Assembly (NCBI GenBank): GCA_963695855.1
Contig: CAVOHZ010000010.1
Location: 1,728,001-1,792,000, forward strand
Source of the DNA: an uncultured Nitrososphaerales archaeon
Lineage (GTDB): Archaea > Thermoproteota > Nitrososphaeria > Nitrososphaerales > Nitrososphaeraceae
Reading direction: 5' to 3'
Length of the DNA: 64,000 bases
The position numbers and the translations under genes are program-made. The notes below the pieces were generated by a model, which did no database searches, was not told the origin of the DNA, and saw only the letters and a program-made list of their open reading frames with translations. Below are positions 1 to 64,000 of this stretch, piece after piece (the first letter of the stretch is position 1; every line of letters begins with the position of its first letter).

Positions 1-309
1 TCATCTTTAATTGACAAGTACATTTTAACAATACTATCAGGATTTTAAATATTCATATCCACAAAATCATTTTAAAATAATTTTTAATGAAAATTACCTC
101 CAAATTTCAAGTTATGTATAGATAGGATCACATAGAGGTCTTGTTGATTACTTATGCTATTATCACTCATGAAATAAATATTCGGAGAATCTGTTATTCT
201 ACTCTTTTTATAATTGTCATAAAAGTTTCTACCAATATTTGTAAATATTTATGTTCTAAATCTATTTATAAATAATATTTATAATCAAATAATTACTTTT
301 TAGTCGAAT

Positions 310-651
310 TCAATTTGGAAGATATCTTGCTGCAACATAAATTGGTACATATATAGAGAGTTTATCTTTTTCTGGATCATAAATTACATATGTAGAACTC
401 ATATCTACATTATCAAAAGCTAAATTGATCATAGTATTATTCACTCTTACATTACTAGCATTCATAATCGGAAAGTCAAGTCTAGTTTTGTTTTTACCTT
501 CTATATTAATTTGTTTAGGATCTGTTACTACTTTGATATTAGTAGCAAAGATGTCGAATCCTAATAAGTTATATTTCATAACAGGTATAATATATTCTAA
601 CGGTTCTTTTTTGTCTAAAATAAACGTTTTAATAGTTTCATTGGGAAACAC
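310..651 (-). CDS. hypothetical protein (start uncertain)
   Basis: 113-aa ORF, no recognised motif. Confidence 0.5.
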   Translation of the reverse strand: MFPNETIKTFILDKKEPLEYIIPVMKYNLLGFDIFATNIKVVTDPKQINIEGKNKTRLDFPIMNASNVRVNNTMINLAFDNVDMSSTYVIYDPEKDKLSIYVPIYVAARYLPN

Positions 652-1026
652 CTGGTTAGAATCAATTTCTATATTATACTCTAATGATTTTGTTAAATTA
701 AATACATTTTTTGAAAGTATTGAATAGGTCTCTAAAAGTATTTAATGGATTATTATCATTACTATTTGCTTGACTATATACAAAAAATGGATCAATTGTA
801 GTCATTATTAATAATAACATTATCAATAAATGAATTACAGTAGTAGATTTATTAGACATATTTAATGGTAAATAATTTTTTAATATAATGCCTTATTTAA
901 ATTAGAAAACCAAATTAAGTTCAAATAAATATTTATAGATATATTTCATTCACAGATATTATAATTCATGTGTCAAAGATGGTTCTACTTTCTAATAATT
1001 TCAAATTTTATATATATCAATTATTA

Positions 1027-1230
1027 CTAGCCTTGATCCAATTTTAATTTTGATTTGTATTTCTTATTTCTTGGTCTTGTTCTCAATCTATAACCACAAC
1101 ATGGACACCAGAAACCTTCCCATTTGATAAAGAGCTGACATACTTGACAACGTTTTTGTCCTGCTAGATAACGACCAATATTACCAGGTTTTAATGCCTT
1201 ATGACGTAAGCATATTCCTTTACATACCAT
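1027..1230 (-). CDS. small Cys-rich zinc-finger protein of a type conserved in thaumarchaea
   Basis: CKGIC...RCQVC...WCPCCGYRLR motif pattern. Confidence 0.8.
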   Translation of the reverse strand: MVCKGICLRHKALKPGNIGRYLAGQKRCQVCQLFIKWEGFWCPCCGYRLRTRPRNKKYKSKLKLDQG

Positions 1231-1317
1231 TATTACTCACTTTCCTTATCGTTGTCAAAAGAACCAATTTTACTTGGATCAAAGAAAAATGTTTAATTAA
1301 AATTGTATAAATTTTGA

Positions 1318-1638
1318 TTAGATAAAATATGATTCAATCTCTCCTAATCTATCTAAGGATCCCTCACATTCACGAAGATCTGAAAATTCTGTCGAAGTTC
1401 TCACCTTTTGCAAAAACAAAATAACCTCTTCGTTGTTTACTCCATGTTTGATGTCATATTTTATTTTCCTTTGTACTTTATTTATTCCGCCATAACGTTT
1501 ATGAATTCTTCGTTCAAACCTACTGGCATCAGGTGAAAGTCCTTTAACATGTTTTATTATCGTTTTTTCCATGTTTTTTACATGCCAATCTCTCATAGGA
1601 AAAATATTTTGAGTCAAAAAAATCAATATACTATACAA
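1318..1638 (-). CDS. conserved hypothetical protein (likely start MRDWHVK)
   Basis: clean ORF, resembles thaumarchaeal hypothetical proteins. Confidence 0.6.
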   Translation of the reverse strand: MYSILIFLTQNIFPMRDWHVKNMEKTIIKHVKGLSPDASRFERRIHKRYGGINKVQRKIKYDIKHGVNNEEVILFLQKVRTSTEFSDLRECEGSLDRLGEIESYFI

Positions 1639-2581
1639 AACAGTGGAATATAATGCAACCTATTAATCAAACCTTATTTTTATACTCTAGTCTATAACTA
1701 TTTACATATCTTAACTATCAAAATAGAATTTATAGGATAATATGGCTAAGATCCTATTTTACTACCATTCCACATAGAAAATACGATGGAGTAATTTCAA
1801 AAACTATTGAATGTCCTTTCCTTGGACTATCAATCAACATTTTAGCTATTTGATCTTATAATCTAGATATTTTATAGCATTTTTTTTCAGACATAGAAAC
1901 TACAAAAATTCATATTCTCATGTATCTTGATTTTTGTTTTTCCTCATACTCCTATATATAACGCATTACTTTCAACTACAGAAAAATATATTTTATTATT
2001 TTAAGCTATTTTTCCTAGGATATTTGAAGTTTTAACATAGAATTTTAGTTGAGATGAATGAAAGTAATACCAAACAGGATAAATATTTGGTTCATTCTTT
2101 TTATCTAAGAATATAATTAAAAGCTCAATATTTACAGTAAAAGGAGTTCACAAAGTTTACAAAATCAAAAATATAAAATTTCTTCGTAGCATTCTAAGCT
2201 TTATTTATTCTTCTCCAAATCCTGTTATAATCTGGAATTGATGGTAATGTGTTGGAAGCATGTTCTCATACTACACCTTCTGTCTGTTTATTGTATTGTA
2301 AATGAAAATATGTTCCCACGTACCCAAATAACTTGATAAATAAACGAATCTGGAACACAAACTTCTTTTTATTCATCTTTTCTAATTCAATATCAGGTAA
2401 TAGCTCGCCTCTTTTTACTAAAGACTCATTGAATTTCTCTAGTTCACATAATGGTATTAGGATAGGTAAGTACAATTTTATCACGAATCCAATACAAAAA
2501 AGTAATAGATTAAAAATAATTTTCTTTTAGTACTAATTATATCTTATATATCAAATCTGTTAATTTGAAATGTTTTAACAA

Positions 2582-3772
2582 GTGAGACGATATCATGGTT
2601 TAAAAAATGTATTGTACATGGGTTTAGTTAGCTTCTTTACAGATATTTCTACTGAAATGATTACCTCCGTTTTACCTTTGTATATTATTAAAGATTTAGA
2701 TTTATCAAGAACCATTTTAGGCGCTATCGAAGGATCTGGAGAATTTGTAAATTATATATTTAGAATACCTTCGGGATACATTTCTGACAAAATTGGAAAA
2801 AGAAAAATTGTCATTATAATTGGCTATGGAATATCAACTATCAGTAAACCATTTTTTATATTTGCTACCTCATTTTTAGATACTATTATCGTCAGAATTT
2901 CTGATAGAATAGGAAAAGGTATTAGAACCGCACCTCGCGATGCATTAATTGCTGATTCTATAGATCAATCCATCTCCGGAAAGGCATTTGGTATTCATAG
3001 AACATTAGATCAAATAGGCGCTATAATAGGTCCATTGTTTGCATTTTTAATATTAGAATTGTTTCAAAATATTCAGTACATCTTTTTACTTTCAATAATA
3101 CCTGGAATAATATCACTTTTTATATTGATATATTTTGTAAAAGATAAACTTTATACAAATAGTAAAAAAGGACTTACTAATATCACCTTTTTTTCAAATT
3201 TACAAATTTTATTCATAGAAAATAAAACATTTGTTTATATAATTGTAATATTAGGAATATTTAGCCTAGGCGCTTTCAACTATTCCTTTGTACTTTTAAA
3301 ATCATCTGATTTAGGAGTTGAACAGAGTTTCATACCTATCATATACACAATAATTAACATCACCCATACTATAATTGGTATTCCTTCAGGAATATTATCA
3401 GATCGAATAGGAAAAGAAAGAGTATTAATAATTGGATTTCTGTTGTTTATAATATCTACAATTTTTATGTATTTTTCAGATAAATATAATATCATTTACA
3501 TCATTTCAATTCCTTTAATTTATGGTCTATATGTTGGTATATCTGAGACTATTCAGAGAGCGTTAATTTCTAAATATGTGTCTCCACAAAATAGAGGAAC
3601 TGCATTTGGATTCTACGGTCTGATAGTAGGAATATGTCTCTTAATAGGAAATATCACATTTGGTTTCTTGTGGGATAATTATGATATTAACATAGCATTG
3701 CTTTATAGTATAAGTCTATCAACTTTAGCAATTATTTTTATGTTTGGTTTTATAAAAATTAAGAAATATTAA
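2582..3772 (+). CDS. MFS transporter
   Basis: about 12 hydrophobic segments; MFS motif A (GYISDKIGKRK, GILSDRIGKER); DRIGKGIRTAPRDALI. Confidence 0.92.
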   Translation: MRRYHGLKNVLYMGLVSFFTDISTEMITSVLPLYIIKDLDLSRTILGAIEGSGEFVNYIFRIPSGYISDKIGKRKIVIIIGYGISTISKPFFIFATSFLDTIIVRISDRIGKGIRTAPRDALIADSIDQSISGKAFGIHRTLDQIGAIIGPLFAFLILELFQNIQYIFLLSIIPGIISLFILIYFVKDKLYTNSKKGLTNITFFSNLQILFIENKTFVYIIVILGIFSLGAFNYSFVLLKSSDLGVEQSFIPIIYTIINITHTIIGIPSGILSDRIGKERVLIIGFLLFIISTIFMYFSDKYNIIYIISIPLIYGLYVGISETIQRALISKYVSPQNRGTAFGFYGLIVGICLLIGNITFGFLWDNYDINIALLYSISLSTLAIIFMFGFIKIKKY

Positions 3773-4301
3773 CTTAAATTATTTTTCTATTGAGATATTA
3801 ATGATAATAAATCATATAACATGAGTTGGATGTAAAATAAAATTCGAATCTGATAACAGAAATAGCTTTATTTTTAGCTACACATTTTCCAATGATCTTG
3901 ACAATACTATCTTATCAAAAGAGTAGAAACTTTGAAAAAATATTCATATTATTTGAAGAAGAGAATTTTCAACAGTATAAATAATTATTTCATTAGTCCT
4001 GAATAAATACAAGAATTTGCAAAATCTAGTGATAAATTTTATTTCCTCAGTTTAAAAGAATTTTATTATCTATATTTGTATATTTACATTTGCAAAGATA
4101 GCACCTTTAAAATTGACTCATAGAAGTTGATTTTCATTTACAAAATTTATAGGTTATATAGGATAATTTAAGAATTGTACCCATTATCAAGATATTTCGT
4201 AATTTTAAAAAATAACAATATCTTAAAAATATAGATTAACTATATATATTTAGAGTTGAATAAAAAATAACAATAAACTTTCTTATTAAAAACTCTGTAT
4301 C

Positions 4302-5252
4302 TGTATTATCCCATGACATCTGTTACACTCTTTTACTTGGTAAGAGTAAGGAGTGTTGTTACACTAGATGCAGTATAAACAAGATCTAGAAAAGATAAGA
4401 AGATGGTGTATAAGACGTAAACTGGAAGGAGGATGGAAAGTAACTGACATCTGTAAACATATACACATATCCAGAATGAGTTTCTACAGATACTGGAACA
4501 GGTACAAGAAAGAGGGATTAAATGGACTAAAAGAATCATTCTAAAAGACCCACATACAATTCATAGAACAGATAAAAAGATAGAACAGAAGGTAGTACAG
4601 TTAAGAAAGAAATACCATTACTGTCCACACAAGATACAAGGAACTCTTGCGAACCAATACAACATAAAGGTAGGACATATGACAGTATACAGAATTTTAT
4701 GCAAAAGCGGATTGAACAACAATCCTATCAACAAACCCAGAAAGAAGAGAAAATACATACAATTTGAGCGTAAATTTCCAAATGAATTGTGGCAGATTGA
4801 CCTGAAAGTTATAGAAAATGAAGGAATTTGGCTGATATCTATTTTTGATGATCACACCAGATATGTGTTATCATCTATCAAATGTGTAGAAGGTACATCA
4901 GATAAGATTATTTATCTATTGAAGCGTACAATCAGAAAATATGGAAAACCATTACAGATACTGACAGACCATGGTTCACAATTCTATAATTCACATTCTA
5001 AATTACAGTCAGATTTTGATTCTTTCTGCAAAGAATATGACATACAACATGTTATGGGTGGTATAGGAAAACCTACCACACTTGGTAAAATAGAAAGATG
5101 GCATCGTACATATGATGTAGAGCGACCTAGATTCAAAAGACATGAGCAATTCATTAAATATTACAATAATAAAAGAGTACATATGTCATTGAACTACATG
5201 ACACCAGTACAAGTGTATAATAGGAGTGTAACACATGTGGTGGGATAATACA
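4302..5252 (+). mobile_element. IS481-family insertion sequence with 15-bp target-site duplication
   Basis: Terminal inverted repeats TGTATTATCCCA..ACAT.TGTTACACT at 4302 and 5252; TAAAAACTCTGTATC duplicated at 4287-4301 and 5253-5267. Confidence 0.92.
4368..5248 (+). pseudogene. IS481-family DDE transposase, frameshifted near 4540
   Basis: HTH N-terminus MQYKQDLEK...YRYWNRYKKEG stops at about 4543; integrase core WQIDLK...LTDHGSQF...GKIERWHRT in 4679-5248. Confidence 0.88.
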
Positions 5253-5802
5253 TAAAAACTCTGTATCTACAGTAATAGTAGTTGCAATTTTCACTATATC
5301 AATTGTTGGTACTTACGGTGTTTTATTGATAAATGGTCAAGCACCTTCCTCATCAAATATTGATATTTCCCAATGCGATAAAGTGATAAATGCCACTTCC
5401 TCAACAGGGATGATACATGGAAGTATAACTAATGATTGTATAAACGGAGGAAAAGGTAATGATATTTTGTACGGCGGATTGGGTTATGATATTTTAAATG
5501 GAAACGAAGGGGATGATGAACTAATAGGCGATTCTGGGAACGATAAATTGTATGGGGGAGCAGGAGATGATGATTTGGTTGGTAATTTAGGAGATGATCT
5601 ACTTGACGGTGGAGATGGAAATGATATACTTAAAGGAAATAAAGGTGATGATAAATTGATAGGAGGAAATGGTGATGATACGTTGATAGGTAATTCTGGT
5701 GCTGATTTTTACATATGTGGATCAGGAAATGACATCATAGTACAGTTTAACAATTTGAATGGAGATAGAAAAACTGCAGATTGTGAAACAGTAACAAGAT
5801 AG
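5253..5802 (+). pseudogene. RTX/hemolysin-type Ca-binding repeat secreted protein, signal peptide interrupted by IS481
   Basis: GGxGxDxLx nonapeptide repeats; hydrophobic N-terminus continues across the target duplication to about 4256. Confidence 0.8.
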
Positions 5803-6077
5803 AAATGAAAATAATGAATAATTATTTTAGTTTCTATTATTATCACTATGCAACAAAAAGAATTAAATGTTATATATTAAATCTTTTCCTAAGCTCTGTA
5901 AATTGAAATAATTTTGTTGTATACAGTACTATACTCAAGAAATTTTTGAAAAAATATAATAAATAAGAAAAAGATTACTAGTATCTTTTAACGATATACT
6001 TTTCAATTCAAGTAGTATATGTAATTTTGATACATCCATAAAAGTATAAACTATGGATAAAAATAAAGGATTGAATA

Positions 6078-6272
6078 TTAAGCTTGTTTAATTATCTTTT
6101 TAAAATGTTCAAGATTCTTGGAAATCTCTTCATTCCAAGATTCTTCTGTATAACCATGTTCTTTTATACCATGTTCCTTAGCATTTTTCAAAACTTCCTC
6201 TTCTGTTTCACCATAAATGGTATGAGTACATACAGGGTCTCCTGCATCCTTGCAGTTGATTGAAAGAGTCAT
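6078..6272 (-). CDS. DUF1059-like small metal-binding protein
   Basis: CKDAG..C...GETEEEVLKNAKEH...H pattern. Confidence 0.8.
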   Translation of the reverse strand: MTLSINCKDAGDPVCTHTIYGETEEEVLKNAKEHGIKEHGYTEESWNEEISKNLEHFKKIIKQA

Positions 6273-6380
6273 ATTGTATTTTATTATTAGATTAGAAATT
6301 ATTTAAACATGATCTAATCAAAAAATATGGATGAATTATTGATGTTGTTAAATCATTCTCTATTTAACTACTGGAGTTGA

Positions 6381-6425
6381 GCGCCGAGAGTGGGACTCGA
6401 ACCTCGAAGCCATACAACTGGGTTT
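6381..6425 (-). other. tRNA 3'-half fragment (att-like scar)
   Basis: reverse complement GGTTCGAGTCCCACTCTCGGCGC is a T-arm plus acceptor 3' strand; near-identical to 45056-45078. Confidence 0.75.
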
Positions 6426-6666
6426 ATACTGTTAAATTTAAAAGTTCTAATTATTCCCACAATAGGAAATAAATTATTTTAAACCTTTTCTAACATTGTT
6501 AAAAGAATAATTTTATATTGTATTATGTAACGTACACTGGAGAAACAAATACATAGGAATTTGCCAAGAGTTATTATTCAAGAACTATTTTGGACAATAT
6601 TTAGAAATTCGATGAAAAATTTTAAAAAATATTATTTCTATTACTCTCAACGCTAGGAATTAAGTC

Positions 6667-7710
6667 TTAAATTATGGGCGGTTGTATTTCTCTTACACTC
6701 AAATTTCTAAAATCAACCAAGACATTATCCCATCTAAAAGTTGCAGTGGGAGAACCCCATGTAATTATTTGATCTTCTTTCCCTTGACATTTATTACCAT
6801 CTTTACCCCATCCTCCACTATCACGATCTTCCGCAATTTTGAACCATGTATTGTTGAGATAGGGATCAAGCCAATTCTCAAGTTTTACTGTGCCATCTTT
6901 GAGATTATACATGACACTTTTAAACCTAAACCAATTATCTTTTAAATCACCAAAAGGATGAGAAATTTTTGGTTTTTTCCATGGCTTTGCATGAACTAGT
7001 TCTTTATTTAAGTTACTTGTTCCATCAAAATAGATTTTAAGCTTATAGCTTGATCCACCACATCCATTATTTATAAGAGAATGATGCTCGGATCTAGCGT
7101 AATGTGTTATACCTGGACCTTCGCCTATTTTATATAAATACTCTCCAGTAATTTCTACATTCTTCCAATCTGTAGGTTTATACCAATAGCCTTTTTTCGA
7201 GAGCTCTGTAAAGTTATAAGTTTCCATATTTCCTTTTGGATAACCTATTCCGTCTTTGGAATATACTCCCATTCGGGATCTTTCGCCTATGCTATAACTT
7301 CCATCCTCATTCTTTATAATACTCTTATAATTATGCAAGTATGGATCTGATTCTGGATCATAATTATTCATAAACCATTCAAAACCATTTTTTTTAGTAG
7401 GATAGATTTTTTTTATTCCAAATATATCGATATCCAAATTACTAAAATTTGCTGGCTGATGTTTTATTTCCACTTCATGAAGATCAGCATCTTCTTGGTT
7501 TACAGATTCTGGATCTTTATATTTATTCTGTTGTGAAAATACTAAATTCTCATTTATAAAATAAGTGGTAGCTATTAACAGAAAAAACGAAAAAAGTATT
7601 ATTAAGCTAGTTTTTATTATTTTTTCTTTTTTCATAAATACAATAACGGTATAGATTTGAAAAAGGTTTTCATGTAATAAATATAAGAATAATTGATATT
7701 TGAGTAACAT
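6667..7710 (-). CDS. secreted/membrane-anchored protein, possibly polysaccharide-lyase-like or carbohydrate-binding (likely start MKKEK)
   Basis: N-terminal TM segment; WKNVEITG...GCGGSSYK...TWGSPTATFRWD motif set. Confidence 0.65.
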   Translation of the reverse strand: MLLKYQLFLYLLHENLFQIYTVIVFMKKEKIIKTSLIILFSFFLLIATTYFINENLVFSQQNKYKDPESVNQEDADLHEVEIKHQPANFSNLDIDIFGIKKIYPTKKNGFEWFMNNYDPESDPYLHNYKSIIKNEDGSYSIGERSRMGVYSKDGIGYPKGNMETYNFTELSKKGYWYKPTDWKNVEITGEYLYKIGEGPGITHYARSEHHSLINNGCGGSSYKLKIYFDGTSNLNKELVHAKPWKKPKISHPFGDLKDNWFRFKSVMYNLKDGTVKLENWLDPYLNNTWFKIAEDRDSGGWGKDGNKCQGKEDQIITWGSPTATFRWDNVLVDFRNLSVREIQPPII

Positions 7711-7849
7711 CTTAAGTTTATTGGACTAATTATTATCATTATTTGGTATACCAGTCTTTGAAATTGTAAAGTGATCTATTATTATGTTATTTTGAAAGCT
7801 AGTTATAGTAGTAGTTCTCTTATCTTAGTTTTATTTACTTATTTATTTT

Positions 7850-8038
7850 ATGGATAATATTTATTTTATGGATAATAATACTCGTATCAGAAAATTCTTA
7901 ACTTATAAATCGTACATATATAGTAAGTATATTTGTATTCCGAAAGACTTTGAAAAATTAAATTTGGAAGAAAACCAATTAATGAAATTAATGTTAAATG
8001 AAAATAATCAATTAATTGTTACTAGATTAGAGATTTAG
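7850..8038 (+). CDS. AbrB/MazE-like small DNA-binding protein
   Basis: SKYICIPKDFEKLNL pattern. Confidence 0.45.
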   Translation: MDNIYFMDNNTRIRKFLTYKSYIYSKYICIPKDFEKLNLEENQLMKLMLNENNQLIVTRLEI

Positions 8039-8039
8039 A

Positions 8040-8575
8040 TATATCTTTAAAACAATCTTCTCTTCAGGAAACTCAAGATCCCTGTCTAGTTCTAATGCTT
8101 TTTCTATATCATCTTTATAAATACGACCCAGTTCACATTTGGTTTTTTGCTTTGTTATACTAAGCATCAGCATATTTTGGATCTGTCTCCAAAGCCTTGT
8201 CCAAAAGATTCAAGCCTCTTTCATATCTACCAAGTATGTCAAGAACATTGCCTTTGTTATAGTAGGTTAGAACATATTTTGGATCTATATCTAATGATTT
8301 CTATAATAATTTTAGGGGAAACTCGTACTTTTTCTGTAATAACAACTTGTAGAAAGTAAGAAAAGATTATATTTATTATCTTCAATTTCTACATATTTAT
8401 CAATATAGTGTTTTTGCAAAGGTTTCCATTTGTTACCATCTTTAAAATCATATTCTAATTCCTCTATTTGAAAATCATGTACACTAAAAGTTTCGTTCGA
8501 ATTTTTGGAAATTAACATTAAATCTTTTGACAAAGCAATATTGCTGGTATAGATATAACGAAAAAATGATTGCAA
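8040..8575 (-). pseudogene. fragmented hypothetical gene
   Basis: 87-aa ORF with coding-like sequence continuing in other frames. Confidence 0.35.
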
Positions 8576-8684
8576 ATGAATAATTGTTGTTGCAGAAAAA
8601 TTGAGGAAGATATTTGTTATGTGTTATCTTCTGTGCATAACAAGTATCAGTTATTGTTGCTTGCTGTTTCTGTTCGTATCATGT

Positions 8685-9377
8685 TCATACTTTTGTTGCA
8701 GGTAGCACCAATATTTGACCGACCATGTTAGGCAGGTGTACGTGACAGACATAATTTATGATTCCCGGATTGTTTGCTATGAATGATACAGTATTGATTT
8801 GTCCTCTCATAAGTTCGAAGTTTCCTACTCCATCGACCGTAATTACATGATGTGCTCCTTGTACTCCTATGAAATGGAGAGTGACTTTATCGCCTTGGTT
8901 AACCACTATTTGATTTGGAGCGAATGCAAATGATCTAAAGTCCCAAGCTCCTGCTTTATTTGGTTCTGTTATCTTGATTCCTCCTCCAGTTGGTATAGTC
9001 GAATTTGCAGGAGGCTGCTCTGCTGGATGTAGTGGAGTATTCTGGGGACAAGTATCACATTTTACGGCAGCGTTTATGTTTGTCATTCCATCAAAATGTA
9101 CTGTATTTATCCAGAATTCCTTGTTCGTTGTTTGATTTGGGTTAACTGCTTTTACTGCTGCTCCAGTCATACTACTACTTGCTGATGCAGCCTTGTACTC
9201 ATTTGGTGTTTCTGTTGTTGTGCTTTTTGCAGGTTGGTAAACTTCTTGTGTCATTGCTTTCTGTAAGTTTTGAGTATTGTTGATGCCAATTATCATAGCC
9301 CCTACCACTGATGCAGCTATGATTGTCACAGCCATTAGCTGTGCTTGTTTTAAATCTATTATTTTTTTTCGATTCAT
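8685..9377 (-). CDS. secreted cupredoxin (blue copper) domain protein
   Basis: signal/TM segment; FAPNQIVVNQGDKV...H...YVCHVHLPNM type-1 Cu ligands; likely start MNRKK. Confidence 0.88.
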   Translation of the reverse strand: MNRKKIIDLKQAQLMAVTIIAASVVGAMIIGINNTQNLQKAMTQEVYQPAKSTTTETPNEYKAASASSSMTGAAVKAVNPNQTTNKEFWINTVHFDGMTNINAAVKCDTCPQNTPLHPAEQPPANSTIPTGGGIKITEPNKAGAWDFRSFAFAPNQIVVNQGDKVTLHFIGVQGAHHVITVDGVGNFELMRGQINTVSFIANNPGIINYVCHVHLPNMVGQILVLPATKV

Positions 9378-9421
9378 TTTGTAGATGTAATATGTTCTAG
9401 TTTTCATATAAACAAGGAGAC

Positions 9422-9454
9422 AAATTCCATCTCTGAATTTCACAAATGGAATTC
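9422..9454. promoter_or_regulatory. two overlapping palindromic operator-like sites (GAATTYCA-N4-TGGAATTC type)
   Basis: AAATTCCA-tctc-TGAATTTC and GAATTTCA-caaa-TGGAATTC between divergent cupredoxin and wHTH genes. Confidence 0.55.
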
Positions 9455-9627
9455 GTCTAACTAAGGCAAAAATAGCAAAATTATTTTCAAAATCAGTTTA
9501 AGTATTTCTCGATCTTTGTTATAATAAATATTCTTCTTTCGCAAATGAAGAAAAAAGAACTACGCTTATTGCATCTATAATCGTTAATATATTAAATACG
9601 AACTAGATAACAAGAAATCAGAGAATA

Positions 9628-9981
9628 ATGATAGTTCAAAGCCAAAGAGCAAAGAAAGCACTCCTAGCTGCTTTGGCTGATGAAGAAATGACTAAAATCT
9701 TGGATTCTGTTATGTATCAATCTAAATCTATTGCTGATATCACAAGAGAAAATAATATTGCACATACTACATGCTATAGAAAAACCAAATGGCTAATTAA
9801 CGAAGGACTTGTTATAGTTGACAAAATTGTTATTACACCGGAAGGAAAGAAATTTAGTTTGTATCGTAGTGTTTTCAAATCTATAAACGCAAAATACGAA
9901 ATCAATAATGTAATTGTAGAAGCTGAACAGAATTTTGACATTGTAAAAAAGACAATGGCATGGTTTTATTCATTAGAATGA
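9628..9981 (+). CDS. ArsR-like winged-helix transcriptional regulator
   Basis: LLAALADEEMTKIL...KSIADI...TTCYRKTKWL...GL...GKK..LY. Confidence 0.85.
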   Translation: MIVQSQRAKKALLAALADEEMTKILDSVMYQSKSIADITRENNIAHTTCYRKTKWLINEGLVIVDKIVITPEGKKFSLYRSVFKSINAKYEINNVIVEAEQNFDIVKKTMAWFYSLE

Positions 9982-10011
9982 TGATCATAGGAATTATAAT
10001 AACACAACAAC

Positions 10012-10410
10012 TCAGTTATTGCTGCTACTAGTAGTCCTACTACCACCATTACTATTATCATTATCTATATTACTTTCAATCATCTTTTTTCCTCGTTTTT
10101 CTGCATAATAAAATCTAAACCACATTATAATAGTGAAAACGATTGCAGAGCCAACATGAATTTGCGATCCAATATTTGGTGGCAAAGTTGAAAATATAGC
10201 AATTCTATTATTCTCTATTATTTCTCCTAAAATGTAAACTGCAATAAATATTGATATTTGAAATTGGAATGCTTTAATGCTCTTGGATCTTACTGCAAGC
10301 CACATGAATATGATCAACGGTATGAATGACAGAATAAGTGTAATATCACTCATAGAATGCAAAAAATAAGAAGTACTGATAGTATTGTTAATTTCAAATA
10401 TATTTATCAA
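10012..10410 (-). CDS. small 3-TM membrane protein
   Basis: three hydrophobic segments with His residues. Confidence 0.7.
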   Translation of the reverse strand: MINIFEINNTISTSYFLHSMSDITLILSFIPLIIFMWLAVRSKSIKAFQFQISIFIAVYILGEIIENNRIAIFSTLPPNIGSQIHVGSAIVFTIIMWFRFYYAEKRGKKMIESNIDNDNSNGGSRTTSSSNN

Positions 10411-10721
10411 GTGTTAAACTCCTGCTGTTGTTGTTTTTTTGCTTTAAACGTACTTATAAGATACATTACTGCGAACAAAAGCAATGCCATCATCGATAAT
10501 GGTTCTAGAAATCCTTTTGCCAATAATCTAAAACCAAGAGTTCCAACAATGTGGTAGAAAACCTGAATTAAAATAAATCCAATAAGTATTATGGTTAATT
10601 TTGTAAGATGATTATTATTATTGATACTGTTTCTTGATTTTAAAATAAAGTATGCTGGAATTATAGCAGCAACGATGTAAACAATAGCGTCAATAAGATT
10701 ATAATATTGAGTTTCCAGCAT
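10407..10721 (-). CDS. small 3-TM membrane protein
   Basis: three hydrophobic segments; 4-bp overlap with the next gene. Confidence 0.7.
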   Translation of the reverse strand: MLETQYYNLIDAIVYIVAAIIPAYFILKSRNSINNNNHLTKLTIILIGFILIQVFYHIVGTLGFRLLAKGFLEPLSMMALLLFAVMYLISTFKAKKQQQQEFNT

Positions 10722-10792
10722 TTTTAGACTAATTCACCACTATTTAACAACTAATACTTTATAATTATATTGAACATTAAAAGTAGTTATAC

Positions 10793-10812
10793 GAATTCCA
10801 GTTTTGGAATTC
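10793..10812. promoter_or_regulatory. perfect palindrome GAATTCCA-N4-TGGAATTC
   Basis: same motif as 9422-9454, upstream of the membrane-protein pair. Confidence 0.55.
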
Positions 10813-10916
10813 ACACATAAAATTCGTGTCTATTCTTATTAGAGCAATAAAGCAGATCGTAGAATAATGAATAATGAATAACATAAATCCTTTTATGAAA
10901 TATCAGAAATAAAAAA

Positions 10917-11186
10917 ATGAATTTGAGAAGCTACAGAAGAAACACCAAAATATACCTTGCTATGGTAGATCCCTGTCTTGTTTATAACAAGCATGTTCCA
11001 GCTGTTTACAATAAGGATACTCATTATGTAATAAATGAAAAGTTAACGTTAGAAATACTCAAGAAAATTTCTGATTGTGAACAAGTATTACAAATCAGTG
11101 ATGAATACACAGGCTGCTCTGCAACCATGGATGCATTATATGAGCTTAATCAGAGAAATTCCTCTAAATACAGTTTCTATGGATAA
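10917..11186 (+). CDS. hypothetical protein (possibly truncated)
   Basis: 89-aa ORF. Confidence 0.4.
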   Translation: MNLRSYRRNTKIYLAMVDPCLVYNKHVPAVYNKDTHYVINEKLTLEILKKISDCEQVLQISDEYTGCSATMDALYELNQRNSSKYSFYG

Positions 11187-11469
11187 GGATGTGTTTTTAG
11201 ATAATAAAAATATAGCTGTTGAACAAGAAGTAAAGAATATCAAACTTCAAAATTAATTAGACTAGACTTTTCATTTAAGAGAAGTATTATCAAATATTAA
11301 ATATTATTAGAATTTCAAAACTGTCCTAATTTATTAGGTAAGAAAGGAAAAAGTTATAACAATATTTTTTGAAATATACAATCCTAATCCTGTACCTTTA
11401 TCCTATTTCATTACAAAATTAACTTATCCATTATTTATCCATTTATTTACTATTATCAATAATGTCAAC

Positions 11470-13287
11470 TCATTCAAGTTCTTTCTCTTGTTTGCTTACA
11501 TTGCTTAATGGTATGGTAAAATAGAATACTGCTCCACCTCTATGATCTTTATCATTGTTCTCTGCCCATATCTTTCCACCATGAGCTTCAATTATGTTTT
11601 TTGAAATATACAATCCTAATCCTATTCCTTGAAAGGATGTTGTGATAAACTTTGAAAATAACTTTGGAAATATTTCTGAATCTATCCCTTCGCCTGTATC
11701 CCTTACAGTTACCATGGCATATCTTTCATCCATTTTCTCGGCATTAACAAATATCTCTCCTTCTTTAGTAAATTTTATGGCATTACTTATAAGGTTAGAA
11801 ATTACTTGACTAATTCTTTCTTTATCTGCCTCCACGATTAAAGTTTCTTTAGCTGTTTTAGAAAATAACTTGATATTCTGCCTACCGTCATCTTCTATCA
11901 GTGTACAATAGTCATTTACGACGGTTGATAATAGATCATTTAAATTGAAAGGTTCCTTTTCCAAATTTAGTGATTTGCTTTCAATTCTAGTGACATCCAA
12001 TATTTCGCTAGATAGTCTTTGAAGTCTAGTGGCATTTCGTTGTATCCCTTCTATGAACTGTTCTTGTTTTTCAGGATGCATTGACAACAGCTGTGAAAAA
12101 TTTAGAATAGATTGAGTTGGTGTTCTTAATTCATGTGCAGCTACATTGATAAATTCTTTTTGCATCGTATCATTCTTTTGCAAATCTTCATTTGCGCTTA
12201 AAAGTGCTTTATTAGATTCTTCCAGTTGTGCTGTTCTATGCTTTACTTCTTTATCGAGATTCCTGTTCCATTTTACAAGAAATATTATTAGAATAATGAC
12301 TGCCAATGTAAATGCCAAAATTAATGAAAATAGTTTTACTCTTTCTAAAAAAAGAGCCTGTTCTATAGAAGAATAGATTGATTCTATAGGACTTATAACA
12401 AAAACGAAATAGCTAGGTTCTCCTTGTAATAGAATTGGTTGACCAGTGTTCAATCTTTCACCACTTCCAAAATTATATACGGCAAAATCTTCAGATAAAT
12501 TATTTGAGAAGACCTTACGATAATAATCATTTTGAATATCATTAAAATTAAAGAATGATTGAACTTTATCACCAAAAAAATTTTCACCAAATAATTGTGC
12601 CCTAGGAGTAGCAATATAATTTGCATTTCTATCATAAGCCACCAAGAAGCTTGAATTTATATTGTTAATATTTCCATAATGGGCAAAAAAATCCTTGCTA
12701 GGTATCTCAACCCCGATAAGACCAATATACCGACCATCTTCTCTATTTATTATTGGAGCTATTAATGAAATTTTGTATTTATCATCCATTCCCTTGTAAC
12801 CATCAGAAAAGATAGGTTTTAATTTACTTTTTACCTGTTGAACATACTCTCTAAAGGAGATATCTATATTTACAAAGCTTCTTTGCCCCTCTGATACTAT
12901 GTTATAGGTCATTATATCATCACTATCAGCAATAAAAAGTCCATCGACTTTGGTAATGGCAGCAATATCTCTAAATTTCTCATTAAATAATTTTTCAATC
13001 CTCTCTCCATATAATTCGCCTTGTTGTAAATATATAGAATCAGTCAGTCCTTGGAGAATTGACATTATTAATTTTAGATCAGAGCTAATATGTTCCGCCA
13101 TAACTTTAGTGGATTCAATCTGTTCATCTCTTTGTTGTAAAAACATTTCATTCTTTATATTTTCCTCAGCAATCTTTTCCTGATAATAAAACAAACTATA
13201 AGATATGATAATTATCAAAATCATAGAAATAATACTTAATTTACTTTTATTATCGGAAAGAAAACGAAGAGATGAAATTAGTGTCAT
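11470..13287 (-). CDS. membrane sensor histidine kinase with Cache-like extracellular domain
   Basis: two TMs; H-box EFINVAAHELRTP; N-box NLISNAIKF; G-boxes DTGEGI and GIGLGLYI. Confidence 0.95.
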   Translation of the reverse strand: MTLISSLRFLSDNKSKLSIISMILIIIISYSLFYYQEKIAEENIKNEMFLQQRDEQIESTKVMAEHISSDLKLIMSILQGLTDSIYLQQGELYGERIEKLFNEKFRDIAAITKVDGLFIADSDDIMTYNIVSEGQRSFVNIDISFREYVQQVKSKLKPIFSDGYKGMDDKYKISLIAPIINREDGRYIGLIGVEIPSKDFFAHYGNINNINSSFLVAYDRNANYIATPRAQLFGENFFGDKVQSFFNFNDIQNDYYRKVFSNNLSEDFAVYNFGSGERLNTGQPILLQGEPSYFVFVISPIESIYSSIEQALFLERVKLFSLILAFTLAVIILIIFLVKWNRNLDKEVKHRTAQLEESNKALLSANEDLQKNDTMQKEFINVAAHELRTPTQSILNFSQLLSMHPEKQEQFIEGIQRNATRLQRLSSEILDVTRIESKSLNLEKEPFNLNDLLSTVVNDYCTLIEDDGRQNIKLFSKTAKETLIVEADKERISQVISNLISNAIKFTKEGEIFVNAEKMDERYAMVTVRDTGEGIDSEIFPKLFSKFITTSFQGIGLGLYISKNIIEAHGGKIWAENNDKDHRGGAVFYFTIPLSNVSKQEKELE

Positions 13288-14366
13288 TATTTTAATATTT
13301 CAGGTACTACGATTTTTCCGTCAATTATATCTTGTTTTAATTGTTGTATTCTAGTTTTTACATTTTCAGGAACAATCTTATCTAAACTATGGAATGAGGA
13401 TATATAGACAACACCATCACCTGCTGCCCCTTTGTTCATCTCCAAACCAGGTTTAAATATTTGTCCAGAAAAATTTCCATATTGGACCATATTAATAACA
13501 CTATCTAACGATTTTTCCACATCTAAAATAAATGAACTAAGAACATTGTTGGGAGCCAATTTATTTTGATCGGATACCGCTCCAAATACATATATTCCTC
13601 GTGTCTTAGCAGCTTCAATAACTCCATGACCAGATGTGTCTGCTACTTGCAGTAAAAAATCTGCTCCTTTGTTTATTAAATCATTTGCTGACTTTTTCCC
13701 TTTAATTGGATTGTCCCAGTCGTCTAAATAGATATCAAGTACTGTGATATTAGGATCAACATAAGCGGCTCCTCTCTTATAGCCTTCATATATATTTATT
13801 ATATTTGGATATTTTTCTCCACCTATAAAACCAATTACCTTCGTCTTTGACATCATTGCTGCTAATGCTCCTAACAAATATGTTCCTTCTTGCTGCATTG
13901 GAAAAATGGATGCAACATTCGAAGAATTAACTAGACCTGTAAAAACTATAAATTTTGTATCAGGATAGTCTTTGGCAACCTTAATTGTGGGATCCCCCCA
14001 TTCAAATCCATGGGATATAATCAAATCATAATTTTTACTTGCATAATCTCTCAAAGTCATTTCTATATTAGGAATATCAACATTTTCTTTAAAGTTTATT
14101 TCATGACCATATCTTAAATTTAATAATTGTACCGAATTATACCCAAAAGCTGCCCATCCTGCATCACTGAACAAACCGTCGGTTAATAAAGCAATTTTTA
14201 GCTTTGAATCCGAAATATTCGTTGTTACATTTAATGAAGAAATGCTCAATGACTTGGTAATATTATCGGTATCAGTAATGCCATAAACAAAATGAAATAC
14301 TGTAAAAAATCCTATAGATATAACAAGTATCCCTGAAATTAAAACTATGGCAAACCTGTTATACAT
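13287..14366 (-). CDS. BMP/PnrA-family substrate-binding protein
   Basis: SDAGW..FGY, DLIISHGFEW, EGTYLLGALAAMMSKT..IGFIGG, DQNKLAP. Confidence 0.9.
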   Translation of the reverse strand: MYNRFAIVLISGILVISIGFFTVFHFVYGITDTDNITKSLSISSLNVTTNISDSKLKIALLTDGLFSDAGWAAFGYNSVQLLNLRYGHEINFKENVDIPNIEMTLRDYASKNYDLIISHGFEWGDPTIKVAKDYPDTKFIVFTGLVNSSNVASIFPMQQEGTYLLGALAAMMSKTKVIGFIGGEKYPNIINIYEGYKRGAAYVDPNITVLDIYLDDWDNPIKGKKSANDLINKGADFLLQVADTSGHGVIEAAKTRGIYVFGAVSDQNKLAPNNVLSSFILDVEKSLDSVINMVQYGNFSGQIFKPGLEMNKGAAGDGVVYISSFHSLDKIVPENVKTRIQQLKQDIIDGKIVVPEILK

Positions 14367-14734
14367 ATATTATTACTTAGTCAAGCAACAATATTCTTTA
14401 TTAAGATTACAAGTAATTATTAATAGTTAATTTAACAAAGAAATAAGATGAGTCTATTTCATAAAAATTTCATAAAATTATCTTTTATTTTTTTTAACTT
14501 TTAGCTTTTTAAAACATATTGTTTTGCATTTTGAATTCAAAGAACCAGATTTTTATCTTTTATTCTTTTTTCAGCCATTTTGAACTAAAATTGAATATTG
14601 AGCATGAAAAAAATGTAAAAAAGAACCTAAAGTGAGATGTAGTATAGACAGTTTCAGTAGTTATTATATTCTTATTCTTGTCATAAAATATAGTGTTACA
14701 AAATGTCTTTTGTATTGATACTCATAACACAATT

Positions 14735-15025
14735 CTAATTCAAATGTTCAATAGCCTTTTTTAAATCTTCAAATACCATTACTGGATGAAATTCAACTTT
14801 GGCTCCTAAATCCTGAAATAAGGGTTCTGCTATTGATGGTATCATATCAGCACTTTCGATGTTAATGATAAATGCAAAGGTTCTATCACCACCTGCTTCA
14901 AAGAAATATGCTGCTTCTGCCTTCACCTTCTGTATGTAATTCTCAAGTTCTTGTAAGAATTTTGGATTTTTTACCAGCTTGTTGCCTGCTTCTGTTGGTA
15001 TCTGTGCTCTAACTAAAAATCTCAT
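14735..15025 (-). CDS. conserved hypothetical protein (DUF3303/GYD-like)
   Basis: EAAYF..AGG.RT...AEPLF...A.VEFHPVM..EDL. Confidence 0.75.
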   Translation of the reverse strand: MRFLVRAQIPTEAGNKLVKNPKFLQELENYIQKVKAEAAYFFEAGGDRTFAFIINIESADMIPSIAEPLFQDLGAKVEFHPVMVFEDLKKAIEHLN

Positions 15026-15169
15026 ATGTTGTTTCTAATAATATTATGTCTCTTTAAACTTTCTATAGTTAAGTTAACGTAATGAAATGAATTATTAAAT
15101 TTATATGATTATTCCAAAAATTATTAAAAATCTACTTTACGATTATAAATAATAGTTTTGTATAGTAGT

Positions 15170-15430
15170 ACAGATATGTGATTAGTTCTAGCTCTTCTTG
15201 TTCTGTTGAAGAGAGGAGATCATTAAATACAATCTCAAAAAAAATGATGTTGAACTTGGATTAACAAATTATAGATATGGCAATTGTTGCACTAATAAAA
15301 TAGCTAAATCTTGCGAAACCGATTGTTTTACAATGGTTATTATTCAATCATTACTTGAACCTAACGAAACATCTGCTGTGGTGCTAGAAGCATCAAATTG
15401 AGTTGGGACTGGATTGTTACCGTCATCTTG
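15170..15430 (-). pseudogene. remnant of a prealbumin/CnaB-like domain secreted protein
   Basis: - strand reads DGNNPVPTQFDASS..V.LG, compare TGNNPNPSxQF in 28313-29392. Confidence 0.5.
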
Positions 15431-17180
15431 ATAAGAAGTTGATGTTCCTCTCTTCTTAATGTATAATAAGACATAACCCTCAGTTTTATATTGTCAAAGT
15501 ATGATCATGTCAATAGAATTGAAAATAAATAGATATTATTCTAAATGCTTTATTTTGTTTATATCTAGCCAGTCACAGGGTCTATAAATTATAAATAATA
15601 TACACTTTGTTTATATCATTGTAGAACCTTTTTTTACCTAGACTTTGACCTAGACTAAAGTGTATCTAACTATTTTTTACCTCAAGCTTCATGAGATTCG
15701 GTTCAATCTACGATATTGTGATAAAACGCAATTATCCTAACATAAAACTAGAAAAATGCGCAATTAACAGAGAATATGGATAGCCCTAGTGAATGTACAA
15801 ATGCTTGAAGAAAGAAACAAAGAAAGAATGAAAGATTATCAGTCTCTATCCAGAAACACCAGAATACCAGGAATTAAATACAAAGGACATAACAAGTACT
15901 GATATCACATACCACCGCTTTGCTCTTCTATCATATATCTAAACATGGTAAAGACATCAGACCATATGGCTGCAGACATAATTAGAGAAGATAATTATCA
16001 CCAGAAATTCTGAAAGTTATGCTGCAAATATCTCAGATACTTTGATAAAGTAGTAGAGTAGACCAAAATACAGAAAAGCTGGATGTTTTCTAATTTTCTA
16101 TTATCTTAAATAATGTAAAATAAATCTCAAAAATGTAAAATAATGACATTTTTAGCTTTAACGTAATACTATGAAAGTTTGTAGAAAAATCCAGAGTATT
16201 TATGCCACATAGTTTCCAAATATCCAAGTAACTATGATAAGGTGATAGAGGAGGGGGAGCTTTTGGTATATATGTGGTCTTTAATTGGTGTTTTGTGCCC
16301 GATACCACAAAAATGCATTAGATGATATAACAAAAATCGCAAAAACTGAAGACAATGGTAGACCTAGAATTGATTCTCATAATGAAGATAATATAATCTA
16401 GTGATATCGTTCCAAAAGTCAGAGAATGATATTCTAAAGATGTATTCAAGTTGTTGAGCTACTGAAGATAAATGGAAGACCAGTTATCCCAAATAACAAC
16501 TTTATCATACATACAACATCATAACGAGATCACTTTTTTCTATGCATCTTCATGCTCAAGAAACAAAGTCTATGATAACAAGGATTGAAACAAAACAAGC
16601 AGTCAAGCTCTAGCGGAATTCAACTATTATCATTTTTTATTTTACGAATATTGAAAAAACAATGTCTTTTAATAATTGTTTGAAATACTAACATTGAAAA
16701 GCAAACAAGAGTTCAAGTCTATAATCATTAATGAATAAATCCTAAGATCAAATATAATTGTAAATATCAATATAGAATTTTATAATATTTTTAGTTTTTA
16801 GTATAGTTGATAATTCCTGAGTATACCGTGGTTTGTAAGAATATCACTAGAGTAATAAGGTTTTATTGTTATTCTTGTGATTACATGGCTTTTACATTTT
16901 TGCATTCTAGTAGAAGCTCATTAAAAATAAAAAGAATAGTCATCGTTTTTTATGGTCGTTTTCATTGTTGTTATTATTATGATTGGATTTCAAACATAAC
17001 CGGAAATCACTACCCAACGAGGTGGAAAGTTCCAAGTAATCTTATTTGTATTTTACCAAATACCTGAAGGTAAGAGGAATGAAGAAGTTAAGATAAGTTT
17101 GTTCATTAAATCGAAAAAACAAATAACAGTATAAAAAAACGGGCTATTCATATAGTATGAAGACTAATAAAGAGTAAATA

Positions 17181-17450
17181 ATGAAGACAGAATTCAGTTA
17201 TCATTATTTGTCATATTGTTTTTCTGTTTTCTTTCCCTTTTTCTCTATGTTTTTATTATCAGTCCATGGTGAATTTGAACAAGAAGAAGACTATTCAAAC
17301 ATGGACATATACGGAAACATATTTTACAACAATATCGAGGACGAAATCTTGGACATCGAACCTCCTGTTCCAATGAATACCACAGAACTGATAGAAATAG
17401 GAAAGAATATTACAATTATCCACAATCCTTCTAGTGAAAAATATTTTTAA
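17181..17450 (+). CDS. secreted hypothetical protein (probably truncated); paralogue of 45327-45599
   Basis: signal-like N-terminus; gene and about 120 bp upstream duplicated at 45204-45594. Confidence 0.6.
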   Translation: MKTEFSYHYLSYCFSVFFPFFSMFLLSVHGEFEQEEDYSNMDIYGNIFYNNIEDEILDIEPPVPMNTTELIEIGKNITIIHNPSSEKYF

Positions 17451-17487
17451 TATCTATCTGTAGTTAATTGTTACTGTTGGTATACAA

Positions 17488-17675
17488 TGGTGGTAGGTTA
17501 ACAAAATACAATCAGATTCCTAAGAAGGGGGCGGCCGATTTCTATGATTATTGAGTAGGAAACTAACGAAAGGATAAAAAGGAATACACATAGTAGAGAG
17601 ACTTATGACGAAATTTTGATTACATTTTTAGACTATTCTGAGAAATATAACAGTCCAAAATTTCATTATGATTAG
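17488..17675 (+). pseudogene. degenerate small RHH-like DNA-binding protein
   Basis: TYDEILITFLDYSEKYNSPKFHYD resembles the C-terminus of 46153-46362. Confidence 0.5.
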
Positions 17676-18283
17676 TTAATTAATTTAAAGAAAAAAAGAA
17701 AAGTAAAATAATATTAAAATTTACAAATTGGTGACTTTGTTGAAATTAAAAAAAAAGAATGGCAAAATTGTAATAGAGAAAATGAAAAATGAAAAATAAT
17801 ATTGTTGATTCAACTATTACAAACGAGATCTCATACTATAACTGTGGATGTTCTATTCTAATGAATTTGACAAGCATTTATTAGAGGTAGAACATGCACT
17901 GCTAAATCTATTTCCTTAAATTAACACAGTCTTTAAAACACTAAAATGCTCCAATTGTATCTCCATCTCAAACTATAAAGAATTCTCTACTCTATTTTAG
18001 GCTCTGTTAAGTTAAGGAAAATTTATGAAATAAATTGAAAAATTCTTTTGAAATTGAGCATAGAACATAATATAAAAGTAGAATATACACATTACTTTAT
18101 CCTTAAGTTAACATCTATGAAAATCTCTATCTGTATCAGGTCATCCTTATGTTCCTGTTAAGCGTAATATTCTATTATAATTCATCATATTAAAAATTAT
18201 CTAAAATAGCATATGCTATACTTGTTACTTTCCCTTGATTTTGCTTTTTTTCATTCTTTTTTTATTTTATTTTCTTTTTTTTA

Positions 18284-18500
18284 TGTCGGCTAACAGGCGG
18301 CAAACATCTATTCACCTTCTTTATGAGGTAGTAGTATAGCCGCTCGGATATTGGTTCAGTCAGAGCCTCACTCTCGTACGGAGTATGTTAACTTTGAACC
18401 TAGCCTGAATACAGAAGGGATTGGTACCCAATAAAGATTTTCATATAGTCAGGGCCCTATTTTAGGTGGTACCAAGTAGTTTGAAACTGGTGATCCATGA
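18284..18500. ncRNA. candidate structured RNA (GC-richer island with three consecutive stem-loops)
   Basis: GGCGGC..GCCGCT, GGTTCA..TGAACC (inner ACTC/GAGT) and TTGGTACC..GGTACCAA stems; no ORF of 60 aa or more. Confidence 0.35.
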
Positions 18501-18769
18501 TGATGAATTATTAACCATCTTTTCTGGTTATTATCATATTCATATATGTTCGTTGCAACTACACCAGATCATCAATAGGACATAACAACCTCAATATATT
18601 ATGAACATTATCGCCTAATACCATTTTATATATAGGCGATGCCAATAACGCCAAATCAATCAAGACAAAAATTTTTTATTATTTATCTTGTTGTGATTAG
18701 TAGCATTATCGCTAGAGTAATAGACTAAATTAACTAGTTTAAATATGTTAAAAAATTTAGGGTTATGAT

Positions 18770-19377
18770 GATGATTGTAGTTCAATTATCCCCAAATCTG
18801 AGAGGCATTGTAGTATAGTTTGTTGAGTCTCAAGAGATATATCTGCGAATGTTAGTGTAGTCTCAAAACCTTCTAATTTATCCTCATTTGGAATGGCAGG
18901 ATTGCTTAGTTGTTCACAAAACTGTCCAACTGTTGTTCCCTCGTTGTCAACTGTTGTTCCCTCGTTGTCAGAAAGTTTAGAAAGAGCATCCTTTAGGGCT
19001 TGTGTTTGTTCATTTATATTGACACTTACATATATTTACCAGATTCTTGTCCAAGTTTATTCTATCTCCTAAACCGTTGCCATTTACACTGTCAGGACTA
19101 TCTTCAGTTCTCTCTAGTTCATTTGCTGCTATGTCATCCTGTGGAGTCTCAGTAATATCTATACCATTGACATTTACGTTCTTATTCAAACAACTAATTT
19201 CTGTATATTTACATCAGATGATTTTGAATCAGGGTATGTCTTATAATGATCATTTCCATAATGAAAATCGTATATTTTTGCCTGTGCATTTGTAGTTAGT
19301 GATGCGTTAATAATCAATAGACTTCCGGTGAATATTGTTACTGATAAAGGCCCTTAAACTAGTTTATTATTGATCAT
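18770..19377 (-). pseudogene. decayed member of the secreted 'CVNSNINVNG' paralogue family
   Basis: C.NKNVNVNGIDITETP, NGNGLGDRINLDKNLVNICV and QFCEQL remnants with stops and frameshifts. Confidence 0.75.
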
Positions 19378-19500
19378 GGGTTCTATAATTCTATTAAGAT
19401 ATTTCTGACGTTTCGAGAATTATTATTTGAAAATTTCGAATTTCAAACTTCAGAAATAATGATAGTACAAAGAATAGCGATTGATGTTAAGGTAGAAAGT
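19378..19500. repeat. diverged copy of the conserved upstream repeat (R1)
   Basis: AGAATAGCGATTGATGTTAAGGTAGAAAGT matches the other copies. Confidence 0.7.
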
Positions 19501-19550
19501 ATTTACTCATATAGATAAAGATTAAAATAAAAAATAAAAAAATTTGAACT

Positions 19551-19994
19551 TCAGAACATTACAATATGACCTGACTCATTACTTAATGTTATTCCTGGAT
19601 AGTCTATCACGGATCCATTTGGTACAGGAGTAAGAAATTCATCTGAGGCATCAAATACCTCTACATTTGCAGTAGTAATTGTCCATCGTGAATTTGTAGT
19701 TGATTCCCTGCGAAGATATATTTTATGCCTATTTACTTTCTCGATTGGGCTACCTCCTGACATATGCTGTCCACTTCTTGGGTCATTTAATTCCGGATCT
19801 TCAACATTGCTATTACTTCCAAATCTTAACTCTTGTTTTTTATTTTTTTCATGAAAGGGATTTTCAGCATGATCACCTTGTCTTCTACACCTAAATTCCC
19901 TACCTCCAATGCCAAGAAATACTCGCTCATTACTATCTATATCTTCATCTCCTGTCGTTACGGTAAGAATTATGTGATCTACCAAAGCTACCAT
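19551..19994 (-). CDS. hypothetical beta-rich protein (possibly PLAT-like)
   Basis: LTVTTGD...VFLGIGGREF...NPF. Confidence 0.6.
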   Translation of the reverse strand: MVALVDHIILTVTTGDEDIDSNERVFLGIGGREFRCRRQGDHAENPFHEKNKKQELRFGSNSNVEDPELNDPRSGQHMSGGSPIEKVNRHKIYLRRESTTNSRWTITTANVEVFDASDEFLTPVPNGSVIDYPGITLSNESGHIVMF

Positions 19995-20382
19995 TATTAT
20001 TATATATTTATTATAAGGTTTTTAAATATGATCTTTTAGGTATAAATTAAACTCTTAAATTATATCACATGAAAATTTTTTGATGTCGAAGTTAAAAAAA
20101 CAACTAGATAATAGTAAAAATAATTATCCTAATTTTAATTTTAATTCTTTAGATGAAAATGCTATCTTGAATCTACTAAAATATGATTCTGTTATATCTT
20201 TTGATGATCTAGTTTCGAAATTAAATATAAACAATCCCAGATTATAATTGATACTCTTACAAAATTAATTGAAGATGAAATTATACTACTAAAACAGGAA
20301 GACGATACGTTGTATTTTAGTCTTAAATATAAATAGAAAAATATTATTTTAGAGATAAATTGGATATAAAATACCATTTTTG

Positions 20383-21043
20383 TCATTTAATTATTTTGAA
20401 TTCATCTAAAACTTCTCCGTCATTGGAATAGTATTTACCTATTAACGTATTTCCGTTATAATCTACATCGACGTTTAAAAATCCATAGCTGGAATCTTGC
20501 TGGTATACGATATAAGGTTCCTCGTTGGTAAAAGGATCAAAATTAACTCCACCAGTTCCTACAATAATTTGAAACATTCCTTTATGGGGTGTGTATTCAG
20601 TTTTGCCGTTATCGTTAATAATTGGTTGTGATTGATGGATTTATTTTATTATAAGATAGAGGATATGTTCTTTGATAATTATGGGCATGACCACTAAACA
20701 GTATATCTACACCATATTTTTCAAATAGTGGATGGTATGTATCTCTCAATTTTTTTATTGGATCACAAGAGTCATGATCTCCGCAGAGTGAAGAATATTG
20801 TTGTCTATAAGTCATAACAATAATACACTTTATATCCGGATTTTTTGACGCCTGTGACAGATCTTTATCAACATATTCATATTGTTCTGTTTCTTCAACA
20901 TCTGAGAAACGATCTTCATCACCAACACTGTATGTAGATTTAGAAGACATCATTAGAAAATGGATATTTTTGTAATCAAATGAGTAATATGGATCGGATA
21001 ATCCAAAGTTTTCCATATATTGATTGAAAATGGTTGGCGTCAT
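20383..21043 (-). pseudogene. metallophosphoesterase (purple acid phosphatase-like), truncated and frameshifted
   Basis: YYSFDY..IHF, YHPLFEKYGVD..FSGHAHNYQR, IIVGTGG, YGFL split over two ORFs. Confidence 0.85.
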
Positions 21044-21233
21044 ATAATCATGATATACTCATGTTATCTATACCGGCTTGTAAATACTCTATATATAAAT
21101 TTTTTAATATTTAATAATGTTATATAATAATAGTATATTAAATAAAAATATTCTATATATAAAATTTATTTAAGCAGTATTTAGACTTCTTTTGTGAAAC
21201 TTTAATGTGTTCATAAACTATCTACGAATTGAA

Positions 21234-21256
21234 CGCCGGGGAGTGGACCTCGAACC
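21234..21256 (-). other. degenerate tRNA 3'-half fragment (att-like scar)
   Basis: CGCCGGGGAGTGGACCTCGAACC resembles 45056. Confidence 0.55.
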
Positions 21257-21528
21257 TTCGTTCATCAGATGTAGATTCTACTTTCGAATATTAAAATATT
21301 CCTTTAATTAAAAGATTATAGTTAGATATACCCAATCATACACACCTTTTTATTAGAATAATTTTTTTATCTTATCGGAGTCTTTTATAGAAGAGTTACA
21401 TTATTTTTGCAATCTCGCTAGTATTCATAATGTTATATTTTAGTTATTAGTCTTTAGTCACCGAAATAACCATAAAAATACTTTATTATTAGTTAATTAT
21501 ATTAATTATTCTTGTTAGTAAAAGTAGT

Positions 21529-21590
21529 CATCTAGACATCATCTTATTATTAACATCTAGACATCATCTTATTATTAACATCATTAACAT
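21529..21590. repeat. 25-bp tandem duplication CATCTAGACATCATCTTATTATTAA
   Basis: two copies plus partial units upstream of the MEDS gene. Confidence 0.7.
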
Positions 21591-21667
21591 CATTAATAAT
21601 TGATTTCTATAAAAATATATCAAAATTTGTGTAAAATCATCTAAATAAACTATAATAAGATTAAATA

Positions 21668-22927
21668 ATGTATTGTATAAAAGTCATTATTATCACTTTG
21701 TGCCCAATAACTCAGATTCAAGACAAAAGTCATATTTTAGGAATCTATTCTTCACCACAGAGAAAAATAGAAGATGGTTTAGAATATCTTAGAATTGGAT
21801 TTGAGGAAAAAAATGAAGCAATATTAATGATTACTAATGAACTAACTAAAAATGAACTTAGAAATGAAATAATAAAAAGATGGAAGATTTCTCCAAATAA
21901 ATTGGCAGACCTAGAAAAAAATTCCATTATAAACATCAAAAGTTCTACAGAAGTCTATTTTTCGACTAATAGAATAGATCGTGACAAGATTGGCAAACAG
22001 TTTTCTGATCTAACAAATAAAGCAATACAGAAACGAAAAAGAGGTCTAAGGGCATTTGGAGATGTCAAAATCTTTTTTGAAAGAGGATATGAAAAATATA
22101 TTATTGAATTTGAAAAATCATTTCCACCTTCATTTGATTTTCCAATGACGTCTATTTGTGCTTATGATTTAGATGATTTTGAAAAGTTAGATCATCGATC
22201 TAGAAAAATACTTTTTGATCATCACAACCTACATCTTACAAATAATCTATTTCGAAATATATTTGATGATTCATTTTCTCTTAGTCTGACTGAACATATT
22301 TGTATGTATTATGAGAACGAATTACAATCTCCTTCTTTTTCTGATTCTTTTGTAACTAGTCTATCACGATATCTTGGTGAAGGATTACTACACGATCAAT
22401 TATGTATTTATCTTTCTATGCATAATATGAAAAAAGATCATCCAAAAACAATACTATCACAACTTGCTAATCTAAAAAAGTCTCCAATAAAAAAAAAATT
22501 TATCGTAATTAAAAATAGTGATGATTATTACATCAATGCAGTACGTAACAATCTAAAACCATTTGAAGATTTAAAAAAAGAAATTTTTGAGAAAGCAATA
22601 GTAGGCAATAAAAAAGATATTAGAATAGTATGTGATATTCCAAATTTTCTATTTAGATATAAACATTTTGATCAGTGTATTGCTCTAGAAGAATGGTGGG
22701 ATCAAACAATAGAAGAATTGAATAAAAATCATGGATTAAATGTATCGTTATTATGTCTATATGATAGTAATAATTTTAAAAATATTCCTTTTAAATATCA
22801 TAGATATAGAATAAATGATATTCATAGTATTGTTTGTGATTCGGAGGGAATAGTACACTCAAAATATTCAAAATTTGATTCACTAACAAATAAGATGAAA
22901 AGTGAGAAAGGAGGAGAAGGAAGATAA
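21668..22927 (+). CDS. tandem MEDS-domain sensory protein
   Basis: two MEDS-like repeats (H...Y...G...; GLRAFGD...ICAYD; IRIVCD...LLCLYD...H). Confidence 0.8.
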   Translation: MYCIKVIIITLCPITQIQDKSHILGIYSSPQRKIEDGLEYLRIGFEEKNEAILMITNELTKNELRNEIIKRWKISPNKLADLEKNSIINIKSSTEVYFSTNRIDRDKIGKQFSDLTNKAIQKRKRGLRAFGDVKIFFERGYEKYIIEFEKSFPPSFDFPMTSICAYDLDDFEKLDHRSRKILFDHHNLHLTNNLFRNIFDDSFSLSLTEHICMYYENELQSPSFSDSFVTSLSRYLGEGLLHDQLCIYLSMHNMKKDHPKTILSQLANLKKSPIKKKFIVIKNSDDYYINAVRNNLKPFEDLKKEIFEKAIVGNKKDIRIVCDIPNFLFRYKHFDQCIALEEWWDQTIEELNKNHGLNVSLLCLYDSNNFKNIPFKYHRYRINDIHSIVCDSEGIVHSKYSKFDSLTNKMKSEKGGEGR

Positions 22928-23932
22928 ATGTTAGAGGATATCGGAAATCATAATAATGAGATTTCAAATAATAATAAGAAAAAAACAATAATACTTGTTA
23001 CAGGTAATATTCAATATTATCAACAACAATTTAATAATTATAATATCAATAAGTACAAAATAACATTCATCAATTGGAATGACATTTTGTCTTTTCTTAC
23101 GAATTTTGATGATACTAAACGTAAAAACCTTGAATTAATTATTTTAGATATTCCTACAGCAGCAAAAGATGCAAAGACCAATCAGATATCTACTAGCACT
23201 ATCAGAGAAATCAAAAAAATATTTTATGATACAAGAATATTTTTTATGTTACCATTCGAATCTATGATAGACAATTTACTATCTAAAGCAATATGTAAAC
23301 AAGAAGATATTCGCCTTCAACCATTTTCAGTATTTGATATAATAGATTTAATTTCCATCACAAAGAAAAATGAAAGGCTTGATCGATTACAATTAAAAGA
23401 TCACTGTATGTATATATATTCTTCTGTTGACGATAAGGTCAAGGACGCAATTAAATTTCTAAAAATAGGAATAGAAAATAATGAAATGACTCTACTACTA
23501 TTAAGCAGAGAGATTGATCCTTCTTATCTGCTATGTCAAATTGCATTACATGATATTGATATAAGTAAATTACAGAATAACGGATTATTGAAGATTGCCA
23601 ATACTGAAGAATATTATTTATCCTTTAATCAAAAAGACAATAAAATTAACACAGTAACAGTAGATAATAAAAAAGTACATAGCAACTTCTTTAATTTAGC
23701 AGATCAAGTTAACAAGAGAGAAGGAATTAATGGATTGCGAATATTTGCTATGCTTGATTGTTTCTTTGAACATGGTTTAATTGATGAATTAGTTGATTAT
23801 GAATGTGAAACTCCATTTAAATTTAGCAAACCAATTCTTGGGATATGTGCTTATAATGATAAACATATAGCACAATTATCAGAAGATCAAATCAGAAAAC
23901 TAGTATTAACTCATAGTAGCGTTTGGATATAA
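22928..23932 (+). CDS. receiver-like plus MEDS-domain protein
   Basis: ELIILDI and QPFS pseudo-receiver; HCMYIY...GLRIFA...GICAY...H. Confidence 0.75.
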   Translation: MLEDIGNHNNEISNNNKKKTIILVTGNIQYYQQQFNNYNINKYKITFINWNDILSFLTNFDDTKRKNLELIILDIPTAAKDAKTNQISTSTIREIKKIFYDTRIFFMLPFESMIDNLLSKAICKQEDIRLQPFSVFDIIDLISITKKNERLDRLQLKDHCMYIYSSVDDKVKDAIKFLKIGIENNEMTLLLLSREIDPSYLLCQIALHDIDISKLQNNGLLKIANTEEYYLSFNQKDNKINTVTVDNKKVHSNFFNLADQVNKREGINGLRIFAMLDCFFEHGLIDELVDYECETPFKFSKPILGICAYNDKHIAQLSEDQIRKLVLTHSSVWI

Positions 23933-23977
23933 TTTATTATTTCCTTCAATTTTTTATAATTATATTCTATTTATTAA

Positions 23978-24400
23978 TCACAATACTATCAATCGTTCTT
24001 TTTTATCATCTTGTTGTTGGTAGTTGTATAAAAGTGAATGAATGTTACTTCGTAGTTCGTTTAACCAGATTGGTTTGTATATAATAATCTTTTCTATATC
24101 TGGATTGTTTTTCTTTAGATGTTCTATATACTCTTTATTTGTAGCAGTAATAAATCTAAATAATAGAGCTTGATCTATATTTTTCAATTTTTTAGATAAT
24201 TTCATTCCATTCATTTTAGGCATTTTCAAATCCAGTAAAGCGAGATTATATACATTTTTTTTAAAACAGTACAAAGCATCAATAGGATCGGTAAAAGCAT
24301 CAACTTTATATCCATCATATTCTAAAAATGTTTTAAATAGATTAATGAGATCTTCATCATCATCTACTATTAATATATTTTTACCTTTTGGAATAGGCAT
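23978..24400 (-). CDS. single-domain response regulator
   Basis: ILIVDDD, LLDLKMPKMNG, FITA, KP. Confidence 0.93.
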   Translation of the reverse strand: MPIPKGKNILIVDDDEDLINLFKTFLEYDGYKVDAFTDPIDALYCFKKNVYNLALLDLKMPKMNGMKLSKKLKNIDQALLFRFITATNKEYIEHLKKNNPDIEKIIIYKPIWLNELRSNIHSLLYNYQQQDDKKERLIVL

Positions 24401-24660
24401 TTTTACATGCTCACATTATTAAACAACAACGTCCTTTATAAAGATGAGAGGGAATTATTAACAGTTTGATTTAAGAGATTAACATTTGTCTCAATAGGTG
24501 TAAGATTATAATATTTTCGAGAATAATTTTGAATATTCCAGATATAGTAGTATTCTTCACAATTCAGAAGTTTTTCTATTTCCCAATAATGGAATGCAAT
24601 TATCCATATTTTTGCTATGTTAGAAGGAGTCATTATAAAAAACGTGTACAGCGTCTTTTT

Positions 24661-25290
24661 TCAATACTCTTTGTATCTGAAGCACTTTATCTCATGATCG
24701 TTTACCATGCCGACTGCCTGCATAAAGGCATAGCAGATGGTGGAGCCAACAAACTTGAAACCGTGTTTAAGCAAGTCTTTGCTCATTGTATCGGACTCCT
24801 TAGTGTTGGTTGGAATATCTTTAATTGTTTTGATTTTGTTATTGATCGGCCTGCCGTTTACAAACTGCCAGATATACACATCGAAAGTACCGAATTCTTT
24901 TTGAATTTTCAAAAATGCTTTGGCATTGTCGATCGTAGATGCAATCTTCAAGCGATTACGGATAATCCCTGGATCAGTAAGGAGTCGATTTACGTCTTCC
25001 TTCCCATAACAAGCGATTTTGTCCGCATGGAAGCCATCAAATGCCCTGCGGTAGTTTTCACGTTTATTTAAAACGGTTTGCCATGTAAGACCTGCCTGGG
25101 CACCCTCAAGAATTAGGAATTCAAAGAGCGTGTGATCGTCATGCACTGGTACACCCCACTCCTTATCATGATACTCAATCATGAGAGGATTATTAAATCC
25201 TGTCCAACTACACCGTCTTTTGTTGTACATTACATTTTCATTGGAGAAGGTATAGTTACTTGTAGATATGACATTCGATGATTTATCCAT
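24661..25290 (-). CDS. tag: DNA-3-methyladenine glycosylase I
   Basis: RCSW, YHDKEWG.P, LEGAQAGLTW, IIRNRLKI, GFKFVGSTICYAFMQAVGMVNDH...C. Confidence 0.96.
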   Translation of the reverse strand: MDKSSNVISTSNYTFSNENVMYNKRRCSWTGFNNPLMIEYHDKEWGVPVHDDHTLFEFLILEGAQAGLTWQTVLNKRENYRRAFDGFHADKIACYGKEDVNRLLTDPGIIRNRLKIASTIDNAKAFLKIQKEFGTFDVYIWQFVNGRPINNKIKTIKDIPTNTKESDTMSKDLLKHGFKFVGSTICYAFMQAVGMVNDHEIKCFRYKEY

Positions 25291-25531
25291 TTGCTTTAAA
25301 ATAATATATCAATGATATTAAATATTATGTAACTCACAGATGTTACGTTAATACTAACCTTCTTGAAATGTTTCAACTGATGAAGATGGGAAGTTTTGAT
25401 AGGAACAAGAATAAGCATATTTATCCTCATTCTACGTTTTAGCAAAATTAAAAAACTAAAATATTATAATAATAAAAATGAAAATCATTTGATACATACA
25501 ATAAAATAACTTAAATATTTACTAGACATAA

Positions 25532-25843
25532 ATGAAAATTTCTGAACTATGTAAAATGATCCAAGACTCATTTCACTCTGGAAAATATCCTCTGGATCAG
25601 GATATTGAAAAACAAATGATAGGTCTTGTACAGGTCATAAACAGATCATCGTCTGATGACCTGAAACTAGAGAAAGACATCAAAATAGAAATAAGATTAA
25701 AGGATCTATATGTTTTGAACAACTATATTCAGAGTATCCAACACTTACCAGGAGTAATTGAAATAGATGCATTAGACTCTTTTAAAATGCTAAGTAGACG
25801 TATTGGGAGAATAGAGAAACCTAATATTTCATTTCCTACATAG
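25532..25843 (+). CDS. conserved hypothetical protein
   Basis: clean 103-aa ORF. Confidence 0.6.
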   Translation: MKISELCKMIQDSFHSGKYPLDQDIEKQMIGLVQVINRSSSDDLKLEKDIKIEIRLKDLYVLNNYIQSIQHLPGVIEIDALDSFKMLSRRIGRIEKPNISFPT

Positions 25844-25944
25844 AAGTAAATGCATTGCTTTATAAAATGTGTTTATTCTTTGGTAAAGTTTCTTTTTGGG
25901 CATAAGTTATTTATACTTATAGTATTTTTTGATCCTTTCTTAAA

Positions 25945-26130
25945 TCATGAAAAAGATATTGTTGAAAAAAAAACTCCGGCTGAAAGAGCAGCAAGATCAT
26001 CTCTAATTCTTTCGGGATAACAAATAAAAATGGACAAAATAGCACCAATGAGAAACGCACTTGAAACTACAGTAGATAATAATAAAGTATTTAAGATTTC
26101 AAAAAATTCATTATTCACTATAATATTCAC
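25945..26130 (-). pseudogene. N-terminal fragment of a ZIP-like membrane transporter
   Basis: SSAFLIGA...LAALSAGVFFSTISFS followed by a stop. Confidence 0.55.
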
Positions 26131-26788
26131 AAATTAATATGCTAATTTGAACTAATAGCTTAAAACTTAAATTAATACTCATTATAAAAGCAATATAATT
26201 TTTGTAAAGTTATTTTTTATCATAATATGAAATATTTTATTTTAGATTAAATCTATTAATGTGTCTATTACTATAAAACATTTTAATCAAAACTGCTATT
26301 AATTTTTAACAAAACAAAGGAATGTTTATTTGTCATAGACTTTAACACCATATAAATGGGATTACATTCACGATTTTCTACCATTAGGTATTTTTATCAT
26401 CTTTGCTTTTGATGAAAAAGCTAATTGAAGTAAAATTTTTACTTTAATATCAAATAAATTCGAGATAAAATAATAAAAAAGTAAAATTGAATTAAAAAAA
26501 TTTGTCGAATATTGAAAAATAAATATTTTTACATATCTTAAAAGAATAACAAATAAATTTAAATATATTCTCACTGATGTTTTCATTTTAAATATACTAC
26601 TAATACAAAAATCTGTTTGCACGGTTCATCTTTTAACTTAACAGTAGGGTTCTACTACATAATTAGCAAGATGCTCGGGAGTGGAACCGTCCATGTAGTA
26701 CGGTTCTACTACCATGTATTTAGCTTTTATTATTAGAAACTTAATTAAATATAAAAATCAAAATCCGTTTAATAGTTTGTCATTTATC

Positions 26789-26971
26789 TTACTGAGATTT
26801 TCTATTATGAAGAGCATCTTTTTGGATTAATATGAATATCATTTGATAAAAAGAAATTCCTAATTTTAATGCCTCAAAATCTATATTTTTTATTGTTTCA
26901 TTATTTGATGAAGATAGTATAAATTCATCAATAATTTTTTTGAATTTAAAATCATCATGGTGTTGGAACAC
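26789..26971 (-). CDS. small hypothetical protein
   Basis: IDFEALKLGISFYQMIF motif. Confidence 0.5.
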   Translation of the reverse strand: MFQHHDDFKFKKIIDEFILSSSNNETIKNIDFEALKLGISFYQMIFILIQKDALHNRKSQ

Positions 26972-27180
26972 AAGCTTAGTCTATCAATATAGTTATTATT
27001 AGTTTCTTAGAAATGTTAATGACATGCATGCATAACGTTTGACTACTAGTATTCTAGAAAGACCAATGATAAATGAATTCTATAAAAAAATAATTATCAT
27101 TAAGTCCGTTTAAAAATAATGAATTACCTAAGTGGTCTTTACTCTTTTATTAGGGATGTAAATAATCCATCATTGGCATT

Positions 27181-27250
27181 GAGGGGATGGGATTCGAACC
27201 CCTATATGTATTCACGGGTTTATATTTTAGTATCGCTAGAGTAATAGATT
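27181..27250 (-). other. tRNA 3'-half fragment plus conserved arm (att-like; candidate left end of element A)
   Basis: reverse complement GGGTTCGAATCCCATCCCCTC; followed on + by CACGGGTTT and TATCGCTAGAG as at 45056. Confidence 0.65.
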
Positions 27251-27334
27251 GTAACTATATAAAAACATGATAGTATACTATAAAAAATAAAAAAAAGAAA
27301 TGATAGATGTTATCCACACTTAAAGATGACTAGA

Positions 27335-28087
27335 CTAGTCTTGAGGTGGTGGGAATACGGTTGGTGGAATAGCATCATCAAATATGTTATTGATACAATT
27401 CACTACAATAGTAAACTGTTCTTCTGAAAAACCTGCATTGGAAAATGCCTGTGCTAATGTAGTACCAAGTTGTTGCAAGGTGTTCTCATCCCCGGCTGCA
27501 AATGCTTCGGAAATTTCTTCACATAGTTGTTCAAATGTTGTTACTTGACCTTGTGTTAAATCACTTATCTCAGTAAGTAGTTCAGTCTGCTCTTCTTCTG
27601 AATCTAGATTTTCGGTGAAGCAGTCTTCACATGGACTGGGTTCTTCTTCTGCTGGTGGTGGAGTAATTTTTACCTGTTCATTGTCATTGACATTTACACA
27701 TATGTTTACAAGATTTCTCTCGAAGTTTATACTATCTCCCCATCCATTACCATTTTGTGTACCTGTTGCGTCTGCTGCTCCTTCATTTGCTGCTGCAGTG
27801 GCAGTATCATCTTGAGGTATTTGGGTAATATCTATACCATTTACATTTATGTTACTATTTACACACTTTATTTTCTGGATATCTGTATGAGAACTCTTTT
27901 TTTGATGGTTATTGTCATAACCGTATCTATTGTCGTCTTGATAATAGTTATTGTCGTATCCATAATCATTGGCGTACATCTGTGCTTGCGCATTTCCTAT
28001 CATGTTTGATGGATTTAGAGCGAATAGACCTGCTGCCACTATCAACGTGATAGAAGCCAGAACTATCTTTTTTGTCTGATGGGTCAT
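27335..28087 (-). CDS. secreted paralogue: constant N-terminus plus CxxC helical domain
   Basis: signal peptide; Tyr/Asn-rich region; IQKIKCVNSNINVNG; NLVNICVNVNDN; CEDCF..LC..C. Confidence 0.85.
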   Translation of the reverse strand: MTHQTKKIVLASITLIVAAGLFALNPSNMIGNAQAQMYANDYGYDNNYYQDDNRYGYDNNHQKKSSHTDIQKIKCVNSNINVNGIDITQIPQDDTATAAANEGAADATGTQNGNGWGDSINFERNLVNICVNVNDNEQVKITPPPAEEEPSPCEDCFTENLDSEEEQTELLTEISDLTQGQVTTFEQLCEEISEAFAAGDENTLQQLGTTLAQAFSNAGFSEEQFTIVVNCINNIFDDAIPPTVFPPPQD

Positions 28088-28222
28088 TGCATTGTTAAAT
28101 GCGAATTTAATATATCTAATGTTGGAAGGAACATTATCTAATGTTATAATATTTCAAGATTCTGAATTATTCACAATAAGAATAATAGCAATTGATCTAC
28201 AAGTACAATATGAGATATTATA
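28088..28222. repeat. conserved upstream repeat R2
   Basis: about 135 bp shared with R3-R7. Confidence 0.9.
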
Positions 28223-28312
28223 ACAATATTATACGTTAAATTATAATAAGTTAATTAATTCAAAATAAATAAAAAATAAATTGAAAGGTGAGATCTCACC
28301 CAAACGTTCTGT

Positions 28313-29392
28313 TTATACTATTGTTGGTGGCGGGATAGCATCGTTAAATACGTCATTTAGACAGTCGAATACAGTGTTAAACTGATCTGTTAATTGTGCT
28401 TGGTTAAATGCGTTTTCTAATAGATTGCTAAGTTGTTGCAACGTGTCCTCATCCCCGGCTGCTACTGCTTCGGAAAATTCTTCACATAGTTGTTCAAATG
28501 TGGTTATTTGACCCGATGTCAGTCCACTTATCGCAGTAAGTAGGCTAGCCTGGTCATCATCATTTAGATTTCGGGTAAAACATTCATCACATGTAACCTC
28601 TTTGATTGTAATTGAATTTGTTGCTGTACAGGTCTGTGTTTGTCCCGCCGCTATTGTTCCCCTTGTTATGAAACCACCGCTGTCTTCATCACAATCTCCT
28701 GTATATGATACAATAAGAGCGGCTTGGCGGGGTGGATCGTTATGATCAGGAGATTGCAACCAAGCAATGATATCGGTGATGTACTGCCCGAAATCTTCTA
28801 TTACTTGATAATCACCCGGATCCAACGTTACGACTGTTCCACTAGTAGAACTGGGAAATTGTTCTGAAGGATTTGGATTGTTACCAGTCACTTGGAAAAG
28901 AAAATCACTTTCATCTATTGTTGTTGATAGTAGGTCTTCACAATCACCTTCAATTTCGTCTGTACAGACAATTTTTTTAGCAACCGTCAAAGTCGTCTCT
29001 GGTGGACTAACTTGCTGTTCGTTGTCATTTACATTTACACATATGTTTACAAGGTTCCTGTCGAAGTTTATTTTATCGAAGTCATTACCATTCTGTGAAT
29101 TTGATGCGTCTGCTGCTTCTATTCCTTCATTTGCTGCTGCAGTAGCAGTAGTGTCTTCAGGTATCTTGGTAATATCTATACCATTGACATTTATGTTACT
29201 GTTTACACAGTTTATTTTCTGGATATCTCCAGGAGAACTCTTTTTCGGATAGTTATTGTCATATCCATATTCATAATTTCCGTACATTTGTCCTTGAGCA
29301 TATCCTATTATTGATGGGTTTAAAGCCAATAGACCTGTCGCTATTATCACCGTGATAGAAGCCAGAACTATCTTTTTTGTCTGATGGGTCAT
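28313..29392 (-). CDS. secreted paralogue: constant N-terminus plus CnaB/prealbumin-like domain plus CxxC helical domain
   Basis: TLTVAK...YQVIE...CTATN followed by CDECF..LC..C. Confidence 0.85.
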   Translation of the reverse strand: MTHQTKKIVLASITVIIATGLLALNPSIIGYAQGQMYGNYEYGYDNNYPKKSSPGDIQKINCVNSNINVNGIDITKIPEDTTATAAANEGIEAADASNSQNGNDFDKINFDRNLVNICVNVNDNEQQVSPPETTLTVAKKIVCTDEIEGDCEDLLSTTIDESDFLFQVTGNNPNPSEQFPSSTSGTVVTLDPGDYQVIEDFGQYITDIIAWLQSPDHNDPPRQAALIVSYTGDCDEDSGGFITRGTIAAGQTQTCTATNSITIKEVTCDECFTRNLNDDDQASLLTAISGLTSGQITTFEQLCEEFSEAVAAGDEDTLQQLSNLLENAFNQAQLTDQFNTVFDCLNDVFNDAIPPPTIV

Positions 29393-29531
29393 TACCTTGT
29401 TATTTACGATTTTAATATATCTGAGGTTGGAAGGAACGCTATTTGATATTGTAATATTTCAAGATTCTGAATTATTGACTATAAGAAGAATAGAAAATGA
29501 TGTTAAGGTGGAAAGTGAAATCCTTGTGTAG
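29393..29531. repeat. conserved upstream repeat R3
   Basis: shared with R2 and R4-R7. Confidence 0.9.
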
Positions 29532-29716
29532 CAACACCAACATATGTGCCACAGAAATTTCATACGGGTTCGGTGGGAATCATGAGCCTACGTACATGAG
29601 TTGATATATTCATTTTTATTACTAAAAAGACGATTTTTCTCCTGTATCTTCGCTTAAGGTTAACAAACAACGCAGAGAATTATATAGAATAGCTTTTCTT
29701 ATCATCTTGAAAAGCT

Positions 29717-30313
29717 TTGTTATCGCTAGAAGCCATTCTTGGAGTAATAGGAATAAGTGCTACAATAGTCGTCGGTGTAGGAGTATATAGATTACAAAGA
29801 AAGGAAAAAGAGGACACTGATAATGTTCTAAGAATAATTAACAGTGTAACCCTAAAACAATCAGAGATTCTTGATTGGTGGAAGATTCAACGTAGAAAAC
29901 ATGTAGATTGGTTTGTATATCATGTTGGTGGCGCTTTACAAACTCTTATAAAAGATTATCAGGAATTAAATGAAGGATTAACTAAATATCAAAATGATAC
30001 ATCTGAAGAAAATCTTAAAAGCATAATGGATATCTTAGACAAGTGCAGAACAACTCTGGCTCAATTAGTGGCATTAGCGGAACGAGATATTTTAGTTGCT
30101 GCAGCTCATATTGCCAATCCCTGGATTGAAGGAAAATTTCTTGAAGTGATTTTGTCGTATGAAACTGGAATATTTCTTAGAGAAGAAACAATCCGTTCCA
30201 TGGATAACGACCAATTAAGTCAATACAAACAATCAGTGCAACTAGTAATCAATAAAATGCAAAATGATCTAGAAATTATACAAAAAGAGAAAAAAATTGA
30301 AGAATTAAAATAA
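29717..30313 (+). CDS. membrane-anchored helical hypothetical protein
   Basis: N-terminal TM segment followed by a helical region. Confidence 0.65.
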   Translation: MLSLEAILGVIGISATIVVGVGVYRLQRKEKEDTDNVLRIINSVTLKQSEILDWWKIQRRKHVDWFVYHVGGALQTLIKDYQELNEGLTKYQNDTSEENLKSIMDILDKCRTTLAQLVALAERDILVAAAHIANPWIEGKFLEVILSYETGIFLREETIRSMDNDQLSQYKQSVQLVINKMQNDLEIIQKEKKIEELK

Positions 30314-30537
30314 GGCCGATGGTTGTATTCCGAATTGCTTGTGCGTTTCTCAGATTAACTGTCCATGTTGTGGGAGTTTAGGTGGTATTTTGGGGGACAT
30401 GACTCGAACTTATTATCAAAAATTAAAAACTTTAAGATTTTGTAACTATTAAATTAACAATATGAGCAGATACCATAAATTTAGACGAAATTATGATAAA
30501 TGTTTTTATAAATCAGTTATAAATCCAATCATAAATT

Positions 30538-31089
30538 ATGAAAATATTTTTTGTTCTTTTAGTTGCTGTTACATCGCTAGTATTAGGAATATCCTTTGAT
30601 GAAAGTTTCTCTGAATTAGAAAATACATATACTAATGAGAAATGTGGCATATCCATTCAATATCCAAAGGATTGGACTGTAGAGGAATCAAATTATAAAT
30701 ATGAAGATAAATCAAAAACTATTGCAGATTTTCAATCTGAAGATGATGATATTTATGGATTGGATATCGAAATAGAAAATTATGGACTTTCAAAATATTC
30801 AATGTCAGACATTGCTGAAGAAACAGGGTTTGAGACCTTATTACCAGATTCCAAAATCATATATTCAGGAACTGGTGAGATAAATGGATTTCCTACCTAT
30901 AAATTAATTTACTCGGATGGTATTGAATTTTATAGATCCCATATTTTGATAATTGCTTATGATAGAGAATATCAATTAAACTTTGACGAATCAAATAAAG
31001 AAGACTTTGATAAATATTCATTGATAGTTGATGAAATGGCTAAAAGTATTAAAATTACTAAACCAAATTTTGATGGGATAAATTGTTAA
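30538..31089 (+). CDS. secreted PsbP-like protein
   Basis: signal peptide; TYTNEKCGISIQYPKDW; INGFPTYKLIY; MAKSIKI. Confidence 0.75.
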   Translation: MKIFFVLLVAVTSLVLGISFDESFSELENTYTNEKCGISIQYPKDWTVEESNYKYEDKSKTIADFQSEDDDIYGLDIEIENYGLSKYSMSDIAEETGFETLLPDSKIIYSGTGEINGFPTYKLIYSDGIEFYRSHILIIAYDREYQLNFDESNKEDFDKYSLIVDEMAKSIKITKPNFDGINC

Positions 31090-31479
31090 ACAAAGTATTT
31101 ATTTTTTATTTTCTTCTATTACATACCATCTAACTGTTAAAATTTATCAACTATAAAAGTTATTATTTCTTCTGAATCTTCATATAGTTTAATTTAATCT
31201 ATACAAGTTATTATTTCTTCTGAATCTTCATATATACCAATTAGCCTATATTCTCTAATCCTATTTACTTATAATATCATATAAGCAGGAAAAAATATTT
31301 GCTATCGTATTTAATTATAGTAATGTTAAACTACTATAAAGTATTCCAAAAACGAATTGATTAGAAAATATATGCTAAGTGGTATAGTTTAATTTAATCT
31401 ATACAAGTATATATTTTATATTCTTGTGATCATCGCTATATACAACATATCTTATAGCCTAAGTTCTAGTAACAATTCT

Positions 31480-31565
31480 ATAGAAACTGTTTTTGCACAA
31501 AAATCTATGCAAACATATGAAAATGAAAAGTATGGATTTAAAATTCAATATCCGTTCAATTGGGA
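31480..31565 (+). pseudogene. PsbP-like gene fragment near-identical to part of 37186-37779
   Basis: FAQKSMQTYENEKYGFKIQYPFNW shared. Confidence 0.75.
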
Positions 31566-31569
31566 ATAT

Positions 31570-31775
31570 GAGCGTAATCCTATTTTTCTATTTTTCTTTA
31601 TTAATCTAATCAGCCTTCCATCTCCTGTACCTAAATCTAATATTCTGTTTGTATCTTTAGGAATATGTTCAAATAAAACTGCCTCACCTTCTGAACGGTG
31701 CGAAAGACTATCAGATACATTAAGATATGCAAGAGCATTTTGAGCATTAGACCACTCCTTTGCAGATTGACTCAT
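31570..31775 (-). pseudogene. 5' fragment of a class I SAM-dependent methyltransferase
   Basis: RILDLGTGDGRL motif I, then truncated. Confidence 0.8.
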
Positions 31776-32179
31776 ATTTGATTTTCAGAAAATTGTAAAT
31801 TTTCTTATTCAAATACTTTTCTTATATACATAGTAGAATAGTCTATTGTCAGTGGTTAATTAAAACTACTTATATGTTCAATCAATTTCTTTTAAAAAAT
31901 TGGACAAATGAATTATAATTTTATAATATGACAAAAGATTTTAAAAAATAAATAGTTATAAAATATTTAGAAATAATGGAACAATGTTAATTGCCATTAT
32001 CTAAGGGAATTGAATATTCATAGTTTCAATGTTTAATCGCAAATTTAAAATATTAACTAATTGTTTTATCAAAGGACTAAATCTTGAGTCGAGATAGTAG
32101 ACAATTTTAATAACCTTTTGTTATTTGGTTAATTTATAGAGATATGTAAATAAATTACTTCTCATATATAAATTAAGGA

Positions 32180-33802
32180 GTGGTAAAAAAAATAGAACCA
32201 AATAGAATTTACATTTCTTTTGTTCTATTATTTAGTGTTTTATTACTATGTACAATTCTAACCATTACTCCTGGTACAATTCTGAAGAATGTTGATGCAA
32301 ATGTAGGAATGGATGGTAGTATGGATGGTATGGATGAGAATGGGGATGAAGAGGAAGATGAGAATGGGGATGAAGATGAAGATGAAAAAAGTCAAGCAAC
32401 AAGTCAAGCAAATGCTTGTGGTAACGGTGAACTACCATTGAATGTTGGATGTCAAAACACGGCATCGCAATTACAAGGGGATGAAAATTCTGCTGCAATG
32501 GATGGATACCAGCGTGAGGCTGAAGAGGATGATGAAGAGGCTGACGTGGATGAAGAAGATGAAACCGATCAAGATGACTTGATTAAGGCACTAAGAGGTC
32601 GAGAGGATGTAGATGAGGAAGAAGATGAGGAACAAGATTTTGTAGATGATGAGGGAGATGAGGAAGAATCTCAGGATACTTTGACTGGCACATCTGCTAA
32701 ACCTGCTAATATTATCACTGAAATTAATGATGATGGTAAAAAGGAAACTACTGAATTGTTAGATAATGGAGGAAGGATAATTACGGTTTTTGAACCCGGT
32801 GATGATACGAAAATAGCAAAAGTCGACTCTGTGGATAGTACTGGAAAGCATATAAGCTTTGAAAAATATATATATGATCCAAGTACTGGAACAAAAACAC
32901 GCTTTGACACTTTGAAGTATGATCCTCCTGGAAAGCCAAAAAGTGAGATTATGACTTGGTATGATCCAAGTACCGAGGCAGTAACATTCATTGAAAAGTC
33001 TGAATATAATCCAAGTACTGGAAGAATACAAAGTGCGATTGGGACTTCATATGATCCAAATACTGAGGAGATAACAAAAGTTAAAAAGATTGAGCTTGAT
33101 CCAATTACTAGAGATCTAAAAAGTTTGAGTGAGACTTCATATGATCCTCCTGGAAAGCCAACAACAGAGAGGGGGACTTTATACGATCCAGGTACTAAAA
33201 AGCCAGCAAGTAAGAGTTTCACTACATACGATATAAGTACTGAAAAGCCATTAAGTAAGTTGGTCACTTTATATGATCCAAGTACTGAAGAGGAAAAAAG
33301 TTCTACTCTGATTCAATATGTGCCTGGTACTGAAAAGCAAAAAAGTAAGACTGTGGAGCAATATATGCCAGGTACTCGCAAGGTAGCAGGCACTGCAGAC
33401 ATTTTGTATGATCCAAGTACTGGAAAGCCAGAAACAAAGAGTGTGAGTGATTATGATCCAGGTACTACAAACATAAAAAGTAAGACTGTGACGCAATATG
33501 TGCCAGGTACTGAAAACCCAGCAAGTAAGAGTATCACTTTATACGATCCAAGTACTAACAAGGGAACGGCAAAAAGTGATATTAAGATTGAATATGACAT
33601 TAGTACCGGTAAGAAAATAAGGACTACCGATTATGTTCCAAATAATGTAGGAACGCCAAAAAGCATGACAAAATACGATCCTAAAACAAATATGCCAACA
33701 ACCACTATAAATTACAACCCTGATGGTACTGAAAAAGAAATATTTCTCTATAAAGATGGCAAGATGGTTAAATCTCCACGTTCGCCTGATCTAAAGAAAT
33801 AA
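32180..33802 (+). CDS. secreted acidic protein with about 17-aa YDP(S/G)T beta-repeats
   Basis: N-terminal TM; D/E-rich tracts; NACGNG..PLNVGCQN; roughly 20 Y(D/V)P repeats. Confidence 0.85.
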   Translation: MVKKIEPNRIYISFVLLFSVLLLCTILTITPGTILKNVDANVGMDGSMDGMDENGDEEEDENGDEDEDEKSQATSQANACGNGELPLNVGCQNTASQLQGDENSAAMDGYQREAEEDDEEADVDEEDETDQDDLIKALRGREDVDEEEDEEQDFVDDEGDEEESQDTLTGTSAKPANIITEINDDGKKETTELLDNGGRIITVFEPGDDTKIAKVDSVDSTGKHISFEKYIYDPSTGTKTRFDTLKYDPPGKPKSEIMTWYDPSTEAVTFIEKSEYNPSTGRIQSAIGTSYDPNTEEITKVKKIELDPITRDLKSLSETSYDPPGKPTTERGTLYDPGTKKPASKSFTTYDISTEKPLSKLVTLYDPSTEEEKSSTLIQYVPGTEKQKSKTVEQYMPGTRKVAGTADILYDPSTGKPETKSVSDYDPGTTNIKSKTVTQYVPGTENPASKSITLYDPSTNKGTAKSDIKIEYDISTGKKIRTTDYVPNNVGTPKSMTKYDPKTNMPTTTINYNPDGTEKEIFLYKDGKMVKSPRSPDLKK

Positions 33803-33996
33803 TAAAAAGAAGGGAACTTTGCCTATTAAATTTAATTTAGTGCTCTAATGTACATTTTATTTTATTCTTTTCTATGATTTGTGTTTGGCTTAAGGCTTAG
33901 TTCCACACACAAACAAAAAACATAGAATAGAATTAAAGATCAAGATTTGTGAAAATTAAGATAAAAAATAGAATAAGGATTACCAACCATATTTTA

Positions 33997-35089
33997 TTAT
34001 TCACTGGTGACGAATTTAACTCCTTTCAACAGCAAACGAAGTGCGTCCAAGTCATCATTGTGGACACTCACATTTTTGTCAAGGTTCCATTCATTAGCAT
34101 AGGCAGTTTTTAGTGACAGGATTAATCTATCAAATCTGGAAGGTATAGCAAGTTTCTGTTTTGTTAAAAGTTGATATGTATGTTCCAGCATTTGTTTATG
34201 TTCCTTTGCAAAGGATACAGGTATAATAAAGTTGGATTCAGGACTTACGTTCTCAGAACGGTCCCAGTCTAAACTTTCACCGAATTTGGATTTACATTCA
34301 TTAACGGCAGCCCGGTTACTTCAATCCACAAACCACCATAGATTAGGAATTTCAGTATGGAGTTGAAATATACGGTCAGCAATTCTAGAGGGAGTTGTTT
34401 TGTCATATTCCTCTCCTAGGACGATTTTAACTATTTGATTTTCTGTATCGACTTCCCCGATGTATATAGTTGTAATGGATGTAGAGAAGCCGAAATCAAT
34501 TCCACCTTCATGAAGACAGTAGGGATTTATTGTCTGATCCTTCACTACTGTATTTCCTAGGTGGATCGCTTGTTCTATGTCAGAGATAGCAAAAACGTTA
34601 CCTATACGCCCCTGGTACTTGAGACAATACTCACGTTCAAAATATACTTCATTCTTTTCCCTTTCTATAAAATCTGAATCATATATTTTTCCTAAGCCTA
34701 CGGTATAATGGAGAAATATTTTTTTAAACGAATCTTTGAATATCTCATTCTTTTCTATCCTCGAAAACAGATAGTCTGGTCTGTTTGGTGTGCTCGCAAG
34801 AATGATTTTTGCTCTGCTCTTCTCTTCGTATGCCTTGATGACGTATTCTAGTTCGTTCTGTTCTGAGAATCTCTAAATGTAATTCGGGTTTATCTGGGTA
34901 TATCCAAAAAGGAATATCTTCTGTGTCTTCCAGGAATTTAGCAAATTTCTTCGTCGTGGTCCAGGTCTCGGTGAACCATGTTATCGATGGAATCTCCTGC
35001 TGCTGTTGTCCCGTTGTCGGTCTCAGTGCTAGGGGAATCAACGTCCTCTCTGCTAATCTGATATTGAATGGGATAGATTCGTTTGGCAT
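33997..35089 (-). pseudogene. terminase large subunit, internally deleted and with a nonsense codon
   Basis: LASTPN, GGIDFGFSTS and DDLDALR present; Walker A/B region missing at about 34860; GGA>TGA at 34321. Confidence 0.85.
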
Positions 35090-35549
35090 TCTCTTCCTTA
35101 TTCTTATCCTCCTTTTTGTCTATTAAATTTTTTATTGTTGCGATAATGGGTGTGACCATTCCGAGCGATGAAAGTTGTTGATTATTTGCTCTTAGCTCAG
35201 CAACCAATTTTACAATGAAGTTATTATCTTTTTGTAAGTCAGGCTTATTCATTTCAATATGCCATTGCTTCAATGTCTCTTTTTGTATCATTTCCATTTC
35301 CTGAATTCGTTTACGATAGAATTCTACAAAACCATGTCTAGCATAATATGATATCCATTGTATTGTAGTTTCGTCATTTAATACCTCGGATCTAAATTTT
35401 TTGTATGAGCCTTCAGAAAAGTCTAAATTCAATCTTGATTTAACATAATCTATAGTTTCTTGTTTACCAAGACCCATTATGTCAGAATCTAGCATACACT
35501 GCCTGATCAAATGTTTTTGTTCTTTGGTAAAATTTTTCTTTTTGGACAT
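34938..35549 (-). CDS. putative terminase small subunit (HTH plus helical region)
   Basis: position immediately upstream of and overlapping TerL; similar architecture to 58557-59054. Confidence 0.6.
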   Translation of the reverse strand: MSKKKNFTKEQKHLIRQCMLDSDIMGLGKQETIDYVKSRLNLDFSEGSYKKFRSEVLNDETTIQWISYYARHGFVEFYRKRIQEMEMIQKETLKQWHIEMNKPDLQKDNNFIVKLVAELRANNQQLSSLGMVTPIIATIKNLIDKKEDKNKEENAKRIYPIQYQISREDVDSPSTETDNGTTAAGDSIDNMVHRDLDHDEEIC

Positions 35550-35636
35550 AAGTTATGCTCACTTATAGTATTTTTTGGGCTTTTTCAACCAAGTATTTTC
35601 ATTTGTTCTCCAAAAAAAAAACTAACTAAATTAAAA

Positions 35637-35885
35637 TTATTTTCTGTTGGGGTCATCATCATTATATTCTTTTTTAATATTATTATTATTAGATTCATCA
35701 TCATTTTCTTCTTCTTTTGGTTTATTCCAATAAAATATATTTGAAGTACCGCATTTTCTACATTTGTTTGTGGATTTGACATAATCCTTCCAGTTCAAGA
35801 CTTTTCTATCAACTATAGTATGAACCTTATCGGGTTGTGAGATAACAATCTCTGCTTCGAACTTTCTGCAAGAAACTACACTCAT
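35637..35885 (-). CDS. small Zn-ribbon-like hypothetical protein
   Basis: CRKCG motif. Confidence 0.5.
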   Translation of the reverse strand: MSVVSCRKFEAEIVISQPDKVHTIVDRKVLNWKDYVKSTNKCRKCGTSNIFYWNKPKEEENDDESNNNNIKKEYNDDDPNRK

Positions 35886-36037
35886 GATAATAATATAATA
35901 TCGATTTCCTGATTAACTTATCTAAATTCTTCCAACAGAAATAAATGCGGAAAGAAAATTACTGAGAATGTTATGTTATAAGAAAAATAGTTAGTTTAAG
36001 TAAATTTTCTAACTTTCTACTTTCAATGAAACCTTTT

Positions 36038-36304
36038 CTATTGCATCATCATATAATTCGTTGTTCCAATAGCACAAACATCATACTCAGAATATGAAAA
36101 ATCATTTACATGAAATTCTAGTTTCTGTTTTTTCCCATCGACAACATTTATCTCTTGATTTTCATAGTTATTTGCTGATCTTAATGATATAATTATAATA
36201 TCATCAGGTATATCTTGATCAATTTTTACATTCACCTTTATTTCAAACGTAGGTTGTGTTTTCATGTATTCATCCCATTTTTCCTCAGTGGAAAACTCTC
36301 CCAA
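36038..36304 (-). CDS. hypothetical protein (fragment)
   Basis: 88-aa ORF, 5' end probably lost next to the IS. Confidence 0.4.
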   Translation of the reverse strand: MGEFSTEEKWDEYMKTQPTFEIKVNVKIDQDIPDDIIIISLRSANNYENQEINVVDGKKQKLEFHVNDFSYSEYDVCAIGTTNYMMMQ

Positions 36305-36499
36305 TTTGGATTATGAATATATAACTAAAATTAAAGATCATATGTTTCATTCTATCAAATGGCTAAACTAAACACAATTGGATAACTAAGATAATTGATG
36401 ATGCAATTCGAATGTTGACAGTCTATCATCATGTTTTGATGGTAACTTATCTAAAAAAAGAAAAAATTAATTATTGTAAATGGTAAATAGATATTATTA

Positions 36500-37139
36500 T
36501 CAAAAGAAATAGTTTATCATCAACATTATCAACAACAAAGAATGAGTCGTAATGTGACCTGTTTTTATAATTATCATGATGGTAGTGATCGTATTGGTGA
36601 TGATGATGATGCAATATGATCTATAATTATTCTTTCTACTATTGTTGTTATTGTAGTACATATTTTTACTACAACCAGAATATGTCAGTGTCTTTCTAAT
36701 GCTCATTCCGTTGTTTAATATTGTCCTTACCACTGCTAACCTTTCCTCCTTCCTGTTTCTAACGTTTTTTTAAATGCATCTATTGCTATTGTCTGCTCAC
36801 CAATGATCTTCTTTAGTCGCTCAATCTCTATTTCTTTATTCTTCTTGTTTATCATGTTGTCTTTACCGGAGTCTGAAAGTGCCATCTTACCACCTTCTAT
36901 AAATTTCTGTTTCCAGTTGTAGAACACATTTGGATTCAGATTGTACTTTCTGTATAGTTCTGCTACTGTGATATTTGTAGTCAATGATTCCATTACAATC
37001 CTTGTCTTGTCTTCTGGTGTCCACTTTCTAGTACTATTCTCTTTAACACCCTGCATCTGTATGACCTCCTCTATTAACACTATTAGGAGTAAAAAAGTCT
37101 CCATTACAAGGTGTTCTCATTTCAAATGGGTCCAGACCA
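36500..37139 (-). mobile_element. truncated IS3-family element (orfA intact at 36736-37104, orfB remnant)
   Basis: RKWTPEDKTRIV...FYNWKQKF...EIERLKKIIGE; orfB start SIRKTL...SKNMYY; terminus TGGTCTGGACCC at 37139. Confidence 0.8.
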
Positions 37140-37185
37140 AAATTTGGTAAAGTTAATTGATATAAATAACAGTTTTCATTCTAAC

Positions 37186-37779
37186 TCATTGAATAAACTC
37201 AAATGAATTTATTATCTTATCTGCTATTGTTACATATTGATTATACACATCAATATTAGGAGCATAAAATCTTAAATTGTATTCTATACCATCTGTGATT
37301 GTTCCAATGTGGATATATTGCGGATAACTTTCTTCATCTTTATAATCAGAATAAAACCAATTATTGTATACTATTTTATAGGCAGGTTTACCACCCAATG
37401 TAGATGCTTTATCAAAACTCACTAGTTTATTGAAATGAAAGTCTTTTGCTTTAAAATTTTTAATTTCTTGTAATTCTTGTTCTGCATATTGATCAAGTAT
37501 TAAAGTGTTATCGGACGGAAGAAATTCTATACTCATGGAAACAGATGGTCCAAGTAAATTTGAAATAGGTGAAAATTTACCTAGACTTTCGTGAGTATTA
37601 TCAAGGTAGTTAAAACCATCATATTTCCAATTGAAAGGATATTGAATCTTAAAACCATATTTTTCATTCTCATATGTTTGCATTGATTTTTGTGCGAATA
37701 TCGGATTTGAAATAACAACTGACATTGAAGATATCACGATTAGAATAGTTGGTAATAATATTAAGAATATCCTTTTCAA
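37186..37779 (-). CDS. secreted PsbP-like protein
   Basis: signal peptide; YENEKYGFKIQYP.NW; TLGGKPAYKIVY; IINSFEF. Confidence 0.8.
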   Translation of the reverse strand: MKRIFLILLPTILIVISSMSVVISNPIFAQKSMQTYENEKYGFKIQYPFNWKYDGFNYLDNTHESLGKFSPISNLLGPSVSMSIEFLPSDNTLILDQYAEQELQEIKNFKAKDFHFNKLVSFDKASTLGGKPAYKIVYNNWFYSDYKDEESYPQYIHIGTITDGIEYNLRFYAPNIDVYNQYVTIADKIINSFEFIQ

Positions 37780-38012
37780 TTAACGATACAAACAAATAAC
37801 AAATATAAAAATATATAATAGACTTTTTTCAGAATATTTTTCTTATTATCTATGGTGACTTTAATAGTAGAAATTAATATAAAAAAACTATTTTTAGAAA
37901 TTAAACATTCCTTAGAATCTAGTGTTTATTTGTAAAAAAGAATTTACTAAATCTAGTTAATTTGATATGATCTTATTTTAGTTAAAGAACCTTTAACTCT
38001 ATTTTATGATTA

Positions 38013-38110
38013 TCTATTTTTTACGTTTGGCTAATTTCTCTCTTAAGGCTTGTTCAAGAAATTCAGTAGCGGTAATACCTAGATCTATTGCTACTTTTGT
38101 GCCTTCTTCC
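38013..38110 (-). pseudogene. ribbon-helix-helix protein fragment
   Basis: KVAIDLGITATEFLEQALREKLAKRKK*. Confidence 0.5.
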
Positions 38111-38446
38111 GAGATTAATTTTAAAAAGTATGGTTCCTACAAAGATTTTAAAAAATTTGATGAGTTTTACTAATGTTAGATTATAGTTATTTTATTCCAA
38201 AATTTAATTTAAATATCACTCTTGATAGCAATATTAGTGCACAATCCGATGCTTCAGATTCAGATGGTTTTAAATTTTAAGTAATAGAAAGTAACACAAA
38301 TAGTAAAAAACTTGATGGGAAAAAAGCGTATGAATTAATATTTCAAAAAGCAGGCGTAGTTAGGCCTCTTTTATTATCCCATGGATAGGCAAGCACGGCA
38401 CATATTGTTAATGAAGTCAGATAGGCTTGAGTCCTTCTTACTATTC

Positions 38447-39601
38447 TCAAACAACAAACATTTTTTTGTCCATTAAAATGATGTATAACCTTCTGTAAGT
38501 ATTGTCAGTTTTTATTCTATATTGACTCAAAGGGCGTATTCCTTTACTTGCAACATTTTTCAATGCATAAGAAATTCTGTAGTTAAAGTCTCTAATAGAT
38601 GGTTCTAACCTCTCTACCTTATCGCATTTGTCTACCCATTCTTTTATTATTTGATAAGATTCGTCAATAGGTAACTTTTTAACATTAATAAGATACGGTG
38701 TTAATATCAAATCTAAAATTAACTTTCTGCGATCTTCAACTGGAGTCAATAATAATTTCTCTATCCAGGAATAATAATTCGAATGGGGGTTATAGATATT
38801 ATCACGATGTTTTTTATGTGAGTTACGTATTTTTTGTCTAAGATTATTTTCGTCAATCTTCTTTTGAATTAAATATTCACTAAATTCTTCTAACAGTTCC
38901 CGTGTCACACAAGGTCTATATCCGTTCCATTTCTGCACTATTGTAACAATTTCATTATTCTTTGCATTTACTGATCCTGGTATTCTTAACAAACATGACT
39001 TGAATGAAGGATAGTTATTTTTATCTGCTTTACCATTAGATAAATAATCTTTACAAAATCGAAGAAATTGCTCTGAAGGTTTATCATATTTTTCAAATTC
39101 TGTTATATATTCTAAAGCCTTTTTACAATAAACTGGCTGTAATATGTGGTATCCGTTGCCACTCCATAGAACTGTTGGAGATCCGTCTAACTTGTCTTTA
39201 ATATTTCTTAAAGTAGAAGATAGTGCAAGTTTAAAACTCCTATCAGTTTCAAAATTATTTCTATCCAAGTCAAAAAATAGGAAATTTGGTTTGTGTCTCT
39301 GAATTTCTTTATACGCTATCAAATAACAATAGGCGTTTATTCTACAGTCAACAAACTGAGAATCAATAAATGAGTTAATAATTTCCTGTTTAGTTCTTAC
39401 CAGAAATTGAAATTGGTTATTTTGTCGACTTTTGTAAGTTGATACCTTTCTAGGGAATAAAGGTTCTTCTAAGTGTGATAGAATAAAATCTAAACCTGAT
39501 TGTATCTCTTTAGCGGATGTAGGTGAATAGGTGAATACAGTGAATACGGCTGAAGTAGGGGATATGTCATTTTTATTATTTTTTTTTGTAGTTATTGACA
39601 T
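38447..39601 (-). CDS. archaeo-eukaryotic primase with PriX-like C-terminal domain
   Basis: FFDLD (DxD), SGNGYH, LLRIPGSVN; WIEKLL...EDRRKLILDLILTPYL. Confidence 0.85.
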   Translation of the reverse strand: MSITTKKNNKNDISPTSAVFTVFTYSPTSAKEIQSGLDFILSHLEEPLFPRKVSTYKSRQNNQFQFLVRTKQEIINSFIDSQFVDCRINAYCYLIAYKEIQRHKPNFLFFDLDRNNFETDRSFKLALSSTLRNIKDKLDGSPTVLWSGNGYHILQPVYCKKALEYITEFEKYDKPSEQFLRFCKDYLSNGKADKNNYPSFKSCLLRIPGSVNAKNNEIVTIVQKWNGYRPCVTRELLEEFSEYLIQKKIDENNLRQKIRNSHKKHRDNIYNPHSNYYSWIEKLLLTPVEDRRKLILDLILTPYLINVKKLPIDESYQIIKEWVDKCDKVERLEPSIRDFNYRISYALKNVASKGIRPLSQYRIKTDNTYRRLYIILMDKKMFVV

Positions 39602-39870
39602 GACTAATTATTAAATTCCTCCTTCTCCTTCTCCTTCTTCGAGATGGATTGGTCCATCAGGGGATAACTGGAATCCTTTAACAATAAGTTCAACTTCTTC
39701 TCCTGGTTGTTCTTGTAAAGTTTCTTCATCTTCTTCTCTTTCTAGTGATTCTTCGGTTTCGATTCCTGCTTCATTTTTTTCATTTTTTGATGATCCCCCT
39801 ATGCTGGCTGTATTCACCGTATTCACCCCTTCTCCATCACCTTCATCTTCACCTTCATCTTCACCTTCTT
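39521..39870. repeat. converging GTGAATAC-type iteron-like repeats (candidate origin)
   Basis: three copies on + at 39521-39550; inverted copies at 39808-39830 followed by TTCACCTTCATC repeats. Confidence 0.55.
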
Positions 39871-41695
39871 TGTTTTTTACTTCCTTAACTACAATCTTTG
39901 TCCTGTCTTCTTCTACCAATCTTTGGATTGTCTCAGGATCATAAGTCCAAACATTTCCTTTTTTAGTATGTTTTACTACTCCTCCAAACGAATCTCCTAG
40001 ATAATTAGACATTGTTGTTGTTCGATATATAGTGCCGTAATCATCTGTATGATATTCGTTAGGATTCTTTTCATTCAACATGCCTGGAATTTCATTCATT
40101 AGTTCGTCCCAGATACTTTTAGAAGAAAGTTTGGGTCCATTGAATTTAATTAAAGTCGCCACTATACGCAATAAGACAGATTCGATTGTCGATTCCTTCT
40201 TTTCGTTCTTGATATCCAGAAATTTCTGTAATGTTTCTATAACTTCATTCAAACATTTACATCCATAAAATAACTGAACCGAATGTTTCACTAACTGTTT
40301 ATCTCTACCTTCAACTCCAATATCCAAATCTGGAATTGGGTCATTGAAGTGTCTGAGTCGATAAACAAGTAATAATTTTCTATAATTCATTAATTCTTGA
40401 TATAGTTTGTCCTTCTGAGGCCCACCAACGTTTGAATCGGGATTCAAGACTTCCAGTATATCGTGTTTGGTGCTTCCCTTGACGCAATTTATTGGAAATG
40501 TTCTTGAATTAACACCTTTGGCAATGGACTGACTTAGTGATCTTTCAGACACAATAATCTTTGGACAATAACTAAAGAAATACTCAGGTTTCAAAGTGTA
40601 AGGATTTATTTTTGAAACTGTCCCATAATATGAAGATCCTGTCTTAAGCACGGCCATAAGTTCAGGCAATTTATCAATTTTATCTGCCTCTTCTAGAACC
40701 ATAGTACATTGGACAGGTTCTACGAACCCTAATAATCGGAATAAGTTCGCTGCACTCGGATCCGTCATCACGACTGTTTTATATGCTATAGCCCTGAAAG
40801 TCTCTGCTAATGAACTCTTACCACTTCCATTACCACCAACTGGATACAAATATTCAGTAGTGGGAAATCTATCTTGAAAATGTGATGTAATTATTTTAAT
40901 CGTTACTAATATCAATTTGTGTTTTGATTGATTGTTATATTTAGAAACAATTTCTAAACCATTATAGTAAAAATAATCAAGACCAATATTATTTTGTTCG
41001 AGAAATTTATTGTAACTATTAATTTCATCTAAACTTTCAAATTCAAGTCGTATATAGGGACATTCTTCGTATGTTGGAGGAACCAAGATCCGCGTCGTTT
41101 CTTCTATTTGGTTAGTTGATTCAAACTGATTTTTTTCAGCATTATACTTAATAAAAACAGGTTTTCCTTCTTCAATATAGACAGCCTCACGAAGATCCCC
41201 TTTTCCCATTCGAGAATATTTAAAAGTAGTAATTGGGCGTTTTGGTTTTTCTTTCTTTTCTAGTTCTTGGCTTTCTTCTTCTTCCTCCTCCTTTTCCTCT
41301 TTTGTTTGAGAAGATTCTTGATTGTAATTTGCTAGAAGGAGATCTTCATTATCATTCAGTAAACTCCTTAAACTCAATTTGTCATTAATATCATGAATTC
41401 CATATTCTTCGGCTTGTTCGAATAAGATTTTATAATTGTTTTGCCATTTCTTTTTATCAATTGTAAATAGTATGTCGTCATTTGTTGCGTGATTCAAAGG
41501 TATTCTTACATTTTCAGTATCTATATTATACGTAGGTGCATTTCTTATCAAACCACGAGCAATTGAGTTCTCATTTTGTTTTAAATGAATAATTTTCTCA
41601 TTAGTTTTAGAATTATGACCGTTGGTATCGGTATTATTGTTACTCATTTTTGGGATTTCCCTATGTCTTGATAATCCAGACCACGAGCTGACCAA
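39611..41695 (-). CDS. P-loop ATPase, putative replicative helicase
   Basis: Walker A GGNGSGKS, Walker B MVLEEAD, NSR; adjacent to the primase. Confidence 0.75.
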   Translation of the reverse strand: MVSSWSGLSRHREIPKMSNNNTDTNGHNSKTNEKIIHLKQNENSIARGLIRNAPTYNIDTENVRIPLNHATNDDILFTIDKKKWQNNYKILFEQAEEYGIHDINDKLSLRSLLNDNEDLLLANYNQESSQTKEEKEEEEEESQELEKKEKPKRPITTFKYSRMGKGDLREAVYIEEGKPVFIKYNAEKNQFESTNQIEETTRILVPPTYEECPYIRLEFESLDEINSYNKFLEQNNIGLDYFYYNGLEIVSKYNNQSKHKLILVTIKIITSHFQDRFPTTEYLYPVGGNGSGKSSLAETFRAIAYKTVVMTDPSAANLFRLLGFVEPVQCTMVLEEADKIDKLPELMAVLKTGSSYYGTVSKINPYTLKPEYFFSYCPKIIVSERSLSQSIAKGVNSRTFPINCVKGSTKHDILEVLNPDSNVGGPQKDKLYQELMNYRKLLLVYRLRHFNDPIPDLDIGVEGRDKQLVKHSVQLFYGCKCLNEVIETLQKFLDIKNEKKESTIESVLLRIVATLIKFNGPKLSSKSIWDELMNEIPGMLNEKNPNEYHTDDYGTIYRTTTMSNYLGDSFGGVVKHTKKGNVWTYDPETIQRLVEEDRTKIVVKEVKNKEGEDEGEDEGDGEGVNTVNTASIGGSSKNEKNEAGIETEESLEREEDEETLQEQPGEEVELIVKGFQLSPDGPIHLEEGEGEGGI

Positions 41696-41967
41696 CCATA
41701 CCGGGGAGCAACATACAATCTAATCATAACATCATGAAGGATTTCTGGTCTATTCAGGTATTGACATATATAAAATAAATTGTCTAATATATCTCTACGT
41801 AGTCCCTTCTTAACATCACTCTCAATGGCTCGTATTTCTTTCTGATATGAAGGATTGTTCAATAATGTTTGAAGGTCTTTAATTTTGGCTGTTAAGGAGA
41901 AACAATTATGTAGAACTTCAACACTATATTCAAATGAAGAATCCGATCCAATTTCTTCATATTTCAT
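41644..41967 (-). CDS. hypothetical protein
   Basis: lies in the operon between CopG and the ATPase. Confidence 0.6.
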   Translation of the reverse strand: MKYEEIGSDSSFEYSVEVLHNCFSLTAKIKDLQTLLNNPSYQKEIRAIESDVKKGLRRDILDNLFYICQYLNRPEILHDVMIRLYVAPRYGWSARGLDYQDIGKSQK

Positions 41968-42131
41968 TTTTTTAACACTTCCTCTTTATTTTTTAAACCC
42001 AACTCGATAAGACGTAAAATAAATCGAGATCGGTTCACGTCTCCCCTTTCTGAATCGATTTTTTCGACCAATTCTTCTGGTAGTGAAATGCCGATTGGGA
42101 TTGATTGTTTCTGAACATAAATATTGCTCAT
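41964..42131 (-). CDS. CopG/ribbon-helix-helix regulator (55 aa, below the ORF-track cutoff)
   Basis: MSNIYVQKQSIPIGISLPEELVEKIDSERGDVNRSRFILRLIELGL...; ATGA overlap with the next gene. Confidence 0.8.
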   Translation of the reverse strand: MSNIYVQKQSIPIGISLPEELVEKIDSERGDVNRSRFILRLIELGLKNKEEVLKK

Positions 42132-42182
42132 AATAATCGTAATCTTAATATTTTTAATAAGAGTAAGGTGTAGTACTACACT

Positions 42183-43346
42183 TTGAGACTATATGAAGAA
42201 ACTATTGACAAGTTGATTATAGAAATACTATATACAAGTAACAAATTAGCATTCGGGAAGTTAGAAGAAATATTAAAATCGCAATTAGACCATTTTTCTT
42301 ATAAAACATATGCTGGAAGATTGAATGCAATGAGTAATTCAGAAGAAGATAAAAATTCAAGATATGCAATTCAGCCAGTATTAGATAAAAGAGATGAAGG
42401 AAGAGGTAAAAATACATTTTATTCATTAACTAAAAATGCTAGAATTAGATGTGATTTAAAACTACCAATATTGAAGAGTGAGACCTTGATTGAGAAAGCA
42501 TATATAATATTATTTCGTTATCTGGCATTTGAAAATTTTTTACCTTATAGAAGATTGAAAGATGAAAATGATTATAACTCTTTTTTAAAGAAACTTAGTA
42601 TTAATAAAAATGAATTACAATTAGATGGAAAACCTAGTTATAACAGAAATCTCTATAAAGTTAGTAAATGGATACATCAACAATCAGAAATTAAAATTAG
42701 CCAGAGAGAATATCTTGAAGAATCTGATGATAATCATGAAAACTCTGAATATTATTATCAATTACCAGGAATTTCAATTAAAGAGTTTATAGCAAATAAA
42801 GAATCAGCAGGACTTGCATATGGACATCTTGATTTTAAAAATGAAGTGAATGAGTACTTTAAATTATTAGAAGACCAAAAAATAATTGAGAAAATAAAAT
42901 CTAAATATTTGATAATTCTAAATGAAGTAGACGATAGGTATAATATAATATCCATAAAAGGGAACAAATTAAAGAAGTTTTTAAAAGACTGTTGGCTTTT
43001 ACATGGTAGTGTAACACTATACTTGTATCAAAAATGGAAATGTATTCAAAGACCAACAGAGGAGGAAAAAATATGGTATGAACATTTATGGGGCAGACAA
43101 AGATCCAATCAAATCTTTACGGATTGTGATAAGGAAAGAGTGAAATTAAATAAAAGTAAAAATCAAAAATACAAACAAGATAAGGAAGATATTCAAAAAT
43201 TATTAAATCAAATAATAAAAAGTTTACAAAAAAAATACGAAACAATCAAAAATAAATATCCTGATATAATTGCTGAGGATTATTCATATTTAGCCAATCC
43301 TTTGCTTAATCTAGTCTATCCTCAATTCTTAAGACAAAAAGAGTAA
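42183..43346 (+). CDS. hypothetical protein with N-terminal winged-helix
   Basis: IIEIL...FGKL...SYKTY..RL...GRGKNTFYSLT; divergent from CopG. Confidence 0.65.
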   Translation: MRLYEETIDKLIIEILYTSNKLAFGKLEEILKSQLDHFSYKTYAGRLNAMSNSEEDKNSRYAIQPVLDKRDEGRGKNTFYSLTKNARIRCDLKLPILKSETLIEKAYIILFRYLAFENFLPYRRLKDENDYNSFLKKLSINKNELQLDGKPSYNRNLYKVSKWIHQQSEIKISQREYLEESDDNHENSEYYYQLPGISIKEFIANKESAGLAYGHLDFKNEVNEYFKLLEDQKIIEKIKSKYLIILNEVDDRYNIISIKGNKLKKFLKDCWLLHGSVTLYLYQKWKCIQRPTEEEKIWYEHLWGRQRSNQIFTDCDKERVKLNKSKNQKYKQDKEDIQKLLNQIIKSLQKKYETIKNKYPDIIAEDYSYLANPLLNLVYPQFLRQKE

Positions 43347-43458
43347 GTTATTTTTTTCTTATTATAGTCTGGAGAAAAATTAGAAATATCAGTTTAGGTA
43401 ATGCCTCCCTTAACTAAATCAAACAGACACAAAAATATTATAAAATTTATTTTAGAAA

Positions 43459-45048
43459 CTATTTTTTCTTATTGCCACCAGAAGAAGTAGGAGAAGCTGA
43501 AATTATCTTCCCGACTGCTTTATTGTTTATTTCTGGTTTTAACTCTATTCCTTTTACTATTCCTCTATTTTGTACATTGTCATCATAAAGAATTTTATTT
43601 TCAGGTTGACTTGCTAAAAATGCATTAAATCTATCAGCTAAAAATGCAACAGATCTCTTCAACTCTTCAATATCATTATCTTTTTGTTTTTGTTTTTCCA
43701 AGGTTTCTGTATAAGAATCATAAGATAATACCATTTTACATTTTATGCAGAATTTGCCATCAGGTTTATTAGGTTCTAAACAGTGAGGACATTGCTTTGA
43801 TTGTAACGATTGTGTTTCTTTATCTTCTGTTCTAATGATTCCCCTTTTCTGCAATAATATTTTTGAAGGTTCATTACTAAGATGAATGTAAACCTGAGGC
43901 ATTTTACTTGACATAGTCCATCCAGCATGAGATCTCAAAACCGCTTCTGTTAGAAATTGGCTCTTTTCAGTTAAGGCTGAATGTCTAAAGACATAGAGAT
44001 TCCAAGGCTTTGTAAGCATATTTTTTATTATTGCTTTATCAAAATCAGGAATAGTTTCATCTTTTAATAAAGAAGGAAAATATCGTTTTCTATAATATTC
44101 ATAATGACTTGATAAACCTTCATAGGTAAGTTTTGTTCCATGATTATTTCCTTGAGAAATAAAAATCCAAGAATCAGGGTTTGAATGAGTTGGATGTTCT
44201 TGAAGCCATTCTTTTAGATATGGCAAAGAATCAATTAGTGGAACTGTTCTTGAACTAGTCTTGCCTCCAGTGATTCTAACTTCAGCATATTGTATTCCTT
44301 CTTCATTAACCCGAAATTTAATATCTTTGATTTTGAGATTTAAAATCTCATTAGGTCTAGCAGACATATCATTTGCTAATGAATGATAACATCTATCCCT
44401 ACTGAAAGAACAATACTTCAAAAATATTACATGTTCTCTTGATTCCCAAATATCTGCTGGTTTGTAGGATGTCTTTTCTTTTCTGGGAAGTCGTTTTATA
44501 CCTTGCATACATAGAGGGGTATTTCTATTTCTATGATCTGGTTCATCTGGATTGTATAACCATCTAAAGAATTTTGTTAAAATTATCTGTCTACCATTAT
44601 ACGATCCAATCCATTTACTCGTTGGATCTTCCACTATTGGTTTCCTGAGAAAATTGAGAATATCATATTTTGTCATGTTTCTAAAAGATTTTTTATCTTG
44701 AAAATGGTTAGATAACCATGTTAGAACCTTTATTTTACTTTCTTTAGTTGAGTTTTGAATGTTTATTTCTATCTGTTCTGCAATAATATAATCACAAATA
44801 ATAGTTGCATTTTCTAAATTCTTTTTGACTAATTCCTTCAATATTTTATTGAAATATGGTCTAGATAGTCCATTTGTTATAGAATCTATCTTTCTTTCTA
44901 ATTCTTCTGTGTTGTTACTAAAAGAAGAAGAAAGATTTTTATTGTTATTTTCTTTGATTTGTGATTTTAGCAGAACCATGTCTCTTTTGCTTTTTGTCTC
45001 AATGACAAATTCTCTTTGCTTATTCTTATTCCTTTTTGTAGAACCCAC
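43459..45048 (-). CDS. tyrosine recombinase/integrase with C-terminal Zn ribbon
   Basis: SARPNE (R), GKT..R (K), YVFRHS, HAGW, PQVYIH (Y); CPHC..CIKC. Confidence 0.92.
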   Translation of the reverse strand: MGSTKRNKNKQREFVIETKSKRDMVLLKSQIKENNNKNLSSSFSNNTEELERKIDSITNGLSRPYFNKILKELVKKNLENATIICDYIIAEQIEINIQNSTKESKIKVLTWLSNHFQDKKSFRNMTKYDILNFLRKPIVEDPTSKWIGSYNGRQIILTKFFRWLYNPDEPDHRNRNTPLCMQGIKRLPRKEKTSYKPADIWESREHVIFLKYCSFSRDRCYHSLANDMSARPNEILNLKIKDIKFRVNEEGIQYAEVRITGGKTSSRTVPLIDSLPYLKEWLQEHPTHSNPDSWIFISQGNNHGTKLTYEGLSSHYEYYRKRYFPSLLKDETIPDFDKAIIKNMLTKPWNLYVFRHSALTEKSQFLTEAVLRSHAGWTMSSKMPQVYIHLSNEPSKILLQKRGIIRTEDKETQSLQSKQCPHCLEPNKPDGKFCIKCKMVLSYDSYTETLEKQKQKDNDIEELKRSVAFLADRFNAFLASQPENKILYDDNVQNRGIVKGIELKPEINNKAVGKIISASPTSSGGNKKK

Positions 45049-45055
45049 ATCCGAA

Positions 45056-45120
45056 GCGCCGGGAGTGGGACTCGAACCCAGAAGGAGTACACCTGGGTTT
45101 GTTCGATATCACTAGAGCAA
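45056..45120 (-). other. tRNA 3'-half att site directly upstream of and in frame with the integrase
   Basis: reverse complement GGGTTCGAGTCCCACTCCCGGCGC translates GSSPTPGA in the integrase frame; no tRNA 5' half present. Confidence 0.8.
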
Positions 45121-45326
45121 TGAATTAATGAATTATTATTTTAAAAAAAGAAAAAAATGTTGTCGATTGATATATCGGCTTATTCAACTTGTCTATTACG
45201 AAGTACCTGAAGGTAAAAAGAACGAATTTAAGACAATCTTTGAATTATTTATTAAATCTAAAAAATAAAATAACAGCATAAAAAACGAGTTCTTCATATA
45301 CTATGAAGACTAATACAGAGTAAATA

Positions 45327-45599
45327 ATGACGACAGAATTCAGTTATCATTATTTGCCATATTGTGTTGCTATTTTCTTTCTTTTTTACTCTATGTTTTT
45401 ATTGTTAGTCCACGGGGAATTTGAACAAGAAGAAGACTATTCAAACATGGATATATATGGAAACATATTTTACAACAATATTGAGGACGAAATCTTGGAC
45501 ACTGAACAACCCGTTCCAATGAATACCACAGAACTGATAGAAATAGGAAAGAATCTTACAATTATCCATAACCCTTCTACTGGAAAATATTTTCAATAA
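45327..45599 (+). CDS. secreted hypothetical protein; paralogue of 17181-17450
   Basis: near-identical protein sequence. Confidence 0.6.
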   Translation: MTTEFSYHYLPYCVAIFFLFYSMFLLLVHGEFEQEEDYSNMDIYGNIFYNNIEDEILDTEQPVPMNTTELIEIGKNLTIIHNPSTGKYFQ

Positions 45600-45724
45600 A
45601 GACAATTGATTTTATTTATAGTGTGGCTAGAAAGATTGGAGGGATTGAAGCGTTGAACTTCCGTGATATCCAGATGTGGCCGCAGATGTTATACTGAAAG
45701 GCGTCTACCTTGATTATTGTGATC

Positions 45725-45838
45725 TTAGTGGTATTCACTCACACGTTTACCGCAGTAAGTACATTTTAAAAGTCTACCGTAATTTGTAGCGTAAGACAAC
45801 TCTCGCATGTTTCCTTTATTGCATTTTTTACAGCTCAT
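45725..45838 (-). CDS. 37-aa Zn-ribbon protein
   Basis: MSCKKCNKGNMRELSYATNYGRLLKCTYCGKRVSEYH. Confidence 0.6.
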   Translation of the reverse strand: MSCKKCNKGNMRELSYATNYGRLLKCTYCGKRVSEYH

Positions 45839-46152
45839 TCTTTTTAATCCCGTCCTTGTTGTTCTTCTTGTTGTTCTCGTTCGTTGTTATCCTCTTCTTC
45901 TGTTTCATCTTTATGTTCTTGTTGAATTGATACAACTGGAATAGGGCCTTTGTCTTCTGCTGGATTGTCCACTGGTTTTTGTTGTTGCTGTTGTTCTTGC
46001 TGGTTCTTTAGTGATTGTTGTCTATATGGTGTATCGTCAAAGTATACTTGTTGTATTGGTTGCTGTTGCTGCTGTTATTCATGTAGCTTAATTATTATTT
46101 ATTTCATTTTAAAATAAAATATTTTTAATATACAAATTAATAATTATTTATC

Positions 46153-46362
46153 GTGGTAAAATCACACCCTGGAGTAGACAGTTTACTTACCAATATTAGA
46201 CGGGTTATTCCACCACGTAGAACTATGGAAATAACAGAAGAGACTTTCAAGGTATTGAAGGAACATGCATCTAAACATTATTCAAGTCCCCGTTATGACG
46301 AAGTGTTAGTTAATCTGGTCAAGTTCTATGAGAGTAATGACGGCCCAAAACATTATGATTAA
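46153..46362 (+). CDS. small RHH-like DNA-binding protein
   Basis: MEITEETFKVLK...YDEVLVNLVKFYE. Confidence 0.65.
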   Translation: MVKSHPGVDSLLTNIRRVIPPRRTMEITEETFKVLKEHASKHYSSPRYDEVLVNLVKFYESNDGPKHYD

Positions 46363-46743
46363 TGAGAAAATAAAATAAAAAAAATAAAATAAAATATTAA
46401 AGTATAAAATAATAAATAAATAAATAAATAAATTTATTTAAATAAAGTAAAACTTAAGTACTACAAGGAAAAGAAAAGAACATAGTAAACCATTTATAAA
46501 AAAGAAATTGTTTTATAGATTCTATTTGGAAATGGAACAGTTCTTCTATTTAAAATTGAAATGAATTGGTCAAAATATCACAGAATGATGATTAATAATA
46601 CATTAGTATTACTTGACTGTTATAGTTTAATATTTTAAATTGAAAAGGCTCATATAAAAAAAGGGAGAATTGAGATAGGTTATTAAATTCTATCTATAGT
46701 TTTTAGTAGGTTTATTGAGTATATTGTTCTAGTATTAGTCAAT

Positions 46744-47505
46744 CTAATTTGGTGGGAATCCAAATTCTGCTGCTAGACAATCTTCTAAGGCTTGTTGTCC
46801 TCCTACTCCTAAATCTAGCTGTGCTTGGTCTATAACATTTTGGACACCGTTTTCCAATATACCACGTGTTGGTGCAAGATCAAGTACCTGACATAGTTCT
46901 GTTAAACTATGAACTACGAATACATTTGCTACTAAAGTTATAGATATTCCTGGATTCTCTAATGTGTCTATTAGATTTTGAGCATTCTGCGCTGGGTCAG
47001 GAGAATTAGCAATTGCAGTTATAAAGCATCCTTCACATCCCTCTATCTCTATAGGTGGTCGTTGTGGGAATTGAACCTTCAGTTGATCGTTGTCATTCAC
47101 ATTTACACATATGTTTACCAGGTTCCTGTCGAAGTTTATTTTATCGAATGCATTACCATTCTGTGAATTTGCCGCGTTTGTTCCTTCTTCTCCTTCATCT
47201 GCTGCTGCTGTAGTAGCAAAATCGTCTTCAGGTATTTCGGTGATATCTACACCGTTTACATTTATGTTACTGTTCACACACTTTATTTTCTGTATATCTC
47301 CATGAGAACTCTTTTTTTCATGGTTATCATATCCGTATCTATTGTCGTCTTGGTAATAGTTGCTATCATATCCGTACTGGTGGTCTCCGTACATTTGTGC
47401 ACCTGCACTTGTAATTGTTGATGGGTTTAGAGCCAGTATACTTGTCGCTAGTATTGCTCCCAGTATAGAAGCAAAAACTATCATTCTGTTTTTATTATTG
47501 CTCAT
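46744..47505 (-). CDS. secreted paralogue: constant N-terminus plus CxxC helical domain
   Basis: family motifs; CEGCF..LC..C. Confidence 0.85.
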   Translation of the reverse strand: MSNNKNRMIVFASILGAILATSILALNPSTITSAGAQMYGDHQYGYDSNYYQDDNRYGYDNHEKKSSHGDIQKIKCVNSNINVNGVDITEIPEDDFATTAAADEGEEGTNAANSQNGNAFDKINFDRNLVNICVNVNDNDQLKVQFPQRPPIEIEGCEGCFITAIANSPDPAQNAQNLIDTLENPGISITLVANVFVVHSLTELCQVLDLAPTRGILENGVQNVIDQAQLDLGVGGQQALEDCLAAEFGFPPN

Positions 47506-47641
47506 TACCTTCTTAAATGCAAATTTATTATATCTAAGGTTAGAAGGAACGTTATCCGATTCTGTAATATTTCAAGATTCTGAATCATTGACTATAAGAA
47601 GAATAGCAATTGATTTACAAGTACAATATGAGGTATTGTAA
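47506..47641. repeat. conserved upstream repeat R4
   Basis: shared ~135 bp. Confidence 0.9.
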
Positions 47642-47720
47642 TAATATTATGTGTTGGATTATAGTAAGTTAATTAATTCAAAATAAATAAAAAAGAAAAA
47701 AAGAAATGAGGGAGTTTCTT

Positions 47721-48500
47721 CTAAAGACAAATTGGGGTAAGAGCACAATCTGGGTCTTCACAATCTATCATATCATCATCATCAATTCCATTATTACATA
47801 TTTCTATTAGTTCTAATACTCCAACCCCTACTAGACAATCCACTGTTGACGTAACTTGCTCTGGAGTTATATCAGGGAGACCTCGTAAAGCGTTCACTAC
47901 TGTTCCAGTTTCTATTGGGCCATTAGGGTTGTCTTGTAGAATTTGACATGTTTCTGTAAATGTATTTCCTAGACGAGAATTGGCCATAAAGAACTGTTCT
48001 TGTTCTGAATTTAGATTATCAGTAAAGCAATCTTCACATGTCTCTTCTTCTTCTGGCGGTGGTGGAGTAACTTTTACCTGTTCGTTGTCATTCACATTTA
48101 CACATATATTTACTAGGTTTCTCTCGAAGTTTATTCTATCTGCAAGTCCGTTACCATTTTGAGTATTTGCTCCTTCTGCTGTTCCCGCTTCATTTGCTGC
48201 TGCTGCAGTGGCAGTACTGTCTTGAGGTATTTGGGTAATATCTATACCGTTTACGTTTATGTTACTGTTCACACACTTTATTTTCTGTATATCTCCATGA
48301 GAACTCTTTTTTTGATGGTTATTGTCATAACCGTACCTATTGTCGTCTTGATAATAGTTATTATCATATCCGTATTGATTGTCGTACATTTGTGCACCTG
48401 CGTTTGTAATTGTTGATGGGTTTAGAGCGAGTATACCTGTTGCTAGTATTGCTCCCAGTATGGAAGCAAAAACTATAATTCTATTATTACTATTGCTCAT
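47721..48500 (-). CDS. secreted paralogue: constant N-terminus, CxxC helical domain and EICNNGIDDD..IDCEDPDC tail
   Basis: family motifs. Confidence 0.85.
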   Translation of the reverse strand: MSNSNNRIIVFASILGAILATGILALNPSTITNAGAQMYDNQYGYDNNYYQDDNRYGYDNNHQKKSSHGDIQKIKCVNSNINVNGIDITQIPQDSTATAAAANEAGTAEGANTQNGNGLADRINFERNLVNICVNVNDNEQVKVTPPPPEEEETCEDCFTDNLNSEQEQFFMANSRLGNTFTETCQILQDNPNGPIETGTVVNALRGLPDITPEQVTSTVDCLVGVGVLELIEICNNGIDDDDMIDCEDPDCALTPICL

Positions 48501-48636
48501 TACATTGTTAAATGCGAATTTATTATATCTATGGTTAGAAGGAACATTATCTAATCTTGTATTGTTTCAAGATTCTGAATTATTGACTATAAGAAGAATA
48601 CCAATTGATCTACAAGTACAATATGAGTTGTTATAA
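48501..48636. repeat. conserved upstream repeat R5
   Basis: shared ~135 bp. Confidence 0.9.
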
Positions 48637-48755
48637 TAATCTCAAGAATTATATTTTGTTAGTTTGTTAGTTAATTAATTGCTAAGAATTGGTACAAAAC
48701 AAAAAATAAAATAAAAAAGGGGGTTGCTCCTTTGACATGCTAATTCCCATTTATT

Positions 48756-49589
48756 TTAAGGTATCGGTGATGAGATTGTAATTGAATTTGTTGCTGTACA
48801 GGTCTGTGCTTCTCCCGCCGTTATTGTTCCTGTTGTTTGATCATTAGTAGGATTGATGACTTCATCACAATCTCCTGTAAATGATATAATAAGATTGACT
48901 ATGCGGGGGATTGGTTCGTCATGAGAGTCGTTAAAATCCTCGAATATCTCTCGTGCCTGCGTGATTATTTCTGTTACTTCATAATCACCTGGATTCAACG
49001 TTACGACTGTTCCAGTAGTAGAACCGGTAAATTGAGAAGATGGATTTGGATTGTTACCAGTCACTTGGAAAAGAAAATCACTTTCATCTAACGTTGATAG
49101 TAGGTCTTCACAATCATTTGGAAATTCGTTTGATTCTTCTGTACACTCAATTTGTTTAGCAACCGTCAAAGTCGTTTCTGGCGGTGGACTAACTTTTACC
49201 TGTTCGTTATCATTCACATTCACACATACGTTTACAAGGTTTTTCTCGAAGTTTATTTTATCAAAGCCATTTTCATTTTGTGCGTTTGCTGCCTCTGGAC
49301 CCGCTCCCTCATTTGTTGCTGCTGCAGCAGTAGCAGTAGTGTCTTCAGGTATTTGTGTGATATCTACACCGTTTACATTTATGTTACTGTTAACACACTT
49401 TATTTTCTGGATATCTCCATGAGAACTCTTTTTTTTATGGTTATTATCATATCCGTATCTGTTGTCGTCTTGGTTTCCGTACAATTCCGCTTGTGCGTTT
49501 TCTATCATCGTTGATGGGCTTAAAGCCATTAGACCTGCGGCCACTATCACTGCGATAGAAGCCAGAACTATCTTTGTCTGATGGGTCAT
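48756..49589 (-). CDS. secreted paralogue: constant N-terminus plus CnaB/prealbumin-like domain
   Basis: TLTVAK...YEVTE...CTATN. Confidence 0.85.
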   Translation of the reverse strand: MTHQTKIVLASIAVIVAAGLMALSPSTMIENAQAELYGNQDDNRYGYDNNHKKKSSHGDIQKIKCVNSNINVNGVDITQIPEDTTATAAAATNEGAGPEAANAQNENGFDKINFEKNLVNVCVNVNDNEQVKVSPPPETTLTVAKQIECTEESNEFPNDCEDLLSTLDESDFLFQVTGNNPNPSSQFTGSTTGTVVTLNPGDYEVTEIITQAREIFEDFNDSHDEPIPRIVNLIISFTGDCDEVINPTNDQTTGTITAGEAQTCTATNSITISSPIP

Positions 49590-49716
49590 TACATTGTTAA
49601 ATGCGAATTTATTATATCTATGGTTAGAAGGTACATTATCTAATCTTGTAATATTTCAAGATTTTGAATTATTGACTATAAGAAGAATAGAAAATGATGT
49701 TTAGGTAGAAAGTTAA
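49590..49716. repeat. conserved upstream repeat R6
   Basis: shared ~130 bp. Confidence 0.9.
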
Positions 49717-49830
49717 AACTCCTAGATAGAAAAAATCGTACGAGAACGACAAGTAATATGGGTTGAGTAACAATTAGACTAATTAAATTTCGTTAAAAAA
49801 AAGAAATAGAGGGTGGTTGGAGTAGGTGTT

Positions 49831-50622
49831 TTACGCTGGAGGGAAAGTACCTACATCTCTTAGACAATCAACAATCGCATCTATATCTGCCTGTTCTATA
49901 CTAGCAATACTATCAAGTTCCGATCTAAGGGCTTGTTCATTTTTGAATTGGTCAAGTATTAAACAATATCCGTCAAGATTCCGTGATGGAAATCCTGCTA
50001 AGAACGTTGCTAGATCCGCTTCTTCTTGGTCGTCTAAGATACTTGTAAAGCAGTCTTGACATGTTTCTGGGGGTGGTGGGAATAGTACTGGTAATAATGC
50101 TTTTTCGAAACAGTCAAAGAGACCTATTACAACTCTATCGATATTTGTATTTGTTTGTAATAGTACAGCATCTTCTATTATTTTCAATGCATCTACAGGA
50201 GTTACTGTTTCAGTTACAAGAGAATCAAGAGCAAGTTCTAGGTTTTTACAGATATCAAATAGTTGTGCGGTATTATACTCAGCGTTAGGTGATCCGGTCG
50301 TTAAACATGTTGCTCCCGAAACTGTTGATGTGGTATCATCTACACAATTAATACTATCAAAATTAACAAAATTTATTGCATTAATCAATGCATTAAGAAG
50401 GGTACCTGTTTGTGCAGCATTCAAGAAATGTAACCAATACTTTACACATTCTTCACATATTATTTGTTCATCCGTTAACTCAGGTGGAAGTACTGTGGGG
50501 GGATCTGCTGAAGCTTGATTAGTGGATACCTGCATTGCCGATATCGGCTTTGACATGTTCATGGTAGTTGCCAAAAAAAGCATAACTACTAGAGAGAGAC
50601 CTAAGATATTTGATTTGTGCAT
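49831..50622 (-). CDS. secreted protein with two CxxC helical domains and a different N-terminus
   Basis: signal peptide; CEEC..IC..C and CQDCF..YC..C. Confidence 0.8.
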   Translation of the reverse strand: MHKSNILGLSLVVMLFLATTMNMSKPISAMQVSTNQASADPPTVLPPELTDEQIICEECVKYWLHFLNAAQTGTLLNALINAINFVNFDSINCVDDTTSTVSGATCLTTGSPNAEYNTAQLFDICKNLELALDSLVTETVTPVDALKIIEDAVLLQTNTNIDRVVIGLFDCFEKALLPVLFPPPPETCQDCFTSILDDQEEADLATFLAGFPSRNLDGYCLILDQFKNEQALRSELDSIASIEQADIDAIVDCLRDVGTFPPA

Positions 50623-50843
50623 TGTTCTATTACTATCTTATATATATATTAATCTAGGGACACATTTTTCTCTAAATTTATGACAAAAATTATTTTCAGT
50701 CAGTTACTATAAAATAATTAAGAATATAATATAATAGAAATCTTATAAAAAGATTAAAGTTTAGATATTTCTAGTATTTTCATTAATTAAATTAATTACT
50801 AATATACTAAAAAAGAAAAAAGAGGTTTAGGTTTCTACCTATA

Positions 50844-51557
50844 TTACGCTGGCTCTACAATTATTCCCAAATCTTCCAAGCATTGTAGGATGATGTCTCG
50901 GTCCTGTTGAGATACACCTTGACTATTTAGTGTGGTGTTTAACAATTGCCATTTCTCGGTAGATGATATTGCTGTGGATGTCTCTAGAAATTCACAAAGA
51001 TCTGCAAGTGTATTTATATCTATTTCTTCTCCTGTAGCAGAATCAACAGTCTGATCAAAAATCATCAAGAAGCCTTCAAGATCTTCCTCACTTAGAATTG
51101 AAAAACAGTTTTCACATGCTTGATCTTCTTCTGGAGCAATAGTCTTTATCTGGTTGTTGTCATTCACATTTACACATATATTTACTAGGTTTTTATCGAA
51201 GTTTATTTTATCAAGTCCGTTACCATTCTCTGAATTTGATGCGTCTGTTGCTCCAGCTCCTTCATTTGTTGTTGCTAGGGCACTAGAGCCTTGAGGTATT
51301 TCTGTAATATCTATACCATTTACGTTTATGTTACTGTTTACACACTTTATTTTCTGGATATCTGTATGAGAACTCTTTGAATCTTTTTTATCATAACTAT
51401 ATCTATTGTCGTCTTGGTAATAGTTATTGTCGTGCCTGTATTGATTGTCGTACATTTGTGCCTGTGCATTTCCTACCATTGATGGATTTAGAGCCAGTAG
51501 ACCTGCGGCTACTATCACGGTGATAGAAACCAGAACTGTCTTTGTCTGATGGGTAAT
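50844..51557 (-). CDS. secreted paralogue: constant N-terminus plus CxxC helical domain (start ATG mutated to ATT)
   Basis: xTHQTKTVL N-terminus aligns with paralogues; CENCF..LC..C. Confidence 0.75.
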   Translation of the reverse strand: MTHQTKTVLVSITVIVAAGLLALNPSMVGNAQAQMYDNQYRHDNNYYQDDNRYSYDKKDSKSSHTDIQKIKCVNSNINVNGIDITEIPQGSSALATTNEGAGATDASNSENGNGLDKINFDKNLVNICVNVNDNNQIKTIAPEEDQACENCFSILSEEDLEGFLMIFDQTVDSATGEEIDINTLADLCEFLETSTAISSTEKWQLLNTTLNSQGVSQQDRDIILQCLEDLGIIVEPA

Positions 51558-51690
51558 TACACTGTTAAATACGAATTTAATATATCCAAGGTTAGAAGGA
51601 ACATTATCTAATCTTGTAATATTTTATCATGCTGAATTATTGACTATAAGAAGAATAGAAAATCATGTTAAGGTATAAAGTGAAATCCTA
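51558..51690. repeat. conserved upstream repeat R7
   Basis: shared ~130 bp, altered palindrome spacer. Confidence 0.88.
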
Positions 51691-51787
51691 GTACTGCAGC
51701 AAGTAACTAAAAATATTTATCCTAACCCTTTCTTATTTCAATCGTTGTTATGTTAGGGGAACCAGAAAACTAAATAGTCTTCATAAA

Positions 51788-51967
51788 GTGGACCAGGTTA
51801 GGGTTATTCAATTAAACGAACAGACATACCAGAGATTAAGGAATCATTTTAATGAATTTCACTGCGGACCAGAAGACTTACGCAATAATAAAGTTACTAC
51901 CTATGACGACATAATTATCAAGATATTAGACTTCGAAGAAAAAAATCGAGATAAGTCTTATTATTAG
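51788..51967 (+). CDS. small RHH-like DNA-binding protein (59 aa, below the ORF-track cutoff)
   Basis: VIQLNEQTYQRLRNH...TYDDIIIKILDFEE. Confidence 0.6.
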   Translation: MDQVRVIQLNEQTYQRLRNHFNEFHCGPEDLRNNKVTTYDDIIIKILDFEEKNRDKSYY

Positions 51968-52331
51968 TTACCAAAAAAGTTCTCTATCCTTGAACACTTA
52001 AATACGAACACTTAAATAACTGTAATGGTATATTATAATTAACACTAAAATCTCTATAATGTATTTTTGCGGCACTAACCTTATTAAATCTAATGCAGAG
52101 AGAAAAAAAGAAGTATATGACATAACCTATGGAGAATCTTCACGCCCATTTAGTGGATAACTTTCACGAACAAAATAATTGTAAGTGTTATAACAGTAGT
52201 AAATAAATAAAAAGTAGGTTATAACGTATAACCTTTGTAGTTTTTATTATCCGGTTTCTCTAATGTAGGAACCTTGACGATATTATCAGAAGACTACTGG
52301 ATTTTTATGATAGTAAGGGGAAATCACAGAA

Positions 52332-52820
52332 ATGACTACTAGAGACGACGACAATAATAACAATAACGATGAAGAACGTAAGGTAATTCTGGATGAAGAA
52401 GGTCAGGTAATAATTCTGGACCCTAAGCGTAATAAGATAATTGAATTTGTATTCGAACAGGGCGGTAAGGAAGGTAGTAGAAGAATATACATTGATGAAA
52501 AATGTCGTTGGTATTGTATAGCCGCTTCTCTGAAAGATGCGAAAGAAGGTAGGGGTAAATTCTATAAATATACTGATTTAGGCAGAAAATTATTGTTGGA
52601 AGTTTTCGCTGAATTAGATAAAACAGGTCATTTTAATGATAAAGCGATCTATAAATATACTGATTTAGGCAGAAAATTATTGTTGGAAGTTTTCGCTGAA
52701 TTAGATAAAACAGGTCATTTTAATGATAAAGCGATAGAAGAAGATTACTTCTCTGATATTGTGGTTAGAAAGTGTATTGATATGATCAAAATCAAAAAGG
52801 ACCTATCAGATCTTAAATAA
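52332..52820 (+). CDS. hypothetical protein with an internal 29-aa exact duplication
   Basis: 87-bp tandem repeat at 52561-52735. Confidence 0.6.
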   Translation: MTTRDDDNNNNNDEERKVILDEEGQVIILDPKRNKIIEFVFEQGGKEGSRRIYIDEKCRWYCIAASLKDAKEGRGKFYKYTDLGRKLLLEVFAELDKTGHFNDKAIYKYTDLGRKLLLEVFAELDKTGHFNDKAIEEDYFSDIVVRKCIDMIKIKKDLSDLK

Positions 52821-52945
52821 AATTTCAATTTTATTAAATATTTAATATTTTTTTATATGCAATATAATTTTTTAAATAGACTTTTATTCTAATCTTCTTT
52901 TATTTTCTTTGTATGGATGGTGGTGGTCCGTTACGTGGTGGCTGA

Positions 52946-53143
52946 TTGGGTAGAGTTGTAGGGGAAACAAAAGAAGGGAAATTAATTCAGATAGAAAATG
53001 AGACTTTTGAAAGGTTAAAACAACATAACCGACATTATAATCATGATGATGGGAATGTTAGTTCATTTGACGATATTATTGTTAGAATGCTAGATTTCTA
53101 CGAAGAGAATGAGAAAAATAATGAAAGATGTTATTATTTATGA
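52946..53143 (+). CDS. small RHH-like DNA-binding protein
   Basis: LIQIENETFERLK...SFDDIIVRMLDFYE. Confidence 0.65.
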   Translation: MGRVVGETKEGKLIQIENETFERLKQHNRHYNHDDGNVSSFDDIIVRMLDFYEENEKNNERCYYL

Positions 53144-53279
53144 TTATTATTATATCCATTATTCAATATCTTGAAAGGATTGAGACAGTAGAAAATTTTA
53201 TTTAGGACAAAAATGGAAACTAAAAAATAGAAATAAGAATAGTCAAAATCTTTTTTACAGAGGTGACTATCCTTATCTT

Positions 53280-53612
53280 ATGGGTAAGATATTAGAAAGT
53301 TATTTAACACGAAATAAAAAAGCATTGTTAGGTATCTTTTCAGTAGTTATACTAACAATTTTTTTGGCTCCGAAAAGTTATAGTCAAGACTGGTCAAATG
53401 ATGCAAGAAAAGCACAAACATCATTAGTAGACCAGATGAAATATCTATGTATAAAGCTGGATGAACTTTATTCAGAACTTGATCCGGATGAACTTAAAGA
53501 GGAATTGGAGGAAATGGAGGAAAAGGATATAAAACAAAAAGCAGAATGTGATAATATATTGAAATCTGTAGATTCTTTTGAAAAGAAAGCAATACTCAAG
53601 AGATACGAATAG
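53280..53612 (+). CDS. secreted/membrane-anchored hypothetical protein
   Basis: N-terminal TM segment. Confidence 0.6.
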   Translation: MGKILESYLTRNKKALLGIFSVVILTIFLAPKSYSQDWSNDARKAQTSLVDQMKYLCIKLDELYSELDPDELKEELEEMEEKDIKQKAECDNILKSVDSFEKKAILKRYE

Positions 53613-53616
53613 TCGA

Positions 53617-53810
53617 TTAGATTTGCATTCCTACATTTGCAAGCGCTGTCTTTTCTACAAAGCGTTGGATAACTCTTCCGTCTAGAACGACTGTTATATT
53701 ATTTACTATGTCTCGATCCACCACCGGCAAAAGAAGATACTTTTGATCCTGTATGATTTAATGTACCCCTAGTTAAAGGCATAACAGTCACTAATTCAAA
53801 TTTAGATTCA
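53617..53810 (-). pseudogene. possible tape-measure protein C-terminal remnant
   Basis: ELVTVMPL...NNITVVLDGRVIQRFV, with a frameshift. Confidence 0.4.
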
Positions 53811-54098
53811 TAGAAAAAAAATTAATAATTAATTAAAAAAGGTGGATGGATTAAGCCATCCATTGGAATCATAAATTTGATATAGAAATATTAAATAAAC
53901 AAAGTAGTAACAAAAGAAGGAAGAACAGCACACTTTCTACTCCTTACTTTGAACTACGCAAATGGTGCCTATTCATCTCACTATGATAATCATATTGAAA
54001 AATTAGGTATATAATATATCATGGTAACCTTTATGTACACTTAAATACTATCTATTAGTTTTTAGATTTAATGTTAGAACTTAGAACCAAATCTTGAA

Positions 54099-54245
54099 AA
54101 TAAGGTAGAAGAGCTTTTAGTCACTCAGTCTCAAGAACCTGCTGATGGAGGCGAAGGTAGTGGTGATGATTTAGTAAATAAGGTAGAAGAGCTTTTAGTC
54201 ACTCAGTCTCAAGAACCTGCTGATGGAGGCAATGGTAGTGGTGAT
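54099..54245 (+). repeat. 78-bp-period tandem duplication in an acidic ORF remnant
   Basis: AATAAGGTAGAAGAGCTTTTAGTC...GATGGAGGC occurs twice. Confidence 0.8.
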
Positions 54246-54478
54246 GATGATGATGATGATGAAACAGCAGAACCGCCAGAAAATCCTGCTTGAGATTCCT
54301 ATCAATAAGGTGCAAGAATATGCTTAGTTTACTATTAAGGCCTACAATATAAATTCCATATTTTGTTATTCCAAATACAATAGTTTGATCATCTAAAACA
54401 TGTTAGCATATTTTTATTGGAGTTCATTACTAAGAAATAAAAACTCTTCATTTCTCTTCTATTCTATTTTTTTACTAA

Positions 54479-54661
54479 TTAAATAACACAATCATTAACA
54501 CTTTCAAAGCTCTCCCGTGCTAAAGTATATAATCCTAAAGCATGAGAAAGATTTCCATTATTTTTTAAAAGTATCAATGCGTCCTCTGCAAGCGTATTGG
54601 CTTTTTTAAGACAAAGTTCTATTCCTACATCTATAGCAGAGACAGTAAGGTATAGACACAT
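54479..54661 (-). pseudogene. AbiV/HEPN-like N-terminal fragment
   Basis: CLKKANTLAEDALILL...HALGLYTLARE. Confidence 0.55.
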
Positions 54662-54704
54662 AACATAATGAAGAATATGTTAAGAAATTATATTCTTTGT
54701 CTAC

Positions 54705-55190
54705 TTACCTAGCGTGTCTCTGACCTATAAAAATAGGATAGTGTAAATCTTCCGGAATCTCTAGCGAATTAATTAATTGTCTGAGAGGTGCAGTTAACAA
54801 ACTTGAATTATTATTATCATAGACATTTTCTTTCTGTTGAAGAGGGAGGTATCCAATTCCAAACTTCTTGCAAATATTATTGATATGTAATTCTAACTCG
54901 TCACATAGAGCAGGTTCCCTAGTTCCAAAAATTTCATATCGATATACACCATTCTCATGCATAGAAGGAGCACAAAACATGGTATGTCTTTCACATTTCA
55001 CTTCAATTGCTGGAATCTCATTCAATGTTTCTAATCTGGTCTTATCTGGATTTCTGCCTTTTCCAGGTCGTTCAGGGTTCTAATAGATTGTTTTGCGTAA
55101 TAGTCTGATTCAGTAGTCGATCTAGTTTCAGTGCTTGAATTTGGCGTACTAGAACTGAAACATTTTTGAATGAGCTATTACCTCTGGTAT
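54705..55190 (-). pseudogene. bifunctional primase-polymerase (Prim-Pol) remnant
   Basis: IEVK....MFCAPSMHENG..YE. Confidence 0.6.
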
Positions 55191-55324
55191 TTTTATTCTC
55201 ATGTTTTCCTTACATATATTTGGTTGTCCGGAGTAATTTATAAAAAAACCAACGAATTTTTGTTTGCATTCTGTTCGTCAGTGTTGCAAGGTACTCATAA
55301 TTTTTAAATAGCACTATAAGTAGC

Positions 55325-56170
55325 GTGTTATTAATGTTACATAATTTTGTTTCATTAGTTGTTGTTGTTGTTGTTGTTGTTGCATCAATCTTTCTAGTTA
55401 TTATAGTAACCTCTAATCATATATCTGCACAACCTATGAGTACCTTACAACAGAATATTAATGCAATCTATGCAGTAAGCATAGTTCCTGGTGCAGCAGA
55501 AAAAAATAATACTTATCATTACTATCCACCATTTATTGCTGTACCTCTGGGAACGACTGTTGCTTGGTTCAACAGCGATTATGGACAGCCGCATACTGTA
55601 ACTAGCGTTGCTATAGGCGATGCTCCTTCTGGTTCTATATTTAACTCTGGTATTATGCCTGCAACTGCTAATTCATTCTTTCAATATACGTTTTCAAAAA
55701 CTGGAGATATTCTATACCACTGTGAAATTCATCCATGGCGACTAGGAAAGGTCTCTACAAATAACGTATATGAAATAGGACATAATTTTCAAATTTCTTA
55801 TGGTGCAGGGGCTTCATGGGATTTAACAAAGTATCCTAGGTCACTTATGATTATCAAACCAACTACTGTTCCCCTAGATAAAAAAACTGCAATTTCCTAT
55901 AATATTACTATCCAGGATAGCGAAGCTAAAACATTATTCTCAAATAACTATAATACAATAGGGGATAGTCTCCCGATAGAATTAATCTCTGGTGGGAATG
56001 AAACGAGTTCATATGGTCCAGATTTTAGTAGTACTGGTGCATATCATGTTCTAGCAGGATTTCTAGAGAACGGTAAAGCCTATAAAATGACATCTGAAAT
56101 TAGTTCTATAAATTACCAAAAACCAGATTCTAGAATAATAGACGAGTTTATTTTTAAAACCGTCTCTTAA
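55325..56170 (+). CDS. secreted plastocyanin/cupredoxin-domain protein
   Basis: GTTVAWFN.D..PHTVTS, FNSG, YHCEIHPW. Confidence 0.88.
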   Translation: MLLMLHNFVSLVVVVVVVVASIFLVIIVTSNHISAQPMSTLQQNINAIYAVSIVPGAAEKNNTYHYYPPFIAVPLGTTVAWFNSDYGQPHTVTSVAIGDAPSGSIFNSGIMPATANSFFQYTFSKTGDILYHCEIHPWRLGKVSTNNVYEIGHNFQISYGAGASWDLTKYPRSLMIIKPTTVPLDKKTAISYNITIQDSEAKTLFSNNYNTIGDSLPIELISGGNETSSYGPDFSSTGAYHVLAGFLENGKAYKMTSEISSINYQKPDSRIIDEFIFKTVS

Positions 56171-56458
56171 TATTTTTATTTTATCTATCTATATCGTTGG
56201 TTATATCATTTCTTCTGCAAAATAATACAATCACGTTAAAATATTTTTAAATGCTTTACATGCTAATTAGTTGAGGCCGGGTCATAATTATTCCATTTTC
56301 ATAACGAATAAAATGATTGATGTAGGGATTACTATGAATGAACCTGTGGAAACGGGCTCTGAAATTTATGCTTGTGTCATTCAATTAGGAAGCAGTAGTT
56401 CTATTGAATGTAATATAGCATATGCAAGTGCTACAGCATCAGGAGAACCACAAAGGGG

Positions 56459-56592
56459 ACCCAGATTCAAAAGACATGAGCAATTCATTAAATATTACAA
56501 TAATAAAAGAGTACATATGTCATTGAACTAGATGACATCAAAACAAGTGTATTCTAGTAGGAGAGGTGTAACACATGTGGTGGGATAGTATA
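56459..56592 (+). mobile_element. right-end remnant of the same IS481
   Basis: matches 5126-5252 including the terminal repeat GTAACACATGTGGTGGGATA. Confidence 0.85.
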
Positions 56593-56626
56593 CCTACATT
56601 TTGCTTAACTTAATAGAACCCTATAT

Positions 56627-56980
56627 TCATAGTGCTAATTCATTTTTCTTACCAGTTCCAATATCATAGGCTTCAAAAACATCATATACAAAAATCTTTC
56701 CGTCTGAGACGGATCCAGTTGTCAATTCAGATAAAAGTTTATCGATAATAGCCATTACCATATCATCATCGACCAGAACTTCTATTTTAGTACGTGTTCC
56801 AAATTTTGGAGTATACTTCATAACTCCTGTTCCTACCGGTATAGGTTTCGATTTAGTTTTTCCTCTTCCATTAACATGATAAAATGACATACCCCCTACC
56901 TCAAACTCTTCTAAAACCGCGTCAGCACGTTCTAATCGCTCATGTGGTATTATGATTTCTATCCTTTTCATAATTTGCAT
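56627..56980 (-). CDS. glnB: P-II family nitrogen regulatory protein
   Basis: MKRIEIII, V.GRGK T-loop, KIEVLV, GSVSDGKIFV. Confidence 0.9.
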   Translation of the reverse strand: MQIMKRIEIIIPHERLERADAVLEEFEVGGMSFYHVNGRGKTKSKPIPVGTGVMKYTPKFGTRTKIEVLVDDDMVMAIIDKLLSELTTGSVSDGKIFVYDVFEAYDIGTGKKNELAL

Positions 56981-57174
56981 ATAGATTTCTTGGTATAATA
57001 AAATTAAGAGTACAATGAACCTTACTGCATAAACTAAGAGCCTATTTTGAAAATAGATAAGAATTAGCTCATTGGTCTCCTATCATATCTGATAATGTTT
57101 GAGTAAGAATAAAAAATAGTAGATATAATTAGTTCAAAATAGCAATTATAAAAAATAGCACCAACCATATTTTA

Positions 57175-58621
57175 TTATTCACTGGTGACGAATTTAACTC
57201 CTTTCAACAGCAAACGGAGTGCGTCCAGGTCATCGTTGTGGATACTCACATTTTTGTCAAGGTTCCATTCATTAGCATAGGCAGTCTTTAGTGACAGAAT
57301 TAACTTATCAAATTTGGATGGTATAGCAAGTTTCTGTTTTGTTAAAAGTTGATATGTGTGTTCCAGCATTTGTTTATGTTCTTTTGCAAAGGATACAGGC
57401 ATTATAAAGTTGGATTCAGGACTCACGTTCTCAGAGCGGTCCCAATCTAAACTCTCAGCGAATTTGGATTTACATTCATTAACAGCAGCCCGGTTACTTC
57501 CATCCACAAACCACCATAGATTAGGGATTTCAGTATGAAGTTGAAATATACGATCACCTATTACAGAAGGAGTTGTTTTTGTCATATTGCTCGCCAAGGA
57601 CGATTTTAACTATTTCATTTTCTGTATCTAATTCTGCAATGTATATAGTTGTAATGGATGTAGAGAAGCCAAAATCGATCCCGCCGATATGGAGACAGTA
57701 ATTATTTAATGGTAAATCCTTGTATTTTTCCCCTAGTTGTACAGCCCTCTCTATGTCTTCAATTGCAAAAACGTTCCCAATTTTTCCTAAATATTTTAAA
57801 TCATATTCTTTATCAAATGAAGGACTTTGCTTTGCTCTCTCTATATCTTCCGTACTGTATATCTTGTTTAGGCCATATCTATAATCTAGTTTGATTCTTT
57901 TGTACAGACATATATCTTCCAGTTCCTGTTCTATCGTTTGCATTAATCCCCCAGGTGCGTTAGGTGTTGATACCATTACTATGAAGGGATTTGATTTACC
58001 AATGTATCTCTCTGCTACGGCCCTGACGTCTTCCTGTTCATTCTTGCGAAAGAAATCGCATTCGTCCAGGTAGATAAATTTGGGATTGTCCAGACTTCTA
58101 AAACTGTCAATATGATTTGAAGGATATGCTTCTATCCTACATTTGTTAAGTTCTAATACAGTTTCTTTAGTATCAAAGCTTACGTTATTGAATCTATTCA
58201 TAAACATATTTTTCATACGCTTTACTAACTTGATTGCCAAGTCTATGTTAGGACCTGTAACAATAACAAACTGTGAATCCTGGTAAGTATTATCTCGTAA
58301 TGCAAGATAACACATGTATCTTAGAAATAATTCCGAAATACCAAGTCCCGTACTTTTGAGAATCCATAGACACTTATCATATTCTAATGAATCTAGAACA
58401 ATCTTTTCATAATCAAATAATGGTTTCTCTATTGCGTCCTTAGCAGGTAGGCCTATAATGTGATTGAAACAACAATTACCATTAGTTGCGATATCTTCGT
58501 TTCTGTGTTCTATTACGTCCCATATCCAGAACGGTTTATCCTTGAATATCTGGAACTCAGAATATTGTGTTTGTTGTTGACTGTTCTGTCCTATTAGTCT
58601 CTGTAAATCCTTCCAACCCAT
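57175..58621 (-). pseudogene. terminase large subunit with a single +1 frameshift at about 57578
   Basis: KSTGLGISE, YLDE, VSTPN, GGIDFG, VDGSN, DDLDA; T5 run versus T4 in the paralogue. Confidence 0.85.
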
Positions 58622-59054
58622 TACTATTATTATTTTTACTCTCTTTAGATAATTTGTTTTTTTGTACTTCTACGAATTTAATAGAATCCTGCAGTAATGA
58701 AGCATTAGTTAATAACTCCATTTTAGTTGAATAACATTCTTTAATCAATGCCAACGATTGAAGTTTCTCTTTTGTATCACCCGTCTTATCTGCCTTTGTT
58801 GCAATTATCCACGATTCTTTAATTATTTCTTCCAATCCCTGCAGACATTTGTTATACTCGTATGGTAACCGGTCCTCTATGTGGTTCTTAATTGTCTTTA
58901 TTGATTCGTCTTTCAAATAAGATATATCCCTGCAAACAGCGGACTTGTCTACCTGCAACATTCTGCAGATTTCAGATTGTGAGAATCCCTTAACTGCTAA
59001 CTCCTGTACCTTATTCCTTCTCCATTCCAGTTGTTCCGTTTTTGTATTTGTCAT
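58557..59054 (-). CDS. putative terminase small subunit (HTH)
   Basis: WRRNKVQELAVKGFSQSEICRMLQVDKSAVCRDI; overlaps the TerL start. Confidence 0.7.
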   Translation of the reverse strand: MTNTKTEQLEWRRNKVQELAVKGFSQSEICRMLQVDKSAVCRDISYLKDESIKTIKNHIEDRLPYEYNKCLQGLEEIIKESWIIATKADKTGDTKEKLQSLALIKECYSTKMELLTNASLLQDSIKFVEVQKNKLSKESKNNNSNGLEGFTETNRTEQSTTNTIF

Positions 59055-59208
59055 TCTTAGTTTTTCCTTCTCAATATTTATTTAGTCTCATTTACTTTTG
59101 TCCTTTTCGTGTCTTTATACTTTTTGAAACTACGCCAAATCTTAGTTGCAATAACAACTGTTGTAATCTCTACAGCTAAAATAGTGCATAATAAAAGATT
59201 TTCAAATG

Positions 59209-60501
59209 TTACCATTCTAGTTTCTTCCTTTCCTCCATTGATATTCTCTTTTTTGCTGTCTCAAATTTTTCTTTGTTTATCTCTATACCTACGAACTTTC
59301 TATTCAATCTTAATGCAGCCACTCCATTAGTGCCTGATCCCATCATCGGGTCCAATATCGTAAGATTTTCCAAAGTTAAATTTTTGATAATATATTCTGC
59401 TTCTGTTGTAGACTGTTCCCATGGATGTAGGGCCTTATCCATCTGTGGACGTGTGGATTCAATAAAGTCGCCCATTGTACTAGACATTACCGACTCGTTA
59501 GGTCCACCTCCTTTCACATACCATAACATAGGCTTCCATTCTGCAAATATGTGTCTTGCATGCACCTTTGAATGATTTCCAGAATGTTTAACACAAAAAA
59601 TCCACCAGTACTTTAGATTGTCAGTATTATCGCCAATTATCTGTATAACTTTCTCAAGAATTAAATGGCCTGTAAAAAAGACCAGACTACCCCCTGGCTT
59701 GAGTAATCTATCAGCTAACCAGCCTAGAGCTTCATAAATGCCAAGTGCTTCATAACTGTAAGGCGGATCCGTAAGAATTAGGTCTATAGTGTTATCCTGT
59801 ATCTCATTCTTTGCTATTTCCATGAAGTCTCCATGAATTAGCCTATAATTCTGGTTATTGTTATTACTTGATTCACTAATACCGATATTAGACAAAAATT
59901 CCTGTCGCTTCCTATCCTTTCTAATCTTCTCGTATTCTTTATTTATTGTGCTTTTACCTTTCCATAATCTTTTTAATTGTTCTTCCGTTCCGTATTCTCT
60001 AACTTTCTTATAACGTATGTAGGTACTCGGAGAAAGTCCTATTGTTTTAGATATTATTTCAGACGTTTTACCCTTGTCGTTGTCGTTAGTGTCATTTGGC
60101 ACTAACGACGAGATTATTATTTTGTTCTTTACATTTCGTAATTTTGATAACTGTCTTATTCTTGCTTTCTCGCTTTCTATATTCTCAAGTTCAAATCCGA
60201 GTTCTGCTTTTTGTGCTGCGTTTAACTGTCTTCTCTGTAGGTTAATTTCAATAACAAATTTTTTCTCTTCTAACTTGTTATCAGATTTCCTAATCTCATA
60301 TGGTGGTTCGATACCTTCTTCTTTACCTATATCGAATCTGTTATGTCCGTCCAGAATTTCCCTGTTCTCATTTACTATTATAGGACGATAAAATCCATTT
60401 TCCTTTATTGACTTTCTTAATGCTTCCTTTTCTGCAGGTAACAAAGCAGGAACCAGTTTTTCATATTCTGGATTTTTTCTGATTTCTAAATTAATTGTCA
60501 T
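59209..60501 (-). CDS. ParB-like N-terminal domain fused to an N4/N6 DNA methyltransferase
   Basis: SIKENG...ILDGHNR; TDPPY; LDPMMGSG; GIEI. Confidence 0.9.
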   Translation of the reverse strand: MTINLEIRKNPEYEKLVPALLPAEKEALRKSIKENGFYRPIIVNENREILDGHNRFDIGKEEGIEPPYEIRKSDNKLEEKKFVIEINLQRRQLNAAQKAELGFELENIESEKARIRQLSKLRNVKNKIIISSLVPNDTNDNDKGKTSEIISKTIGLSPSTYIRYKKVREYGTEEQLKRLWKGKSTINKEYEKIRKDRKRQEFLSNIGISESSNNNNQNYRLIHGDFMEIAKNEIQDNTIDLILTDPPYSYEALGIYEALGWLADRLLKPGGSLVFFTGHLILEKVIQIIGDNTDNLKYWWIFCVKHSGNHSKVHARHIFAEWKPMLWYVKGGGPNESVMSSTMGDFIESTRPQMDKALHPWEQSTTEAEYIIKNLTLENLTILDPMMGSGTNGVAALRLNRKFVGIEINKEKFETAKKRISMEERKKLEW

Positions 60502-60504
60502 TAT

Positions 60505-61590
60505 CTAAAAAAACTCCTTCATGTTTTGGTTATTGACCAGTATAGAGTACAAATTACTATGATTGGATTTTATCTTCTCCCTGGACATGGGTCCGTACTG
60601 TTTGCTGTGTGCATATTTTATTGCGAGATTGATTCTGTAGGTAAAATTACTATCTAGTTTCCTGATTTTATCGCATTTATCCAACCATTGTTTAATTAAA
60701 TTAAATGATTCTTCAAATGACAAACCTTTTACTTTGACAAGATAACGTGAGAGAATTAGATCCGTTACTAGCTTCCTGCAGTCTTCTATTCCCGTCTCCA
60801 GTAATTTATCGATCCATTCATAATATTTTGAGTCAAAATTATTATTTGGATTTTGTTTACGATTCTGCTGTTCTATACTGCATCTAATTATTAACTGGTC
60901 GATTTCATTCCTTTTCAATTGATTTAGGAATTCTAAAACTAATGATTTGGGTACTCTCTGCCTTTTACCATTCCACTTTTGCAGTATCTTTACTTTGCCG
61001 GTACTTCCATTCTTTGAGTTTATGGTGTTCGGTACTCTCAACAAGCAGGACCTAAACCCTGGAAAATTACCTTTGTCCGCATTGTTATCCGATAGGAAAT
61101 CTTTACAGAATCTCAGAAATTGTTCAGAAGGTTTATCGTAATCGTCAAAATCTGGAACATATTCTAAGGCCTTGGGAAAGTCTAACGGTTGTATCACATG
61201 GTAACCCCTTCCACTCCATAAAACGGTAGGAGTTGCAGTTTTGTCTTTTAGAAATAGCTGAATGTTAGATAGAGTCTTCGATAGTGCAGAATCCAAACCC
61301 ATTCTAGAATAAAAGTTTTCAAGATCTAGATCGATAAACAAAATGTCAGGCTTCCAGGATAAACCAAAATCCAAATAGGAAAAGTAAAAGGAGTTAATTC
61401 TGCAGTCGGTAAACTGAGAACGTTCAAAGAAGTATAATGCTTCTTCTTTTGAATTAACCTGTTTTTGTTTTGTCTTGGGTGTCATTATTGTTCTTGGGAA
61501 TTGTGGACCCGTTAAGTGCGATAATATGAATTCCAACCCTTCTTTTATTTCCGTAGGTGCTGCAGTCATTGTTATCTGGTGGTGAGTCAT
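60505..61590 (-). CDS. archaeo-eukaryotic primase with PriX-like C-terminal domain
   Basis: FIDLD, SGRGYH, LLRVPNTIN; WIDKLL...EDCRK; paralogue of 38447-39601. Confidence 0.85.
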   Translation of the reverse strand: MTHHQITMTAAPTEIKEGLEFILSHLTGPQFPRTIMTPKTKQKQVNSKEEALYFFERSQFTDCRINSFYFSYLDFGLSWKPDILFIDLDLENFYSRMGLDSALSKTLSNIQLFLKDKTATPTVLWSGRGYHVIQPLDFPKALEYVPDFDDYDKPSEQFLRFCKDFLSDNNADKGNFPGFRSCLLRVPNTINSKNGSTGKVKILQKWNGKRQRVPKSLVLEFLNQLKRNEIDQLIIRCSIEQQNRKQNPNNNFDSKYYEWIDKLLETGIEDCRKLVTDLILSRYLVKVKGLSFEESFNLIKQWLDKCDKIRKLDSNFTYRINLAIKYAHSKQYGPMSREKIKSNHSNLYSILVNNQNMKEFF

Positions 61591-61629
61591 CTCCTTCCCC
61601 TTTCCTTTCTCCTGAATCCATCAGCGTCA

Positions 61630-62405
61630 AAATATAGGAAATTATTCTCTTTCAAAAAAGGGAATAATTTTTTATGTTGTTTTTTAGAATTTGTTGAAAT
61701 ATTTTTAATTAGTATATATACACTTGGGGTTTTTGTTGTAAATACTGCAGATTTAGGGGGGTCAAAAATAGTCCCCCAGAGATAGGGTATTTTAGAAAAA
61801 ATATTTTTTTGACTTTCTTGTGCGTTATTGTTAGTCAAGGGTTTCTACACTCCCTTCTTTCTCCCAGTAATTCCCCCTGAACTCTACATGTAATCCAGGT
61901 TCGAATTTTTGAGCTTCAAGTATAAAGTCCTTCGTAGGCCTGATTGGTATTAATGGGTCGTCTTTCCGGTGTACTTTGATTACATGTTCTGTGTGTGTAT
62001 CATCTGTCGAAAATGCCTTGGTACAGAAGTTACACATGTATTGGCCTTCGACGTCTTCGCCTTCTTCTTTGGGTTCTGATTCTTGTTTCTTTTCATCAGC
62101 AGCAGCTGTTTCAGCTGCATCAGCAGTTGTCTGTTCTTCTTTAATTATGTCGTCTTCGTTTCTTTCTTCAAAATAGTTTTCAGGATTGCTGTAATACTGG
62201 TTAACTAGCTGATCTACAGTTATCTCTTCATCTGCATGATTTTTTATTTTTACAAAATACCCTATCTCAGAATACCTATTTAAAATTCTGTTAAATTGGT
62301 TAACTATAAATACTTGATTGGGAAATATTGCAGAATTTACAACAATCTTCTTCATTTCTTGTGAGAAATTATTCCCTTTATCAAAAGAGAACAATTTCCT
62401 ATATT
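61630..62405. repeat. nested three-block inverted repeat (candidate origin)
   Basis: blocks 61630-72, 61733-49 and 61779-93 mirrored by 62365-405, 62329-45 and 62254-68. Confidence 0.65.
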
Positions 62406-63888
62406 CTTTCGTTTCTATGATTGGGTAATAAATATTATTTCGTTTGTCTATCTGACTCTCTAGCTTATCGATATAACCATTGTTGTGAAGTGGGTCAATA
62501 TACGATTTTGAGAGTTTCTTGCCGATTATGGTTTCTCCGTGTACCTGTTTATGTCTCTTTATCAGGTCCGCAGAAGTTACGGCAACCCTTACTTCTTTCA
62601 GTTCTTCGCCCCTACTATTTACTTTTGAATCTGTGACATCACATTTGCTTTGGTATGTTTTCTGAAAGACATCGTAGAACCATTCGAGTACAAAAGGCCT
62701 TACACCGTCGGAATACTCGGTTAACCAGACAGTTCTTTGTAAATCTTCAAATGTTGCAATCGGCCTTATTGATTTTGATAAAACATTATCTTCTTCACCG
62801 TCTTTGTAGACTTCAAGTCTTGGCCTATTCGAAAAATAGATACTGGGTAAGATTCCTAGATATGCATTAATTCTATTAGCTCTTGTCATATCTTCGGCTT
62901 TTACTTTTGGCAATGAACTCTTCAATAGCTCCTTAAACGGAGTTATTACGTTCTTTTTGCCTGGTTTTATGTTCTCATTGATATGTAGTATCTGTTCTTT
63001 CAAACCCTGGATTATGTCCCTTGCAATGTCTTTTTCTTTGTCACTCACTACGTCGGCCTGATAGATTTCATCAGGAACAGAACCCATATCGCAAATATGG
63101 TTCACTGCGTCGTTAAATTTGTCCAGCGACATAGCGGGGTTTGTTGTGATAAACCTTCTTTGAATTTCATTGTATCTTGGCGAATCGCTATAATCTAATG
63201 CCTGTGCAATAATGACAACAGGCCACCCCCTTAACACGTTGGTTTGTGTCGTGATACCGTTATGCGTATCCGTGTATTCGTATTGGATTTCGTATTCGTC
63301 ATGACTCAACAAAGGTAACATTTGAATAATCAATCGTTCCGGCGGGGTATCGAGAAACACCAGGATTTTATTTTCTAAATCTATAAGTTTCTTAGAATTC
63401 TTCAGTAAATCGCGTCTTGCCTTTTCAAGTTCCTTTATTTTACTCTTTAAATCCTGTTTTACTTCTTTATCTTTCTCTAATGATAATTCGCTTTCTTTGT
63501 CGAAAATAGCATCATTCAATGCACTTAATTTCTCTTCTATAGACTCGTGTTGTTCAGTCTCTTCATTCCATACAACAAGCTCGCCTTTTCTATGAAATAA
63601 TGCCTTTTCTGTCATTCCTGAAAGGACTGAAATATCCGATTTTGGAAATACTGCAGCGACCTTGTTTATGACGTAGTTTTTGCCTACTCCACTGGGTGCA
63701 TTGATTAGTAAGTTAATGGGATTCTTGCTGTAGGCCGATAATTTTGTTATTAATAGTTGGTTAGTTAATCTATTCTCTCTTTTTGCTTCTAATAATACTA
63801 TTTTAGTGACGTAATCCAGTTCGTTTAATTGTAGACTTTCAGAAGGCATATTATTGTCTGCGGCGGCAGCGGTGTTCTGCTGTGACAT
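61831..63888 (-). CDS. P-loop ATPase, putative replicative helicase, with C-terminal C2H2 finger
   Basis: APSGVGKN Walker A, LVFLD, QRRF arginine finger; CNFC...HVIKVH. Confidence 0.75.
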   Translation of the reverse strand: MSQQNTAAAADNNMPSESLQLNELDYVTKIVLLEAKRENRLTNQLLITKLSAYSKNPINLLINAPSGVGKNYVINKVAAVFPKSDISVLSGMTEKALFHRKGELVVWNEETEQHESIEEKLSALNDAIFDKESELSLEKDKEVKQDLKSKIKELEKARRDLLKNSKKLIDLENKILVFLDTPPERLIIQMLPLLSHDEYEIQYEYTDTHNGITTQTNVLRGWPVVIIAQALDYSDSPRYNEIQRRFITTNPAMSLDKFNDAVNHICDMGSVPDEIYQADVVSDKEKDIARDIIQGLKEQILHINENIKPGKKNVITPFKELLKSSLPKVKAEDMTRANRINAYLGILPSIYFSNRPRLEVYKDGEEDNVLSKSIRPIATFEDLQRTVWLTEYSDGVRPFVLEWFYDVFQKTYQSKCDVTDSKVNSRGEELKEVRVAVTSADLIKRHKQVHGETIIGKKLSKSYIDPLHNNGYIDKLESQIDKRNNIYYPIIETKEYRKLFSFDKGNNFSQEMKKIVVNSAIFPNQVFIVNQFNRILNRYSEIGYFVKIKNHADEEITVDQLVNQYYSNPENYFEERNEDDIIKEEQTTADAAETAAADEKKQESEPKEEGEDVEGQYMCNFCTKAFSTDDTHTEHVIKVHRKDDPLIPIRPTKDFILEAQKFEPGLHVEFRGNYWEKEGSVETLD

Positions 63889-64000
63889 AGCTAGACAGCA
63901 TTACACCTTCCCGTAGGTAATGTAATGAGTGTACAAACTGGACGGGAAGGGATAGAAGCAAAAACCCTGAAATTGCGGTATTTTCTTCCATTTTTCATGG

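What the first reader, a model, noticed from the sequence alone, without database searches (positions are those of the whole stretch)
27181..64000. Family of capsid-less, terminase-carrying integrative elements in tandem (archaeal satellite-like)
Seen: two adjacent elements with the same - strand order of P-loop ATPase, AEP/PriX primase, TerS, TerL, cargo, secreted paralogue array and att. Element A also has the integrase, CopG and a divergent wHTH gene. No portal, capsid or protease follows TerL in either element. Known: integrase plus primase/helicase plus terminase without virion genes is the layout of bacterial PICI-type satellites. Inference: an undescribed archaeal satellite or self-packaging island family that spreads surface-protein arrays. 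Caveat: both TerL copies are damaged, so decayed proviruses remain possible.
Basis: partly seen in the sequence, partly recalled or inferred. Interest (0 to 1): 0.85.

Follow-up and report, generated by a model that had tools for sequence, protein, structure and literature searches.

The report
Capsid-less archaeal elements carrying terminase
Two neighbouring mobile elements in an ammonia-oxidising archaeon belong to a widespread family that keeps a virus DNA-packaging enzyme but no virus shell genes, so the family probably borrows the shells of other viruses, although both copies here have a broken packaging gene and no experiment shows packaging.

Summary
The layout is real. Two adjacent minus-strand elements carry P-loop ATPase, PriX primase, TerS-like gene, TerL, cargo and secreted paralogues. 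Corrections: element B has its own integrase, just past the window end. The shared att is a 23-bp tRNA-like repeat at 45056 and 66998, with a near copy at 6381; 27181 is a different tRNA-Val-like fragment. The ATPase, TerS and "wHTH" genes of A and B are not detectably homologous, and "CopG" and "wHTH" have no support. Both TerL genes are dead: B by one extra A, A by truncation plus two stops.

The family is alive elsewhere. This genome has 12 TerL loci, 4 intact, with conserved catalytic motifs, a terminase fold and dN/dS of 0.08-0.17. TerL occurs in 22 of 36 other genomes of the same family. No portal or capsid gene was found in any element or anywhere in this genome. In viral contigs, 41 of 45 related TerL genes sit next to a portal-family gene.

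Best reading: satellite-like integrative elements derived from head-tailed viruses that use their own terminase (about 0.5). Excision, packaging and a helper are not shown. One precedent exists, NitKor-E1 (2019), then read as a relic. This scan already noted a sister copy in this genome and similar elements in other archaea.

The parts
6381..6403 (+). att-like core copy, 1 mismatch to the 23-bp repeat; possible outer end of the integration array
   Evidence: 2 matches in the window at up to 3 mismatches, 0 expected in 100 shuffles; alignment
21234..21300 (+). Degenerate att-like site, 82% identical over 67 bp to the site beside the B integrase; candidate left end of element A
27181..27203 (+). 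tRNA-Val(TAC)-like 3' fragment.
   Evidence: 21 nt identical to the 3' end of the tRNA-Val next to the T9 integrase
27335..29392 (-). Two secreted paralogues (family F02; ORFs 27335-28087 and 28313-29392) with N-terminal signal or TM segment
32180..33802 (+). 540-aa acidic, repeat-rich cargo protein, unique in the genome
33982..34875 (-). TerL remnant of element A: residues about 192-482 only, with 1 TGA and 1 TAG; 91% nucleotide identity to B over 541 bp
34938..35549 (-). TerS-position gene of A (family F06, 203 aa); no family hit; homologues sit upstream of TerL in viral contigs
35580..37200 (-). IS-like insertion with transposase HTH ORF 36736-37104; partial copies elsewhere in the genome
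38447..39601 (-). Primase of A with C-terminal PriX domain
   Evidence: PF18689, E 3.6e-9; 47% identical to the B primase
39611..41695 (-). P-loop ATPase of A (family F14, 694 aa; GGNGSGKS visible); no family hit
42183..43346 (+).
43459..45048 (-). Tyrosine integrase of A (529 aa, intact ORF)
45056..45078 (+). 23-bp att core, exact repeat of 66998-67020 beside the B integrase; resembles a tRNA T-arm plus acceptor 3' strand read on the minus strand
46744..51518 (-). Array of four F02 secreted paralogues plus one F49 secreted protein (49831-50622); F49 is 96.6% identical to the gene directly after the intact TerL of T5
52332..53612 (+). Small conserved element genes: F12 repeat protein, DUF7557/RHH-like F03, F24
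55325..56980 (.). Cargo: cupredoxin-like gene 55325-56170 (+) and P-II gene 56627-56980 (-)
57175..58621 (-). TerL of element B, split into two ORFs by one extra A in the run at 57576-57580
   Evidence: (metagenome contigs one base shorter there)
58557..59054 (-). TerS-position gene of B (family F19, 165 aa, N-terminal HTH-like)
59209..60501 (-). ParB-like domain fused to N6/N4 DNA methyltransferase
60505..61590 (-). Primase of B with PriX domain
   Evidence: PF18689, E 2.5e-14; PriL-PriX fusion 5ofn_B, E 1e-8
61831..63888 (-). P-loop ATPase of B (685 aa; APSGVGKN visible; C-terminal C2H2-like motif); unrelated by BLASTP to the A ATPase

Best explanation
The window holds a tandem array of integrative elements at a recurrent tRNA-like att site. 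Elements A and B belong to a family that is widespread in this family of ammonia-oxidising archaea. The family combines a tyrosine integrase, its own replication genes (PriX-domain primase plus a large P-loop ATPase or a D5-type helicase), a TerS-like gene and a complete large terminase. Variable cargo includes secreted paralogues, P-II and cupredoxins. There are no head or tail genes.

The terminase module comes from head-tailed viruses of the same hosts. In those viruses TerL is followed by portal-size, MuF-like and capsid genes. Compact elements keep the two genes that flank this head block (F20 and F21) but lack the block itself.

Most likely mechanism, inferred and not shown: the element excises and replicates with its own primase and ATPase. 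Its TerS recognises element DNA, and its TerL cuts and pumps that DNA into procapsids supplied by a co-infecting helper virus. That is a satellite life style with a self-encoded terminase holoenzyme.

The two window copies can no longer do this themselves. B has a 1-nt frameshift in TerL and A has a truncated TerL plus an IS insertion. Both integrase ORFs are intact.
For: TerL identity
- phrog_2, E 3e-19 to 7.5e-24.
- Model of the intact paralogue T5: pLDDT 90.8. All listed Foldseek PDB hits are viral DNA-packaging motors, nearly all large terminases, over both domains: T4 gp17 3cpe E 7.1e-17, HK97 TerL 6z6d E 2.1e-13, D6E, Sf6.
- The Walker B DE, the STP motif and nuclease Asp317 and Asp374 are invariant in 42 sequences; Asp464 and Asp467 are kept in at least 90%.

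Selection
- dN/dS is 0.17 for T5-T9, 0.08 for T5-B (N part) and 0.13 for T9-B (N part). In more distant pairs pN is far below a saturated pS.

Recurrence without virion genes
- 12 TerL loci in this genome, 4 with full ORFs.
- No capsid, portal, protease or tail family among 43 + 133/141 + 129 ORFs of own and related elements.
- Compact copies such as T8 (about 11-12 kb) have no portal-size ORF.
- T9 is bounded by 36-bp direct repeats at tRNA-Val and spans 25.2 kb.
- The 99.87%-complete genome gives no hit to PF05065, PF04860, PF05133 or PF04233. Of 23 proteins encoded near TerL in related viral contigs, only the F20 homologue hits it by tblastn.

Contrast with viruses
- A portal-family gene lies within 4.5 kb of TerL in 41 of 45 assessable IMG/VR loci, against 3 of 18 assessable soil metagenome loci and 0 of 12 own loci.
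- Virus-type contigs carry portal, protease and capsid hits (L055), MuF-like hits (L041) and PF25209 capsid (L124).

Tree and distribution
- Element and virus TerLs interleave: (T7, G012_C20) is sister to viral L041/L044 with SH-aLRT 99.
- Distribution: 22 of 36 other genomes of the same family, 1 of 24 in other families of the order.

Tandem integration
- The 23-bp core lies beside both integrases.
Against: - No excision, circular form, packaging or helper is shown. Laying contigs of 4 soil runs gave no excision joint.
- Both window copies and 7 of the 12 genomic TerL loci are broken; a further locus (T2) is an in-frame fusion, not a standard TerL. This is what decaying proviruses also look like.
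- The compact elements look like viruses with the head block deleted. That fits decay as well as satellite origin.
- Virion genes may escape detection. PHROGs gave no portal or capsid hit even for a probable head-tailed provirus of a related genome (G027_C18), and Pfam gave only a sub-threshold portal hit there (E 0.0078).
- The TerS assignments rest on position, size and weak HTH hits only.
- No att repeats were found for the F05-integrase elements T5, T7 and T8.
- No resident helper is detectable in this genome.
- The purifying selection may partly date from a viral past.
Confidence: 0.5

Rival explanations
1. Decayed proviruses. Each locus is the remnant of a head-tailed provirus that lost its morphogenetic genes by deletion. 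The terminase genes are leftovers on their way to loss and have no function in the element.
For: - Both window TerL genes are broken, and 7 of the 12 TerL loci in the genome are fragmentary or broken, with one more an in-frame fusion.
- The closest viral contigs share TerS-TerL-F20 and F21 with the compact elements, which look like the virus minus the head block.
- Krupovic et al. 2019 read NitKor-E1 this way.
- The window region is a graveyard of fragments: a TerS fragment at 25850, F52 and F02 fragments at 17181 and 19028, and a third TerL/TerS remnant at 76000-77520.
Against: - Four copies keep full TerL ORFs, and dN/dS is 0.08-0.17 between copies that all sit in capsid-less contexts.
- The same capsid-less architecture (TerS-TerL-F20-F21-integrase) recurs in another species of the genus at 66% TerL identity (G012_C20).
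- Large TerL clades hold rows only from capsid-less or unresolved contexts, none from a portal-linked context.
- The elements have their own primase/ATPase module and integrase, and T9 has precise 36-bp repeats.
- 12 of 18 assessable metagenome relatives lack a portal-size gene after TerL.
- Random decay should not spare TerS-TerL so consistently.
Confidence: 0.22
2. Exapted terminase. The elements are plasmid-like or integrative elements that use TerS/TerL for a job other than hitch-hiking. One possibility is cutting and resolving their own replication concatemers. Another is anti-virus interference, in which the terminase competes with or cuts the DNA of incoming related viruses and so protects the host.
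For: - TerL is conserved and under selection without any capsid partner in the genome.
- The elements carry other defence-like or exclusion-like cargo: a ParB-methyltransferase, an SNF2 helicase-methyltransferase, an HNH-HTH gene and secreted surface proteins.
- Close kinship of element and virus TerLs is what a decoy or competitor would need.
Against: - Per passages of PMC6563490, the terminase complex was known only from tailed viruses and herpesviruses and had not been seen in non-viral elements.
- A matching TerS-like gene and the virus-derived F20 are kept next to TerL, which points to the canonical packaging role.
- Interference and hitch-hiking are not exclusive; bacterial satellites do both (recalled).
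Confidence: 0.18
3. Complete but unrecognised viruses. The elements encode a novel capsid or vesicle system among their unknown or secreted proteins (F02, F49, F21, F12), so they are self-sufficient.
For: - Many ORFs have no family.
- F21 has a confident model (pLDDT 88.2) with no match in the PDB or BFVD.
- F02 and F49 are consistently linked to the elements.
- PHROGs and Pfam are weak on viruses of these archaea.
Against: - TerL motors are known only with portal-containing HK97-type capsids (textbook knowledge). No portal-size ORF exists in compact copies.
- F02 and F49 have signal or TM segments, which is untypical of head proteins.
- F21 also occurs in virus contigs that have their own capsid gene (L124).
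Confidence: 0.08

Closest known systems
NitKor-E1, a cryptic integrated element of Ca. Nitrosopumilus koreensis AR1 (Krupovic et al. 2019, PMC6563490; passages read)
   Same: It is an integrated element with a tyrosine integrase. TerS lies directly upstream of TerL and these are its only virus-like genes. No capsid, portal or tail genes were found.
   Different: NitKor-E1 was a single case, read as a likely relic, in a marine genus; that study did not cover this genus (0 mentions of Nitrosocosmicus). Here the pattern is a multi-copy family with 12 loci in one genome and presence in 22 of 36 related genomes. It has its own PriX primase/ATPase module, evidence of selection on TerL, tandem integration and secreted-protein cargo. 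Sequence relatedness to NitKor-E1 was not tested.
Phage-inducible chromosomal islands and other bacterial phage satellites (SaPI/PICI, cf-PICI, PICMI, P4, PLE)
   Same: Both combine an integrase, their own replication initiator or primase-helicase, packaging-specificity genes and cargo. Both integrate at tRNA-like att sites, sometimes in tandem, and lack most virion genes.
   Different: As I recall, not tested here, classical PICIs carry TerS or redirect the helper terminase but have no TerL, and cf-PICIs carry TerL together with their own capsid and portal. A complete TerS+TerL pair with no head gene is a different combination. The host domain and all proteins are archaeal or archaeal-virus types (PriX primase). 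Helper induction is unknown.
Head-tailed viruses of Nitrososphaeria in IMG/VR and soil metagenomes (e.g. loci L041, L044, L124, L055)
   Same: TerL is 35-48% identical (own T7 to L041: 49%). TerS-position genes of family F06, the zinc-ribbon gene F20 right after TerL, F21 and a ParB-methyltransferase are shared.
   Different: The viruses have a portal-size gene, a MuF-like minor head protein, a protease and a major capsid protein next to TerL. The elements have none of these; they have an integrase and primase/ATPase modules instead.
Archaeal satellites described so far: pSSVx/pSSVi, haloarchaeal SRCEs, and the putative Asgard NMV2S (bioRxiv 10.1101/2025.02.15.638363 and 10.64898/2026.08.12.739948; passages read)
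   Same: These are mobile elements proposed to be spread in capsids of a helper archaeal virus. They have plasmid-like replication genes and an incomplete morphogenetic module.
   Different: pSSVx/pSSVi and the SRCEs are tied to spindle-shaped viruses and are not described with a terminase in the passages read. NMV2S is linked to a head-tailed virus but has no terminase in the passages read. None is an integrative TerS+TerL element.

Membership tests
Large terminase subunit (TerL) of Caudoviricetes | N-terminal ASCE ATPase plus C-terminal RNase H-like nuclease fold | tested here: met
   The model of the intact paralogue T5 (91% identical to B) has pLDDT 90.8. All listed Foldseek PDB hits are viral packaging motors, nearly all large terminases, over about 480 columns: 3cpe E 7.1e-17, 6z6d E 2.1e-13. 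phrog_2 gives E 7.5e-24.
Large terminase subunit (TerL) of Caudoviricetes | Conserved catalytic motifs (Walker B Asp-Glu, coupling S/T-T-P motif, nuclease acidic residues) | tested here: met
   D187, E188, S219-T220-P221, D317 and D374 are invariant in 42 sequences; D464 and D467 are kept in at least 90%. The motif names are recalled.
Large terminase subunit (TerL) of Caudoviricetes | Intact reading frame in the two window copies | tested here: not met
   B has a +1-nt A-run frameshift at 57576-57580. A holds only residues about 192-482, with 2 stops.
Small terminase subunit (TerS) | Recognisable TerS family or fold: N-terminal HTH plus oligomerisation core | tested here: inconclusive
   There is no Pfam or PHROG TerS family hit. 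There are only weak HTH and unknown-function PHROG hits. The assignment rests on the position directly upstream of and overlapping TerL, on size, and on F06 homologues in the same position in viral contigs. The fold was not predicted.
Head-tailed provirus (Caudoviricetes) | HK97-fold major capsid protein and portal protein encoded with TerL | tested here: inconclusive
   No hit in Pfam or PHROGs for any ORF of A, B, T5, T7, T8, T9 or related loci. PF05065, PF04860, PF05133 and PF04233 give nothing genome-wide. There is no tblastn hit for the portal-size and capsid proteins of related viruses. Compact copies have no portal-size ORF. These libraries are weakly sensitive for viruses of these archaea. 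Only F21 was folded, and no HK97 match was found.
Phage/virus satellite (PICI-like) | Integrase, own replication module and packaging gene(s), without a complete virion module | tested here: met
   Integrases (PF00589/phrog_1), PriX primases, P-loop ATPases and TerS-position plus TerL genes are present; no virion gene was found.
Phage/virus satellite (PICI-like) | Helper-dependent excision, replication and packaging into helper capsids | not testable with these tools
   Only assembled contigs of soil runs were available and they showed no excision joint. No helper is identified in this genome.
Tyrosine-recombinase integrative element at a tRNA-type att | Integrase next to att, with direct repeats at both ends | tested here: met
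   For B, an exact 23-bp repeat lies at 45056 and 66998, and the integrase ends at 66934. For sister element T9, 36-bp repeats flank it and tRNA-Val(TAC) lies beside the integrase. A's left repeat is not resolved. No complete tRNA was detected at the A/B att by ARAGORN or Rfam.
PriX-domain primase (archaeo-eukaryotic primase type) | PriX domain; AEP catalytic domain | tested here: inconclusive
   The PriX domain is met: PF18689, E 3.6e-9 and 2.5e-14, and PDB PriL-PriX, E 1e-8. The N-terminal AEP domain has no tool hit. Only DxD, SGxGYH and R-[IV]-P-[GN]-[ST]-x-N-like motifs are seen by eye, and those motif definitions are recalled.
NitKor-E1-type cryptic integrated element | TerS plus TerL as the only virus-like genes in an integrase-bearing element | tested here: met
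   compared with the description in PMC6563490. Homology to NitKor-E1 proteins themselves was not tested.

The most novel reading that the evidence does not exclude
These are the first satellites of head-tailed archaeal viruses. They form a family that spans this family of ammonia-oxidising archaea and carries a complete terminase holoenzyme (TerS+TerL, with the virus-derived accessory genes F20 and F21) but no shell genes. The family takes over helper procapsids with its own motor. In doing so it moves secreted surface-protein arrays, P-II and copper proteins between soil ammonia oxidisers.
Probability: 0.4. Interest if true: 0.85.

Novelty: new variant of a known kind. Interest (0 to 1): 0.62.

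Why it matters
Virus satellites shape phage-host dynamics and gene flow in bacteria. For head-tailed archaeal viruses, the passages read describe only one putative satellite, which has no terminase. A single terminase-only element in a marine ammonia oxidiser was set aside as a relic in 2019.

This work shows that the pattern is a conserved, multi-copy family under selection in soil ammonia oxidisers. The family has clear viral relatives that do carry head genes. The satellite idea therefore becomes directly testable in cultivable nitrifiers, and intact copies can be named for that test: T5 at C10:1291710-1306193 and T9 at C10:1677952-1703156.

It would also be a new satellite strategy: bring the whole packaging motor and borrow only the shell. 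The elements may be a route by which surface proteins, P-II and cupredoxin genes spread among organisms that drive soil nitrification.

Tried and rejected
1. Conserved programmed frameshift or split TerL. tblastn gave separate N and C matches at every copy, but the junctions show the other copies are in frame. B alone has one extra A. Rejected.
2. Complete tRNA at the A/B att. ARAGORN on the window and L001, ARAGORN with introns on the whole genome, and Rfam at gathering and E-value thresholds found no tRNA there. The fold is not convincing. Only T9's tRNA-Val was found.
3. Direct repeats for the F05-integrase elements T5, T7 and T8: only chance-level 12-14-mers.
4. F21 as a hidden capsid protein. 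No match in Foldseek PDB (best E 0.12), VIA-align wide (best Z 2.5), BFVD (best E 0.026), PDB by sequence or the ESM Atlas (no usable hit).
5. TerL profile against PDB sequences: no hit at E up to 0.01; the fold search was needed.
6. The ATPases of A and B against the PDB: nothing meaningful.
7. V33 (the portal-size gene of soil viral contigs) as a portal. hhalign against the marine portal family gave E 0.02 but probability 2.3%, with no PDB or Pfam hit. Its portal role is inferred from position and size only.
8. A single-protein TerL scan of IMG/VR found nothing; the alignment query did.
9. Sequencing runs. No RNA holder is listed, and the best DNA holder has 0.45 of the words. Laying 4 runs of contigs showed no excision or empty-site joint. 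Joints inside the F02 array and loose ends at 45056-45100 trace to paralogous repeats and a paralogous att locus on contig C8.
10. No circular (terminal-repeat) contig was seen among the metagenome loci printed, those of at least 4.5 kb.
11. Literature. Searches for 'Thaumarchaeota + integrated mobile genetic elements + terminase', 'Nitrosocosmicus + terminase', 'archaea/satellite/large terminase/capsid-less' and 'NitKor-E1' found no description of this family beyond NitKor-E1. The supplements of PMC6563490 were not read and may list further cases.

Full report
**Where and what**

The window is G000:C10:1728001-1792000, in a 3.55-Mb, 31% G+C genome of 11 contigs. The genome is 99.87% complete and encodes archaeal AmoA. 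I scanned 43 ORFs in 27335-63888 with Pfam and PHROGs.

**The observation: element B**

All genes listed are on the minus strand unless marked.
- P-loop ATPase, 61831-63888.
- PriX-domain primase, 60505-61590 (PF18689, E 2.5e-14).
- ParB-methyltransferase, 59209-60501.
- A 165-aa gene in the TerS position, 58557-59054.
- TerL in two ORFs, 57554-58621 and 57175-57597 (phrog_2, E 3e-19).
- P-II at 56627-56980 and a cupredoxin-like gene on the plus strand.
- Small conserved genes, then five secreted proteins at 46744-51518.

**The observation: element A**

All genes listed are on the minus strand unless marked.
- Integrase, 43459-45048.
- A 387-aa plus-strand gene, then a 107-aa gene.
- P-loop ATPase, 39611-41695.
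- PriX primase, 38447-39601.
- An IS-like insertion.
- A 203-aa TerS-position gene, 34938-35549.
- A TerL remnant.
- A 540-aa plus-strand repeat protein.
- Two secreted paralogues.

None of the 43 ORFs hit a capsid, portal, protease or tail family.

- Past the window end, B has its own integrase (window-equivalent 65474-66934) and a plus-strand 311-aa gene. After these come cupredoxin, Usp and transporter genes, not virion genes.
- An exact 23-bp repeat lies beside both integrase starts, at 45056-45078 and 66998-67020. A one-mismatch copy lies at 6381-6403 (none expected by chance) and a degenerate copy at 21234.
- B is therefore a 21.9-kb unit bounded by repeats.
- The site at 27181 is a different sequence. 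It matches the 3' end of tRNA-Val(TAC), which is the att of the sister element T9.
- The repeat looks like a tRNA T-arm plus acceptor strand, but no complete tRNA was detected there.
- A and B share gene order but not gene families at three positions. BLASTP E is 1.3 for the ATPases, 0.59 for the TerS-position genes and 8 for the plus-strand genes. The primases are 47% and the integrases 56% identical.
- The 'CopG' and 'wHTH' labels have no support from any tool.

**The TerL damage is real**

- B carries one extra A in the run at 57576-57580 compared with in-frame paralogues.
- Soil metagenome contigs laid on B are one base shorter there: 3 of 3 contigs in run X5, and one contig in X1 (depth 4.4 of 6.82). 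These contigs may come from paralogues.
- A retains only residues about 192-482, with two stops.
- I first suspected a conserved frameshift or split gene. I rejected that idea after reading the junctions.

**The family in this genome**

- tblastn and ORF searches give 12 TerL loci on contig C10.
- Four have full ORFs: T5 (482 aa), T8 (479), T7 (474) and T9 (443).
- One locus (T2) is an in-frame fusion of the TerL ATPase part to a B-type ATPase.
- The other seven, including A and B, are broken.
- Neighbourhood clustering shows a recurring order: [ATPase]-[PriX primase]-TerS-TerL. It is combined with either of two integrase families and with small genes: an RHH/DUF7557 gene, a SWIM zinc finger and the F12 repeat protein.
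- T8 is only about 11-12 kb. Apart from the ATPase (split into 294- and 356-aa ORFs), primase, TerL and integrase, it has no ORF above 224 aa.
- T9 is bounded by 36-bp direct repeats at tRNA-Val and spans 25.2 kb.
- T5 is 91% identical to B in TerL. It has every core gene intact, and TerL is followed directly by the same secreted genes (F49, F02) that form B's array.
- Pfam and PHROG scans of 133-141 ORFs from T5, T7, T8, T9 and T2 gave no virion family.

**Is it really a working terminase?**

- The T5 model has pLDDT 90.8. All listed Foldseek hits in the PDB are viral DNA-packaging motors, nearly all large terminases, and cover both domains: T4 gp17 E 7.1e-17, HK97 E 2.1e-13, D6E, Sf6.
- In 42 aligned sequences the Walker B Asp-Glu, the S-T-P motif and two nuclease aspartates are invariant. 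Two further aspartates are kept in at least 90%.
- Nei-Gojobori estimates give dN/dS of 0.17 (T5-T9), 0.08 (T5 against the N part of B) and 0.13 (T9 against the N part of B). Other pairs have saturated synonymous sites, with pN far below pS.

**Distribution**

- TerL relatives occur in 22 of 36 other genomes of the same family. Among the 24 genomes of other families in the order, 1 has a match.
- Several genomes are multi-copy: G012 and G036 have 13 matches each.
- In another species of the genus, G012_C20 shows F02-TerS-TerL-F20-F21-integrase, the same layout as T7 and T8.

**Relation to viruses**

- An alignment query found 59 IMG/VR loci.
- Of the 45 with at least 3 kb downstream of TerL, 41 have a member of two portal-position families within 4.5 kb. 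Three have none, and one has another large ORF.
- Marine contig L055 gives portal, protease and major-head hits.
- Soil contigs with 34% G+C (L041, L044, L124) run TerS-TerL-F20-(506-543-aa gene)-MuF-like minor head protein-...-capsid (PF25209, 27.4 bits, cut-off 27)-F21.
- The portal role of the 506-543-aa gene is inferred from position and size only.
- The compact elements therefore keep the two genes that flank the viral head block and lack the block itself.
- Among the best 80 of 348 soil metagenome relatives, 18 were assessable. Three have the portal-position gene, three have another large same-strand ORF and 12 have none.
- In a 57-sequence TerL tree, element and virus contexts interleave. 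(T7, G012_C20) is sister to viral L041/L044 (SH-aLRT 99). Several larger clades contain rows only from capsid-less or unresolved contexts.
- That tree used the quick method and has some long branches. No clade test was run.

**No helper or hidden shell found**

- The genome gives no hit to four capsid, portal and MuF Pfam families.
- Of 23 proteins encoded near TerL in related viral contigs, only the F20 homologue hits it by tblastn.
- F21 folds confidently (pLDDT 88.2) but matches nothing in the PDB or BFVD.
- Caveat: these libraries are weak for viruses of these archaea. In a probable head-tailed provirus of a related genome, PHROGs gave no portal or capsid hit and Pfam gave only a sub-threshold portal hit, E 0.0078.

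**Cargo**

- The secreted family F02 has 28 loci genome-wide. Sixteen lie within 15 kb of a TerL locus, a zone that covers 9% of the genome (binomial P about 2e-10). Tandem copies are not independent, so a fairer count is 8 of 12 TerL loci with at least one copy.
- This supports a link between the elements and the surface-protein arrays. It says nothing about their function.

**Mechanism**

- Shown: gene content, recurrence, att repeats, TerL fold, conserved motifs, purifying selection and kinship to virus terminases.
- Inferred: the elements excise and replicate with their own primase and ATPase, then use their own TerS and TerL to load their DNA into procapsids of a related helper virus.
- Not shown: excision, packaging and any helper.
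- Public runs offered only assembled contigs and no RNA holder. They gave no excision joint.
- The rivals stay open: plain provirus decay, a terminase exapted for replication or virus interference, and unrecognised shell genes.

**What is known**

- Krupovic et al. 2019 (PMC6563490; passages read) described NitKor-E1, with TerS+TerL as its only virus genes. They noted that terminases were unknown outside viruses and called it a likely relic. That study does not mention this genus.
- A 2025 preprint states that only pSSVx and pSSVi had been described as archaeal satellites before its own spindle-virus-linked SRCEs.
- A 2026 preprint proposes a terminase-less Asgard satellite.
- Four literature searches found no description of this family. 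Supplements were not read.
- This scan already noted the sister copy T8 in this genome and similar terminase-only elements in other archaea. Those are unchecked AI notes, except that I re-examined T8 here.

**Verdict**

The capsid-less terminase family is real, conserved and derived from viruses. The satellite mechanism is the best but unproven reading, at about 0.5.
- The two window copies are decayed members.
- Novelty: a new variant of a known kind.
- Interest: 0.62.

Noticed in passing
L006:9656-10330 (G000:C10:1528656-1529330), family F21: A conserved 224-aa protein, found next to TerL-F20 in compact elements and just after the capsid gene in viral contig L124. It gives a confident model (pLDDT 88.2) with no match in the PDB or BFVD, so it may be a new fold tied to head completion or packaging.
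   Followed up: partly
G000:C10:478547-481033 (L009:13547-16033, minus strand): An 828-aa ORF that fuses the TerL ATPase part (residues 1-348, 67% identical to B) in frame to the C-terminal part of a B-type P-loop ATPase. It is probably a deletion product.
   Followed up: no
window 52561-52735: An exact 88-bp tandem duplication inside the F12 gene. Copies of this gene elsewhere have two to three repeats of the same 29-residue unit.
   Followed up: no
window 54098-54248: A 73-bp tandem repeat (97% identical) in an intergenic stretch of element B.
   Followed up: no
L004:17504-18928 (T7 TerL) versus L006:6844-8283 (T8 TerL): The T7 TerL is mosaic. Its N-terminal half is closest to that of another species (G012_C20), while its C-terminal half is almost identical to T8. 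This points to recombination between element copies.
   Followed up: partly
window 76000-77656 equivalent (L001:12000-15656, contig end): A third TerL/TerS remnant lies at the contig end; its TerS region is 91% identical to A's. A 301-bp copy of B's left-end sequence lies at 72641-72940. The start of contig C2 has an integrase 90% identical to A's, beside the same 23-bp core.
   Followed up: partly
window 17181-17450, 19028-19201, 25850-25930: Fragments of element genes (F52-like ORF, F02 fragment, TerS upstream region) lie left of the reported start. The whole stretch from about 6381 to the contig end looks like an integration hotspot full of remnants.
   Followed up: partly
L179:276-1355 (G000:C10:1693276-1694355, inside T9): A 359-aa HNH endonuclease with a C-terminal HTH, encoded about 5 kb from TerL in the repeat-bounded element T9. 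As I recall, HNH proteins assist cos-type terminases in some phages.
   Followed up: no
window 4679-5802: An rve-type transposase fragment followed by an RTX-repeat protein. Similar RTX-repeat genes flank element T5.
   Followed up: no
L033:7243-17799 (G027:C18): A related genome holds a probable complete head-tailed provirus: a distant TerL (25% identical) followed by same-strand 550-, 310-, 263-, 466- and 396-aa genes. PHROGs gave no structural hit and Pfam only a sub-threshold portal hit, which shows how weak the libraries are for these viruses.
   Followed up: partly
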